Shown piece by piece: positions 1-64,000 of a stretch of DNA of 64,000 nucleotides. Within the stretch, counting starts at the first letter, position 1. Each line of letters starts with the position of its first letter. This stretch comes from Balanoglossus misakiensis. Taxonomy: Eukaryota; Animalia; Hemichordata. The translations under genes were made by a program, and so were the position numbers. The DNA is taken from contig CM082588.2 in NCBI GenBank assembly GCA_040954595.2, positions 4,900,156 through 4,964,155 of the forward strand. The letters are read 5' to 3'. The notes under the pieces are model-generated. The model did not search any database and was not told the DNA's origin. It was given only the letters and a program-made list of their open reading frames with translations.

Positions 1-1587
1 GCATGCGTCCGTGTTGTCGATGTAGGTCTCCGGTGTCCATTTTCTACGTCGCCTGTAGCGATGTAAGACGACGCCGACCACGATTAGGCTGAGAAAGAAA
101 ATTGCTAGCGACGGCAATGTCATGTAGATGATCGAAGTGTTGTCTAAGGCGGTTGACGAATCCGGCCTTGGAATTATCGCCGGCGACGTCGCCGAGTCGA
201 CGGTGAATTTAGCAGTCGTCGTGTTTTTCAAAGGCGGTGAGCTGGCGACGCTCAAAGTCCCGGCGTTCTCGTGTCTTTCAAATTTCTTCACGGTCACCTT
301 TCTCGACAATGTACTGGTCCTGACCTGATTCCGCACCGCACACGTTATCTGCATACCGTCGTTTCCCTCGTGTAAGTTCTTCACCGTGATGGTTCGGCCC
401 CGTCTCGCCACGTGATAGCAGGCGCCGGTTTCGGCTATCGGCCGTTGGTTCAGCAGCCACTGGTACTCCGATACCGGAGGGTTTGCGATGGCCGAGCATT
501 CCAGGCGGAAAGACCCGTTGACGTGTGTTTCGACGGAGACTGGGAAAATGGATATGATCGGCGGATAGTACACTCGGAACGGTCCGAGCTTGCATTGTCT
601 CTGGTCGAGGGTGGCGATGGGGCTGTGGATGACACAGGATACCACTGTCTTGTCGTCAACGGCTGATAGAGTCCAGCTATCGCGTATGTCGAACCGACCT
701 GTGTTAGGGAACAGCCGCGAGCCGTTGAACTCACCCAAGTCCGTGAACCACGAGAGGTAGTGCAGCGCCTCTGATGTGTTTTTGCCGCGGACAGAGCACG
801 TGGTTGTCAACCCATCCCCGGCCTCGTAGAACTCACGCGGCCCGCTCTCTGTCTCGCAGGAGTATCGCAGAACCGACAGCGACGCTTTCTGCGAATTCAT
901 GATCCCGTGTCCCCGCGAGAGGTAGACCATGCAGTAGTATTCGCCGCCGTCTTCGGGGGACAGGTTGCTAATCCTCAAGTCAAATTCACCGGAGGATGTT
1001 GAGCCGGTCACCGCGTAATGGTCGAGATCTTCCGCCCCGTCTGGCAATCTGTTCATCGATATGTGATGGTTTGTTGATATGACGTCGCTTCCTTTTATCC
1101 ACCGCACCACCATCTTGTCGTGCGTGAAGTTGTTGACATGGCAACGGAGCACGGCCGTTTCTCCATCCACGGTCATCACGTCTTCTGGCTGTTGGTCGAA
1201 GCTCGGGATTGGAAGCGGTAGAATGGAGAGGACGCCGGGGTTGGACTCGGCGAGCTGGCTCCCGCCGGAGCCGAATATCGCGCACGTGTACTCTCCGCCG
1301 TCACTCCATGCGACGTCGCGGATCTTCAGATCGTGCAGGCCACGTGGTTCCACGGACACTATCTCGTACTTTGGATCAGTCTCTGAATCAATCAGCGTGC
1401 CGTTGAACTTCCATCGCACCGTGTACCCAGCTCGGAGTCCGTCCACGCTGCAATACATCACACCAGTGGTTCCCTGGATGACGTCAATATTCTGAGGGTC
1501 GCCTTTGATGCGTGCATAAGAACTGGACGCCCTCGCTGCAACACCACAGAAAATCAAGAAAACCAAACGTAGCACTGATGCCGACAT
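1..1587 (-). CDS. Ig-superfamily type I membrane receptor (signal peptide, 4 Ig domains, S/T stalk, TM); C-terminus runs off the left edge; absent from ORF track
   Basis: Manual translation from ATG at 1587 is open for 529 codons to base 1: MSASVLRLVFLIFCGVAARA signal; Ig motifs MYC..VRW..DGGEYTC, LRC..VRW..DGGEYYC, TTC..LSW..VVSC, LECSAIANPPVSEYQW..ITCAVRN; TM IIYMTLPSLAIFFLSLIVVGVVL then HRYRRRRK. Aligns by eye with 3022-4980 (FDIRDSWTLSA vs FDIRDTWTLTA). Confidence 0.9.
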   Translation of the reverse strand, partial: MSASVLRLVFLIFCGVAARASSSYARIKGDPQNIDVIQGTTGVMYCSVDGLRAGYTVRWKFNGTLIDSETDPKYEIVSVEPRGLHDLKIRDVAWSDGGEYTCAIFGSGGSQLAESNPGVLSILPLPIPSFDQQPEDVMTVDGETAVLRCHVNNFTHDKMVVRWIKGSDVISTNHHISMNRLPDGAEDLDHYAVTGSTSSGEFDLRISNLSPEDGGEYYCMVYLSRGHGIMNSQKASLSVLRYSCETESGPREFYEAGDGLTTTCSVRGKNTSEALHYLSWFTDLGEFNGSRLFPNTGRFDIRDSWTLSAVDDKTVVSCVIHSPIATLDQRQCKLGPFRVYYPPIISIFPVSVETHVNGSFRLECSAIANPPVSEYQWLLNQRPIAETGACYHVARRGRTITVKNLHEGNDGMQITCAVRNQVRTSTLSRKVTVKKFERHENAGTLSVASSPPLKNTTTAKFTVDSATSPAIIPRPDSSTALDNTSIIYMTLPSLAIFFLSLIVVGVVLHRYRRRRKWTPETYIDNTDAC

Positions 1588-3021
1588 TATCCGGGACTGA
1601 TTCGCAAAAAAATGCGCAATTGTAGAAAACGATCTGCTAACGCCTCGAGATCTGGCGTTTCTATTTATATTTGTCATCCGCGGCGAGTAATCATCACGTT
1701 ATGTTTATTCACAATTTGGGGTATCTGTTTCTTGTTTTTGCATTTACATGGTGTCTATGACCGACCGTGGCTGCGTGAAGTCAACTTTTAAGGAAAGAAA
1801 AATAACAGGCAATGATTGGTTAAAGATAATGCAACGCGTCACTGGGGAAAAAATTGCCACGAACGGAAAGACTGTGATGGTGAGATTGTGTAATATGACC
1901 GAGCGTTTACCTGGTTACTCGGCGTACAGGAAACAGATTGCATGTCGAAATTCCCCCCCCCCCCCCGGCAATAAATATGCCGATGTGTGTACCTTCAATC
2001 ATAGACAGTATGTCTATGCACAGACATTGTCTGTGGTCTATGCTTCAATTCAAAAGCAATGAAACGTCACGACAGACTGAGGGTAGTGGTCAGTTTTATT
2101 TCCTTATTGCTTCTCTGTGATAAGATATATTGTATACAAGGTAATTGTACCGGCTAACTTTATCCAAAAATGAATTATTTTCACCAAACACATTATAGGT
2201 CGCATATACTCATATAGTTTGTACTAATAGTGCTATAGGACACCGCTCCGAAACTGTTTTGTCAGGAAATAGAAGTCAGTCGGGTTTCTCGACGTCACAC
2301 CGTGTACTTCCTCGTGCACTGCTCAACCCGACGCAAACAGTGACGATGACATGCCCGACCAAGTGGGCGGGGAGCATGTCCGGTAATATTACGTACGGAG
2401 TCGAACCAGCTTCATATGATCGGCGCAAGTTCTTGGAAAGGTGACAAAACGCGTCCCTATTCTGACAGTCTTCGAGTAATGTATGAGGAAATAATCTATC
2501 CAGACGCCCCCTTTCTTAGGAATTATGACGTAGATGTGTAGCGGGTACCACGGTTCACGCTGCGAACCGCTACTGGGTGATCTATAGTTTACACCCAGAC
2601 CCTCTCTTCACCACATACCTCCGTATATATGGAGCAGAACTGCGGTTGATATTCGATACCTGATGAATGGACTCTCTCGTTGTAAGCTGTTCGCCACTGG
2701 TCGCATGATTTGTGTTGGGTCCGAGCAGCCTGACCTCAGAACTTATATCGTGGGTGTCACTTTTCACGCCAAATAGGTACGCGTGACCTCATGTTAAAGA
2801 CACCAGATTCTAAAAACAGATATACACCGTAACACATCCGACGCATTGCCGGAAATTTGTGTCTCTTAAGCTTGTTACTGCATAATTATATTGAAAAATA
2901 AGCTTGCCCAAATTTAACATACATAAGAGGCTTGAGTTGGGTTCATAATAAATAAAATGTTTTGTTGGTTACAGTCAACAGTGTAAAGTCTTAATGTTGT
3001 CCCTGGGTGGCTATGACTCTT

Positions 3022-4980
3022 TCAGAGTTTAAGGTCAGCGTACGTCACAGGGGATTCTCTTCGCTTAGCCTCCCAGTTGGCCGCGGTCTCGTCGTCGTTG
3101 TCATGGTGATCTAGCTCGGCATATATTAACCCCTCCACGTTCTCTTGCCTCTTGCTTGTCTCTGCTTCACGGGGACCGGTTTCTCTGCCTGTAGTTTGGT
3201 CCCCCCGTAGCGGGACGACTTCGTACTCGGGGTTGCCGTTGCTCACTGCTTTCTTTGCCGCTCGGTCTTTGCGTTTTTTGCTTTTATCGACCTGGGCGTA
3301 CGTCACCTCGACATTGTCCTGTTTGTCGCTCTCGTTAGGCACGGGACTTTTGGAGTTTTCCGTCGCAACGGTTTGTGGTAAGCAAACCTCGTAGTCGCGA
3401 CCCTTGAGGGGAGCTCTCTGCTCGTCGACGGGGTCGTAGACATTTCCAACGTCGTCCTTTCCGTTACTAATGCTCGTCAGCGGATATGATGTATCAGGCG
3501 ATGGCTGCATGTGCGTCTGTTTTCCGTTCTTTCGTTTAAGTTTCAGGTAAAGCGTGAGAACACACAATATGATGAACATCGCTAGAATGAGACAAGAAAA
3601 TCCCACGATGACGTAAATAATTACCGGTGAAACGGCCGACTTTGCGTTGGGGCGAGGTGTGGTTTCCATGGGAACGGTAGATTCAATGACGTTCACCGTT
3701 GCTGTGGCTGACGGAAGTGTTTCACTTTCGGGTCTGCAAGTCACCTTTAATTGGGTTCTGTTTGCCGCAGGAAAGTCGACGAATTCTTCCAAGTTTATGG
3801 CCAAATGAGAACCAGAATAATTCAACTGTTTATCGTTCAGCATCCACTGCCACGGGTATTCCCCGACAGGTGGGTTGGCTCGAAGTGAACACGTGAAATT
3901 AACTGACTGATGGGCGTATGCCCGGACTGTCTGGGGATGTATGGACACTATTGGACCGAAGTGCACGTTGAGGGGACCAATCACACATTGCCGCTGATTG
4001 GAGACAGCAGCACCCTTCAATACACACGTTATATTGGCACCGTTGTCGTCAGCCGTCAATGTCCACGTGTCTCTGATATCAAAATTGTCTGGATGAACAC
4101 GCGTTCCATTTTTCTCTTCGCCATTTCGCAGCCACGACAGACGAACCGGTGCATTTCCTCCCCTCGAGATGCAATCAGTTGTCAGATTATCGCCCTCCGA
4201 ATAAGTCCCACCTTGGTTTGGATGGCACGATGGGTAGCCAATATCGGGTGGGTAGATAACATGTATCGTCGCTTCTCGTGAACTCAAAATGACCCTTTTC
4301 AATGTCTTGTGGTACACCCCACAAGAAAACATCCCAGCGTCACTTCGTCGCACGTTCAAGATTCTCAAATGAAAGGCCTGGTAGTCGTCTCCAATGACTA
4401 AGTATCGATCTTCGACCTGATCATTTCTGATCGTTTTGTCGTCAGAGATGATCTCGGTTCCCCTCAACCACTGCACCGTTGTCGTATTGGGATCCCTGTT
4501 TTCTATTCTGCACCGTAGAAGAGTATTGCTACCCTCTACGACAGTCTCGTCGTCAGGTTCACGTCGGAACACGGGAGTTGAAGCGGCAACGATGACGACA
4601 TTTGCAACTCGCGAGTAGGGTTGTGTTGGTAAAGTATTTTTGTACGCTAGGCATCGATAGGACCCTTGGTTAGTTTGACTTGCACTGATGATCGTCAAAT
4701 AACTGGTATATGTACCATTGTGTCTACCAACATTTCTTGCTTCGTTAATGTCAACGCCGTCATCATGTGCGTAAAGATAGTTTTTATCATTGAATTGCCA
4801 GTAAATCTGGTAAGTGCTGTTGTCTCCATTGATCTTGATGAACATTGAGCACTGCAGCTGAAATGACGTACCCACAACGACTTCAGTATCGGTCGGTTCC
4901 ACCACAAAGTAATGTTCCGCTGCGACTCCACGCAGCACCAGAACACACGTCAAGACCATGAAGTTGCCGACACGCGACAT
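3022..4980 (-). CDS. Single-exon 4-Ig receptor (nephrin/Kirrel/CD22-like C2 domains) with ITIM-bearing tail, about 652 aa
   Basis: ORF 3022..5160; likely start MSRVGNFMVLTCVLVLRGVAA at 4980 (signal peptide). Ig motifs NQGSYRC, DAGMFSC, CISRGGNAPVRLSW, CSLRANPP; TM VIIYVIVGFSCLILAMFIILCVLTLYL; tail VTYAQV, LIYAEL, VTYADL. Confidence 0.92.
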   Translation of the reverse strand: MSRVGNFMVLTCVLVLRGVAAEHYFVVEPTDTEVVVGTSFQLQCSMFIKINGDNSTYQIYWQFNDKNYLYAHDDGVDINEARNVGRHNGTYTSYLTIISASQTNQGSYRCLAYKNTLPTQPYSRVANVVIVAASTPVFRREPDDETVVEGSNTLLRCRIENRDPNTTTVQWLRGTEIISDDKTIRNDQVEDRYLVIGDDYQAFHLRILNVRRSDAGMFSCGVYHKTLKRVILSSREATIHVIYPPDIGYPSCHPNQGGTYSEGDNLTTDCISRGGNAPVRLSWLRNGEEKNGTRVHPDNFDIRDTWTLTADDNGANITCVLKGAAVSNQRQCVIGPLNVHFGPIVSIHPQTVRAYAHQSVNFTCSLRANPPVGEYPWQWMLNDKQLNYSGSHLAINLEEFVDFPAANRTQLKVTCRPESETLPSATATVNVIESTVPMETTPRPNAKSAVSPVIIYVIVGFSCLILAMFIILCVLTLYLKLKRKNGKQTHMQPSPDTSYPLTSISNGKDDVGNVYDPVDEQRAPLKGRDYEVCLPQTVATENSKSPVPNESDKQDNVEVTYAQVDKSKKRKDRAAKKAVSNGNPEYEVVPLRGDQTTGRETGPREAETSKRQENVEGLIYAELDHHDNDDETAANWEAKRRESPVTYADLKL

Positions 4981-6600
4981 GACTGTAACCACAGGCAAGT
5001 AAAACACTTCAGAACGGTGGCGCGGCTGTGTCTCCGCCACTGCTGGTTTCCGTACTGCTTGACTTCCGCCTTCGTTGACAAAGTGCGTAGTAAAGTTCTT
5101 CTGTTCGCAGAATTGATTACAGCAGGCGTATAGTTGGACATGCGCAGTATACTGTAACATCGCGTCACAGTGCCGTATTTAGATACGTACGTGTGCCGAC
5201 CTGTGAGGAATGTGACCACTGCCACGGGCGGCCGCGACCTTGGTCTGGCACGATGAACAAGTCATTTTGACATCTCCATTGTATAGCCTCCGTAACGTAA
5301 TCTTTAGACTGTGAATCAACTACAATTTTGTTGTACTTCTTACAGCATGTTACAACGTCCAGTAGAACTACATGTACTTGACAATACAGTATGCGTATTT
5401 GTAACAATCATGTGTTCCCGGTAACTCGACTATAAGGAGTAATGTCACAAAGTCCAATTTGAGTACTGGGTGAAAAATTAAAAAAAACTTCCGATGTGGC
5501 CTTACTGAAGGGAATGTCACAGGAAACACGTTATTTTCTATTTTTGGCCGGCCACACACCGAATGTAGTTTGGCGATGTCATTGGCGAAAAGGCAAGAAT
5601 TTCTCTGCCCCGTGCGATTCCACTACACTCCAGCATATGATTCAGACATCTCGTGTGAACATGGATGAAACTATTGTTTCGTTCGCGGTCAGAAACGTAT
5701 CTTGAAAAGTGAACGCCTGGTGGCGACAGACATTACCCAGCAGTACCACTCGGACAATGCATTGTCATCAGTGCGCCCTCAATCTAGTCTGGTCACCGAT
5801 CTACTTTGCTACGTCACTTGGCACCCTGAACCAATACTCCGCGGCAACTTTTATCACTGTTGTTGGAAGTCGCGTGATATTGTGAATCCGACATGTATGT
5901 ATGTATGCAGTGTTAAACACAGAAAATAACAAATACCAACATTTGGAAAACGACTGGTCTAATACACCTCGTGACACTGGTTCATAAGCACTTGAAATAC
6001 AAATGTCATGTTTATCTTCAACAAATCGACATTTTAAAAACCATTGGTGAAACTATTTTCACTCTTCGGATTTTTAGTATTCTTACAAAGGAGAATCCTA
6101 AAGTCCATAGTGTTTAAAAGAAATAACAATTATACATTTTCAACTCCTTACTGTTACACCCAAGACTAGTTTCAAAGTCCCATAGACTTACGGTAAATGA
6201 GTTATGTAAAGGAAGTTAGTCATAAAAATGAACACTATTGCGCGAAATATGTCAAAATGTGTTGCTATTGGCAATTTAAGATGAGTTCCTTATCGAGCTG
6301 ATGTCGATGAAACGCGATGACGCACACAGTGTTCCGTATTTCGATATGTAACAAAATACATCTGAGTACTATACGCGCATTTTTTACATTCAACGTGTCG
6401 TATAGATGTCTGAATAATATAACAGGAAATGGTTTAAATAAACTGTAATAACGATTGCTGTCTATACACTGGTCATTTTCTGGTTGCCTATAAATTCCTG
6501 GTTATCACTGAGTGTGGGATCAGTTAATCACAATTTTGGTACAAGTCTAAAATCGACAGGTTGTTGTAGTTATAGTTATACAGGTGAACATTTTTCAGTT

Positions 6601-7455
6601 TTAAGGTGGTGTTTCCAAGCTCTTGACTTTGACCTCGGCGTATACCACGGGTGCCTCTTTCCGATGCACTTTCACGCCGTCATCACCTCTGGCACGATCA
6701 TGGACCTGTAGATCGGCATAAACCAATCTCTCTACGTTCTTGCGTAGCTTGCTTTCCGGTGTTTCATTAAGGTCACTGTCGTCAGTTTTATCGTTGCCCT
6801 GCGCAGCTTCTTCATCTCTGTTGCGGGCAGCGGCGTTTTCGCACTCATCCCGGCCAATCTCCTCCCGTTTGAAGCTGACCTCACTGTACATCACGGGTGC
6901 CTCTCGTCGGCGCACTTGACCGTCACTGTCTCCCTTTCCATGAATCTCCAGATCTACATAGACCAATCGCTCCACGTTCTTGCGTAGATTACTGTCCCGT
7001 GTGTCACCAAGGCCCTTGTCTGTTTTACCACTGTCTTGTGCAGCCGCGTTATTTTTCTCGGGGGCGGCGTTTTCGCAACCTTCAAACCCGCTCCTCGTCT
7101 CCTTGGTTCCCGAGACAGCCCTGTCTGTGGGCCCGGGCTCGACGTTGCCCTTTCCATATCCCCCTGGCTGGCGCGGATGCGTTTTAGTATCAACATTTGG
7201 TCGTTCGCAGACGTCCTCGCGATTGATACTCGGGGAAGCGCTTTGCTCAGTTTCCACTCCCGGACCGGCAATGGTACCACCCGCGTCCCCTGCTGGTGGC
7301 GTCGACAGCGATGGAGTCCCAGCGGGCAACTTCTCCCTGGTCACCCGCTTTCCACATTTCCCCTTCTTTATGCAACATAAAGCGATGCCCATCGTGATGA
7401 CCGTGACGAGCAACAGACAGAAGACTCCGATGAGAATGACAATCATGGCCGACAT
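6601..7455 (-). CDS. Ectodomain-less transmembrane adaptor-like protein with four ITIM-like motifs (about 284 aa)
   Basis: ATG at 7455 is followed directly by hydrophobic MIVILIGVFCLLLVTVITMGIALCC then IKKGKCGKR; in-frame TAA at 7483-7485 upstream; tail LVYVDL, VMYSEV, LVYADL, VVYAEV, homologous to the tail of 3022-4980. Confidence 0.8.
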   Translation of the reverse strand: MSAMIVILIGVFCLLLVTVITMGIALCCIKKGKCGKRVTREKLPAGTPSLSTPPAGDAGGTIAGPGVETEQSASPSINREDVCERPNVDTKTHPRQPGGYGKGNVEPGPTDRAVSGTKETRSGFEGCENAAPEKNNAAAQDSGKTDKGLGDTRDSNLRKNVERLVYVDLEIHGKGDSDGQVRRREAPVMYSEVSFKREEIGRDECENAAARNRDEEAAQGNDKTDDSDLNETPESKLRKNVERLVYADLQVHDRARGDDGVKVHRKEAPVVYAEVKVKSLETPP

Positions 7456-8989
7456 GAAAATATCAACACACTCGTTCACTTGTTAAAGTTAACAACTGAC
7501 GTATACGTTCGCAGTGCCAAATAAGGGAAGGATAGGTTTACCGAAATAAATCCAAACGCGGGGGTGGGTACTGTTCACTGACCATTGGTGTTTTCTCAGG
7601 GAGTCTTGGGTGATTAAAACAGCCGAAATTTCGTTCACGAGAATGGGTTTAGCTTACAGTCGTACGGGCCGTAGTTTAGCTGTGTTTCTCTTAATGTGCG
7701 CAGCTACGTACCACGTTTTTCGTCACATATGTTTCACTATAGTTGTGAGCCGCAATTGGTGATATGCGCGACAGAAGATACATGTATTGCTTCTGCTGAA
7801 TTTTAATTGTGTTTTAAAGTTTCCTTGTTTGAGACATTTGTATTGCGCCTGCGCTGTCAGATCAAAGGAGACGTTTAACTCTGTCAGTCGTCGTGATTCG
7901 AATTGATCTTGTTTTGCCCTCTGCGTTTTGTTAATATCTTCCCGCTTTCGGTTCCTTGTATGTTCCTTGTAGATATGGGAAAGGTCTAATCGGCAAGCGC
8001 ATGTTATCATGACCCGGCCATCCAGTCGGGCTTCAAAACTTCCTTTCATATTTTATCGTCTGGCACGAATACGACCTTTGACTCCGAAGGATGTTTCGTG
8101 AGAGCACCCTATAACTAGCTGCAGTGTTTCGAGTTCATGGTGACCGCGCCTTCACGCAATTATCAGAGGGGGGAGGGGAGAGGGACGAGATAAAAACTTG
8201 ACTTCCCTGTCCGTGTGTTGGACTCTCCATAGCTGTCCCAGTCATCGTATCGATCGTCCGCTACTGGGGGCGGTACGTTTTACTAGTATTAGCTCTAAAA
8301 AGGGGAGATTTGCGCGATGTCACCACCATGTAGCCAATATTATGCCCGCACCCCCGGGGTCAACCGTGGCATGAAGTGAAACACAGATATTGGATCTGGT
8401 GTAGTCCTAATCACCACTAAAATTCTCATATTATCCTGACCACAGTAAAATTAAATTGTTTCATTGTAGCATTTGCCGTAAATAACTGTTTTTCCTAATT
8501 GGTTTATTGTGATAATTAATCGACTTCCTGATTGGTTTATTTGAATGATTACAAGTCTCTGACTGGCTGCTTTCTGCATGTTCACAGCTTGTCTGCTGGC
8601 TTTTCAATATTAATTTATGCAAATCATTATCTGCAGTATTTCCTTTCAGCGGTCTGTGAATGGCCAGTCTGCCAAAACAAAATTTGTTTATCAATGGGTG
8701 CTTTCCAGATTATGAATAATGAGGTGGCAGTTGCAGCCACGTTGTTCCAGTGATGTCCGTCGTGTTTCATGATGTCCACGTTTGCTCTTACTTTCCCAGT
8801 AAAAAAACTAAATTTGACCTTCCCATTTTCCACACTTAGATGTACTGTGCGCTGAAGCTGTCGTAATTTAAGGTAAGTCATGACTTTTTCCTCTCTGTGA
8901 AGAGAACCATGTCTGTAAGTCCAGAAAAGTTGTTCGGAAACATTTTCGTAAGTATGGCTGCTGCCCAAGCATGGAGAAGTGCTGTGTTC

Positions 8990-9380
8990 TTTGTTGTTCG
9001 TTTTGTGCCAATGGCCGCACACGCTTTGCTCAACTTGCCTGTTCACGTAGCTCTAAATTCACAAATGCAACTTGCGACTCGCAGTGTTTCCGTTAGCGTA
9101 TTACACGCATATTTCTACTTGTGGGCTCAAAATTTGTTTGCGTAGGAGAAAGTGTTATCTGAATTCAAAATTAAAATCGAACGCGTAAGAGAGGGTTCGT
9201 TGTTGTTCGTTTTGTGCCATTGGCCGCACACGCTTTCTTCAACTTTGCTTCACTGGAAAATATCAAGTTCAAAACGTGCCCGTTTTATATATCTCTAAAT
9301 TCATAAATCAAACTTGTGACTTCTAGTGTTTCCGTTAGCATAAAGAAACTTGCGTACTTCACTCAAAATTCTCACCGTTC
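8990..9380. repeat. Degenerate ~210-bp direct duplication
   Basis: ttgttgttcgttttgtgcca(a/t)tggccgcacacgcttt at ~8991 and ~9200; ctctaaattca..aacttg..gtgtttccgttagc in both copies. Confidence 0.75.
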
Positions 9381-10850
9381 GCGTATGTATCGTTGATGTT
9401 CACGGCGCACGTGGCCCGGACAAAATATTTCTCCCGTCTACAACATGATACTTTAGCTGTCAATCGTTTCAACGCGTCTCACAAATGTTGACTTTCAACC
9501 CGCACGTTTTTTTTTCCTTCCAACGGGTTTGCACAATCATTTTTAGTCGCTTTTTCTGTTGATATTTTTGGACACAAATATGTCGTCAAAAGACGCTTGA
9601 TTCTCTGCTGAAGCCAACAAAAAACACATCAGCACGCGTTAACGATGTTGCTGACACGGACTTGGGTTCTAGTGAGCGTGCTAACAGTAAACGAAGAGGC
9701 TACCATTCAAATTTCTATCCGGATATCCATGAAACTTTTTTTATTTTGCCTAAAGGGGAGTTCTGTAACATGCATTTACACAAATGGGGGTCACCACATC
9801 CGTTTTCCTGTAAAACCACAAAATTTTGTTCTCAATAGTAAGCTTAGGTAGTTCGAATTTGACAACTACAACATCCAACCGATGGAGGGCGTTGTTAAAT
9901 GTACGGATGCCCTCGGCGACCTACCTCAACAATACCTTTTGTTTTTATTATGAGGTCTCTGTTCGCGACAATTTTAGTCTATAGCTTATGCGTACAGTGT
10001 TCGCAACAACAACAAAAAACAAAAGGAAACACTGCAAGTTGTGAGAATTTCATTTGTCATTTTTGGTGTATTTGTCTTCATGAACCTTTTCTTTTTGTTT
10101 ATACAGCACTTCACCAAGTCCAACTGACCGTGCCGTCTTCAAGTTCAATGGAGCAGTTGAAGGTACGTCACTCATTACTTTCATTTAAGATTCAGTCAGT
10201 CAGATGCATTGATGGCAGACAATCGCGTTCATGTTGACTCGCCAGATAAATTTTTATAATGTTCGTTGGGGGCAGTTGTCCATATTATTCAGTGCAACAT
10301 CAAAAACGTTGCACAGGACAAGCCCTTTCAAGCAATTGGTCATTTTTGTGACTCCAACATTACCTTACATCCCTACACTTCTGTTGGTACAAATTCACCA
10401 GTCTGATCAAAAACTCTAGAATTGCAATAGTACATGATTAAGTACTGAATTACAAAAGTGCCTCTATTTCAAGCATCAATGAATGTCATGAATGAAGGTC
10501 ATGAAAGTGACCTATGGAGATAATTTTGACTCGTCGCCAAGTACGCAGATGACTTCGAGAAATCTATAATTGTCTTGCCATAAGAGTAGCTAGTGCTGGT
10601 TAGTCCGTTGCAGTTTATCAGTTGATTTGTTCATCCAAGGACATGGAGCTTGTCCTCCTCGTCGGTAGTGTGTGTGTTATTGATTAATAAAATAAACGGA
10701 ATGTTTGCTTGCTTGTTTGTTTGTTTGTTTTCAAATATGGTCTCGTTTGTTTATTTTTAACAGGTTAGGTAGGGTTAGGGTCACTTTGCCCCCCTGCATC
10801 ACTCCCTATATGTACATATTTATAGATTTGTATCAGGAATTTTTAGCTCC

Positions 10851-11024
10851 ATCTGTGGCTGTAGCGAGGTTGTCTGGATAACCATATGAAGTAACAGTCT
10901 TGGTGTATGGTCTTATATTGGGCCATCCCCAGAGGTCGGGTGTACTGATCTCTGTGGCTGTTGCGAGGGTTGTCTGGATAGCTAAATGAAGTAAAAGTGG
11001 TCTTATATTGGACCAACCCCAGAT
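10851..11024. repeat. ~100-bp direct duplication
   Basis: tctgtggctgt(a/t)gcgagg..ttgtctggata..atgaagtaa..ggtcttatattgg..cccaga occurs twice. Confidence 0.75.
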
Positions 11025-11164
11025 GTGTAATGTAGTTGTACTCTGCTAAACTGATAGTGGTAAAACATATAAACCTCTAGAACTTCAGATTTATACTCCT
11101 AAATAGAATTCAATATGCATTTAATTTGCAAATTGTAGTGATTGACAATTCTAGAAAATAACTC

Positions 11165-11510
11165 AAGCAAGTCCCATAAATGTAGAAAGTAATGAACAGG
11201 GTGCTCACTGTCTTTTTTCATTTATGTAATTTTTCTCAAATTTGGCGGCCATTTTGAATTTCAAATTTGAGACTAGTCATCTTAAAGATTTTCATGATTA
11301 CCACAGAGAGAGACATCAGCCAACTCTTGAATATGGCTTTATTCACATAATATGAGCTAGCAAGTCGCATAAAATTAAAAAGAAAACAGGGTATTCACTG
11401 TCTTTTTTTTATTGATATCACTACTTAAATTTTCTCATAGAGTTAACACAAATTTGGCGGCCATTTTGAATTTCAAATTTTAGACTAGTCATCTTAAAGA
11501 TTTTCATTAT
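11165..11510. repeat. ~200-bp direct duplication containing AAATTTGGCGGCCATTTTGAATTTCAAATT, probably transposon-derived
   Basis: aaatttggcggccattttgaatttcaaattt(g/t)agactagtcatcttaaagattttcat at ~11238 and ~11450. The transposon origin is inference. Confidence 0.7.
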
Positions 11511-12406
11511 TCATATAAAATGAGGTGAGTTTGAAATCAAAACATTCATAAATTTTGTTTGCATAAAAAATAAATTTAAACTACCGTAATAATTTAAGCT
11601 TTTCACATCTTTAATAAACTAGCTTCTTTAATCCCTGAATTATGTCATAGGTCACATGCATAATTACTATAAACCTTCAATATGTGTAATTGTAGGGTTG
11701 TAGGGAATACACAGAAGGAAACAGTATAAAAATAGATTGTACACTGCAGTGCCTTTGCACAGCATATGCAAACAGATTGAATAAATTTTCAGGTCAGGTA
11801 GCTGTGATTCTTACACTGAAAATTTGGTGCTCGGGTCATAGGTCATTTTAAACAAGCAGAATATTGTACATGTATTATAAATTAGAAACTTTAATACAGT
11901 GGCAATTAGCAGGTATTCCATGTCTAAACTCATGAAATTCAGTAATAATGAGCTTTACAAAAACTTGTATAAAAATTAGGGTAATACGACAGGTAAAAAT
12001 CGATTAAAAGGAAAGTTTGAAAAGATCCAATTAAAGTAGCAGATTAGAACAGAACAGAGTTCCGTAATTTCGGACTTCCAACAGTCTTGCTTGAAATAAC
12101 TTCAGTTAAAACACACTCTCTCTTACGAATGTAATTTTAATTAATAAGTCATTGCCTTTTTAACTACATTCAAAATTTAATGAAATGACAATAATAGAAA
12201 TAGGCAGTCTAGAATGTGTGCATGTATAATCCACAGATTTAAAATTTAGAAATATTGTATGCTTGATAGATTCCAAAACTGCATTAACTCTTAATTGGTG
12301 TGTACAACCTCCCTGCACCTAAGGACGAAAATAAAATTTGATTAGGAGAATAACGTAACATTAAAATTAATATAAGGGATAACTTAGCAATGTAATTGTG
12401 TGTGTG

Positions 12407-12583
12407 TCTTACTTCGGTTGATCTAAGTTAATTTTTTTTTACAAGTGCATTATGGGCATCATAATCTATGCAAGATCTTTTCAAATGCAAATATATTTTG
12501 CATCTGAAAAGATCTTGCATAGATTATGATGCCCATAATGCACTTGTAAAAAAAAATTTTGTCTTTGCTCAACCGAAGTAAGA
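12407..12583. repeat. Long near-perfect inverted repeat (62-bp inner arms, 5-nt loop, plus 15-bp outer arms)
   Basis: 12430-12491 vs reverse complement of 12497-12558 differ at one base; tcttacttcggttga (12407-12421) pairs with tcaaccgaagtaaga (12569-12583). Confidence 0.92.
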
Positions 12584-12725
12584 GTTGTGCTAGAGATTTA
12601 TTAGTCTCTGCTGTACACGCATGGGGAGGTAAGGGTGGGGGCTAGGGATGGCATATAAAAAGCAAAAAAAAAAAAAACTAAGTCAGAAACGCTAAAAATT
12701 TGAAATTTGTCTATACCTCCACGTT

Positions 12726-12799
12726 GGGGCATATACAAGTTTCAAAAATTTTCTAAGTTTTCTTTGACTTAGAAAATTTTTGAAACTTGTGTATGCCCC
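12726..12799. repeat. Inverted repeat, 33-bp arms, 8-nt loop
   Basis: ggggcatatacaagtttcaaaaattttctaagt / acttagaaaatttttgaaacttgtgtatgcccc, one mismatch. Confidence 0.92.
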
Positions 12800-14470
12800 C
12801 TACATAACATGCATTTTCTAACACTTGCCTTGTCTTTTCAGATCCCGGCTGGACTCCACTTCTTTCGATTGGTCATCAACCATTCAACAGATAGACCTGA
12901 AACGACAAGTGAATACGAGTTAAATTTCAATATTCAATATTTCAATATTTCAAAATTTGTCATGATTTACTAGAAAATTAAATAAAATACAATAAATTTC
13001 AATCCTTGGTGTCTGCGTTTTTGTAAAAAAAAAAAACACTCTATACTTATTAAAAACACTTAGACATTTTTCAGGCTTCACTCTATACTTATTAAAAACA
13101 CTTAGAAATTTTTCAGGCTATCACTCTATACTTAGACATTAAAAAACACTTAGAAATTTTTCAGGCTATCACTCTATACTTAGACATTAAAAACACTTAG
13201 AAATTTTTCAGGCTTTACTCAATACTTAGACATTAAAAAACACTTAGAAATTTTTCAAGCTATCACTCTATACTTAGACATTAAAAAACACTTAGAAATT
13301 TTTCAAGCTATCACTCTATACTTTGACATTAAAAAACACTTAGAAATTTTTCAGGCTTCACTCTATACTTATTAAAAACACTTAGAAATTTGTCAGGCTA
13401 TCACTCTATACTTAGACATTAAAAAACACTTAGAAATTTTTCAAGCTATCACTCTATACTTTGACATTAAAAAACACTTAGAAATTTTTCAGGCTTCACT
13501 CTATACTTATTAAAAACACTTAGAAATTTTTCAGGCTATCACTCTATACTTAGACATTAAAAAACACTTAGAAATTTTTCAAGCTATCACTCTATACTTT
13601 GACATTAAAAAACACTTAGAAATTTTTCAGGCTTCACTCTATACTTATTAAAAACACTTAGAAATTTGTCAGGCTATCACTCTATACTTAGACATTAAAA
13701 AACACATAGAAATTTTTCAGGCTATCACTCTATACTTAGACATTAAAAACACTTAGAAATTTTTCAGGCTTCACTCTATACTTTGACATTAAAAACACTT
13801 AGAAATTTTTCAGGCTATCACTCTATACTTAGACATTAAAAAACACTTAGAAATTTTTCAGGCTATCACTCTATACTTAGACATTAAAAACACTTAGAAA
13901 TTTTTCAGACTTCACTCTATACTTTGACATTAAAAACACTTAGAAATTTTTCAGGCTTTACTCTATACTTAAACATTAAAAACACACACTTAGAAATTTT
14001 TCAGGCTATCACTCTATACTTTGACATTAAACAAACTTAGAAATTGTTCAGGCTTTACTCTATACTTTGACATTAAAAAACACTTAGACATTTTTCAGGC
14101 TTTACTCTATACTTTAACATTAAAAAAAAATAGACATTTTTCAAGCTATCACTCTATACTTTCGCTTTAGGAAAAAACTTGGAAATGTTTCAAGCTTTAC
14201 TCTATACTTAAACAAAAATAACTTAAATTTTTTGCCCCTCTATACTTGCATTTTCTAATGCATACCTTGTCTTTTCAGATCCCGGCTGGACTCCACTTCT
14301 TTCGATTGGTCATCACCGTCATCAACCATTCAACAGATAGACCTGAAACGACAAGTGAATACGAGTGAAATTTCAATACTTTGGTTTTGTCATGATTTAG
14401 TAGAAAATGAAATAAAATACAACAAAATAAATTTCAATCCTTGGTGTCTGCTTTTTTGTAAAAAAAAAAC
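12795..14470. repeat. Direct duplication of a ~240-bp segment (about 12795-13035 and 14235-14470) flanking the minisatellite
   Basis: cttgtcttttcagatcccggctggactccacttctttcgattggtcatca..accattcaacagatagacctgaaacgacaagtgaatacgagt..tttcaatccttggtgtctg in both copies. Confidence 0.9.
13035..14240. repeat. AT-rich minisatellite, 42-48 bp units (cacttagaaatttttcaggctatcactctatacttagacattaaaaaa) with a local 138-bp trimer; degenerate copies also at ~14469-14610
   Basis: Unit starts at 13147 and 13194; 48+42+48 trimer starts at 13289, 13427, 13565. Confidence 0.95.
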
Positions 14471-14612
14471 ACTTAGAAAATTTTCAGGCTTTACTCTATA
14501 CTTTGACATTAAAAAAAACTTATACATTTTTCAGAATTTACTCTATACTTTCATTCAAAAAAAAGCTTAGAATATTTTTCAGAATTTACTCTATACCTGC
14601 ATTAAAAAAAAA

Positions 14613-17600
14613 CAAAGTTTGCAAAGTCAAGTATTTGTCATCTTTTGACAATTTTATTAGCTATAACCCATGAAAAATGTCCCAAAATAACAAAATCATC
14701 AAAGTTTCCTAAGTCAGGTATTTGTCATCTTTTGACAACTTTCATGAGCTATAACACATGAATAATGTCCCAACATAACAAAATAACCAAAGTTTGCAAA
14801 GTCAAGTATTTGTCATCTTTCGACAATTTTCATGAGCTATAACCCATGAAAAATGTCCCAACATGACAAAATCACCAAAGTTTGCAAAGTCAAGATTTTG
14901 TCATCTTTCGACAAATTTCATAAGCTATAACCCATGAAAAATGTCCAACAATGATAAAATCACCAAAGTTTGCAAAGTCAAGATTTTGTCATCTTTTGAC
15001 AATTTTCATGAGCTATATAACCCATGAAAAATGTCCAACAATGACAAAATCACCAAAGTTTGCAAAGTCAAGATTTTGTCATCTTTCGACAATTTTCATG
15101 AGCTATAACCCATGAAAAATGTCCAACAATGACAAAATCACCAAAGTTTGCAAAGTCAAGATTTTGTCATCTTTTGACAACTTTCATGAGCTATAACCCA
15201 TGAAAAATGTCCCAACATGACAAAATCACCAAAGTTTGCAAAGTCAAGATTTTGTCATCTGTTGACAATTTTCATGAGCTATAACCCATGAAAAATCTCC
15301 CAACATGACAAAATCACCAAAGTTTGCAAAGTCAAGATTTTGTCATCTTTCGACAATTTTCACGAGCTATAACCCATGAAAAATGTCCAACAATGACAAA
15401 ATCACCATAGTTTGCAAAGTCAAGATTTTGTCATCTTTCGACAATTTTCATGAGCTATAACCCATGAATAATGTCCAACAATGACAAAATCACCAAAGTT
15501 TGCAAAGTCAAGATTTTGTCATCTTTCGACAATTTTCATGAGCTATAACCCATGAAAAATGTCCCAACATGACAAAATCACCAAAGTTTGCAAAGTCAAG
15601 ATTTTGTCATCTTTCGACAATTTTCATGAGCTATAACCCATGAAAAATGTCCAACAATGATAAAATCACCAAAGTTTGCAAAGTCAAGATTTTGTCATCT
15701 TTTGACAATTTTCATGAGCTATATAACCCATGAAAAATGTCCAACAATGACAAAATCACCAAAGTTTGCAAAGTCAAGATTTTGTCATCTTTTGACAACT
15801 TTCATGAGCTATAACCCATGAAAAATGTCCCAACATGACAAAATCACCAAAGTTTGCAAAGTCAAGATTTTGTCATCTTTTGACAACTTTCATGAGCTAT
15901 AACCCATGAATAATGTCCCAACATGACAAAATCACCAAAGTTTGCAAAGTCAAGATTTTGTCACCTTTCGACAATTTTCATGAGCTATAACCCATGAATA
16001 ATGTCCCAACATGACAAAATCACCAAAGTTTGCAAAGTCAAGATTTTGTCATCTTTTGACAATTTTCATGAGCTATAACCCATAAAAATGTCCGAAAAAT
16101 GACAAAATCACCAAAGTTTGCAAAGTCAAGATTTTGTCATCTTTTGACAATTTTCATGAGCTATAACCCATAAAAATGTCCGAAAAATGACAAAATCACC
16201 AAAGTTTGCAAAGTCAAGATTTTGTCATCTTTCGACAATTTTCATGAGTTATAACCCATGAAAAATGTCCAACAATGACAAAATCACCAAAGTTTGCAAA
16301 GTCAAGATTTTGTCATCTTTCGACAATTTTCATGAGCTATAACCCATGAAAAATGTCCAACAATGACAAAATCACCAAAGTTTGCAAAGTCAAGATTTTG
16401 TCATCTTTCGACAATTTTCATGAGCTATAACCCATGAATAATGTCCCAACATAACAAAATCAATAAAGTTTGCAAAGTCAAGATTTTGTCATCTTTCGAC
16501 AATTTTCATGAGCTATAACCCATGAAAAATGTCCCAAAATGACAAAATCACCAAAGTTTCCTAAGTCAGGTATTTGTCATCTTTTGACAACGTTCATGAG
16601 CTATAACCCATGAATAATGTCCCAACATAACAAAATAACCAAAGTTTGCAAAGTCAAGTATTTGTCATCTTTCGACAATTTTCATGAGCTATAACCCATG
16701 AAAAATGTCCAACAATGACAAAATCACCAAAGTTTGCAAAGTCAAGATTTTGTCATCTTTCGACAATTTTCATGAGCTATAACCCATGAAAAATGTCCCA
16801 ACATGACAAAATCACCAAAGTTTGCAAAGTCAAGATTTTGTCATCTTTCGACAATTTTCATGAGCTATAACCCATGAAAAATGTCCAACAATGACAAAAT
16901 CACCAAAGTTTGCAAAGTCAAGATTTTGTCATCTTTCGACAACTTTCATGAGCTATAACCCATGAATAATGTCCCAGCATAACAAAATAACCAAAGTTTG
17001 CAAAGTCAAGATTTTGTCATCTTTCAACAATTTTCATGAGCTATAACCCATGAATAATGTCCCAACATGACAAAATCACCAAAGTTTGCAAAGTCAAGAT
17101 TTTGTCATCTTTCGACAATTTTCATGAGCTATAACCCATGAAAAATGTCCAAACATGACAAAATCACCAAAGTTTGCAAAGTCAAGATTTTGTCATCTTT
17201 CGACAATTTTCATGAGCTATAACCCATGAAAAATGTCCAACAATGACAAAATCACCATAGTTTGCAAAGTCAAGATTTTGTCATGTTGGGACAATTTTCA
17301 TGAGCTATAACCCATGAAAAATGTCCCAACATGACAAAATCACCAAAGTTTGCAAAGTCAAGATTTTGTCATCTTTCGACAATTTTCATGAGTTATAACC
17401 CATGAAAAATGTCCAACAATGACAAAATCACCAAAGTTTGCAAAGTCAAGATTTTGTCATCTTTTGACAACTTTCATGAGCTATAACCCATGAATAATGT
17501 CCCAACATGACAAAATCACCAAAGTTTGCGAAGTCAAGATTTTGTCATCTTTCGACAATTTTCATGAGCTATAACCCATGAAAAATGTCCAACAATGATA

Positions 17601-20600
17601 AAATCACCAAAGTTTGCAAAGTCAAGATTTTGTCATCTTTTGACAATTTTCATGAGCTATATAACCCATGAAAAATGTCCAACAATGACAAAATCACCAA
17701 AGTTTGCAAAGTCAAGATTTTGTCATCTTTCGACAATTTTCATGAGCTATAACCCATGAAAAATGTCCAACAATGACAAAATCACCAAAGTTTGCAAAGT
17801 CAAGATTTTGTCATCTTTTGACAACTTTCATGAGCTATAACCCATGAAAAATGTCCCAACATGACAAAATCACCAAAGTTTGCAAAGTCAAGATTTTGTC
17901 ATCTTTTGACAACTTTCATGAGCTATAACCCATGAATAATGTCCCAATATGACAAAATCACCAAAGTTTGCAAAGTCAAGATTTTGTCACCTTTCGACAA
18001 TTTTCATGAGCTATAACCCATGAAAAATGTCCAACAATGATAAAATCACCAAAGTTTGCAAAGTCAAGATTTTGTCATCTTTTGACAATTTTCATGAGCT
18101 ATAACCCATAAAAATGTGCCAAAATGACAAAATCACCAAAGTTTGCAAAGTCAAGATTTTGTCATCTTTCGACAATTTTCATGAGTTATAACCCATGAAA
18201 AATGTCCAACAATGACAAAATCACCAAAGTTTGCAAAGTCAAGATTTTGTCATCTTTCGACAATTTTCATGAGCTATAACCCATGAAAAATGTCCAACAA
18301 TGACAAAATCACCAAAGTTTGCAAAGTCAAGATTTTGTCATCTTTCGACAATTTTCATGAGCTATAACCAATGAATAATGTCCCAACATAACAAAATCAC
18401 TAAAGTTTGCAAAGTCAAGATTTTGTCATCTTTCGACAATTTTCATGAGCTATAACCCATGAAAAATGTCCCAAAATGACAAAATCACCAAAGTTTCCTA
18501 AGTCAGGTATTTGTCATCTTTTGACAACGTTCATGAGCTATAACCCATGAATAATGTCCCAACATAACAAAATAACCAAAGTTTGCAAAGTCAAGTATTT
18601 GTCATCTTTCGACAATTTTCATGAGCTATAACCCATGAAAAATGTCCAACAATGACAAAATCACCAAAGTTTGCAAAGTCAAGATTTTGTCATCTTTCGA
18701 CAATTTTCATGAGCTATAACCCATGAAAAATGTCCCAACATGACAAAATCACCAAAGTTTGCAAAGTCAAGATTTTGTCATCTTTCGACAATTTTCATGA
18801 GCTATAACCCATGAAAAATGTCCAACAATGACAAAATCACCAAAGTTTGCAAAGTCAAGATTTTGTCATCTTTCGACAACTTTCATGAGCTATAACCCAT
18901 GAATAATGTCCCAGCATAACAAAATAACCAAAGTTTGCAAAGTCAAGATTTTGTCATCTTTCGACAATTTTCATGAGCTATAACCCATGAATAATGTCCC
19001 AACATGACAAAATCACCAAAGTTTGCAAAGTCAAGATTTTGTCATCTTTCGACAATTTTCATGAGCTATAACCCATGAAAAATGTCCAACAATGACAACA
19101 TCACCATAGTTTGCAAAGTCAAGATTTTGTCATGTTGGGACAATTTTCATGAGCTATAACCCATGAAAAATGTCCCAACATGACAAAATCACCAAAGTTT
19201 GCAAAGTCAAGATTTTGTCATCTTTTGACAATTTTCATGAGCTATAACCCATGAAAAATGTCCAACAATGACAAAATCACCATAGTTTGCAAAGTCAAGA
19301 TTTTGTCATGTTGGGACAATTTTCATGAGCTATAACCCATGAAAAATGTCCCAACATGACAAAATAACCAAAGTTTGCAAAGTAAAGATTTTGTCATCTT
19401 TCGACAATTTTCATGAGCTATAACCCATGAAAAATGTCCCAACATGACAAAATCACCAAAGTTTGCAAAGTCAAGATTTTGTCATCTGTTGACAATTTTC
19501 ATGAGCTATAACCCATGAAAAATCTCCCAACATGACAAAATCACCAAAGTTTGCAAAGTCAAGATTTTGTCATCTTTCGACAATTTTCACGAGCTATAAC
19601 CCATGAAAAATGTCCAACAATGACAAAATCACCATAGTTTGCAAAGTCAAGATTTTGTCATCTTTCGACAATTTTCATGAGCTATAACCCATGAATAATG
19701 TCCAACAATGACAAAATCACCAAAGTTTGCAAAGTCAAGATTTTGTCATCTTTCGACAATTTTCATGAGCTATAACCCATGAAAAATGTCCCAACATGAC
19801 AAAATCACCAAAGTTTGCAAAGTCAAGATTTTGTCATCTTTCGACAATTTTCATGAGCTATAACCCATGAAAAATGTCCAACAATGACAAAATCACCAAA
19901 GTTTGCAAAGTCAAGATTTTGTCATCTTTCGACAACTTTCATGAGCTATAACCCATGAATAATGTCCCAGCATAACAAAATAACCAAAGTTTGCAAAGTC
20001 AAGATTTTGTCATCTTTCAACAATTTTCATGAGCTATAACCCATGAAAAATGTCCAACAATGACAAAATCACCAAAGTTTGCAAAGTCAAGATTTTGTCA
20101 TCTTTCGACAATTTTCATGAGCTATAACCCATGAAAAATGTCCAATAATGACAAAATCACCAAAGTTTGCAAAGTCAAGATTTTGTCATCTTTCGACAAT
20201 TTTCATGAGCTAAACCCATGAATAATGTCCCAACATGACAAAATCACCAAAGTTTGCAAAGTCAAGATTTTGTCATCTTTCGACAATTTTCATGAGCTAT
20301 AACCCATGAAAAATGTCCCAAAATGACAAAATCACCAAAGTTTCCTAAGTCAGGTATTTGTAATCTTTTGACATATTTCATGAGCTATAACCCATGAATA
20401 ATGTCCCAACATGACAAAATAACCAAAGTTTGCAAAGTCAAGATTTTGTCATCTTTTGACGACTTTCATGAGCTATAACCCATGAAAAATCTCCCAACAT
20501 GACAAAATCACCAAAGTTTGCAAAGTCAAGATTTTGTCATCTTTTGACAATTTTCATGAGCTATAACCCATGAAAAATCTCCCAACATGACAAAATCACC

Positions 20601-21101
20601 AAAGTTTGCAAAGTCAAGATTTTGTCATCTTTCGACAATTTTCATGAGCTATAACCCATGAATAATGTCCAACAATGACAAAATCACCAAAGTTTGCAAA
20701 GTCAAGATTTTGTCATCTTTCGACAATTTTCATGAGCTATAACCCATGAAAAATGTCCCAACATGACAAAATCACCAAAGTTTGCAAAGTCAAGATTTTG
20801 TCATCTGTTGACAATTTTCACGAGCTATAACCCATGAAAAATCTCCCAACATGACAAAATCACCAAAGTTTGCAAAGTCAAGATTTTGTCATCTTTCGAC
20901 AATTTTCACGAGCTATAACCCATGAAAAATCTCCCAACAATGACAAAATCACCAAAGTTTGCAAAGTCAAGATTTTGTCATCTGTTGACAATTTTCACGA
21001 GCTATAACCCATGAAAAATGTTATAAAATGACAAAATCACCAAAGTTTGAAAAGTCAAGAATTTGTCATTTTTTTTAATTCTCATGAAAAATGTCCAACA
21101 T
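14613..21101. repeat. Satellite array, 88-bp palindromic monomer, about 73 copies
   Basis: Monomer catgacaaaatcaccaaagtttgcaaagtcaagattttgtcatctttcgacaattttcatgagctataacccatgaaaaatgtcccaa; period 88 (for example 15568 to 15656). Confidence 0.97.
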
Positions 21102-22834
21102 TATTTTAATTGCCACCACCCCCAGCCATTGCAGAAGAAATATACTAGTATTCCCTTTCACACGGTATGCGAATTACAACTCCCCCCCCCCCCCCACACA
21201 CACAAGTACTTCTCACTACTAGTGCAGATTTCATGACCATTTTACAAATAATGCAGCCATTTGAGGGAAGTCTAATCAACATATATGTGATCTATTGCGA
21301 GTTTTGTTATGTACGTTCAACCTTAGCCCTGCCTACAGGTCTGTGTTCTCGACGTTACACTGCCTCTATTCCATGCCGTGAACACACAGCCCTGTACGTA
21401 CGTACACATGCTATGTACGACTTGGCCACTTCGCCAAGTCGTTATAGTGTAATATAAAACAATAAAAATGCTAGCTAGCGTAGCGAGAGTAGCCGAAGGC
21501 CCTTCGAGTAGCGAGTACTTAATATAAAACCTATCCTTATCATGCTATATATTATATAGGAAATTATGGGTTGTCTGTACCTTATTTGAAAACTCCAGGT
21601 GTTGCCTGTGGGCGCCGCCATCTTGTTTTGTCACGTTGACGGCTTCATTCAATAGCTTCATTCCGAATTCCGTGAGTCCTGGGACTACTACAGCTGTATA
21701 CCTTCACAAATCCTACTCATATGCATTTCGACCACACGGCGAACAGAGACATTTGGAAAGTGGGCGTTTAAACGCATTTCAGGTCAGATCGAAACCAGCA
21801 CAGGCAACAGGTCAGCCATCTTGAAACACGCCACCTCGCGGGTGATTTCATAAATCTCTCGAAGTAACGGGGAACATGCATATATGTATTATATATTTAT
21901 TCAATGCACATCTTACACGGTACTGTAGATACCCAATCTGATTAAAATCATATCTGGCTGTGAGAACTGCCCAGCCAATGGGTAAATCTTGTATAAACCA
22001 GACGTTTAAAGCTCCATGATATGACTCGCCACATTCAGCACATCGTCTGTAACTTCACCCTCCCCGAAGACACCACGCGCACTCACTTACACGGAGACAT
22101 TCTAAAAGAACATGGTAAACATTCACACCTGATCCGGGCTCTGTAATTATTACAGACAGACGGAAATTATAGTCCTTCCACATTTTCGTATTCCAGGCTC
22201 TGTGTAGTGTTCTGTCTTTTAAAATTAAAATGATAGAGCGACGTCGACCCCCTCGTATATTTCTGTGCATATGTGTGGGGGAATAGAACCCGGGGGTGAA
22301 CCCTTTGTGAAATCAAGAACGGTTGTTTGGCCTATGTACAAAATTATAAAATCACATATGCTAAATACAAGGAAGGTATACACAGTTAGGCAATAGCTAC
22401 ATGTAGCACCAAGAAAAATGTTATAAAAATTGTTCCATCGTTTGTTTATCAGAGGCATATAGTGGTCTCGTCTCCTGTCCCGAAAAGGGTTCGTTTTAGC
22501 GAGGAGCGTATAGTGGCCGGTTGAATCGGCGCGCTCATTAGCAACAGTTAGGCCTAAAAAATTTGCCCTGATTGTTTGCACTTGTGTCGCCATATACTAG
22601 GTAGTTCAACTTCAAAACAGTCTGCGAAAAAGTTACGCTTTAAAGTTGGTGTTTGACATCATTTGCGTGTAGTCTCCCGAAAAGACTATATATTCTGATT
22701 GGCCAGTAACGGGTTGGTCGCGCTGTGTCAGAGTCAGAACACACGAAAACGTCCGCTGATATCTGCGGCGTTCAGGTTGGTGATACCGACCTTCTCTTCG
22801 CCAAAACTCTCAGGCGTCGCCGGGGACTTTTGAT

Positions 22835-24624
22835 TCACGCACTGTCCGCCTTCCTCTGTTCCCGCATGCCGAATCCACTCTTGTGATACACGCACCCGTA
22901 GCCTTTGTAATTCCCGTTTCCCAGCAACGGGAGGTGGCGACGCACCGGGCCGCATCCGCACAGATACAGCATGATGGCGGCCAGGGCCACGGGGACCATC
23001 ACCCAGGCGACGATGACTCCATTGGAGATGGTGAAGCGGTGAAAGTAACAAACAGTAAACGTTACCGTGGTAACGACAACTAACAAATCTGGAAGAGAAC
23101 AGAAAACAGCGGACACGTGACAAAACAGGCGCTTTCGGGGATTGTAGTTTTCTATCAGTCACCGAAGTCATAAATCTCTAAGAGCAATAAAGGTGAATCC
23201 GACAATATATAGTGCCCAGCCACCTGCGAAAGATCAATTTTACTCCATTTTGCTTGGATGTGCTGGTTTGACAGTTTACGTACCTGCTATGAAAAGAAAT
23301 CCTGACGCGACGTAAAACTTCTTCGAATCTTTGGAAAATAATCCGTGTCCAGCACAGGTGAGACTCAACGCGGACAAGAGGCATGATGAGATCATGAACA
23401 CACGACACGCGTGTATGGAGGCTGGGGAGAAGAGAGGGGGAGAAAGAGGGAGAGAGAGAGAATTGGTGTGTGACTAATCAATCGAATAATAATGTAATGA
23501 CTTGCAAGAATTGCACGAAAGCGAACTGGAGCAATTAATTTATGGGACTCCTGCCGAAGGTCCAACAACTACGCGGAATAGCTTGCACGGCAGTTTTTGG
23601 ACATATAATCTGCAAGGAATAGCATATTAACTGGAAAAACACACAAACGACTGGAGCGAGTTGGGGTCGTCTCGTCGGTAGGGGTTGAATTACGGCAATT
23701 GCATGCTGACAGGTACTAGTATATCCATCCTGCACGTCCGAACAATGGTCCCATTCATGCAGTGGTTAGCGGCACGGGCCCTGAACTCAGCTCACCTATA
23801 TACATTGTACTGGTCTATAAGGGCATAGTGTAGTTCTGTAGCGAATTGCATGTGGCACCCGGTGTGCTCCTATACGCATGAATGGGGGGAATAACCACAT
23901 ATACACGCCCCAGCCTTGAACGAACAGGACATATTTCGGTTGTCCCCGACACGTACAGCACGTCCAGGCGCATGCGGCGCCGTCGGATACGTGCTCCCCG
24001 GAACATCAGCTCATTCCAGGGCCACACCTGGGTTAGAACAATCGCGGTAGTGTAGTATTAGTGTACAATAGGAACGCTCACAATGGGCTCTTTACAAGAA
24101 TCTGCGTGAGGCCGACTTTTGCCTTTGAACTTGCCTGTGGATATTTTCAGAGTCATTATCTGTTTAGGTCATGTAGATAATATCTTTATCAGTAATTTTC
24201 GCGATAAAGCGAAATTCGCGTGTTATGTTGTGGTCCATAGTTTAACAACCTAATAAAACACACATATGCATATATCCGTGCTGTAGAAAATGCAAAATTC
24301 GAGTCATGGTAGGCGTGTTCAAAACACAACACAGAGAGTCCTAACCATGACTATTTGATCCATGCATAACTTACCCGTGGCCGAATTGAGATAGGTACAA
24401 TTAGACCCCTCTTGGTGATTTTCGCTGTACCTGCACACGCGCCATAGGCCAAAATGAAGTTCCGCGCTCTCCGCCCACTGGTCAGTTATCGTGGCGTACA
24501 GCAGTCCAGCCATCACGACCAGGTTCAGAAGGGCTCCGGCCGGCTGGACGTACGGGAGAAATCGGCTGCCCCGTGACACTCGGATGGTTTCTGGTGACAA
24601 CTCGTGAAGCCCGACGTAAGACAT
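22835..24624 (-). CDS. PMP22/EMP/MP20/claudin-family tetraspan protein, 213 aa; exons 24624-24375, 23421-23284, 23088-22835
   Basis: W...HFGLWRVC...C signature in exon 1; middle exon ASIHACRVFMISSCLLSALSLTCAG..FYVASGFLFIA found by hand; GT-AG introns, both phase 1; total 642 nt; four hydrophobic segments. Confidence 0.88.
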
Positions 24625-26670
24625 CCTGCTTGCGACAACGTCTGGCCCGGCGGCGCGTACCCCCTCCCCGCTGCCCCGGTTAAAAACGAACAAAGTCCCG
24701 CACTTGCGCCGAAAACTCACCGAACTTTTAAACGGTGGTCTGCAGTACAGTGGTTCTACTATAAGCTTTTAATAGTTTGCACGGCGGTGGCGGATAAGTG
24801 ACCTACTATGCAAATAAAGGTAAGGTCAAACATGTATCTTGAATCAGACAACTCGTATCAGCGTACTGCCCTAAACTATAAAAACTATCATCTCATTGAT
24901 TCACCGCTACATGCACTCAATATACTCGCATTTGGCACAATTAAGGCACTCGCCCCCATTTTCACCAAGTCGACCTCCTTACAAAGTTGGACAGTATGTC
25001 ATCAATGTTTGGCATATAGTCTTTCTGCGTGTTTAAAGAACATGGACAAGATTGTGACATGACACGTCAACGCCTTATCGATGCGCAGTGGATCGTAAAA
25101 TCGACCGTTGACTGATATCATAACTTGCCAAGTAACCAACACGGAGATAGATGATGTATTTTTAAACACCAAATTCCACTATGAAGTGAATCTTACGCCT
25201 AGACACTTTACCCGACCAAACATCACACTCCAGACCTTACACACGAGTCAAGTGTGCTACATGGGTCAAGTTCAATTATCAGACAAAGAAATCATGCTGA
25301 AGTGAAGGCTAGAGCCATCAATGACACTTGACCACGCCAAAAGACGGCGCAGTCCAAAACCCCGGGTCGAAACCAGGGTCTGCAATAAATTTTCCTACAA
25401 TGACAGCGGCATGGCGAGACAGTCTAGCTTCAGTGAATGACCTGTACATACATGCTTTACTGATTTTGGTGACTCAGTGACCGCCTTCTCGTATAAATGT
25501 CTAAATTTATCTAATTAGGCCTATTTACCCTTACCACTGATAAACACAAAAATCACCCGATTACGGTATCACTAAAATGGGGGACCATCGATGAGTTTGC
25601 GGCAAATAAAATTGCATATTAGTCTTATGTGTGTAATCTAATTTCAAACTGCGAGGCTACAACATAAGGGAGTGAGAGAATTTGACCCAGTTTCTTACAA
25701 GTCGGCCTACATGTCCTACATGACAGACCGATATGTAATTGATTAAAATTAGTGTTTAAGAAATTTAAAAGGTCAAAACGCTGCAGGTTTTTAGCCTTAC
25801 ATATCTGATCTTGCTCCGGTTGCCATGTAACCATGCGTGCGATCTCAGATAAGTGGAGACAGGATGATTTCAACGGAACGCATCCATGGTGATTTAGGTA
25901 CGCGTCGTCGCGATCCGGCGAAGGTGGTTGGCTCGCGGTCTATGGAGTGCCCACGAATGCGAAAGAAAGGCCCCGCCGTAGGAATAAACATCGCCTGGCT
26001 AGAGAAGGTTTAATTAATCATAGTTAGCACACGATGTGTGAACAAATACATATTTATACAAAAAGAGAAATAGTAAGAAAACTTTTGAAACGGTACTGAT
26101 GGATCCCATGCTTGTCAATTGGCCTACGTGGATAAGTCTGGGATTCCGACAACCCCATGTTATTTTCAATGCACGCACGACCTTGTGACAAATGAACAAT
26201 CAATCAATATGGGTGAATAAAAGGATGTAAATCATCTTCGATGTCCACCTCCATATATGTCTCGTGCCACATAGGCAGGTCTTGCTGAAGAACGCCCTCA
26301 TGGATGTTATTGGCCGAAACTGCCGCGCGTATAACCACCTGTTGGGCCACGAAGTAAACTTCCCAATGGCCATGGAAACGAATATCAGCACACATAGTGT
26401 GTGTATCAAAATATTTATTTACAAATATCATCACACAGATATATGATACTGGAGATATATACATCCAAATAATCGAGGGCAGTATTTTGGCAAGATAGTC
26501 TATATACACCTTCTATTTACAAAAACGTAGAGCTTTAGAGAACAGAAAAATATACATGTGCGCGTTACGCCATTCTGTGACAAGACAAATATGAATTGTC
26601 TCTGATATATATGTTGTCATTTTATATCTGTTGGATCAGACGAGTAGGTAAGTTGTACCGTACATGTGAA

Positions 26671-26703
26671 TTAAATGAGTTCTTTCTGCATTTTACACCA
26701 TTT

Positions 26704-26761
<58 letters not shown>

Positions 26762-29700
26762 TTTAAAAAGCGTTGAAGACACTCGTCTACTTTCATACTA
26801 AACACGTCAAACCTTGTTCTACATTTTACATCTCATTATCACGACTCTAACTGTATCATGGAAAGTGTGGAGAGCCACGAGCAAGATTTGACGACCCATC
26901 ACCTGTGTTAAAATACAAAGACGACTCACCCGAAGTCCTGTAGTGCAGTACGTGTAGCAGAGACCATCGACATTGCGTGTCACCGTGTAACCATGCCTCT
27001 CGAAAAGACTCTTCACTCGGCTATCCGAAGTACACCAAAGTGTTATGTTCTGAAACGAGATGAACGTGTCGACACAATGTGATCTGATATCGAAAATGTG
27101 GTGTTCGTGAATCTCAGTGCTGTGAAAATCGATAAACACAGGCCGAAGGTACAATGTATACAGTTTTACAGCAATAAAATCAATAACACCCCTGGCATCT
27201 GTCAGCAGGGTAGAGTAAGGAAATACTGCAGAATGACCTCACGTTTCTGTGGGTGATGATGGTGATAATAAAAACAAGCAATGTAGACACTGATAGAAAA
27301 ATCGATAGGTAAGGTACTGCCTGAACGTTGGTGTGTCCCTTTCGTCGTTGATAAGATGTGAGCTTATTAAATTTCGAGGTACAAAGCACAGACAGACAGA
27401 CAAACAGACAGACAGTTACCTGACAACCCCACTGCTTTGCTTCCAGTTCAACATAGTTGAGTAGCATTCTACCAATACCCATATTTCGATACGGGAGATC
27501 CACGCAGAAATGATCAATGTAACACTCTGCTGATGACTTCGGCTTGTAAGTAAGCACATTTCTCATGTGTAAGAAACTGTCAAAATAAACATAACGATTT
27601 TTACCTCATGTAAGTGGATTGTCACGTTCATGTACAGCTGATCACGATCACGAGATAAACAAATGTTTGTGTCTGCGTTTAAATGATGCTAATTACTGAA
27701 AATATAGTGAGCTGGGGAACGTAACAAACCAACACGTACCAAGAGGCTCGAAAACATCCCAAAGCTGAACACGCTTCCATGCATCCGATCTTGGGCGTTC
27801 TGGCGAGACAAAAAAGTTACTTTTCTCAGTTTACATTGCGCAAAGTTTCTTATGCCAAACCACTTGTAACGTTACAGTGTAAACCCTACATTTTCTAGTA
27901 TACTGTAATAGCCATTGACATTGATTTTCACTGTTGTGAAGAAATTCAAGGTCGATATGTCAAAATAAGTATGATAAATATTGGACTATTATGATTGCGT
28001 TGGTGTTTTATGGTAGCGCGTAAACAATTGTGCCGTTATACCAAGGCCGAAAACTCCAAAGTTTTCCCAACGTTTACACGTCACATGATGAATTTATCTA
28101 TGATAATATCACCATTAAGACAAAGTCTGGTTGGAACTTGATTGTGGGGGTGATTTTTATCTGCCGCATTTGCGAGGATTAAACCTCATCTATACGTCAT
28201 TTGTGGGAGAAAAACAAAGAAATTTGAGGTCACTTACGGGTCATCTTTGAGTACTACAGTGATAACGCCAGCCGGCTGCTTGTCGAGGAGGGCTATGAAG
28301 CGGTGTTGGTAGGCCTTGGTCGGGCAACGTTCAAGCGACGTACGTGCCAAGTCGAACACGTTCACCAACCTGCGCATATGTAGAACATTTTCATAGGTTA
28401 ATCCACAACAATATATATATTATTGGAAAGTCTGCGTGTTCGGGAAGTCAGAACTGTTTACATTAATGTTTTCCCATTTTTTGGGAAAACGCTGCAATAT
28501 TTTCAGTTGATCTTGGCACCGCTGTACGCGTTATGGTAACTTCAAGAAAATACCAGCAACTCTTAATAGCCCTTTCACCCTCAGTTCCCTCTTTAGAGGT
28601 CCAAGCTTACCATAGAAAACAATGGAGAACTTATTTGACCATGAAACTGGAAACTATTTTTGAAGTTGACGTATTGGTATTTAACGAATGATTTAGCATT
28701 CGCTGTTTGTACATAGAGCTGAAAGCAGTATAACTTTATTACTGATTCTAATGAGATAGCGCCATGCCAAGCCCACATTGTATCGAAACAAACGTTGACC
28801 CTAGATTCAACACAAAACCCCCCAAACTCAACGGTCTCCAATACCTAGCCTGTTGGTTAGTAATTTCTTATTACAACGAGGCTTGGACGATCAAAATGGC
28901 TTGTTTTTCGCAGGCGATGGCTGGAAATTGCAAATGCCGCAGTGCTGTGTTTTTGTATATTTTATGGTGACATATTAATATATTGAGAAATAGTTATGTA
29001 CCGAGCCCAGACACCCTTGCCAAATTACATGATTTATATCGGTCTCGCGTGTACACCACAGCACAACGCAACACCTGTACACAAAAACAACACACTCAGA
29101 GGCGCCACATAGTCACCCCCAAATAACGACATATTTTCAAAACTAGGACATGTATATGATAGATGACCCAAATCTTCAGTTCCTATTTCACACCGTTTTA
29201 ATTGTAAATTATGCGACAAAGAATGGAAATTTTGAAAAAATTATAATATATAAATTGGGCTGCTAATTCTATGGTTGATCTATGGGGTAAGGTTAAACCT
29301 TGGAGTTAGTGACCACTTGAAAATAAACGCCAGAATGCTGAATTTTAATAATGTTAAACGTTGACACGGTTTTTGTTGGCTTCAATAAGAAAATTGTTGG
29401 GCATCTAGGATTAGCCTGGATTATGAGATTATACAATGAGACCCTCCACACACTTTCGCAGACGAGAAGTCGGGCAGCTGAAGGGATAGAAAACTGAAAT
29501 GCAAACCTCTTGCATATGGGTAAAGGTCAAATTTTGGTCAGTGTTCACATGTCAAAATATCCAGTTCTCACAAATGTTTCGAATCATATTATTAGCTTAC
29601 ACTGATATAGGCAGCGATTAAATGTCGATAGTGACAATACTGTTAGATTTAATAAAAATGGGATTGTTGTTTCGATTGAAAAGGGCATTGACTGTGCCAC

Positions 29701-30830
29701 CCCTTGTAAATGTGGAAGTCAATGTACCTGTGTTTAATGGCAGCAGTCAAAATGAGGAATTGAGAATGTGCTAAAAGGTCTAACGTCAAACGCTTGTTTT
29801 GAAATACATTGTCTCCTTTTTGACCCCAAAATCAATACAGATAGGTCTTATCGATAGTTGTATTTTGACGCTTTGTTATCGTGCCGCCGAGGTCATCTTT
29901 CTTTACAAACAAACCACAGTTAGATTTCCAACCACTCGGTTCCTGATTCGACCTTTGGGTGGGGTCAAGATATACCTCAAGGAAAACAATCAGCGTTTCA
30001 AGGAATGTTGTTATTTAAGAAGGCCCAGAATCCGATGGATGGCGACTGGCAGATAATCATCACGATTCAGCGGCTATTAAATTGTTCTGGCTGGCTGTCT
30101 CGCTATTTATCAACAAACAAGGGACCCCGTCCGCTGTTGTGGTGGCCATTCAACAAAGATAACGCTCACGGGGGAGAACTGATAAATTCAGAAGACAACA
30201 TTACGCAACGCAAGAATATCTAATAACGTGTTCTTGTTGGAGGGGTGGGGCAATGTACTTCGAGAATGATATACATGTAACCCATGTGTACACGTATGCA
30301 TTACGAAAGCGTACACACCAGAATTACGACATAATTGAAGTGCTGACATGAGTGGGTGGAGCAGATAAACTGTACTGGCAGACATGATATTATCTGAAAA
30401 ATATTGTCTGATATACATGTACTGATGTGATTTGAACTTACTTATGATTCCCGACCGTCCATTTGTATATATCTCTACTTGCTTCCACCAAGAGTCGAGC
30501 CGCGAAGGTAACGTCCTTTTCAGTCATTTCCCTGATAGTTACAGAATCGTTGTTATTTTCCTCGAACTCCTCGGGCTCTGCCAAGGCGGGAAGAAGTTTC
30601 TCCGTGCACTCCGGCTGTGACGTAATCACTGTCTCGTCATAATACCCAGTTTCACTCTCCTCCCCCTCCTCGTCTGACTCCTCCTCCGATTCGTCGTCCT
30701 CCCCTTCCTCCTCCTCCTCCTGCCCGTTGATTTTGTTCGCAAAAATATCGAAGAAATCGTCAGGCGTCCAGCTTCCGTTTTGGGAAAAATGCCTTTGCTT
30801 GAGAACGTGCTTTGCCAGCCTGCTATACAT
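26671..30830 (-). CDS. GNAT-family N-acetyltransferase with acidic N-terminal tract, about 296 aa; exons 30830-30442, 28369-28238, 27799-27740, 27576-27420, 27049-26930, 26703-26671
   Basis: VTIREMTEKDV beta1 motif; CYIDHFCVDLPYRNMGIGRMLL (motif A, RxxGxG); LFERHGY; all GT-AG junctions phase-compatible, 891 nt. Start codon uncertain. Confidence 0.85.
26706..26759. repeat. (GA)n microsatellite forming the polypyrimidine tract of the last GNAT intron
   Basis: About 27 GA units adjacent to the acceptor at 26704. Confidence 0.95.
28570..28627. mobile_element. Partial copy of a small MITE-like repeat (CCCTTTCACC termini)
   Basis: ccctttcaccctcagttccctctttagaggtcca..accatagaaaacaatgg matches the reverse complement of copies at 35190-35244 and 45433-45517. 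Confidence 0.6.
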
Positions 30831-31495
30831 AAGTCCAACCGAGTCGAGTTTCGGGTTAGAATTTCTACCCCAGCTTGAGCGCGAGGCCTTTTCAGCAATA
30901 TCACGACAGAGCGAAGTTATGCCTGCTTCAGTAATGGCGACCCAATGTTGTGTATGTACGCAACGTTTGACTACGCACGTGCAGAAGTACAGCCGTGTGG
31001 GGACGAACTTTGGCCACCATGCCTGTGTTGTCAACCGAGGCGCGTGTCACTATGGCGAACCCTCGACTCCTGCGATTTATCGATTTGATTACATTCAAGT
31101 GGACGCTGTCCCGCGGCTTACATAAATTCTCTGATATAAGACATGAGTCAATATAGAATTCGGTCTATATGATGTACACATTTGCAATATCATAACAACC
31201 ATATAGAATGTGTGAAAATACATGGTGAAAATGTAGTGGGCCTGCAACCTGAAAATCTGAAACTGCGTTGTCGTTGTTTTTTATTCAATGACTCATTTTG
31301 ATCGTTATCGCCGTCGTCTCGATAATGATTTTTAATCAAACTATTATCTTTAGAGATACCACTGAGAAAAGTTTACAGGTTTAGAGCAAACTTTTATAGT
31401 GTTGAACTTTTACCCAATGGTATTACGTTTTGCATCTGACGGTCACTGTCAGTTGCCCTGATTGGCTGAACGTTTCCCGTGACCTTTGATTCAAA
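30831..31495. promoter_or_regulatory. Probable bidirectional promoter between the GNAT gene and WARS2
   Basis: Head-to-head start codons about 665 bp apart; inverted CCAAT box (ctgattggctga) near 31458. Confidence 0.5.
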
Positions 31496-33724
31496 ATGGC
31501 GCTGTCCATGGGACGGTGTGCGACGTGCAGGGCGATATTGAAGACGGTGACAGTGTTTCACGTGGATCGCCTGTCTTCGAAACTTTGTTCAACCGGAGGA
31601 AAACAACTGACTAAGGTATACATGAAACGCGATGTTGGTCAGCGGTACCGCTTCGCGCATGCAACGACTAAGCCCTACCATACCGGCTGTGGCCTTATAC
31701 GCCTCGTCGCCTTCGAACTCTCACTTTCAGAAACAGTGTAAACATAAACACATACCTCGCCTTGCAGACATCTGTGTAATTCGCTAGCCACTTGTGAACA
31801 TTTGATAGCCAACTGATGCGAGACTTGAAATCTTTGCCATCACAACAGAAATCAGTGTTGATCTGTTTTTTTCTTCTGTATATTTCCCGTCTCAGGATCA
31901 TGCATTTCCAAAGAGGGTGTTTTCTGGTATCCAGCCCACTGGCATCCCACACATCGGCAACTATCTGGGTGCCATCACAAACTGGGTGAAGTTGCAAGAG
32001 GACAGCCAACAAGACGAAGTGATCTTCTGTGTAGTCGATATGCACTCTGTGACCTTACCCCAGCAACCGTCCGAACTTCGGCAGAATATTTACGATATGG
32101 TGGTGTGTCTGTTGGCGTCGGGAATAGATCCACAGAAATCTATCCTCTTTCAACAGTCTTCGGTAAGTCTGATCATATCTTGTTCTACTGCTGACAAATG
32201 CCAGGGAAATCGATCGGTGCCTTACAATAAATGTGAAAGTGAGATTCTGTTAATTTCAATGTACATGATGTATATTTCCACATGGCACAGTGATGGTATA
32301 TATGTATATATATATATGCCGATTTCTCTGTATATGACCTTTGCGTTCAGAGGTCAACAAATGTACATGCATTGCATGCAATAAGTTTTCTGACACTTCT
32401 CTGAAATTGTATGGAGATTTGGAACTTTTTCAGATTACAATGCATGGTATTTATGATAATCCATACTCATTTGTAGGTTGGGCAGCACACAGATCTGGCA
32501 TGGATTCTGGGCTGCATGACGACGATGTCCAGACTCAACCATTTACCACAGTGGAAGGTTGGTACCTTACCTAAGAATGTGAAGTAACTTCAACCACTTT
32601 TGAGAGACATAGTGTATCTTTGTGTGGCATTTGTACATTTGCCAGGTGGTATTTATGACACATTTTTTTCGTTGTTGCAGGCGAAAAGCGCAAAACGGAA
32701 AGAAGGGGTACACCTGGGACTGTACACCTATCCGATATTAATGGCAGCCGACATTATGCTTTACAAGTAAGGTTCAAGTTGTGTCAGAGAATTTGCATAT
32801 TGACAATTCCAAATGATTTGTGAATTCCATTATAAGAGCTCACTGAAAGAAATTCAGTCATGTACCTGCAACGAGTGAGATGCAAACGTTTGAGATTGTT
32901 TTTCATGGTTTCCAGGGCAACACATGTACCAGTCGGTGATGACCAGATCCAGCACATAGAGCTGGCACAAGACTTGGCCAGGGTATTCAACAATACATAT
33001 GGACCTTTCTTCCCAAGACCCAACTACATCTTCAGTAAGTGTCTGCTAGTGTAAGACTGCTGATTATAGAATCTTTATAGGACACTTTCACATCCTGTAT
33101 GCTGTGACATTCATGCGTGTGTCCAGAATAGTCTGGCTGGGTATCGAGAAGTGAAACCAAGTATTTGTTCAGAAAATGATACTAATACACATTGGCAACA
33201 AATGAGAAACGGGAGTCTGGATTTCTATGTATTTTTCATCGTTTGAGGAAATGAATTGTATTCTTTCTCTTTCAGGTGAGGTCAAGAAAGTGAAAAGTCT
33301 ACGCGATCCATCCAGCAAAATGAGCAAGTCTGACTCCACCGCACTCAGTCGAATCGACCTGACCGACTCGAAAGACGAAATCGTCAAGAAGTTCAAAAAG
33401 GCCGTGACGGACTTCCAGTCGGAGGTGACCTACGAACCAGAGACCCGTCTTGGGGTCAGCAACATGATCAATATACATTCGGCAGTCACGGGACTCACCG
33501 TGGATCAAATCTGCGCACAGGCCGAGGGGCTGCAAACCGCGGAATACAAGTTCGTTGTCGCAGACGCGGTGGATGCTAAATTGGCGCCGATTAGGGAGGA
33601 GATAAAGAGACTGAAAGCCGAGAAGGGTTACATTGAGGAAATACTGAGGACGGGTGCTGAAAAGGCGAGGGCAATTGCCGAGGAAAACTACAAGGAAGTC
33701 AAAAAGCTTGTTGGATTCTGTTGA
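31496..33724 (+). CDS. WARS2: Mitochondrial tryptophanyl-tRNA synthetase, 373 aa; exons 31496-31615, 31896-32162, 32477-32557, 32681-32766, 32916-33034, 33276-33724
   Basis: [18 protein letters not shown] (HIGH-type), [35 protein letters not shown]; basic N-terminal presequence; phases consistent (1122 nt). Confidence 0.96.
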
Positions 33725-35189
33725 GAATCGAACTCAGACATACAGTACAATTCATGTAGCAAAGCCAGAGTGTGTGTGCAACTAAGCTGGTTCAGCAGCT
33801 GAGGGGTTAGGTCTTGAGCATCTACCCAATCTCACCTGATCCGTGTGTATCAGCCAGGAACATTACAAATAGATGCAGTGAACAATGCTTCCAATTTCCA
33901 ATTCATAAGAGCGCCCCCACAGCTGGTAAATGAATGTAGAAAATAGGAGAGTGCCCTCTCCCACAGATATGTACAATGTACTTGTGTGCATGCTTTCAGT
34001 ATCAATCTGAAACTTTACGACTGTAAATATCAGAGGTAATGTTTACAGAAGTCTCCGAAGTACCACTCAGCTCAGCTTCACCACATTTTTATATTTAATA
34101 CTTGAGACTGCAATACCTGTTTTGTGAGAAAATAAAAGTACAATTCATTAGCAGCCTATGGTCTTTGCTTCAGAATGTGTATGTGTTGAGACATTCCATT
34201 GAGAATATACCACAAAGTCGGCCAGACCAATCACAAACTGTACCAACACTAGAGCTACATACGTCAAATATTTTTTTTATTACATTACCCACAACACAGA
34301 TTTGATACCAAAATATCGTAAATATCTCTGAAAATTGAGACACACGCACATTACAAACATCTAAAATATTTAGTACCTCATCAGCAGTGAAAAATACAAT
34401 ATTTACATCGCTGGTCAGACAGGCATACCTGCCCCTTCCTTAAATGGAAATAGAATGTGCTGGGAGTTAAAGGAAGTCTAATAGTGATGGGTTATACCAT
34501 TTGGAAGAATGGGGAGGGTGGAAGGAGAGCAGGAGTAAATGTCTAAGTTTTTTGTGACATGGGAAGGTTGCACTGAATCAACAGTGCTTCCTGAATATTA
34601 AGTAGTTTACGAAATTCATCCGTCAAATAAATATCTGCGACTGATAATTATTTGATTCTAAACTTAATGCTGGTCCCGTGGCTTGATTTTGAATGGTTGT
34701 CAAACATTTTTTTGGGGGAAAAACTATGTAAACTAAGTTCTTTAAAACAAGAAAATCTTGACATTGGAAACTTTGTTCAAAGTAAGCAAATTTGTAGAAA
34801 ATCTGTCACAGAGGCTTATTCTGTCAATTATTTTACCACCATTAAGCAGAAAATATTTGACCGCAGAAAGATGTTCTGGAGGTTACATTAATACTGTAAA
34901 ATAAAATATGTATCACACTCTCAAAATCACGGATTCTAATATTAACCTTTTATAATTTTGTTCACACTGGGTTATTAAATACTGAATTTGACAACAGATA
35001 ATTTTTTTATATTCAATCACAGATTACTGATAGAATTCTGGCAAACTTCAGTATGTGCTAAAAAAACACTAGAATTGTAACATTTTGTCCCCTAGGTGTG
35101 CAGTGTTTTGCACATGCCATACCCCCAAGCTGTCTAACAAATGCACATACCATGTCAGCTGTGCATTCTGTACTCAGTCTGCCGTCAAT

Positions 35190-35244
35190 GTATGGTATGG
35201 TACGGTTGGACCTCTAAAGAGGGAACTGGGGGTGAAAGGGTTAA
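35190..35244. mobile_element. Partial MITE-like copy ending GGTGAAAGGG-TTAA
   Basis: tggacctctaaagagggaactgggggtgaaagggttaa; same family as 45433-45517. Confidence 0.6.
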
Positions 35245-36255
35245 TTGAATTCTTCACCGGGATTCCTGATTAAAAGTTGAAAGACTTCACAAGCCTTTCA
35301 TTCAGCATGTACTCAACAAATACAGTGAAAATACGACATAAACAGGAGAAGGGCCTGACTTATACAAACAATGTATAACACTTTCCTATCTTGTTCGACA
35401 ATCGCAAACACGATGACAGAAAGAAAAGACTACAGTTCAATATTCCATGAACGATTGCACCTGACTGTACACAAAAAAATATAAACTGCATACCTTAATT
35501 CAAATTATCTAAAGTTCCGTAACCTTCCCACAGTTACTTGTCAGTTTTCATTTAACACAGATCACATAATCTCATAATCCTAATTTTTCGTTCTTGATAC
35601 ATTATGTACATTTAAAGACAAGACAAATTTTTAAAAGTCAAGGACGGATGAAGCTTTTATGACATCACAACCATACACCTCCACCGCTGTGCAAAGTGGA
35701 ATAGTCCATTTACAGAGGAACACTTGGTCTTCGCCATAATTAGACAAAATAGGGGGCATAGAGTAAGATTTTTTAATAAACAGGTTTGTGAGAAAACCAT
35801 CGTTTTTTGATGATTCTCATCTTGTTAAACACAAATACCAATTAAGTACACTATGATTAATTCCAATCCATATGCAATTTTAAACAAATAATACATGTAC
35901 ATGCCTTGTTTCATGTACTCGTATATATCATTTATGGAAAGCCAACTACAAAAGCACAAAAGATGAAAATACCTGTCCATTGCTAGTTTGCAGACCAATT
36001 AAAAGATTTACAGAAACCATAAATCAAGAGGTTGATGGAATAACTGCATTGTAAACGTGTAAAAATCATCTTGAACAAAATGTTTGATTAATCAAGTTCA
36101 ATAATATTAGGGGTGGACTTCGAGACAAAGTCATAATTTAAAAAAAAAGGGGGTGGAAAGTGCTCCTTAAACATCCCTCTGTCAAGTGGACTCTTCCAAC
36201 ATTTCAATGGCTCCATACTGAGTCTGTAACATTTCGCGGGTTTGTTGGGGGGAGG

Positions 36256-39200
36256 TTATGAAGCACTGTCCATAAGTTCCAGCAGATCGTCACCTTTGCT
36301 GCCCGACGCACCCGAGTCAGGAATTGCCAAGTCACCCATGATCTTGCTCAGTTCATCATTCCCTTTCAGCTATTTCAGAAAAAATGTTGAAAAAAATAAT
36401 TTAGAAACAATGTTTTAAAAACCGATTGGATTAGTAAAATTCCTAATACTAGTATTAGTTCCTTAGAAGATTGGCATATTATGGGGTGCACCCCAAGATA
36501 CTATTTCTTCACTAAAATTTATAATTTTTTTTCTACAAGTGGCACACACACTCATCTCTACCAGAATAAATTAACATTGTTTGAAATGAAAATTATACAA
36601 GTGACTGGACAGTCACTGCAGATGATAACTACTGAATTCTTTTCTCCCAACTAAACCTTTTGTGATGTCCCTGACATATACATGTGGATAGAATCTGTAC
36701 GCAGTCTCTGTACATGTACACCTATTGTATCTGATATGATAAATCTATTCTCAGTCACGTCTGAGCGGAGATGCGATCCTTTCCGCCGATCGAAAATGAT
36801 TACTTTTTTGACAAGGCGAAACGAGCACGTCGTGTCTGCCATCTGATCATTATAAAAGCTAGGCAGATGCCTTTCCACTCTCAGTCGAACAACATTAGAA
36901 TGGCTGGAGCCTTTGTGATTTATCAAGTAAGAAAAACACGCGGTGATGTTTTATGCCGCGACTGCGTGACTCTGCGTGTGATTGCCGCGTGTTTCGCTGA
37001 AAGGGAAATATCCTGAATTGAAAGTTTCCGTGGTTACTGATTTTCTTCCCTCCCTCTCTGCAGGAGGAATGCCATGGCACTGTCCCATCCCATCTCCTAT
37101 GCAACAAAACCTTAGTTTGCGCAACCTTTGGACACTGGTTAACGAGACTAATTGAGGGGGTTATTATGATTTTCTTCACGAGGAGAACCATTTGATATCT
37201 GAGGCGAACCTTGAGCCATTATGAACAAGTCATTGTCCAGCTTTATAAACAAGTCATTGAATCATTCTCTTTTGAAGTTGTTACCCATTCCTTGCCTGTG
37301 CAATTGTATTTTGAAGAAAGTCAAGGAGACCACGCCTTCATGGACAAATCACAACATGTAGAATCTCGTACCGACAATGTGGCAAGGTCGCTATCAAATC
37401 CTTGCTATAATTGGACTACAGATTTGTGTACGTCTACAGCGCTTTCACCTTTATGCGCCAATGCTCATATCATGAGAGAGCGTTGATCCATGAATGTGTG
37501 ACGAGTCAGCGCTGGCATACTGACTAGAGGGCTTGCAGTCACATATTGTGGACATATTTTTCAATTCATAAACTGTCAGATAGACAATCAAAGATACGTC
37601 TTGTTAAAAAGATGGATCGAAGACTTCATGTTTCGATCAAATAAATGGCCGCCCTTCAACAGCGTTCCAACAATATACTAGCAATCTCTGCTAATTTATA
37701 CCAAATTAAATGGTCACTCATTTCTATCTAATGTTGCAATTTTCATCCTCCAATCCCATCCCAGGATTTACATACTGTACTACACGGCACTAGCTACAGT
37801 GGATAGCAAGAATAGCAAAATGCAACATATTCATATTTCCACAAAGTCCACAAAGAGAGAAATATCGAACGCAGAGACTAAAATGACCCAGTTCTGTTAC
37901 ATGTACAACTATTCATTCTAATCAACATGCGATGCAAGTTTCTTTTCCCCCTGAGTTATCACGTCTACTCTCTGACCTTAATTACTACACAGACAATCTG
38001 ATTGGGAAGACGCCTATTCAAAATGGATGTCGCTGACAGAGACAGACCTTATTAAAAACTGCGCCTCAATAGACAGTGCACACACTTTACAAAGAAAATC
38101 AATATTCACTCGATCAGATTCTGTGGAATATAATAGTTACTGGTACTTCTTCAATTATCAATTCCGCGGAAAAGGTATCAAAAGTGGGGAAAGAAAGAGA
38201 ATTGCTATTTAATTGCCTAAACGAGTTTTGATTTCTCTATTTTACATAAACTAATAAAATCAAGCACGTAAAAAAATTGCTACACCGCATTCATTTCTCC
38301 TTCAAGGAAATTTGCCTCACCGCAATAAATCCCCAGTTTTCATTTAATGTGTTTTGCCTCCATCCTTTTATTACTGTTGCTACGGCGACAGCCATCAGCG
38401 AGGACAGTCTGATGGGGTTTCTTTATTGATGAATTCCTTCTTTGAATAAACAAGAGGACCCGGAGAGGCTGGCCGTAACCAACAAGCTCTCGGGTTACCG
38501 TGGCGACTCAAGAGCGCTTGTACTGATTTCAAGGCTTTGTAATTTGCACAGGAGGGTGGGGTGGGGGAGCTGGTGACAGTTTACTACGTTTAATGGGGGA
38601 GAGCCTAGCGGAGCTTGTATTGCTCTTGAATTCTCTAATGGTACTTTGATGGCGACACTGGCATCCTCTCTGGGCATTATTCCCTGATCTTCACGTCTCC
38701 TTTCCGTGTTTTCAGTAAACGTCACAAAACTGCTTTTTTTTTCAAGAGACCGTTACGTGGTAAAAGCACCTGTTGAACGGTGTTCCGCTTTCCGCGAACG
38801 TCTGGCCTCGTTCTGTGGTTGTTTGTTCAACTACATCGCGTTTCATAGCTACAAGGAGGCTTTACTCTACACTCTGAAGAACCTACACGTTACAGATATT
38901 CTCAGGTAAACTTTATAAGGATTATCAACAAGTTGGAATGGAAGCCATGAAATAACAACACACCAAATACCAAACTGGATTTGTTGGAATATATCACACA
39001 CCGAAGTTTCGACATTTTCTTGATGACAATATGCAGCACACTCAACTATTTTCCTGATATGATTGCAATCTCCATCCCCATACATATTCAGCTCTACGAG
39101 TCAACCGGATTTGACATCACAATCTCAATCTAAAAATAGCCCTGGTAAATGGCTACACTGATACATGTATTGGTAACTTGTTGCTAGGGCAACAGCACAC

Positions 39201-42200
39201 TGCATCTGATTGACTGTATATGGTATTGCACTCACTACAAAAAGCCACCTCTCATCTATAAACCTGTATATTTGTATGCACGGCCATGCACCGTACACTC
39301 TCCGGCCTGAAGCTGCTTTCTCTTTAAAAGTAATCCTTTAATTCAGTCTTCTGTTGAACTTCCTTGTAAGACTCATTTGTCATCCCTGAAGGGTTTATAT
39401 CATGCACAAATCACTCTCTTCCAGAGTGATCCACAAATTTTTTCCTCACCTTTTTTTTCAAGGAATATTTGAGATAAAATATGCCCTTCACTGTGCGGTA
39501 TTTCAGAAACACTGTCCTTCCACTTTTAATAATGGAGTCAAACCTGTCTATAATGGCCAGTCAAGGGATTTTCCAAAACAAGCCCTTACATGTATACACA
39601 GAGTCATAATTTTCCAGGAAGCCTGCAGAATTCATCACACATTATGATCTAATTTTTTCTCCCATACAATTCATCCTTTTTTATCCATAAGTAATGAAAT
39701 GTATCTTACCTTTGAAAAATCAATATTAATAACTTTGAAGTCGTACTGTGGAGGTCTGTTGACTGCATACTGTCTGAAATTCAAAATAAGAAACAAATTA
39801 ATTTCTGTAAACCACAACAGTGCTATTGTTGCTTGAACAGAAACAACTGGCACGGTGCTGGATGTAATGAGCACTTACTCTTCCTCAGCATCGTTCTGGA
39901 ATAGATTGATCCGGAATCCCTTGTCCCTCTTCGTTTCAGCCTCTTTCCCGATACTGCCCATCAGATGCGCTAGAAGGTTCAACTCGGCCTTTGCAAGTGG
40001 GTTGGGGTTATTGCTGTCCTGTGGTGTTAGGAGAGAAAGTTTCACATTAGAAGGTTACATGAATGACAAACTGTCATATATTGCAAAATGCATACTAAAG
40101 CAATGAAATATAACTGAGTTAGTTTTTAATGTTAACTATATTACCCTCGTTACCAGGGCACTACTATTTTTATAATGTGCAGTTTAAAGCGCATAGCTCG
40201 TCTCACACGCATGTTCCAACTGTAGCCGCTGGTTACAGATGTTTAGTGAACAGTCAATCCCATAAGGCAGTGCTCTGTCCTAACAACAGAGAAGATGGTG
40301 GCGACCATAATCTGTTTCGGAGATGAACTTAAGGAGACACTCGCATCCCAGTTGCTGCAAGATGTGAACAAAAAACATGGCCGACTTACCACATCGGATG
40401 ACGCCGAGGCTCCCTTCTGCCTACTGCTGGAGATCTGTGTTTCGACTGGTCTGGACACGTTGTACATGTTGGTGCCTAGCTTCGTCACCCGATCGCCCTT
40501 CATGTCGAAGGAGCCCTCCCTCAGCGAGGCCATGTACTTGCCGGTTACAGGGAATTCTTTTGAGGTGACTTGAGAGCCGTTTGTGAAATACCTGGAGGGA
40601 AGAAATCACCAAGGAGGTACGTGAAGCAGAGTTGGCCAGAAATAACAGCTGATACCTTACATTGTGTCGAGAGAAAGATATCTGAAGCAAGCTACATACA
40701 TTATGATTTTGCAACAAAGTGGGCATTTTCACTGACTATGCAACTGATTGAAAATGACAATATACTTCATTATTTTATTCTTGAAATATGTTGAATCCTT
40801 GCATATGAAAGTGATGTGTGCAAAATTTGGAACTTGCCTTATCGTTCCGGGAATGTCTGAACCGTACGGAACAGGACCGTTTCCAGGGAGAGCAAATCTA
40901 CCATTGGAATTCTGTACTTTGTCTTTTAGGAATATCGACACCTGGAAAAAAATGAACAACACAACAATCACATTATCAGTGCTGTCACCAACTGTTGATA
41001 TCTGGTTCATGGTTTCTATTCACATTATTTTATTTCAAGACAAGAAGTGGATGATTACTGATCTGCCTTACCCTGATGTGCATATCTTCGAAGAATTCTA
41101 ACAATGTCTGTCGGATAATCTGAAATTCACCAGCTGGAAGGGATGCATAGTGCTGTCGAGAGAAGGAACACATGAAGTTGATTTTTCAATAAGACAATTT
41201 CATTATCAAAAGTTCTTTAAACTTGTTACATGATTTTTATTGCATTTAAATATTGGTAAGACATATTATGGTACAGAAATCAGGCAAATACCAAGTCTTA
41301 CAATTCTCTGGCAAATGTGTAAGCCTTTTGTACTTTTTGTCAATTTTGGAGGGGACAGGTACTTTCTGATGCGGCTTCTCAAATCTCCCTGTCATGGCTT
41401 TCTCTTTTTTTTTGTGGGAGAAGAGAAAATGATGACTTGTTTACCTGTATGAGGAGTCTGTAGACGTTATCAACCTGCCCTTTGATTGGTGGAGAGTCTT
41501 CAACAAAGACTCGGATAGCATCCATGTGGTTGAACGTGACAAGAAGTAGGTCGGACGGTCTGAGACACAGGGATACTTGGTACTTGAAAGCCATTGTCAT
41601 GAGATCATAGAGCTGCAGAAGAAAAGAAAGTATGTGTGTATCAGATACATGTAGGCTGTGGGAAGGTTGCTGGCTCTTAGAGCAAAGTTGAGATTTACAA
41701 TGTAGACAATCACTGATTTTCAATGGGTAGCCATATGAAAAAGAAGTCCCACCACAAGTTCTAAATTAGAACACTCAGACATGCCATTTTATTCATAGAT
41801 GAGGCAATGTAAATTACCGTAGAGGCGACTGTGTACATTTACGTGTTGTGCAGTAACCGTAGTCACACTATGACATTTAGTTTTGACGAGCAAGTAAAAA
41901 TGATCTTTGCAATATCTTCAGGTGACTCCTGGCTGGGGTATACCATGCATGCATGGTTCTATACATGTCTGTCTCAGATATGAGTAGTGTCATCAATATT
42001 TTGACAAACTGAATTAATAATTGATGGCAGGATGGGATTATCGAATCTGATAAACTTCTCTCCCTTTCTCGACAGTCTGCATGGCGGGTTCAAACGATGG
42101 CATGAATGTTATCTTTACCCAGTGTAAACTAAATCATTTATGAATACCACTATGGGAATCAGGCTATTCAAGTTTTGCTGTGTTTGCTATACATGTGTGT

Positions 42201-45200
42201 ATAAATTATCCTCATGTTACTGAGATAGGTTTCAGGATTTGTTTATGTGGGATTGTGATTTGCCTGTGAACTGACAGATTGATGTGTAACATGGGGTGGG
42301 GGGGGGGGGAGGAAGAGAGGATTTTGGCTTTTAAAATTCACTGACTTGTCGGGAAAGAGAAAACGAATTCTTTCCCTGAGATTTCTTAGAATTTAGAGAT
42401 TTCTGCAGAATTCAGATATATTGGTACACGCTGTTTGTAAATTTTATAGATACAGGTAAATACACACATTCTGCTCACTGATGATTGCTTATAAAGGTCT
42501 GAGGAGATATCCCGCATTTCGCTGGAGTAAACAAATCATCTAAAGGCAACTGAGACGTCTGGAGAAAACTCGGGGCTAAAAGTGATTACCGAGGAAATCT
42601 TTGTAAGATCTTGCTAATTGGCCAGGCAGCCTACTTGGCGGCCATTACGGATCCTCAGCAAACCGAGACTGATTAGATTTGTTTCTATGTTTGCTGACTT
42701 GATGACATCATTACTGCGTGTGTTCCGCTCGAGCTGCGTTTATCTTTACAGACACTTACACCTCAACTACTGGTCGACCTTTTCTAAAATCTCTCTTGAC
42801 ATTTCACCAAAAATTTGACACATGTCCCACATCTTTCTTGCAGAATATGCTCAAATCATTTTCTTCTTTTTTTTCAGAGCTCTTCAGAAATCTTGGAAAG
42901 AGTCTGCTATCAGGTGCACAGACTCCACATATAAGACTGCCCTTTTCCTTTCTTACCTTGTCCATACTCGCTGTGTTTAATCTCATGATAGATGCATGCG
43001 CTAGTCTGTCAAAGACGGTTCTCATGGCTTTCTTGGAGTATGCTTCCTGGGGTTTGAACAACTCGTCCATAAATCTTTTGTTGAACATAGTTCCAATGAT
43101 GTCATGCATCACTGTGGAGAGAGAAAGAGAGAGAGAGATGAGAAAATTAGTCTGTCGTTCAAACTGCTAATGTCACGCATCCCACTAGAAAGTGTCATTT
43201 TGAGTTTCATTTCTAAATTAATTTACATCCAATGGTAATTCTACCCTTTCATTTTATAATAACATCATTTGAATCATACAACCTGGCAACTGTTTTTGCA
43301 GGGAACTAAAAATACAGGCCTTTACTCAACAGAGACATCTTTCACGTTTTTGATCGAAATACTCTCTTCCCCGAGTGCACTTACTGTACAACAATCAATC
43401 AAAGCAAACCCTCACTTGAACCCTGCGACCTAATTGCCTTGTGCACGTACAGCGTTATCCTTTCAGGAAAATCACGGCACACCTTTTGACCATCGATACA
43501 TCCAATCTTCCATTGTCAAACACTCTATTTATATTCCACATAAGTACCGCAAAATTGTCATTACTCCACATCGACAGTGTCGGGCTCTCAACACTTTCAC
43601 CCTCCATTTTGATGTAACTAAGTCAATCCGCAGCTACATGGATTGTAAATGATGGGATTTAACCAACATACTTTAGGGGGGGATTTCACTGCAGGTAAAA
43701 AAAACACATCCACTGCATCTGAAAGGCCTAATGCATCAGGGTACATGTAACTTGTCTTAATTCACAAGATTAAAAGGTTTGCTGATAGCTTCGTACTGCA
43801 GGGTTTAGTCGTCTAATGGACTGCCTTTGCGGCCTTACACTGCTGTGCACGATACCAGAATTCTCTGTATGGAACGCTCTGTGGGATATATCCAGTGAAG
43901 CTTATTATTCTAAAAGGTTTGCAGAAAAAATGGGACGCTCGCTATTAGCGAGTACATACGTTTACCATTAAATCCTTCACTTAGTCTGTCGAAGTCATAA
44001 TTCAGTTTAATAACAGAAAAATGAATGCATTGAAAAAGAGACAAAAGTGTGCAAATATTATGCATACACACATGAACAAGTAATGCACATGTTTGTGTGT
44101 GTATATCACATGGTTAAATCTTTGCTTGTCTGATGCTCATCCTTCGGTATCACCTTTTCAAAATACATCTAACGACGGCAGAATTTTGTGCTCATTGCAA
44201 TACACGTACGTGAACAACGCTCCACGGAGCACACCAGATCTGATTTATAGAGAATTCATGTGTTGTAATGTCCCCAAGGGCTCACACAGAGCTCCTCGTC
44301 TGTTTACTTGTAACTATGGTAACGGGAGACTACTTGTGCCTTGCCTTGATTGGATCCAGATGGGATGCGATGCCCCGAAGCATTTGTGAAACTTCAGTTG
44401 GATTTCCTCAATAAAAGTCACAACTCTCACGTACATGTAATATAACTTGTCTTCCCTAAAGAAATAACAAAATCTATATCGTCCAAAATTCTGAACCAAT
44501 ACACATACTGGTACATGTACATGTAGAATGTAAATCAAATTTAATGTCATAACAATTTACGTAGCAAAGTACTCTTTGAAAAGGCCACTGAAATGCACCC
44601 TGGAATAACCAGGAAAAGGATCATCTATTACCACAGTGCAAGCGATCCCGGAATATTGTGTCTCATTATCCATGAAATTTAAATGGATATAATCTTCCGG
44701 ATATGAAAAAAAAACAGGCATCCATGCCCAAAGTATCTATATAACTGATTTGTGTCTAGAATGGTCTTTTTAGAACTGTATCATGTTACATTTGTACATT
44801 TTATTTTACCTGTTTGATAGATGTAATGGATCTGAAGCAGCTGGTTCCTCCATTGCAATATCTTTGCCATAATTTTACACATACATTTGAAACTGTCCGT
44901 ATATGCATATTTTGAGCAAATGAAAATCCATTTATAGATTTACATGGTTAAATGTTTATTTACAGGAAATCCATACCAAGTTTGACAATAATTTAACAGC
45001 AAACTAAAAAGATGTTGCAGTTTTCTACCCCTCTACTCTTTCCATTCTTTATGTACTTTTAATTAAAACCCTGTCAAAGACACATTGCAAGCTTTTGCAA
45101 CAGAACCCATTATGCAAGTGAATGCACTGCCCAGGTTTATAGCCGCAATACATTCATCAATTATGCATATCAATTCCAGTTGCAATTTATTTCACTTAAA

Positions 45201-48200
45201 AACCTTATTGTAGAAGTGAGATCTGTGTCATACGGATGACGGACAACAATGCTTGGTCCATATGTTCAAATTGTGTGTGATGTGAATCAATACATTCAGT
45301 GTAAGTTTCGATATTGGTAAATTGCAGCTCAGGTCTCTCAGAGTCCATTTCATCATGCCATAATTTGAAAGGTCGGTCAATTCCAGACAATCAACCAGTT
45401 GCACTTGTGGTAATATCACAATGTCTCTTTAACCCTTTCACCACCATGGTTTGGTCCAAACCCATTGTTTTCTATGGTAAAGTTGTACCACTATGGAGAG
45501 AACTGGGGGTGAAAGGGTGCAGGACCAAGAGCGTACATGTACTGCTGCAATTTAGATCATTGGTGTGTGTCTGACACTGGGAAGTATATAATGAAACCAA
45601 CAATTCTACAGTGCCACAGTTCTGCAATCCTTTTCTGCAGAACTTGTACCAGATCATGTATGTTTCACAGACGCGAATTGCGAGAACTTCTGCTAAAGGG
45701 GTCACATGACCCTGATACAGTATACCCACGTCCCTTGCTATGTTCACTGTTGAGTTAACACTACCTACAACCTGAGCCCAGCGGGTTGCAATGTTTTACA
45801 CACTCTGAGAATTCAGATCAACAGACACTCACACATATATATATTCAACACAGATTGCAATGCTGTTCAGTTTCTGGTAGTGGTACATGTATATTTCACA
45901 CTTAAAATTTATATACAAACAAATGAAACCTTATTTCTCACACACCAGAACATGCATGGTTTTAATACATCTCCAAAATACATTGTAGCATCTGTAGATG
46001 GACCCTGAACTGCATAGTCACAGCAACATGTGTAAAAAGCTCTACGGCTTTGATTTGTTACATCATCTGAAGTAGTTTTGTCAACACCAGTATATCCAAA
46101 TGCAAACTTTCAATTCCCCACACTAACTGGTTTTGTGTTTCGACCTCTTGATCTAACCAAGGGCAATGACGAAGCAAAATGAGTCAAAATGGAGTGGAGA
46201 ATTGAGAAAATATTCAATATCGGCAGATCTTTTTTCAACAATTCCTTCCATCACAAAAACATGCATGTAGCACTTTTCATGTAACCAACCCACGGGCACG
46301 TTACTTAAAAAAAATTATCTTTCCATTGCACCTTTAGCATTTCAAGTTGTATTAAATATAATCACTTCGTAAATTGTAAGCGCAGAACCTGTGCAGTGTT
46401 ACTTTCTGATGAGGCCAAATTTTTAATATTCTTTGAAAGCCTGTGAAATGTCAGATGTGAGTGCAGTCTATAGAACTTAATTGTACCTCCCCTGTCTATA
46501 CAGTTCCCTACTATTTTCAGCCTGTAATTTTCTGTTGTCATGGTTACCCGTTAAAATTGATTACTGTGCGAGAGAGGGGGTCAAGGTGGATTGCTGTGGG
46601 TCAACAAGTTGCCACAGTGTTTGGTTGCCATGGTGACTTAGCAGCTCTTCTCCATGGCAACTGGTTTCTGTGACAATGGCCCTTTCACGTACAGGTACTG
46701 TAAGTGAGATCATTTGACAATGTGCACGTGTATTTGGTCGTTTCAAATTCACCCCTCTCCTTTATTGCAAATACATGTATCTCCGCTATGCACCCCAGGG
46801 GACAGATTTATACAGAAATGAAAATTCGTCAGCTCTGCTCATTCAGAGTGCCTCCACATATTTGCATTCAATTTCACAGGCGTAACAAACCCTCAAGAAT
46901 TTGTTTGCCAATTTTTTTTTCACCTGCAAATTGTGAGTGGGTGGTCCTGCTTAAAATTGCAAATATTGCCTTTAAGTTGAAGTAAATTGGTCACAAACAT
47001 TTGTCGCGACTATTCCAATTTGTATTTTTATATTCCAACATGTTAGCCTTACGGTAAACAGTCTTACAACAGCAACATCACAATTAATTGAGCTAACAAT
47101 ATTAAATCAATGCAGCGTGTGCGAATACTATCTGCAAAAGCAATATTTGATTAATCTCACTGCAGATATTATTATAACTAATTCATAATTGCAATGACTG
47201 TCGGAACTAGAAAATAAACTATATAAAGTAATGTGTCCCTGCAGATACACAATTTAAATATTTATGATGAACTGAATTAAATTTTTTGTAATCTTTCAAC
47301 CAGAATATTTCATGCCAGTTTGATGAAAATAGCCAAGGGCACGTCTCTTACGGGAGTTCTAATCGATGGGAAATATGCCAGTAATATACATAGAGCTGGA
47401 ATTTCAAAGCTCCAGAACCAATCAGAATCGTTGTATTAAAAGCCCTCCCCGCGAAGAAATTCAGAAAATCAAAATCTTCTTAGAACCTTATATGGATCTC
47501 AAGAAAAAAAGCAACTGGCAAGAGAAATCTATTTCTGCTTAGCAACTGAACAGCGTAACCAAGTAGGACATGGATTACTGAGCAGTGTGGATATTGATCA
47601 AAAAGCCATTTTCTTTTGAATACGATTAAAGATCTAGTTTCAGCCTTAGGTTATTCACGTGCATTTTTCTTTTGTAGTGTGTGATTATTATGCCATTGAC
47701 ATGAAGCTCCTGTACTGGAACATTCATTTATTTGAGTTGTTTCTTTAAAGTATGTAGATTATGATTATGCAATGGACATAATATTTTTGTTGGTCAAATT
47801 ATTATTTAATACATGTACAAGGTCAATGGTAGATGCTTTTGAGTAATCTTCATTTGATTTTTTGACATACGCGTTAGCGAAAAATTCCATTTAATAGCTT
47901 AAAATTCTAAACGGTAGCTCATTGAAGATGGGTGTACATTGAGCATCATGCACCAGGGCAGTGAGTGGGCGGGGCGTTCATTTCATACAACGATGAAATC
48001 GACACGTCCACTCTTACTGCCCAAAACCCCTGCCAGTTTTGTTTCTTTGCACACACTCACAGCGATGAATGCGAGTTTGACGCAGTTTGGCAGACAACGT
48101 GACATTGAACCATGGTGTTGACAACCCGGCGATCATCGACATGTCACTTGAGAAGGACCCCCATTGACAGCAGTGCCAGTCAATATCGCCGCCTGTACTT

Positions 48201-48497
48201 CGCCGGTTCAGTCAAAATTTCCAATAAGGATTACGATCTACATTAGCAACTGTAACAAAACTGTGCATGTGTGATTGACAAAGAGACCCCAGTTTCTGAA
48301 ATACATGTACCTCTGATTGCTGCCATCATCATTGATCATCGATCTGTATGTACGATCCAAAACAACCACCTCACACTTGACTTACCCTTTCTGGATTTGT
48401 CTACAGGTATGTTTTGGGCTCGAAGCCTCTGATCCAAGATGTACAGCATCTCTCCCCCGAGGTTTATAAAAAGCAGCGGCAGCGTTCTCAGCGACAT
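36256..48497 (-). CDS. OSCP1: OSCP1 (organic solute carrier partner 1), 379 aa; exons 48497-48386, 43111-42957, 41612-41445, 41152-41072, 40941-40838, 40591-40390, 40018-39879, 39773-39710, 36369-36256
   Basis: MSLRTLPLLFINLGGEMLYILDQRLRAQNI; FDRLAHASIMRLNTASMDKLYDLMTMAFKYQV; GDRVTKLGTNMY; C-terminal SKGDDLLELMD; 1140 nt with compatible phases; intron 5 needs a GC donor. Confidence 0.95.
45433..45517. mobile_element. ~85-bp MITE-like element with CCCTTTCACC terminal inverted repeats, TTAA on the left (piggyBac-type inference)
   Basis: ttaa-ccctttcacc...ggtgaaaggg; related fragments at 28570 and 35190. Confidence 0.65.
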
Positions 48498-49566
48498 CGT
48501 TGAAGTGGTTGAATGAACCGATGCTGGTGTGGACTCAGTGGTTGGACCTCACGCCCCGTAATGACAGACTAGCAGCAGCTGAAGATCTCCGTCGGCGTTC
48601 GTCGCGAAGAAAAATCCAATATGGCGACCCACATGAGCGAAATCACGCCAACTCTCGTTTCCCTGTCGCTCGCCCTGTGGCCGCTGGGGGCGAACAGCAA
48701 TGAGACGCCGGCAACTTCAGAATTTTGGCCCTCTCTGCGATTGTTCTCTCAACGAACGTCCTATATCGACCAAATTTCCTTGTAAATAATTTCCTTTAAA
48801 TAGATATTCAATTCAGAAGTATTGACTAAGCGTTTGTTGGTCAGTTTCACGGGTTTCTTGTATACGCAGAGACACGCATGGTGGTGTTAAGTCGTTAGTT
48901 TATTCACGTCGGAAATACCGTGTGACATAAAATGTCACTCAAAGAAGAATAGTTTGAAATGTCCGTTCACGAGTACAAATGTACGGTTACATCATGATAG
49001 TGCTGTAAGACTGTTACACGCAAGAACACCGCAAGTTGTATCTCAAAAGTAAAGGGTTCGGCAAAGTTCTTGACTATATTTTTTTGTAAATGTATCAATC
49101 TCTTGAGTACGGCACAGTGTCTGCCTAAATGATGTAAGACTGGTAAACATTGAGTAACACGAATCTCAGTGCTTTCAAAGTTACAAAATATGACGAAAAG
49201 TAAAAGAAAACACTCTTGAATAAATTTAAAATTCTTGAATCTTATTAGACTTAAGTTTGGATGACTATCATTTTGGGCGTGCATTACTTTTAATTATTCG
49301 GAGCCTAACATAACTGAAAAAATTCTTAATATTGAAGCTGGGATATCTGATAAAAAGGTTCGTTGTGATTTCATCGCTTATCTTGTTTTTGGCATGGATA
49401 AATTCACGGTAACAACACGATCAATATTATTAAGATTATTCAAATCCAAATACACTTTCATCTGTGTAAATATTTTGGTAATAGTCACTTTGGTTATGTA
49501 GTGAATTATGTAGTAAATTTCAAACCTGGGATAGGGATCACATATACATACATGTTGCTTTGGTCG

Positions 49567-51756
49567 TTAAGCCGGATATTTTCCGCCCTTTCTCGGTTTG
49601 TCTGGTTTTGCATACATTTCATCGAGTGTTTTGTTTGCTGTTGGCCCGCTGCTATCCGTGGCATACGCATGTGCAGTGACTTTTCCAGGCCGTTGAGCAC
49701 CTCTTGTAGTCTCGCGACTGTTCACCCCTTTCGATTGTCCACCTTCTTCGTTCGTCTCGCTGGCATTGTCCACATTTGGCCTTCCGACCTTTTCATCTCC
49801 ATGTCGTTGTCGTGAATCAACCATAGCCCTTCCATCAAACGTCTCGTATTCCTCACCTGCGCGGTAGGATGGGTTGAAAATAGCGGTGCCGTCAGCACTT
49901 TCGTAGGCTATGTTCTCCCGCGAGTACAAAGCAAGGTCATCAACACTTTCATACGCTATATTCTCTGTAGAATACGCGCTTGGGTCAGCCTCGGGTGTTT
50001 TGCTTTTGATTGCCGTACTCTCTGTATCAGTGACAGTTTCAGGTCGTTGGTGATCTACATTCCCCTGGTCACTGAGCTCTGACAATTGTTCGCCCTCATA
50101 ATTTATTATGTTGGCTTCGTCTGCGTTTTGATTTGAGGCAAATTCTTCCCCTTTCCCTTGATCTCCTGAACGTGAACTCACCACAACTTCCCTACTGAAC
50201 GCCTCGTATTCATTACCTACATGGCTTGCACCTACTGAAGTCCCATATGCACCTTCGTAGGCTATGTTCTCACGAGAATACAAGACATGGCCATCGGCGC
50301 TTTCTTGCGGCAAATTCGCTCCAGAATCCGCGTTTTGGTCCGATTGGCTCGGAGTTGCCATGATGTTTACTTGGATATGTTGGTTCAGTACAACTTCAGT
50401 ATTTCCTCGTGGGGTTTTTCTCTGTCTAGATTTTAGGATGCAGACGACCAAAATTGTGACGATCAACAGAATTAAAAGACCAAGTCCACCAGCGGCTGAG
50501 GCAATGATCAGTGTATTATTATCATTAGTCATCGAATTTCCGCCCATGGTCACAGTTGTTTCAGTGTGGTCATTTCTATTCCCCGTCACATGCTGCAGTG
50601 TAGTGTGCTTAATTGAGACCATGGAAGAATCTTTGTATGCTGACCAATCAGTTGATATTGGCAATTTTGTTGTAGTTGGTGTTGATTTTGAGTGTGGTGT
50701 TGCTATGTTGACCAACAAAAACCCCGATGCAGTTCTGGAACTGAAACCGTAATCCACAACACACTTAACAGTAACATTGTATTGGCATGCTGTGTTTTCG
50801 TCCATGCAGGTGAAATCACTGAACTGTAAGGAGGAATTGTTTGTCATATATTGAACTTGAAAATTCTCAGCGTTGTCTATTTCCCATCGATAAACAGTGA
50901 CCCCGTACTCTCTAGAACTTTGGCAAGATACAGTCACCACAAGGCCGTGGAAATTTATTTCAGTTACTTCCGGGTAGATCTTTACAGTAGGGTCGTCATA
51001 CACAGTAATGGGTCCCAATGTACAGAATTTGTTATCTTGTCCCGACTGTGACAGACGACAACTATACTCTGTCCCATTTTCTTCAACTGACAAATCCAAT
51101 ATATAGTCATGAATTGGATACACGTCAAAACTGAGGCCAGGTTGAACCCAGGTGCTCAGTGTTGTATCGTTGTTTCGCGTCCAAAATAACAGGACAGCTG
51201 GTTTTCCGGGATCAGACCGACACCTCAATGTAACGCTGTCTCCTTTGAAGTATTCATGTGCGTTACCGTGGAAACGTATTCCATTCACAGTGTGGTCACA
51301 AATAGGGTATTGTTGTCTTGGAATGACTCTGGTGTTAACAACTACCTCAGTTGATTCAATAACAGCACTATTGCCCGTCATTACCTTACACTGATAGCGA
51401 CCACTGTCTTTATACGCCTGCAGGGCTGAGAACGGCTGTATTTGCAGATTGTATGTGCCCACAATGCGGTATCGTATATGGTCAATCAACTCAGCTACTG
51501 ATTCGTCAGTACTTATTCTGCCATTTTCACTTATTGGCAAATTGTTCTTAAACCACGACACCTTCTGACCCGCCTCTAAGTTACTCACTTCGCATCGCAG
51601 GTAGATAGAGGAAGTTGACTCGGATCCATAGACCAGCGTTGTAGTAGAGCTGCTGGGCTGCACATCAAAAGTTGGAGTTGACTTGACAGACCCCAGTATC
51701 ATACCGCAGTACAAATACCTGATCCATGTATGGACGCTAGTGTGTCTAGGATGCAT
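49567..51756 (-). CDS. Single-exon 3-Ig receptor with a long tail carrying repeated YSxENIAYE motifs, about 729 aa
   Basis: ORF 49567..51894; start MHPRHTSVHTWIRYLYCGMILGSV shared with paralog; Ig motifs YLRC..VSW..DSGRYQC, LRCRSDPGKP..W..YSC, VSC..YRW..VKC; TM IIASAAGGLGLLILLIVTILVVCIL. Confidence 0.9.
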   Translation of the reverse strand: MHPRHTSVHTWIRYLYCGMILGSVKSTPTFDVQPSSSTTTLVYGSESTSSIYLRCEVSNLEAGQKVSWFKNNLPISENGRISTDESVAELIDHIRYRIVGTYNLQIQPFSALQAYKDSGRYQCKVMTGNSAVIESTEVVVNTRVIPRQQYPICDHTVNGIRFHGNAHEYFKGDSVTLRCRSDPGKPAVLLFWTRNNDTTLSTWVQPGLSFDVYPIHDYILDLSVEENGTEYSCRLSQSGQDNKFCTLGPITVYDDPTVKIYPEVTEINFHGLVVTVSCQSSREYGVTVYRWEIDNAENFQVQYMTNNSSLQFSDFTCMDENTACQYNVTVKCVVDYGFSSRTASGFLLVNIATPHSKSTPTTTKLPISTDWSAYKDSSMVSIKHTTLQHVTGNRNDHTETTVTMGGNSMTNDNNTLIIASAAGGLGLLILLIVTILVVCILKSRQRKTPRGNTEVVLNQHIQVNIMATPSQSDQNADSGANLPQESADGHVLYSRENIAYEGAYGTSVGASHVGNEYEAFSREVVVSSRSGDQGKGEEFASNQNADEANIINYEGEQLSELSDQGNVDHQRPETVTDTESTAIKSKTPEADPSAYSTENIAYESVDDLALYSRENIAYESADGTAIFNPSYRAGEEYETFDGRAMVDSRQRHGDEKVGRPNVDNASETNEEGGQSKGVNSRETTRGAQRPGKVTAHAYATDSSGPTANKTLDEMYAKPDKPRKGGKYPA

Positions 51757-51866
51757 TCTGCAGTGTATAATCTCCTCTGTGTATGAGCCAACACCGTGAA
51801 AGTTCCAGAACATGGCATATACGTGTTGATGGTGCCAAATACCTGGTAGCTTCGGGTTTATGAGGT

Positions 51867-51880
51867 CACTTTTACTTCCG
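51867..51880 (-). promoter_or_regulatory. ETS site / ETS-IRF composite-like motif CGGAAGTAAAAGTG just 5' of a putative 5'-UTR intron (51842-51758); identical copy near 54214-54226
   Basis: Motif and cag|gtattt..ctgcag|aATG arrangement conserved in both duplicated receptors; one mismatch from GGAAnnGAAA. Confidence 0.35.
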
Positions 51881-52409
51881 TGAACCGGGTACACAATAGT
51901 CTATTAAAGGTCACAAAACCATAGATATGTAGATTGGAGTTATTCAACTCTCACGGCAAACTTTATTGTTTGAAAGCGAGTCGCTAAAAATAACAGCATA
52001 CCAGTTACACGCGACCAATTGAATTGTTGGCTGATAGTTGGTAACTTTCACCATTGCCTGTCAATTTTGGTAAGTGGTCAACGCAAGGGTTCGTCAGATT
52101 TCATCAGCTGTTGTTGTATGATTGACAGTAACCTTCTTGCATGTCCCGGTCGGTCGGATGGATTAAAAGATGAGCTTTTCGCTTCCTTCCTTTGTCATGA
52201 TCGCACAGTGAATTCAGTGAATAACTAAAACTAGTGCATATGCGGTGTAGCTGTTCAAATCCGCAGTGCAATTTGAAGATCAGAAATCTCTAGGATAATA
52301 TTAAAACAGAGAAAATCTATCACAACAAAATCTAGCCCGATTTTGGATATTAATCTGCAAAACTCTATAATATTTTCATTCGGGCCTACACAGTTTCCTG
52401 CTTAAATCA

Positions 52410-54104
52410 TTATTTCCCACCATCCTCCCGATTCAAATGCGCATACTCAGTGTTTTCCTCAGATCGCTTTATATTCAAATTAGTGTATCCGTCCTCGCCA
52501 ATCATGTGTTGGTCTGTGTCCGAATTTTGGCCGCCGGCCTGACCCAGGTGAGCGTATGTTGATTGAAGACTTTCTTCCGGATGTTTGGCAGTCAAATTAG
52601 CGTAACCATCCTCTCCTATAATGTTCTGTACCACTGTTACATTTTTGTCATGTACCTGACTTAAGTGGGTGTACTCAGACTCGGTTTCTTCAGGTCGTCT
52701 CAAGGTCAAATTAGTATATCCATCCTGGTCAGTCATTTCTTGGTCAACTTCTTCTTGTTTGTGTTCGTGTTTTCGTTTTCTTATTCTGACGATGTACACG
52801 ACAAGTATAATTACAAGTGTAATGGCAAGGAGAAAACCTATGACGACAGCAACAACTGTCACTGTGTTTGAAAAGCTGGGGTTGTTGCCAAATTGGCCAG
52901 ACTTCAGGGTGGATGACGTAATTGGGCTGGGCGATTGTTGCTTATCCATCGTCCGCTCAGGCTGTGGTCCCTGTGGAATACTGAGCGATGGCCGTATATT
53001 AACCGTCGACGTTGGCAACGTTGATGTAGTTGGTGCTGATGTTGACTGTGATGATATGTTGACAAACAAAAACCCATATGCAGCTCTGGAACTGAAACCA
53101 TAATCCACAACACACTTGACAGTAATATTGTATTGGCACCTTATATCGGCCCTGCAAGTGAAATCACTGATCTGTAGGGTTTTATTATTTGTCAGATATT
53201 TAACTTGAAAATTCTCAGCGTTGTCTATTTCCCATCGATAAACAGTGACCCCGTGGTCTCTAGAACTTTGGCAAGATATAGTCACCACAAGGTCGTGGGA
53301 ATTTATTTCAGTTACTTCCGGGTGGATATTTACAGTGGGGTCGTCATACACAGTAATTGGTCCCAATGAACAGAATTTGTCATCTTGCCCTGACTGTGAA
53401 AGACGACAACCAAACTCTGTTCCATTTTCTTCAACTGACAAATCCAGTGTGTAGTTATGAGTTGGATACACGTCAAAATTGTTGCCAGGTTGAAACCAGT
53501 AGCTCAGTGTGGTATCGTTGTTTCGCGTCCAAAATAACACGACAGTTGGTTTTCCTGGGTCAGACAGACACCTCAGTGTAACGTTGTCTCCTTTGAAGTA
53601 TTCATGCATGTTTCCGTGGTAAAGCATTCCATTTACAACTTGGTCACAAATAGGATATCGTTGTCTTGGAATGACTCTGATGTTAACAACTGCCTCAACT
53701 GATTCAATAACAGCACTATTGCCCGTCATTACCTTACACTGATAGCGACCACTGTCTTTATACGCCTGCAGGGCAGAGAACGGTCGTATTTGTAGATTGT
53801 AAGCTCCTTCAATGCTGTATCGAGTATGGTCAATCAACTCAGCTACTGATTCGTCAGTACTTATTCTGCCATCTTCACTTATTGGCAAATTGTTTTTAAA
53901 CCATGACACCTTCTGACCTGCCTCCAAGTTACTCACTATACATCGCAGGTAGATAGAGGAAGCTGACTCTGATCCATAAACCAACTCTGCAGACCAGCTG
54001 TTCGGCTGATGCACAAAAGTTGGCATTGAGTTGACAGACCCCAGTATCATACCGCAGTACAAATACCTGATCCAAGTGTGGACGCTAGTGTGTCTAGGAT
54101 GCAT
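52410..54104 (-). CDS. Single-exon 3-Ig receptor with three ITAM-like units, about 564 aa
   Basis: ORF 52410..54185; ectodomain nearly identical to 49567-51756; TM VTVVAVVIGFLLAITLVIILVVYIV; tail YTNL-x11-YTHL, YANL-x12-YAHL, YTNL-x10-YAHL. Confidence 0.92.
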   Translation of the reverse strand: MHPRHTSVHTWIRYLYCGMILGSVNSMPTFVHQPNSWSAELVYGSESASSIYLRCIVSNLEAGQKVSWFKNNLPISEDGRISTDESVAELIDHTRYSIEGAYNLQIRPFSALQAYKDSGRYQCKVMTGNSAVIESVEAVVNIRVIPRQRYPICDQVVNGMLYHGNMHEYFKGDNVTLRCLSDPGKPTVVLFWTRNNDTTLSYWFQPGNNFDVYPTHNYTLDLSVEENGTEFGCRLSQSGQDDKFCSLGPITVYDDPTVNIHPEVTEINSHDLVVTISCQSSRDHGVTVYRWEIDNAENFQVKYLTNNKTLQISDFTCRADIRCQYNITVKCVVDYGFSSRAAYGFLFVNISSQSTSAPTTSTLPTSTVNIRPSLSIPQGPQPERTMDKQQSPSPITSSTLKSGQFGNNPSFSNTVTVVAVVIGFLLAITLVIILVVYIVRIRKRKHEHKQEEVDQEMTDQDGYTNLTLRRPEETESEYTHLSQVHDKNVTVVQNIIGEDGYANLTAKHPEESLQSTYAHLGQAGGQNSDTDQHMIGEDGYTNLNIKRSEENTEYAHLNREDGGK

Positions 54105-54933
54105 TCTGCAGTGTATAATCTCCTCTGCGTAAGTGCCAACACGACAGAGTTCTTGAATATGGAATATACGTGTTGATGGTGCCAAATACCTGATAGCTTC
54201 GGGTTTATGAGGTCACTTTTACTTCCGTGAGGTTACCACACAATGGACATGTAAATAGTTTTCAACTGTACACTCAAGTCAAACTTTGCTGGTTGAAAAC
54301 GCGTGGCTAATAAATAACAGCAAGCTGGGCCAGTACAAATAAAATTGCCAAGGACATTTTAAAAGTTGCAGATCCAGATTGGCGACATCGACGCCGAAAA
54401 TGGTCGAATATTTGAAGACATCTGGCGCATGGTCTTTGTAGATGAAGACCGGTTGTGTAAACAGTCATCTACCACTTCTCCCATCAGGCAATTTTACTGC
54501 TAAAATGCCATTTATATACATGGGCTTATATGATGGCAGGGTGGGCGTCCCTCACCTGATCATGCGGTACATGATCAGATGATCAGTGCATCATCACACC
54601 AGCCAGATCGCAGACGTGGCGGAAGTCTCTCCTTAAACCAGTGAAATAAGGTGAGAAGTTAGATTTACCAGTTTCCTGGGATTAAAGGACTTAATTTAGA
54701 TTGCAAAGACGGACGAAAATTGGCCAATTTGTGCGAGTCCACTGGGCGTGCCAGCCACTTCTTTTCCCATCCCATCAAATTCACATATGGTTTAAGAGTA
54801 GTGATGTCTTTGAAGCCGGAAACATGCAGTGTAGACATCTCTTCGTCGTTTCTAGAAACTGTTTCATTTACTGAGACAATAGTGCAAAGATCTTTTTGTC
54901 TTCTCCAGCAAGTGTTTTTGTTTGACTGGAGCA

Positions 54934-57900
54934 ATGCTGCAGTTTGACGACGTCTTGAAGCACTTGCTCGGCGAATTCGGCAAGTACCAGTTTATGGTGT
55001 GCCTGCTGGTAGCCCCGGCGGCGATCTTCCAGGCGTGTCAGGTGGTCTCCTCGGTGTACATCTTGGCGGAGACCCAGTCGTGGTGCAAAGTCCCCGACGC
55101 CGAGGTTCTGCGAGGGGCGTTCTGCACGGGCGCCGGCAGCAAGGAGTGCGCAGGGCTGCTGAGAAACCTGACCGTCCCGCAGGAGGCGACGGGCGTTGGG
55201 TGTGGCGCGACGTCTGCATTGAGTCAGTGCTACAGATACAACATCACCGCGGATGACATCGTGCATTCGCTCGCAAATGACGTCTCTCTGTATGCCAATG
55301 CCACAACGATTGCATGTGACCATGGATGGGAATATGACACATCGCAGTACCAATCAACCGTGGCCCAACAGGTATTATTAACGTTAATTTATAAATAATT
55401 TGTTCAATTATTGGTAAAAAATAAATGCATGCTGAATTCGGCTAAAGTGGTAGGTAGTGCCTGTAACATGCGCTTCAAATTGATATGAAATGTCGCCCGG
55501 CCTAAGCAAATGCTTGTACATGTATGTATATAAAGCCAACGTACATATAGGTATTTTCGAAAGATATCAGAATAGAACCGTGTGGTTCGCTATGCCACAA
55601 ATGTATCTTTAATAATTATGGGAGAAGTAAAGTATATTTTACCGGCGCAGAATCGCGTCGATGATAACTTGTCTTTGGCGAAGACTGTAGGGTTACGGTT
55701 AAGTCGAAAATGCAGGGCAAAACGTTATTATAGACATCACTTAAGAAGACTGAATCACTCTGCCTCAGCCAGTTCTGTAAATGATTTTTGCCTCCTTTCC
55801 AGTTTGATCTAGTATGTGACCAGAAATATTTAACTTCGCTGTCCACGTCACTTATGATGCTGGGAAAGTTAGTTGGATCAAGCTTATTTGGAGTAGTTTC
55901 AGACAGGTTTGTATTATGTTAATAATAATGATGATGATGATAATGATGATGATGATGATGATGATGATGAGGAGGAGGAGGAGGAGGAGGAGGAGGAGGA
56001 GGAGGAGGAGGAGGAGGAGGAGGATTTCAGTCTCGTATTTGCTCGTCATGTAATGTATCACCACTCTGCATGTCAATAACATACAATACTTTTTCAGGTC
56101 AATAACATACAATACTTTTTCAGGTTTGGGCGGAAACGTGGTTTCATGATGGGAATAATTCTGACGTTGGTGTTTGGAATAGTGTGCGCTTTTTCACCGA
56201 CTCTCACATTTTTTGTAATTGCCCAATTCTGCATTGGCGTTTTCTCAATGTGCGTCGGCATAGGTGCTTTCGTTACAGGTAATGTATGGTTCAAACTTCA
56301 GTGTGGCTGTTAGGATTTCACTTCAGTTAGTTAAAGCATCGAGTGGCCTTCTGGGAAAGTCGTCACCATTTTGTTGGATGTTAGATAGTTTCCTATTTCA
56401 CCTGTCTTCCGTAGATAATTTGTTATTAAGAGCTTTACGTTTCACCTGTCACATTTTCCCGCAATTTGCATATTCAGTGACAGAATTTCTCGGGCCATCC
56501 AAGCGGGCCGCAGGGGGACTATTGACCGGTGTGTGTTTCGGGATAGGAATCATGATCTTGTCATTGTGTGCGTACTACATCCGGGTATGGTGGATTCTAC
56601 AACTGGCCATTTCCCTTCCTTGTGTGGTTTTACTCGGCTTTTCGTGGTAAGAGTTGTTTTTACTAAATAACATTCCCTACTAAGTGACTGAATGATAACG
56701 GGGAGCGTGGAGTGATACAAACAGAATGAAAATGGGGGTGAGGAAGAGAGAGGGAGGGCGAAACAGACAGAACGGAGGAACAGGGAGGGAGAAGGTTGAA
56801 GGGGAGACATGACGAAGGGAGGAGGGAGAGAGGTGTGGGGGACGGAGGGAGTGAGAGGCGCTTGTAAAGGAGGGATGGAGTTGAGATGAGAGAGGGAGAT
56901 AGCGACAGGGAGGGAAGGTGGGATGAGGGAGACATGGAGGGAGAAAGAGCTTCATTTCAACTCGATTTTGTCACAGGATTATTCCAGAATCTCCGAGGTG
57001 GTTAATCTCCAAAGGGAAAGACAAGGAAGTCGACGAAATTATAAGAAAGTGGGGACGCATAAATGGGAAGTCGATGCCCGATGACATATTTAACGAGGAA
57101 TGGAATCCGGACAAGCCAACTCAAATGAAATTGAAGGTATCAGATTTACGTTTAAGTGCATGGTCACTACGGGGAGATTATTAGGGCCATTGTGTCTTTT
57201 TCTTTCGTTTGCGCATGTTTTTCCCCAATGATTTTAGCAACTGTTAGGCAAAATGATCAACGCAAAAGTATTATGTATTGTGCTGCACGACCTGGAGAAA
57301 ACGCAGCAAAAGTCAAGCGGATTGCTAAATCGTAGACTTCATACAGCATATGTATTACACTATGTTTGTACATGTAGGGGACAGCTGGGGAGAAGAATAC
57401 GTTCAATGAAATGCTAGATCTCGTCAGACTGCCAAACATGAGAAAGAAGACTTTTCTATTGATGTATTGCTGGTAATGTGCGACTTTTAAAATATAAGAT
57501 GTATTTAGCACTTCTTTTTATATCTGACTATCTGCCCTGGAGACTAAAAGTCCATCCATACCAAAATAACCAAGGTATTAAAAAGCCAAAAAATCTTGGT
57601 TTAATTATGTTTCTGCGTGTCAAATTCTGACAATTAGTTTGTTTGGTCTCGTCTCCTGCACAGGGTTGCAATAACTTTGGTCTACTATGGTTTGATATTT
57701 AACACATCTAACCTCGCCGGCAGTGATTATCTCAATGGTTTTCTGTCCGGCGTCGTCGAGATCCCAGCTTGTATCATCTCTCTACCTATCATCGAATGGC
57801 GAAGGCTTGGACGACGATTGTCCATGTTCTACACCCTAGTCATCGCCGGGGTAACTTGTATATGTTCGGCGTTTGTACCTCAATGTGGGTAACAATTATT

Positions 57901-58958
57901 CTTTGGGGTTAAATGTCTTTCTAAATAAACACAGGCTTATAAAAACACAAAATGCCAGCCATATGTTTCACTAGGCAAATGCGTTATTTCGGAACTGAGT
58001 TTATTTTTGTAAACAATCTCCAAACCCCAGCTCAAAAATAGGAAATGTTTGATGATTCCATATATAATTTCACTCTTATTCTCGCTTCTGTAAAAAAAAA
58101 CAGCACGTGTCACCCTCCCTCTAGGAGAAGTTTGTAAAATTTGACCCCCTCCCCAATTCACCCAGCCTACTCGCTCGTTATAAATAAAAGCTTCCCAGGG
58201 TATACATTTGATCATGCCCAACACTCTTGCTCCATCAGGTGGAGAACTGGAGTGGTTGGGCATCGTTCTTACATCGATCAGCAAATTGTCTATCTCCTGT
58301 GCATTTAACATCGTATATATCTACTCTGGCGAACTATTCCCGACACCTGTCAGGTAAGAAGGGTAATGTGGTGGCTATTTAATGAAACTAATAATGGCAA
58401 AATTACGCCGGGGTCATCGAGCCAACAGGAAACATTAACAGATAATATATTAGTCTAATAATCTTTTTTTATAAATGATTAGCTTTTCATGTAAAAAAAA
58501 TCGGTGCTTATGATGCATGGCACACATAACTGTTTTTCTACACGATTTTCAGATCAACTGGTATCGGTGTGTGTTCAACATCCGCACGCATTGGAGGGAT
58601 TTTGGCACCGCAGTTCCTGTTAATGGCCGATGTCTGGGCAAAACTACCACCTCTCGTCTTTGGGGGCGCTGCCGTTATCGCGGGAGTCGCCAGCCTCCCC
58701 CTCCCAGAGACTCGGGGCGCTTACCTGCCTGAAACCATGGAGGAAGGGGAGAAATTTGGCAGGTGCGTCTCTCTCTCTCTCTCTCGCCCTCTATCTATCT
58801 CTCCCCACTCTCTCCACCATGTTGTTTGTTTGTTTGTTTGCTTGTCCAATACAGTTATTATTGTAAATGACCACGTTTACATTTGTGTTATTCACAGGAA
58901 ACCCAAGCGACAAAAGTTAAAAACAACAATGGTCGATACTCAATCGGGGGATTTATAA
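54934..58958 (+). CDS. SLC22 organic ion transporter paralog A, 575 aa; exons 54934-55371, 55803-55906, 56124-56278, 56478-56646, 56977-57136, 57378-57472, 57664-57884, 58239-58353, 58553-58762, 58898-58958
   Basis: FDDVLKHLLGEFGKYQ; CDHGWEYD..STVAQQFDLVC; SDRFGRK; PESPRWL; ELFPTPVR; LPETRG..LPET; phases consistent (1728 nt). Confidence 0.93.
55920..56024. repeat. Compound (GAT)n(GAG)n microsatellite in SLC22-A intron 2
   Basis: Directly visible trinucleotide runs. Confidence 0.95.
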
Positions 58959-59600
58959 CTCAGCCAGCGTTGCTGCTACGCCGGCCAATGGGACGAATTT
59001 GTGCTGAAGATCTTCTCAACTAACGCTTGTTGTGATACACTGAATAAGGAGCTGGCTTGGTGCCTTGGTGAAAATGACATCGCTCAACAATGAATAAATA
59101 GAGTGCACACTCAAAAATATAAAAAGGAGTCATTCCTGACATTTATGGGCTAACAACGTAAATTAAATACATGTGGTGTTGCATCTGTCCAGGTTCAGTT
59201 TCTATGGCTCTTATTCATTCTCGAAGAATGCAGTTTGGAAAGGTTTTCATATTTTTGTTACAGGACATTTAGTTTAATGGAAAACGGTATGAAAATTTGA
59301 CACCATTGTTGCTTGTTGGAAAAGATACTTTTGGCCTTTTTTCTCATCCCCTTTTCGTGTTTTATGACAGAACCGGTTTGTACCGGTATTTAAACATGTT
59401 TTACAAGGCACCCTGAGTCTATTTTTATTATTGATCTATATATAATTTATTTTAACTTTTTAAAGAGAATGTTCATGCGAATAGTTTCATCTATTCACTG
59501 ACATATAGTAGGGGTATTAACTTCTGTTCACCTTCTTTCTGGCGATTTCAATACAGCAGATTTATACCCTAATTCAAACTTTCTAGTTACAATACAAGCA

Positions 59601-62600
59601 ATGCTGCACTTTGACCAGGTGTTAATGAACAATGTTGGCGAATTCGGCAAGTACCAAGTAACGGTTTTCATCCTACTCGGCATCGCGGCCTCGCTGCTAT
59701 CACAGCAGCCGTTGACACCTCTGTTCATGTTGGCGGAAACCGATGCCTGGTGCAGCCTTCCCGGCGGGGAAGAGCTGCGCGATGAGGTCTGCAGGGGAAA
59801 CGGCACCGCCGAGTGCGTTCAGATGGTGAAACGCCTGGCCATCCCGACAGAGCAAGTAGATGTCGGATGCGGCGTGGCTGCAAGGTTCAGTCAGTGCCAC
59901 AGATACAACATCACCGGGGACGATATCGTGTACGCGCTGGCAAATGGCGTCACTTCTCATGCCAATATCTCAACGATAGCATGCGACAGTGGATGGGAGT
60001 ATGACAGGTCACAGTACAAATCTACGGTTAACCAACAGGTATGCTAATTACAATATTCCTAGTATGAAGCAAGATCAGTAAGTATGACTGTTAGACACTG
60101 ATAAGTTGATAACCAAAGACCCAACACAACACATTGAATGAAACAGTCCCCTACTCCACATGGGATTAATATAATTTTACACCGGCGTATAATATCCATA
60201 GAAAGACGGTAAAAAATCAGTCGCTGTTTTAAAAGAAGACTATCATAGGGACATTTTTGCTTTATTATTCAGTTTGATCTGGTATGCGACAAAAAATATC
60301 TGGTGCAATTTCCAAACACGATGTTTTGGGCTGGAGTTTTTGTTGGGGCATGTGTCATAGGAGTAATCTCGGACAGGTAATAGTTAAACGTTCTTTCATG
60401 ATGCACCATTTAAGCCTTATTTTGCAAAGTGCTCGTTTTTCAGCAGAATATTAGAATTGCAGGTTTATTGCAGTAATTTTAACTTCTTTCAGATTTGGAC
60501 GGAAACGTGCTTTCTTCATAGCGATGACGCTTTCCACCGCCTTTGGAATAATGTCCGCCTTTTCACCAAACTACCTTTTCTTCGCAATTGCTCGTTTCTG
60601 TACCGGGGCGTTTGGATTTTGTGGCTACGTGGCGTCGTTTATTATGGGTAAGGTAAATTGTATTGATTGTTTTAATTTAATTCTAACGTGGTCGTTGAAA
60701 CTCTACGGCAAACTTTCGTCAATGCCTTTCTCCCTGCATGTACCAAAACAACGAAAATACGACTGAAATACGTTCCCTGTGGTTATTCCAGCTACAGAAT
60801 TTGTTGGACCGTCCAAACGACACACAGCTGGGTTGGTCTACCCAATGTTTTTCTCGGCCTCTTTCATGATTTTGTCCCTGGAAGCCTACTTCATCCGGGA
60901 ATGGTGGATCCTAGAGCTGGTTGCTTCCCTTCCAGTTCTCTTGCTATTCCCCTATTGGTGGTAAGTATGTGTGTATACATTATACATACATGCATGCATG
61001 CGTACATGCGTGCGTACGTATGTGCGTGTATCTGTTTCAAGACCAAGTGTACAATCATTTAGGAACAAAAGTTCATAGTCCGTTTTGTATGACTGATAAT
61101 AGGATCATTCCCGAGTCTCCGAGATGGCTGTTGTCCAAAGGGAGGAAGGAAGAGGCAGAGAAGATAATCCGACGATGTTGTCGCATCAATGGAAGACCTG
61201 TTCCCGATAACGTGTTCAGCGACTCGCTGAACCCGGATAAAGCTTCTGAAGTCGAACCCATGGTAAAAAGCACTTCAAAAATTCACCACAATATTTAATA
61301 AGTTTTCCTTGTATGTTTTCTGCATGTTATCAGTTGGCAAGGACTAATGACCATGATACTGCTGTATAGTATTAACAAAATGGTTCATCATCTTGTCCAA
61401 CAAGACAATTTCTCTGACAAGTTCCTAATGTAACCCATGCTATGTTTGAATCCAAGATAAGACACCGTCAGCTTTCGTTCGCAGGAGAAAAGACAGCGCA
61501 ATAAAATGTTCCACGAAATAATGGACCTTCTCCGGCTGCCGAACATGAGAAAGAAGACGCTGATTGCGTGCTTCTACTGGTAAGTATGTCTATCATCGAA
61601 CCAGCACAGCTCTCCTGTTGTTACCAATGAACAGTTTTCTGCCCAGTGTTAAACGTTATTTTGTTGTCACTGGGAATTTCAAAGACTGACTGAAATAGCA
61701 GTTTCAGAGCAAATACATTTGTAATTGCAAGTGAAGGTTTACAACTTCCTAATTTTTACCAATTCTGACTATTTTTACAACTTAATTTTCTTTACGCCAG
61801 TTTTCTTTCACTGAAAATTAACGTCCTCCTTTCTACAGGAGCGTGGTATCCTTGGTGTACTACGGGCTCACGTACAATACATCCAATCTCGGTGGCAGTG
61901 ATTACATCAATTGCTTTCTATCCGGAGTGGTCGAAATTCCGGTTTACATTTTCGCTATATGTATTATGGACTGCCGAAGAATTGGGCGGCGATGGTCCAT
62001 CTTCTGTGTGACGATGATTAGCGCCCTCACGTGTGTTGGCTCTGCTTTCTTTCCTCCATGTAGGTTTGTGAGAATCAATATGGTGAAATAAAACGTCATG
62101 CTCCATGTCCAGGTTTCTTTTTTATAGAAATCAAGAAATTTTCAACAAATATTGAATGTTTGGAGGCTGAATTAAGTCACGACTTTTACTTGGAGCAGAA
62201 CCCTCATCATGTAACTTTATATATAAAGGAGAGGTAATGCCCGCAACTAAACCAGGATGGTTTCATTTTTAGGTGGAAAACTGGTGTGGGTTGGTATTAC
62301 GCTTTCTATCGCAAGCAAGGCTTTCATATCCGGGGCATTCAGCATGATTTATGTCTTCACGAGTGAGCTGTTCCCGACATCTGTCAGGTAAGGAATTAGA
62401 GTCAGGTTCATTGTGCAAGGGTTTACCCTCAGCTAGACTCAGCTATGTTATCTGGTGGGGTTAAATAAAAAACTAGAACTAAGTCCAGGAATTTACTGCG
62501 TAACGCGTGATTTCACTTCACAGGTCAACTGGGGTTAGTCTATGTGCAATGTGTTGTCGAATTGGAGGCATGTTGGCTCCACAGTTCCTATCGATGGCCG

Positions 62601-63006
62601 ATGTCTGGGCGCAGCTGCCCGCTGTCGTGTTTGGGGGCGCTTCTGTTCTAGCTGGAGTCGCAATTCTCTTTCTACCCGAGACCCGGGGGAAATGTTTGCC
62701 CGAAACTATGGACGAGGCGGAACAATTCGGCAAGTATGTATTCGTGCTGTCGGGTGCAGCAATGTATTTTAATGATAAAACAAAGCACGGAAAGAAATGC
62801 TTCGATCCATGCGAAGGAATGGTGGTTTGATCACCGTATACATTTGTAAGCTCTGTTTATCATAGATTAATCTCATGTATTTCCTATTTGTTTAATTACC
62901 TATCTTTTTCTTGTTTAGGAAACCACTGAAGCCTAACCACATGGACTATTGTGGCGGAAAGATAAGAATGGTTGAAATGGAGGAAGCACCCATTGTATCC
63001 ATTTAG
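59601..63006 (+). CDS. SLC22 organic ion transporter paralog B, 584 aa; exons 59601-60038, 60273-60376, 60493-60647, 60792-60960, 61103-61262, 61485-61579, 61839-62059, 62273-62387, 62524-62733, 62919-63006
   Basis: Same motifs as paralog A and identical sizes for the first nine exons (438,104,155,169,160,95,221,115,210); 1755 nt. Confidence 0.93.
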
Positions 63007-63421
63007 CTGTTGCTTGCATTTCAGCAAGACGTTTAGTTATTACGAAGTTGCCGTGGTGATGGATATTCCAATTGCAAACTAACTACAATTCGCAAACCCA
63101 TTCTGATCTTGCCCGTGTTAACTCCTATGTTAAACCTCGGGAAATAATCTTATACTGATGTTTGTCTGTCTGAGACCTGATTAGATTTGGTGAGCGTAGC
63201 TTGCATATTTATGATATAATAAAACATAACGTAAAATTGTAATTCTCAATACATTGTTCTCGCATTAGTACTTGTTGGACACAGAATATTTATGTATTAA
63301 AAATCCCGTATTCGTTTGAAATGTACTTCGTTTGTTATACTGGAGGCAATAATAAAGTCAGTCAGCAGCCATTAAAAAGTTCAACCAAATTTCGCAATAA
63401 CTGTAGGTTTTATATTTTCTT

Positions 63422-64000
63422 CTATCTTTGCAATGAAGTGTATTGATCTTCCTCTCGGGAATGTAAGTCTAACTTTTGATAATTTTCATGCTCGCTGGTT
63501 CCGCCTGAATTGGGGTTTTCATATGCACCATCTACGCTGTCTGGTATGTTAACCATTTGGAGATGTGAAGTATTCGCACCTTGAGGACACTTGTCCTGAC
63601 ATTCTTCGTAGTTGCTGTTAGCATGTGACGATGTGCCATCTGCACGCCTCTTTCTAATGATTATAAAGAGCCAACCGAACAATAGTGTCAGTAGTGACCC
63701 GAATACAAATGATCCCACTATGCCTCCGACCATCTGTGCTGTACTGTACGATGTGGAACATTTCCCCTGTACACACGGCAGACATTGTTCATTTAGATCG
63801 GTCGTTATGTGGCTTGTAACACTCTCCGCCCGTGTACCTGAAATTGTTGTTGTAGTGTCGTCTGTGGAATCTGTGGGTAGTACCAATTCTATGACACTTG
63901 TAGCAATACCTATACCGATCCCATTATCAGCAATGCACATGATTTCATGGTTCATTCCTTCACTGATGTCAAACCCCATAATCTCCAGAGTCATGTTATT
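63422..64000 (-). CDS. 3' part of an Ig-superfamily receptor with a C-terminal ITAM-like motif; N-terminus beyond the right edge
   Basis: Frame open to base 64000; Ig F/G strands HEIMCIADNGIG; T-rich stalk; TM MVGGIVGSFVFGSLLTLLFGWLFIII then RKRR; tail AYENP and ENYQKL-x9-YTSL. Confidence 0.8.
   Translation of the reverse strand, partial: NNMTLEIMGFDISEGMNHEIMCIADNGIGIGIATSVIELVLPTDSTDDTTTTISGTRAESVTSHITTDLNEQCLPCVQGKCSTSYSTAQMVGGIVGSFVFGSLLTLLFGWLFIIIRKRRADGTSSHANSNYEECQDKCPQGANTSHLQMVNIPDSVDGAYENPNSGGTSEHENYQKLDLHSREEDQYTSLQR

Follow-up and report, generated by a model that had tools for sequence, protein, structure and literature searches.

Six intact stop-free frames, g1 to g6, lie on the minus strand of the 64-kb window (the whole stretch of DNA analysed), at the places where a first-pass annotation made from the DNA had described six minus-strand genes (Table 1). 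Every gene visible in the window is encoded by one coding exon. With Pfam, immunoglobulin (Ig) domains are detected in four of the frames (g1, g2, g4, g5) but not in g3 or g6; g6 was assigned to the family by the family profile (E 9e-7). The family ectodomain is arranged as V-C2-I or V-V-C2-I and carries a CxxGPxxV signature, and the four peptides first quoted as a signature common to the visible ectodomains translate exactly from the minus strand. The canonical Ig cysteines are invariant in all 21 aligned rows. The proposal of a single Ig family whose members bear differing tyrosine tails is supported.

Table 1. Genes and features in the window (positions are window coordinates; TM, transmembrane segment).
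Feature	Position	Strand	Description
g1	1..1587	-	Signal peptide, four Ig domains, stalk, TM ~64-120; tail of 21 residues to window edge
g1 family signature CxxGPxxV	541..603	-	C-terminal end of C2-like domain; exact translation
g2	3022..4980	-	Single-frame, 652 aa, four Ig domains, TM ~3556-3612, 3 ITIMs in tail
g2 ITIM Tyr codons	3300, 3123, 3042	-	
g2 family signature	3934..3996	-	Exact translation
Tandem-ITIM cassette in g2	3025..3150	-	Present too in Ptychodera, Saccoglossus, Antedon and Patiria proteins
g3	6601..7455	-	284 aa, N-terminal TM, Cys-Cys pair, basic stop-transfer residues, 4 ITIMs
g3 ITIM Tyr	6960, 6888, 6720, 6642	-	
g3 internal ITIM-cassette duplication	6630..7077	-	Copies 6630-6843 vs 6876-7077
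g4	49567..51756	-	Three Ig domains, stalk, TM ~50434-50490, 288-aa tail; start codon uncertain
g4 tail motifs			Three YSxENIAYE repeats, one NPxY (Tyr 49866), two YxxF, one YxxP
g4 side of g4/g5 common block	50658..51998	-	Ends shortly past last Ig domain
g4 family signature	50971..51033	-	Exact translation
g5	52410..54104	-	Three Ig domains, stalk, TM ~52800-52856, three DGYxNL-x10-12-YxHL tail units
g5 unit Tyr pairs	52718/52673, 52604/52556, 52487/52445	-	
g5 side of g4/g5 common block	53012..54322	-	
g5 family signature	53319..53381	-	Exact translation
g6	63422..64000	-	End of last Ig domain, stalk, TM ~63656-63712; 5' part/ectodomain beyond window
g6 tail motifs	Tyr 63481, 63442	-	YEN and YxxL-x9-YxxL pair

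Tail motifs and the g4/g5 pair

To test the motif counts, each tail was shuffled 20,000 times. The ITIMs of g2 exceed chance (P=0.0006); the four ITIMs of g3 and, in g5, the six YxxL motifs, the three pairs spaced 10-12 and the three DGYxxL motifs were each reached in none of the 20,000 shuffles, these g3 and g5 counts stemming from internal repeats whose copies are not independent. The g6 tail holds one YxxL pair spaced 9 (P=0.003). The g4 tail is enriched in neither ITIMs nor ITAMs, its single ITIM match being at chance level (P=0.23). The strict ITAM with x6-8 spacing is absent from all tails in the window, and g6 alone fits the x6-9 definition given in the excerpted text of PMC9546547. The ITIMs (g2, g3) and the three g4 repeats are real; the motifs called ITAM-like are non-canonical.

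All six tyrosines of the g5 tail lie within YxxL. The second half-motifs also match the ITIM (two) or ITSM (one) pattern, and each of the three DGYxxL matches lacks one of the three acidic residues. The polarity of g5 is ambiguous on these motifs, and signalling could be inhibitory or mixed.

The g4 and g5 genes share a block with 85.5% DNA identity over 1347 columns. Their ectodomains are 81% identical over 325 codons (dS 0.23, dN/dS 0.47), which indicates purifying and not positive selection, and their tails are unrelated (z -1.3). Little weight was given to the z of 6.8 for stalk plus TM, since the hydrophobic run does not survive shuffling. By these comparisons, everything past the ectodomain has been replaced between g4 and g5. 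Alike ectodomains with differing signalling parts are the pattern of paired opposing receptors in the excerpted text of PMC3210942. The g4/g5 pair, the only one with near-identical ectodomains, does not set ITIM against ITAM. The ectodomains of g2, which carries ITIMs, and g5 are ~24% identical, so a shared ligand is unlikely for these two.

Relatives in hemichordates and echinoderms

The closest relatives of the window proteins are found in Ptychodera flava, which makes an acorn worm the probable source of the DNA, and the family is also found in Saccoglossus and four echinoderm classes. It is thus common to hemichordates and echinoderms, and the suggestion of an independent expansion private to one invertebrate lineage has to be given up. 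In P. flava, 13 members are named, and eight of these map to a single contig of 44.3 Mb. The first tree was built from 148 of 156 proteins, eight being dropped for partial coverage, and the second from 41 hand-chosen rows of the 148; verified Kirrel, nectin or CADM sequences are not among the rows of the ectodomain tree.

The tail of g2 is of the same type as that of P. flava P0005 (z 28) and also aligns with Saccoglossus P0052 (z 5.6) and g3 (z 7.1), scores reached in 0 of 500 shuffles each. The cassette start N[VA]EGLxYA[ED]L is also found in crinoid P0145 and sea star P0099. The tyrosine motifs of this cassette are therefore kept across both paralogs and species. A single ectodomain clade for the seven tandem-ITIM carriers was rejected by the AU test (p 1e-5, with groups named after tree inspection). 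All three ITIMs of g2 have Ala at pY+1, a residue linked to SHP1 docking in the excerpted text of PMC8631942.

Three P. flava proteins, P0005 (ITIM), P0006 (13 YxN) and P0007 (no tyrosine), form one starred ectodomain clade nested beside the ITIM-bearing g2, and P0005 and P0006 are 47% identical. By analogy, this arrangement would match the pattern of a likely inhibitory ancestor with derived activating forms that PMC2213150, in its excerpted text, describes for vertebrate paired receptors. Among other P. flava members, P0015 has YxxL-x7-YxxL, but in a gene model without a TM, and P0044 has YxxL-x10-YxxL. In a related clade, to which an Amphiura protein belongs, two tail tyrosines are invariant although identity is only ~30%. 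In this ITAM-like clade, YxxL/I occurs at both invariant tyrosines in 18 of 28 rows and the x6-9 rule holds in 7 of 28, rates inflated by the choice of these 28 of 31 rows for their visible tails. Labelling by script of the tails in 148 rows gave 71 "other", 27 ITAM-like, 7 tandem-ITIM, 4 YxN, 16 short and 23 without a TM; the majority of relatives belong to neither the ITIM nor the ITAM-like class.

The g3 gene has no ectodomain in the window, and no Ig remnant was found upstream of it, either by the family profile or by Pfam, the latter applied to 48 minus-strand frames; 23 bases ahead of its ATG there is a weak phase-1 acceptor. Its cassette copies are 69% identical in DNA (pS 0.55, pN 0.24), the silent-site difference exceeding the replacement-site difference (Fisher P 0.0007), a difference that could predate loss of the ectodomain. 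LST1, SIT1 and SCIMP are among its top feature-based look-alikes (scores 0.80-0.83, leads only), sharing an N-terminal membrane anchor, the lack of an ectodomain, juxtamembrane cysteines and tyrosine motifs. They differ from g3 in origin: because its tail is homologous to the g2 receptor tail, g3 arose within the Ig receptor family. We regard g3 as a candidate inhibitory transmembrane adaptor.

Possible roles of the receptor family

Two hallmarks of paired receptors are present, namely a tandem multigene family with related ectodomains (six window genes and 13 named P. flava members) and canonical tandem ITIMs (three in g2, four in g3). On balance, we favor the reading that the six genes represent one tandemly duplicated, single-coding-exon Ig receptor family of hemichordates and echinoderms whose diverse tyrosine tails would let some members act as brakes and others as accelerators on cells of innate immunity; an immune role for the family is likely. 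The V domains would bind ligand, and the clustered receptors would be phosphorylated on their tails by a Src- or Syk-type kinase. The paired ITIMs of g2 and g3 may then recruit a SHP-type phosphatase. In g6 and probably g5, ITAM-like, hemITAM-like and YxN motifs may bring in Syk or Grb2, whereas the NxxY/NPxY and YxxF motifs of g4 may attract adaptors of the PTB-domain or endocytic kind. As a membrane adaptor, g3 could lend its ITIMs to partner receptors. New receptors would arise by duplication of the ectodomain and replacement or amplification of the tail within one exon.

On a different and rather unlikely reading, the family would serve neurons, epithelia or development as a code for cell recognition or adhesion, comparable to nectin/CADM, DIP and SYG, with tails that route adhesion signals via SHP2, Grb2 or endocytosis. 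SHP2 often promotes Ras signalling, which would suit such a role, as would the short or tyrosine-free tails of many P. flava members and the NCBI automatic names of relatives ("cell adhesion molecule-like", "kin of IRRE-like"). The V-C2-I layout points the same way, nephrin, Kirrel/SYG and nectin/CADM likewise combining V, C2-set_2 and I-type Ig domains, and the nearest solved structures are neural adhesion proteins; however, these best PDB matches, which comprise DIP, Robo, nectin/Necl, SYG and IgLON, are weak (best E 3e-12) and, at 13-19% identity, not specific. A profile search of a word-indexed database, uninformative for this question, returned only three distant proteins (PTK7-like, NCAM and an Ig light chain) from 7994 scored candidates. 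Nephrin-named rows (~1190-1320 aa) form their own clade with support of 99, apart from the starred clade of the window family, and the family signature is found in none of the six nephrin-clade rows. One-to-one nephrin orthology, which the first-pass annotation had listed among the findings that would overturn its reading, is thereby ruled out; the window family also has fewer domains than nephrin, an extra cysteine-pair signature and variable tails. The many-to-one expansion argues against one-to-one orthology with Kirrel/SYG-1 or nectin/CADM. Five-Ig rows did not serve as a Kirrel outgroup, being named hemicentin-like or uncharacterized and carrying the signature in three of six cases. Lineage-specific duplication, tail replacement and ITAM-like pairs are more typical of immune receptor families, as described in excerpts of PMC3210942 and PMC2213150.

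It is improbable that only the ITIM type is functional, with the other tails as by-products of birth-and-death turnover and short-repeat slippage and g3 as a decaying copy minus its ectodomain. The tails of g4, g5 and P0006 do consist of short internal repeats with no homologue detected elsewhere, and a search of 1523 candidates between 156 and 497 aa long gave no relative for g3. Against this, every frame is open, purifying selection acts on the g4/g5 ectodomains, the g5 tail tyrosines all fall in YxxL, and the g3 copies differ more at silent sites, with the reservation on age given above. Receptors for allorecognition or gamete recognition, like Botryllus FcoR or Hydractinia Alr, are very improbable, as acorn worms and most echinoderms are solitary and are not known to fuse, Pfam reports neither a Sushi domain (FcoR) nor an Fn3 or Fn3-like domain in the window genes, and no neighboring fester-like partner gene was seen.

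That last possibility draws on the fact that both known invertebrate allorecognition loci hold Ig families with ITIM and ITAM or hemITAM tails (excerpts of PMC12582321 and PMC9546547); such families thus have precedents in invertebrates. Botryllus FcoR is, like the window family, a clustered multigene Ig family of type I membrane proteins in an invertebrate deuterostome, with ITIM, hemITAM or other tyrosine tails; FcoR has a V-Sushi-C2-C2 layout and a multi-exon gene, swaps motifs through alleles and splicing, and is paired with a gene of the fester family (excerpts of PMC12582321 and PMC12065747), whereas the window family has the layout and single coding exon described above, and the two are compared as analogues. 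Hydractinia Alr is also a clustered Ig family in which tails diverge more than ectodomains and carry ITAMs or ITIMs by member (excerpts of PMC9546547). Its I-set domains lack paired cysteines and precede an Fn3-like fold, and its role in allorecognition is genetically shown (same source), whereas the window family has invariant canonical cysteines and a predicted role. Vertebrate KIR, Ly49, PIR and KLRC likewise place near-identical ectodomains on different signalling parts, as in g4/g5 (excerpts of PMC2213150 and PMC3210942), although g4/g5 does not oppose ITIM to activating tail and the comparison is by analogy. In KIR, as excerpted, activation works through an adaptor and a charged residue in the TM, whereas none of the six TM segments of g1-g6 shows a charged residue and motifs lie in the receptor's own tail.

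Our literature search found no description of an ITIM/ITAM receptor family from hemichordates or echinoderms, which together are sister to the chordates, and the window family is apparently an undescribed variant beside the known invertebrate families. More tentatively, as a plausible rather than a probable extension, hemichordates and echinoderms may possess an ancient paired immune-receptor system, with single-coding-exon tail swapping on duplicated ectodomains, a brake cassette kept since the phyla split, large echinoderm ITAM-like expansions and, in g3, a receptor-derived adaptor independent of those of vertebrates. Vertebrates, one tunicate and one cnidarian are known to balance ITIM and ITAM, and the family adds named hemichordate and echinoderm candidates. 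Since coelomocytes are easy to obtain from sea stars, brittle stars and sea cucumbers, a pre-chordate on/off logic of immune receptors becomes directly testable. If the proposal is true, tail exchange within a single exon and the conversion of a receptor tail into a stand-alone adaptor would be a route to paired receptors without exon shuffling.

Single-frame receptor genes and their neighbours

Six-frame translation of the window bore out the first-pass annotation of six genes on the minus strand, g1–g6, as long frames arranged in three groups, and recovered exactly the four peptides quoted there for the signature ending the C2-like domain (CxxGPxxV). In g2, g4 and g5 one unbroken frame encodes the leader, the Ig domains, the stalk, the membrane segment and the tail up to a stop codon, and the g1 frame is likewise unbroken as far as the window edge. 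Possible splice acceptors lie directly 5′ of the receptor ATGs, which suggests introns in the 5′ untranslated part of these genes. The leader of g4 and g5 is weakly hydrophobic, so their start codons are uncertain. The AlphaFold model of g5 begins with an N-terminal helix, followed by three beta-sandwich domains (pLDDT mostly >90); a single membrane helix then separates the stalk from the tail, both of which are disordered.

The neighbour genes separating the receptor groups are unrelated and spliced, and the four between the first and second groups are handy synteny markers. The 88-bp satellite, with the AT-rich arrays ahead of it, lies shortly upstream of g3. The tandem genes between g5 and g6, with exons 68–74% identical, presumably resemble SLC22 organic cation transporters, judging by motifs; Pfam gave no match on four of their single exons.

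Features of the receptor locus and its surroundings
Feature	Position	Strand	Remark
g1	1–1587	minus	tail cut by window edge
g2	3022–4980	minus	
g3	6601–7455	minus	no ectodomain in window
AT-rich 47–48-bp arrays	13052–14613		ahead of the satellite
88-bp satellite	14613–21073		~73 copies, 93% matches
PMP22/claudin-like gene, GNAT acetyltransferase, class I tryptophanyl/tyrosyl (W/Y) tRNA synthetase, OSCP1	22737–43166		between first and second receptor groups
g4	49567–51756	minus	
g5	52410–54104	minus	
Two tandem spliced genes	54883–62827	plus	
g6	63422–64000	minus	5′ part cut by window edge

A receptor family apart from the nephrins

Among 5371 candidates in the word index, g2 matched three Ptychodera flava proteins only, at 43–47% identity; the source is probably an acorn worm other than P. 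flava. A complete HMMER scan started from g5 found 193 proteins at E ≤0.001; family counts rest on the best 150 of these, of which 90 carry CxxGPxxV. Most matches listed bear no species label, and names were checked for 30 proteins: 14 from P. flava, two each from Saccoglossus and Antedon, one each from Anneissia, Patiria, Asterias, Amphiura and Holothuria, two nephrins (amphioxus and horseshoe crab) and five without a name. Thirteen of the 14 P. flava proteins count as members, eight of them on one 44.3-Mb contig; the other is hemicentin-like. Profile–profile comparison joined the alignment around the window genes to an Amphiura-containing clade (probability 99.8).

In V+C2 trees, g1 and g2 stand beside one P. 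flava gene set and g4 and g5 beside another (weak support). A single clade for the four window ectodomains was rejected (p 0.002; all clade rejections here use quick trees, with groups named after the tree was viewed), and the local cluster therefore mixes old subfamilies. One-to-one orthology to nephrin, which the first-pass annotation held to be incompatible with an immune receptor system, finds no backing: nephrins fall apart from the receptor family in these trees, and the signature is present in 0 of 6 nephrin-clade rows. This also tells against a role of the family in adhesion or neural recognition, which we consider unlikely though credible, the nearest solved structures being generic adhesion Ig proteins.

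The family signature domain also occurs in long repeats in the database proteins P0008 (3688 aa, 17 matching stretches) and P0009 (1513 aa, 7 stretches). Three further records, P0072, P0063 and P0060, are complete leader-to-tail proteins on ENA contigs of 11–63 kb, from which echinoderm-type members may also be single-exon. A YFEP tail, mostly followed by YxE[IV], is found in P0016, P0017, P0018, P0030, P0050, P0119, P0133 and P0140 and marks another subfamily, including Antedon and Holothuria proteins. P0026 lies on the same contig as the P. flava protein P0005, with accession numbers three apart. Its length and the place of its TM segment are like those of g1, to which it is 29% identical, and its tail is short, a hint that the gene order g1–g2 is conserved and that g1 too has a short tail.

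Turnover of tails and conservation of their motifs

Motif counts were compared with 20,000 shuffles of each tail; internal repeats inflate those of g3, g4 and g5. ITIMs exceed expectation in g2 (n=3, P 0.0006) and g3 (n=4, reached in 0 of 20,000 shuffles), and g6 has one YxxL pair with spacing 9 (P 0.003). The g4 tail, with 14 tyrosines, is enriched in NxxY (n=4, P 0.011), with no excess of ITIM or ITAM. All six g5 tyrosines lie in YxxL, in three pairs spaced 11, 12 and 10, each opening DGYxNL. Of the proposed ITIM and ITAM-like tails, the ITIM part stands. By the x6–9 definition of ITAM in PMC9546547, g6 qualifies and g5 does not; no tail in the window has an ITAM with 6–8 spacing. The g5 tail matches the hemITAM consensus DGYxxL (PMC3819593) three times, with two acidic residues against the three asked by PMC12582321. 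The second half of every g5 unit also matches an ITIM or ITSM pattern, so its signalling direction is ambiguous.

A cassette, N[VA]EGLxYA[ED]L with a second ITIM-type motif 20–27 residues on, is present in g2, P0005, Saccoglossus P0052, crinoid P0145 and sea star P0099, and twice in variant form in g3. One ectodomain clade for the seven tested carriers was rejected (p 1e-5). Hemichordates and echinoderms split more than 500 million years ago. In the 31-row clade with the Amphiura member, two tail tyrosines are invariant in 28 aligned rows; YxxL/I occupies both positions in 18 of the 28, and the x6–9 rule holds for 7 of them.

The DNA of g4 and g5 is 85.5% identical over a stretch that begins ~240 bases 5′ of the ATG and ends shortly past the last Ig domain, at 50658 in g4 and 53012 in g5. 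Ectodomain dS is 0.23 and dN/dS 0.47 (0.36, 0.46 and 0.67 by domain); the tails score under shuffles (z −1.3). Either a new tail may have joined a duplicated ectodomain or conversion may have homogenised the ectodomains, both fitting equally. Like ectodomains with unlike signalling parts are a pattern in paired opposing receptors (PMC3210942). A starred ectodomain clade next to g2, as its sister, unites P. flava P0005, P0006 and P0007, whose tails differ: an ITIM tail like that of g2 in P0005, 13 YxN in P0006, and 17 residues with no tyrosine in P0007, which may be an imperfect gene model. A forced g2 and P0005 grouping was rejected (p 0.019). The simplest reading of the sequences would be an ITIM ancestor with derived tails in P0006 and P0007; an inhibitory ancestor with derived forms was found for KIR and Ly49 (PMC2213150). 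That the non-ITIM tails are by-products of such turnover is improbable.

The g3 frame opens with a membrane segment; two cysteines and basic residues come next, and the tail after them is homologous to that of g2, with the ITIM cassette in duplicate. Between the copies, 55% of silent but 24% of replacement sites differ (P 0.0007). Upstream of g3, neither the family profile in all six frames nor Pfam in 48 minus-strand frames detected a trace of an Ig domain, and the database search found no relative of similar length. Vertebrate C1orf162, LST1, SIT1 and SCIMP look alike in features (scores 0.80–0.85) and serve as leads only. We regard g3 as a candidate membrane adaptor only, because a weak acceptor 23 bases 5′ of its ATG would permit an unseen upstream coding exon.

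Proposed signalling

Grb2 binds YxN and PTB domains bind NPxY, and both would do so at tails with these motifs here. By established pathways, ITIM pairs would engage the tandem SH2 domains of SHP, and ITAM and hemITAM motifs would recruit Syk. Alanine at pY+1 of an ITIM favours SHP1 (PMC8631942). Two precedents make ITIM/ITAM wiring plausible in invertebrates: in human cells, an ITIM receptor of amphioxus recruits SHIP1 and SHP1/2 (PMC8211107), and in haemocytes, an ITAM-bearing Ig receptor of an oyster is active (PMC11999971).

Invertebrate families that combine Ig domains with ITIM- and ITAM-type tails are already known in Botryllus FcoR (PMC12582321, PMC12065747) and Hydractinia Alr (PMC9546547). 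An allorecognition role for the g1–g6 family is very improbable. PMC11599192 detected no CD28-family gene in Saccoglossus. No hemichordate, echinoderm or ambulacrarian equivalent was found in literature judged mostly by titles and abstract openings, a scope beyond which older sea urchin immune-gene surveys, amphioxus IgVJ-C2 work and supplements may list members; the hemichordate/echinoderm family is apparently undescribed. Gene structure, family membership, turnover of tails and motif conservation are established here from sequence, and we put the chance at slightly better than even that this family would act as an immune on/off receptor system.

What the first reader, a model, noticed from the sequence alone, without database searches (positions are those of the whole stretch)
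49567..54320. Tandem receptors with near-identical ectodomains but unrelated TM and tails (tail swap)
Seen: ~50650-52000 and ~53005-54320 (offset about 2348) are highly similar from the upstream region through signal peptide and three Ig domains to the start of the stalk (STPTTTKLPIST vs SAPTTSTLPTST). Similarity then vanishes inside one continuous exon: different stalk, TM and tail (about 290 versus 120 aa). Established: this is the signature of paired receptors kept similar by duplication or gene conversion (e.g. Siglec-5/14, FcgRIIA/B/C). Inference: the same ligand class is wired to different outputs by intra-exonic recombination in the S/T stalk.
Basis: partly seen in the sequence, partly recalled or inferred. 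Interest (0 to 1): 0.82.

Follow-up and report, generated by a model that had tools for sequence, protein, structure and literature searches.

The report
Twin Ig receptors, swapped signalling tails
Two neighbouring genes, likely from an acorn-worm-like marine animal, encode cell-surface proteins whose outer three Ig domains are 80% identical but whose inner tails are unrelated, one tail carrying three repeats of an activation-type tyrosine motif, so they likely bind similar ligands and are predicted to send different signals, like the paired receptors of vertebrate immune cells.

Summary
Real, with corrections. Two open frames (A 49567-51756, B 52410-54104, minus strand) share a 1.35-kb block from upstream DNA through three Ig domains: 85.5% nt, 80% aa, so similar rather than near-identical. 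Cytoplasmic tails (288 and 125 aa) do not align. Contigs from the same sample bridge both junctions with no mismatch, so an assembly chimera is unlikely. B's tail holds three tandem YxxL-x(10-12)-YxxL pairs (broad-definition ITAMs). A's tail has no YxxL, three YSxENIAYE repeats and a single ITIM match, so the inhibitory partner of a classical pair is not shown. Nearest named relatives are hemichordate and echinoderm Ig receptors at about 25-30% identity. In this family tails usually stay alignable at 40-45% ectodomain identity, which argues against fast tail drift; Ptychodera flava shows an older, second mismatch of ectodomain and tail. Best reading: partial gene conversion or unequal crossover put one ectodomain type on two older stalk-TM-tail modules. 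The principle is known (Siglec-5/14, FCGR2C, Hydractinia Alr2/Alr30, Botryllus Fester); the lineage, apparently intronless layout and triple long-spacer ITAM were not found in print. No expression, ligand or signalling data.

The parts
49567..51756 (-). Gene A: signal peptide, 3 Ig domains, 63-aa stalk, TM, 288-aa tyrosine-rich tail; 729 aa from the ATG shared with B (frame is open up to an ATG at 51813)
52410..54104 (-). Gene B: signal peptide, 3 Ig domains, 63-aa stalk, TM, 125-aa tail with three ITAM-like pairs; 564 aa
50658..51998 (-). Shared block, copy A (about 240 nt upstream DNA through start of stalk); junction at about 50658
   Evidence: junction bridged by contigs with 0 differences
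53012..54322 (-). Shared block, copy B; junction at about 53012
   Evidence: junction bridged by contigs with 0 differences
50704..51678 (-). Ig domains 1-3 of A
   Evidence: 81% identical to the folded B segment
53055..54026 (-). Ig domains 1-3 of B
   Evidence: AlphaFold2 pLDDT 94; Foldseek matches are tandem-Ig adhesion proteins at 12-21% identity
51352..51426 (-). Longest identical run between A and B (75 nt), over the EF-F-G part of Ig domain 1; possible recent conversion tract
   Evidence: P=0.009 on all coding columns, P=0.09 on third positions; 0 synonymous codon changes in 35 codons
50434..50514 (-). TM helix of A, no charged residue
52788..52865 (-). TM helix of B, no charged residue
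52662..52724 (-). B tail ITAM-like pair 1 (DGYxNL, spacer 11, YxHL)
52545..52610 (-). B tail ITAM-like pair 2 (spacer 12)
52434..52493 (-). B tail ITAM-like pair 3 (spacer 10)
   Evidence: the three units are DNA repeats 75-86% alike
50248..50280 (-). A tail YSxENIAYE repeat 1
49894..49974 (-). A tail YSxENIAYE repeats 2 and 3; repeat 2 holds the only ITIM-consensus match (IAYESV)

Best explanation
A and B are two tandem three-Ig receptor genes whose upstream DNA and ectodomain were likely homogenised by partial gene conversion or unequal crossover, while their likely older stalk-TM-tail halves stayed distinct, so that a likely similar ligand is predicted to trigger two different phosphotyrosine outputs. 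Shown: the shared block, the abrupt junction, the unrelated tails and the motifs. Inferred: on clustering, Src-family phosphorylation of B's three YxxL pairs would recruit a Syk-type tandem-SH2 kinase (first tyrosines are also YxN, Grb2-type), making B activating, probably in coelomic or epithelial defence cells. A's acidic YE repeats would dock other SH2/PTB adaptors; whether that dampens or redirects the signal is open. The junction likely sits in the stalk because that is where a crossover in an apparently intronless gene leaves Ig folds and reading frame intact (inference).
For: Block and junction. Junctions in contigs. Control against tail drift: among the 23 family pairs with ectodomain identity of 40% or more (118 proteins with a TM and a tail of 40 aa or more, out of 153), 16 have tail z of 4 or more; A/B has the highest ectodomain identity (81%) and the lowest tail z (-1.4). 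Second case in one named species: P. flava P0010 and P0030, ectodomain 50% identical, tail z -0.2, ITIM tail versus YxN-repeat tail, while P0010's tail aligns at about 40% with the window gene at 3022-4980. B tail: all 6 tyrosines are YxxL; 0 of 20000 shuffles give three pairs. Ig domain 1: 9 of 22 residues differ in the first strands but 5 of 69 in the C-C'-C'' and EF-F-G segments, the face that binds ligand in related folds (recalled). Old paralogy: equal stalk length, weak TM likeness. Exchange hint: a third sequence type over 50750-50883 has A's letter at 8 listed sites, B's at 6 plus B's 3-nt gap, and 2 letters of its own. Precedent: PMC4042635, PMC11659932, PMC5112662, PMC12582321, 10.1101/2022.03.04.482883 (passages).
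Against: Clustering of third-position differences is not significant (P=0.09 by both tests), and the 0-of-35 segment was picked from seven after the fact. dS 0.23 means no recent sweep over the whole block. With three sequences the third always matches one of the other two, and the variant tables were cut (40 of 430 and 40 of 43 rows shown), so mosaicism is only a hint. B's spacers (10-12) miss the narrow ITAM definitions (6-8 or 6-9) and its acidic run has 2 of the 3 hemITAM acids. A has one ITIM match among 14 tyrosines. 5 of 21 family pairs at 40-60% ectodomain identity also have tail z under 3, so loss of tail likeness is not unique to proven swaps. Neither tail was found on another ectodomain, so donor and direction are unknown.
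Confidence: 0.6

Rival explanations
1. A single partial duplication placed the 5' half of one gene on the 3' half of another family member, with no later exchange; the pair is a chance chimera rather than a maintained pair.
For: Abrupt junction with no fall-off before it; third-position differences are fairly even along the block; dS is similar in the three domains, 0.18-0.27.
Against: Both junction types occur in a second, 14-16% divergent version in the same sample, so both genes are old enough to have diverged copies; dN/dS 0.46 shows constraint; 75-nt identical run.
Confidence: 0.2
2. The origin is as above but the proteins are adhesion or neuronal recognition molecules (nectin, CADM, Kirrel or DIP type), not immune receptors; the tyrosine repeats serve adhesion signalling or endocytosis.
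For: Automatic names of relatives are CADM-, Kirrel-, nectin-like; best structural matches are DIP, nectin, Necl, Robo.
Against: Those matches are generic tandem-Ig hits at 12-21% identity; fast turnover (no relative above about 30% over the ectodomain), divergent second copies and ITAM/ITIM-type tails across the family (19 and 32 of 139 TM proteins by relaxed patterns, 9 rows redundant) are typical of immune receptors (established knowledge).
Confidence: 0.13
3. Whole-gene tandem duplication followed by very fast divergence of stalk, TM and tail.
For: Stalk length and TM position are collinear; disordered tails evolve fast in general.
Against: At dS 0.23 the DNA behind the junction would still align; it does not (best hits E 0.7 or worse; 20-28% in register). 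Family tails mostly align at far lower ectodomain identity.
Confidence: 0.04
4. One copy is an assembly or haplotype chimera.
For: The region is very heterozygous and no listed contig spans the whole pair; the runs are one sample.
Against: Both junctions and the intergenic link are bridged with 0 differences in X1, both junctions also in X2, and each junction type has a second divergent version.
Confidence: 0.03

Closest known systems
Siglec-5/Siglec-14 and Xenopus Ceacam pairs (PMC4042635, PMC5112662; passages read)
   Same: Adjacent Ig genes with similar ligand-binding parts and different signalling ends, kept alike by partial gene conversion.
   Different: There the conversion follows exon borders or the first domains and one partner has a clear ITIM; here the block covers upstream DNA and all three domains in one open frame, identity is only 80%, and no clear ITIM partner is shown. 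No homology beyond the Ig fold.
FCGR2A/2B/2C (PMC11659932; passages)
   Same: A chimeric receptor made by unequal crossover, joining the outer part of one gene to the signalling part of another; intrinsic ITAM in the tail (a long spacer in FcgRIIa is recalled, not from a call).
   Different: Multi-exon genes with both parents present; here neither donor was found and B has three motif pairs.
Hydractinia Alr2/Alr30 and the Alr family (10.1101/2022.03.04.482883; passages)
   Same: Invertebrate Ig receptors in clusters; Alr30 lies next to Alr2 with a similar extracellular region and an unrelated tail; ITAMs and ITIMs in family tails.
   Different: Each Alr domain has its own exon and Alr1/2 have a shown role in allorecognition; no function is shown here and homology to Alr was not tested.
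Botryllus Fester family and FcoR (PMC12582321; passages)
   Same: Ectodomains and intracellular domains mixed by intergenic recombination in an invertebrate deuterostome; ITIM and hemITAM tails.
   Different: Multi-exon genes, signalling on a co-receptor, hemITAMs rather than tandem full pairs; tunicate lineage.
Hemichordate and echinoderm 'CADM/Kirrel-like' predicted proteins (e.g. XP_070550467.1, XP_070567630.1, XP_077866871.1)
   Same: Same three-Ig, stalk, TM layout; A and B fall in an 11-row group (SH-like 98, FastTree) whose 7 named members are all Ptychodera or Saccoglossus, plus 2 unnamed rows.
   Different: Only 25-30% identical; tails do not align with A or B; uncharacterised, names are automatic.

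Membership tests
Paired immune receptors (definition from PMC3533184) | Very similar extracellular regions | tested here: met
   296 of 369 aa identical
Paired immune receptors | Genes in a small cluster | tested here: met
   Tandem, 412 nt from B's stop to A's block; link bridged by a contig
Paired immune receptors | One member activating (ITAM or charged TM residue for an adaptor) | tested here: met
   By motif only: three YxxL pairs in B; no charged TM residue in either
Paired immune receptors | One member inhibitory (ITIM) | tested here: inconclusive
   A has one consensus match (IAYESV) in one of three repeats; the other two end in A
Paired immune receptors | Shared ligand, overlapping expression, opposite signals | not testable with these tools
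   Needs expression data and binding or signalling assays
Paired immune receptors | Gene conversion over the ligand-binding part | tested here: inconclusive
   75-nt identical run P=0.009 on all columns, P=0.09 on third positions
ITAM, broad definition (two YxxL 6-12 apart, PMC3576117) | Spacer 6-12 | tested here: met
   Spacers 11, 12, 10
ITAM, narrow definition (spacer 6-8 or 6-9) | Spacer 6-9 | tested here: not met
   All three spacers are longer
hemITAM (PMC3576117) | Three acidic residues at -4, -3, -2 before YxxL | tested here: not met
   Two of three are acidic in each repeat (DQDGY, GEDGY, GEDGY)
Nectin/CADM/Kirrel adhesion families | Orthology to a named family rather than a generic three-Ig layout | tested here: inconclusive
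   Generic hits at 12-21% structural-alignment identity across many Ig families

The most novel reading that the evidence does not exclude
Acorn worms and echinoderms have their own fast-evolving, intronless immunoreceptor family in which ITAM-, ITIM- and YxN-type tails are shuffled under ectodomains by recombination in the stalk; this locus, with copies 14-16% apart within one animal, is a polymorphic self/non-self recognition pair, the ambulacrarian counterpart of KIR, Alr and Fester.
Probability: 0.2. Interest if true: 0.8.

Novelty: new variant of a known kind. Interest (0 to 1): 0.5.

Why it matters
Paired-type Ig receptors are described in vertebrates, tunicates and cnidarians; none turned up for hemichordates or echinoderms in the searches run here (the library lacks most subscription papers and supplements were not read). 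A concrete pair with a three-ITAM tail gives a testable entry to ITAM/Syk signalling in the sister group of chordates, and an apparently intronless family shows that tail swapping does not need exon shuffling. The mechanism itself is not new, and the immune role is inferred.

Tried and rejected
No whole genome is held, so family-wide recombination tests and a search for Syk, SHP or Csk genes could not be run. Word-index searches with B (6382 candidates, none at E 0.001) and with A's tail (3341 candidates, none at E 0.01) found nothing; only near-length proteins were searched. The profile search of alignment A1 returned 5 hits, one a member of the alignment and four generic Ig proteins. No RNA holder listed. 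The Atlas search of B gave generic Ig clusters at 0.91-0.93; the search of A's tail did not complete. The homodimer prediction for B domains 1-2 gave no verdict. Loose ends in run X2 were not taken as new junctions: several end in GATC-type letters, as in proximity-ligation libraries (recalled). Contig depth was not used as copy number. Earlier scan findings: none returned. A gene-E translation was in the wrong frame; its ectodomain and tail entries there were not used, and it was corrected. Papers: passages only of PMC12582321, 10.1101/2022.03.04.482883, PMC3576117, PMC3533184, PMC5112662, PMC4042635, PMC11659932, PMC11999971 (no hemichordate or paired-receptor mention) and PMC10210618 (no ITAM, ITIM or Syk mention); other papers were seen as listings only.

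Full report
Observation. The window holds two long minus-strand frames, A (49567-51756 from the ATG shared with B) and B (52410-54104). They share one block, 50658-51998 vs 53012-54322, 85.5% identical over 1347 columns, from about 240 nt upstream of the start through three Ig domains to the first residues of the S/T-rich stalk, where identity drops from 0.85 to background. At protein level 296 of 369 residues match, dS 0.23, dN 0.11. AlphaFold2 on a 77-row alignment gives three beta-sandwich domains at mean pLDDT 94. The tails are 288 and 125 aa and do not align (score 31, shuffles 40.1+-6.8). Stalks are both 63 aa and the TM regions show a faint likeness that does not stand out from the family (ranks 4 and 7 of 126).

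Artefact check. Contigs of three runs from one sample were laid on the region. Both junctions are bridged with no difference in X1 and X2, and the intergenic link in X1. Each junction type also has a second version: 34 differences in 250 nt for A-type, 55 in 346 nt for B-type. Whether these are alleles or further paralogues cannot be told from contigs. For comparison a downstream non-coding contig differs at 22 letters plus 43 gap letters in 437. The runs are not independent of the assembly's sample and no listed piece spans the pair.

Tails. All six tyrosines of B are YxxL and form three repeated pairs with spacers 11, 12 and 10; 0 of 20000 shuffles give three pairs. This meets the broad ITAM definition (6-12; PMC3576117), not the narrow ones, and the acidic run before each first tyrosine has two of the three hemITAM acids. 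The first tyrosines are also YxN, a Grb2-type motif noted beside ITAMs in Xenopus Ceacams. A has 14 tyrosines, no YxxL/I, three YSxENIAYE repeats and one ITIM-consensus match. Likeness of these to PTB-binding NxxY motifs, and of the terminal YAKP to Csk-binding motifs, is recalled and untested. Neither TM has a charged residue.

Family. A full HMMER search with B found 193 proteins at E 0.001 or better, mostly 25-30% identical, 150 listed. Of 30 looked up, 24 clusters carry names: Ptychodera, Saccoglossus, Glandiceps, Antedon, Anneissia, Holothuria, Acanthaster, Patiria, Amphiura and one fish CD22-like protein. In a FastTree tree of 77 ectodomains A and B sit in an 11-row group (SH-like 98) whose named members are hemichordate; the source is therefore likely a hemichordate, which is an inference. 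Many relatives carry ITAM-like or ITIM-like tails by relaxed patterns. The window itself has a four-Ig gene with three ITIM matches in its tail at 3022-4980, about 25% identical to A and B.

Is it a swap? Among family pairs with 40% or more ectodomain identity, 16 of 23 keep alignable tails; A/B has the closest ectodomains and the least similar tails. At dS 0.23 a whole-gene duplicate would still align as DNA behind the junction and does not. P. flava P0010 and P0030 show the same pattern at greater age (50% ectodomain, ITIM tail versus YxN-repeat tail), and P0010's tail is shared with the window's gene at 3022-4980. So halves of different ancestry are well supported. Ongoing conversion is only hinted: a 75-nt identical run over the F-G strands of domain 1 (P=0.009 on all columns, 0.09 on third positions), few changes on the C-C'-F-G face against 9 of 22 in the first strands, and a third sequence type lying between A and B. 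No donor of either tail was found.

Mechanism. Most likely, two older family members had their upstream DNA and ectodomain homogenised, giving likely co-regulated receptors for a similar ligand. B would activate through a Syk-type kinase; A would dock other adaptors, sign unknown. The structural halves are shown; ligand, expression, phosphorylation and partners are inferred.

Known systems. Partial conversion between Siglec-5 and -14, the unequal crossover that made FCGR2C, Xenopus Ceacam pairs, Hydractinia Alr30 beside Alr2 and ectodomain-tail mixing in Botryllus Fester genes are the same principle. It works like a paired receptor; membership is not established because the inhibitory partner and shared ligand are not shown. 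Eight literature searches aimed at hemichordate or echinoderm cases listed none; the library is partial and supplements were not read.

Verdict. A real feature, a known evolutionary device, in a lineage and gene layout where it seems undescribed, with a striking triple ITAM-like tail. New variant of a known kind; interest 0.5.

Noticed in passing
window 3022-4980 (-): Open frame for a four-Ig receptor with three ITIM-consensus motifs in the tail; 44% ectodomain and about 40% tail identity to P. flava XP_070568247.1.
   Followed up: partly
window 6601-7455 (-): TM plus tail frame with two duplicated ITIM pairs, related to the tail of the gene at 3022-4980, with no Ig domains found upstream by tblastn: a left-over 3' half, an ITIM adaptor, or spliced to unseen exons.
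   Followed up: partly
window 1-1587 (-): Another multi-Ig, stalk, TM open frame, 29% identical to its neighbour; the tail runs off the window.
   Followed up: no
window 63422-63994 (-): S/T stalk, TM and a tail ending in YxxL-x9-YxxL (63431-63481); any extracellular part would lie beyond the window end.
   Followed up: no
window 52856-52951 and 49571: Contigs show a B-type version that skips 94 nt of the stalk (letters between not known) and an A-type version with a 15-nt insertion at the very end of the tail.
   Followed up: no
window 50182 and 49859 (-): Two strong splice-donor-like sites inside A's tail; alternative tails are possible.
   Followed up: no
proteins P0068, P0078, P0088, P0096, P0106, P0109, P0142, P0149 and kin: A 19-row group (SH-like 99) of related three-Ig receptors, the three looked up being unnamed, many ending in a single ITAM-like pair.
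   Followed up: no
window 13052-14214 and 14613-21073: Satellite arrays: 48-bp unit (25 copies) and 88-bp unit (73 copies, 93% matches).
   Followed up: no
window 24319-47000 and 54934-63000: Ordinary neighbours: claudin-like, GNAT, Trp/Tyr-tRNA synthetase and OSCP1 exons by Pfam; duplicated exons after 54934 look like SLC22 transporters (recalled; Pfam gave no hit on the two first exons).
   Followed up: no
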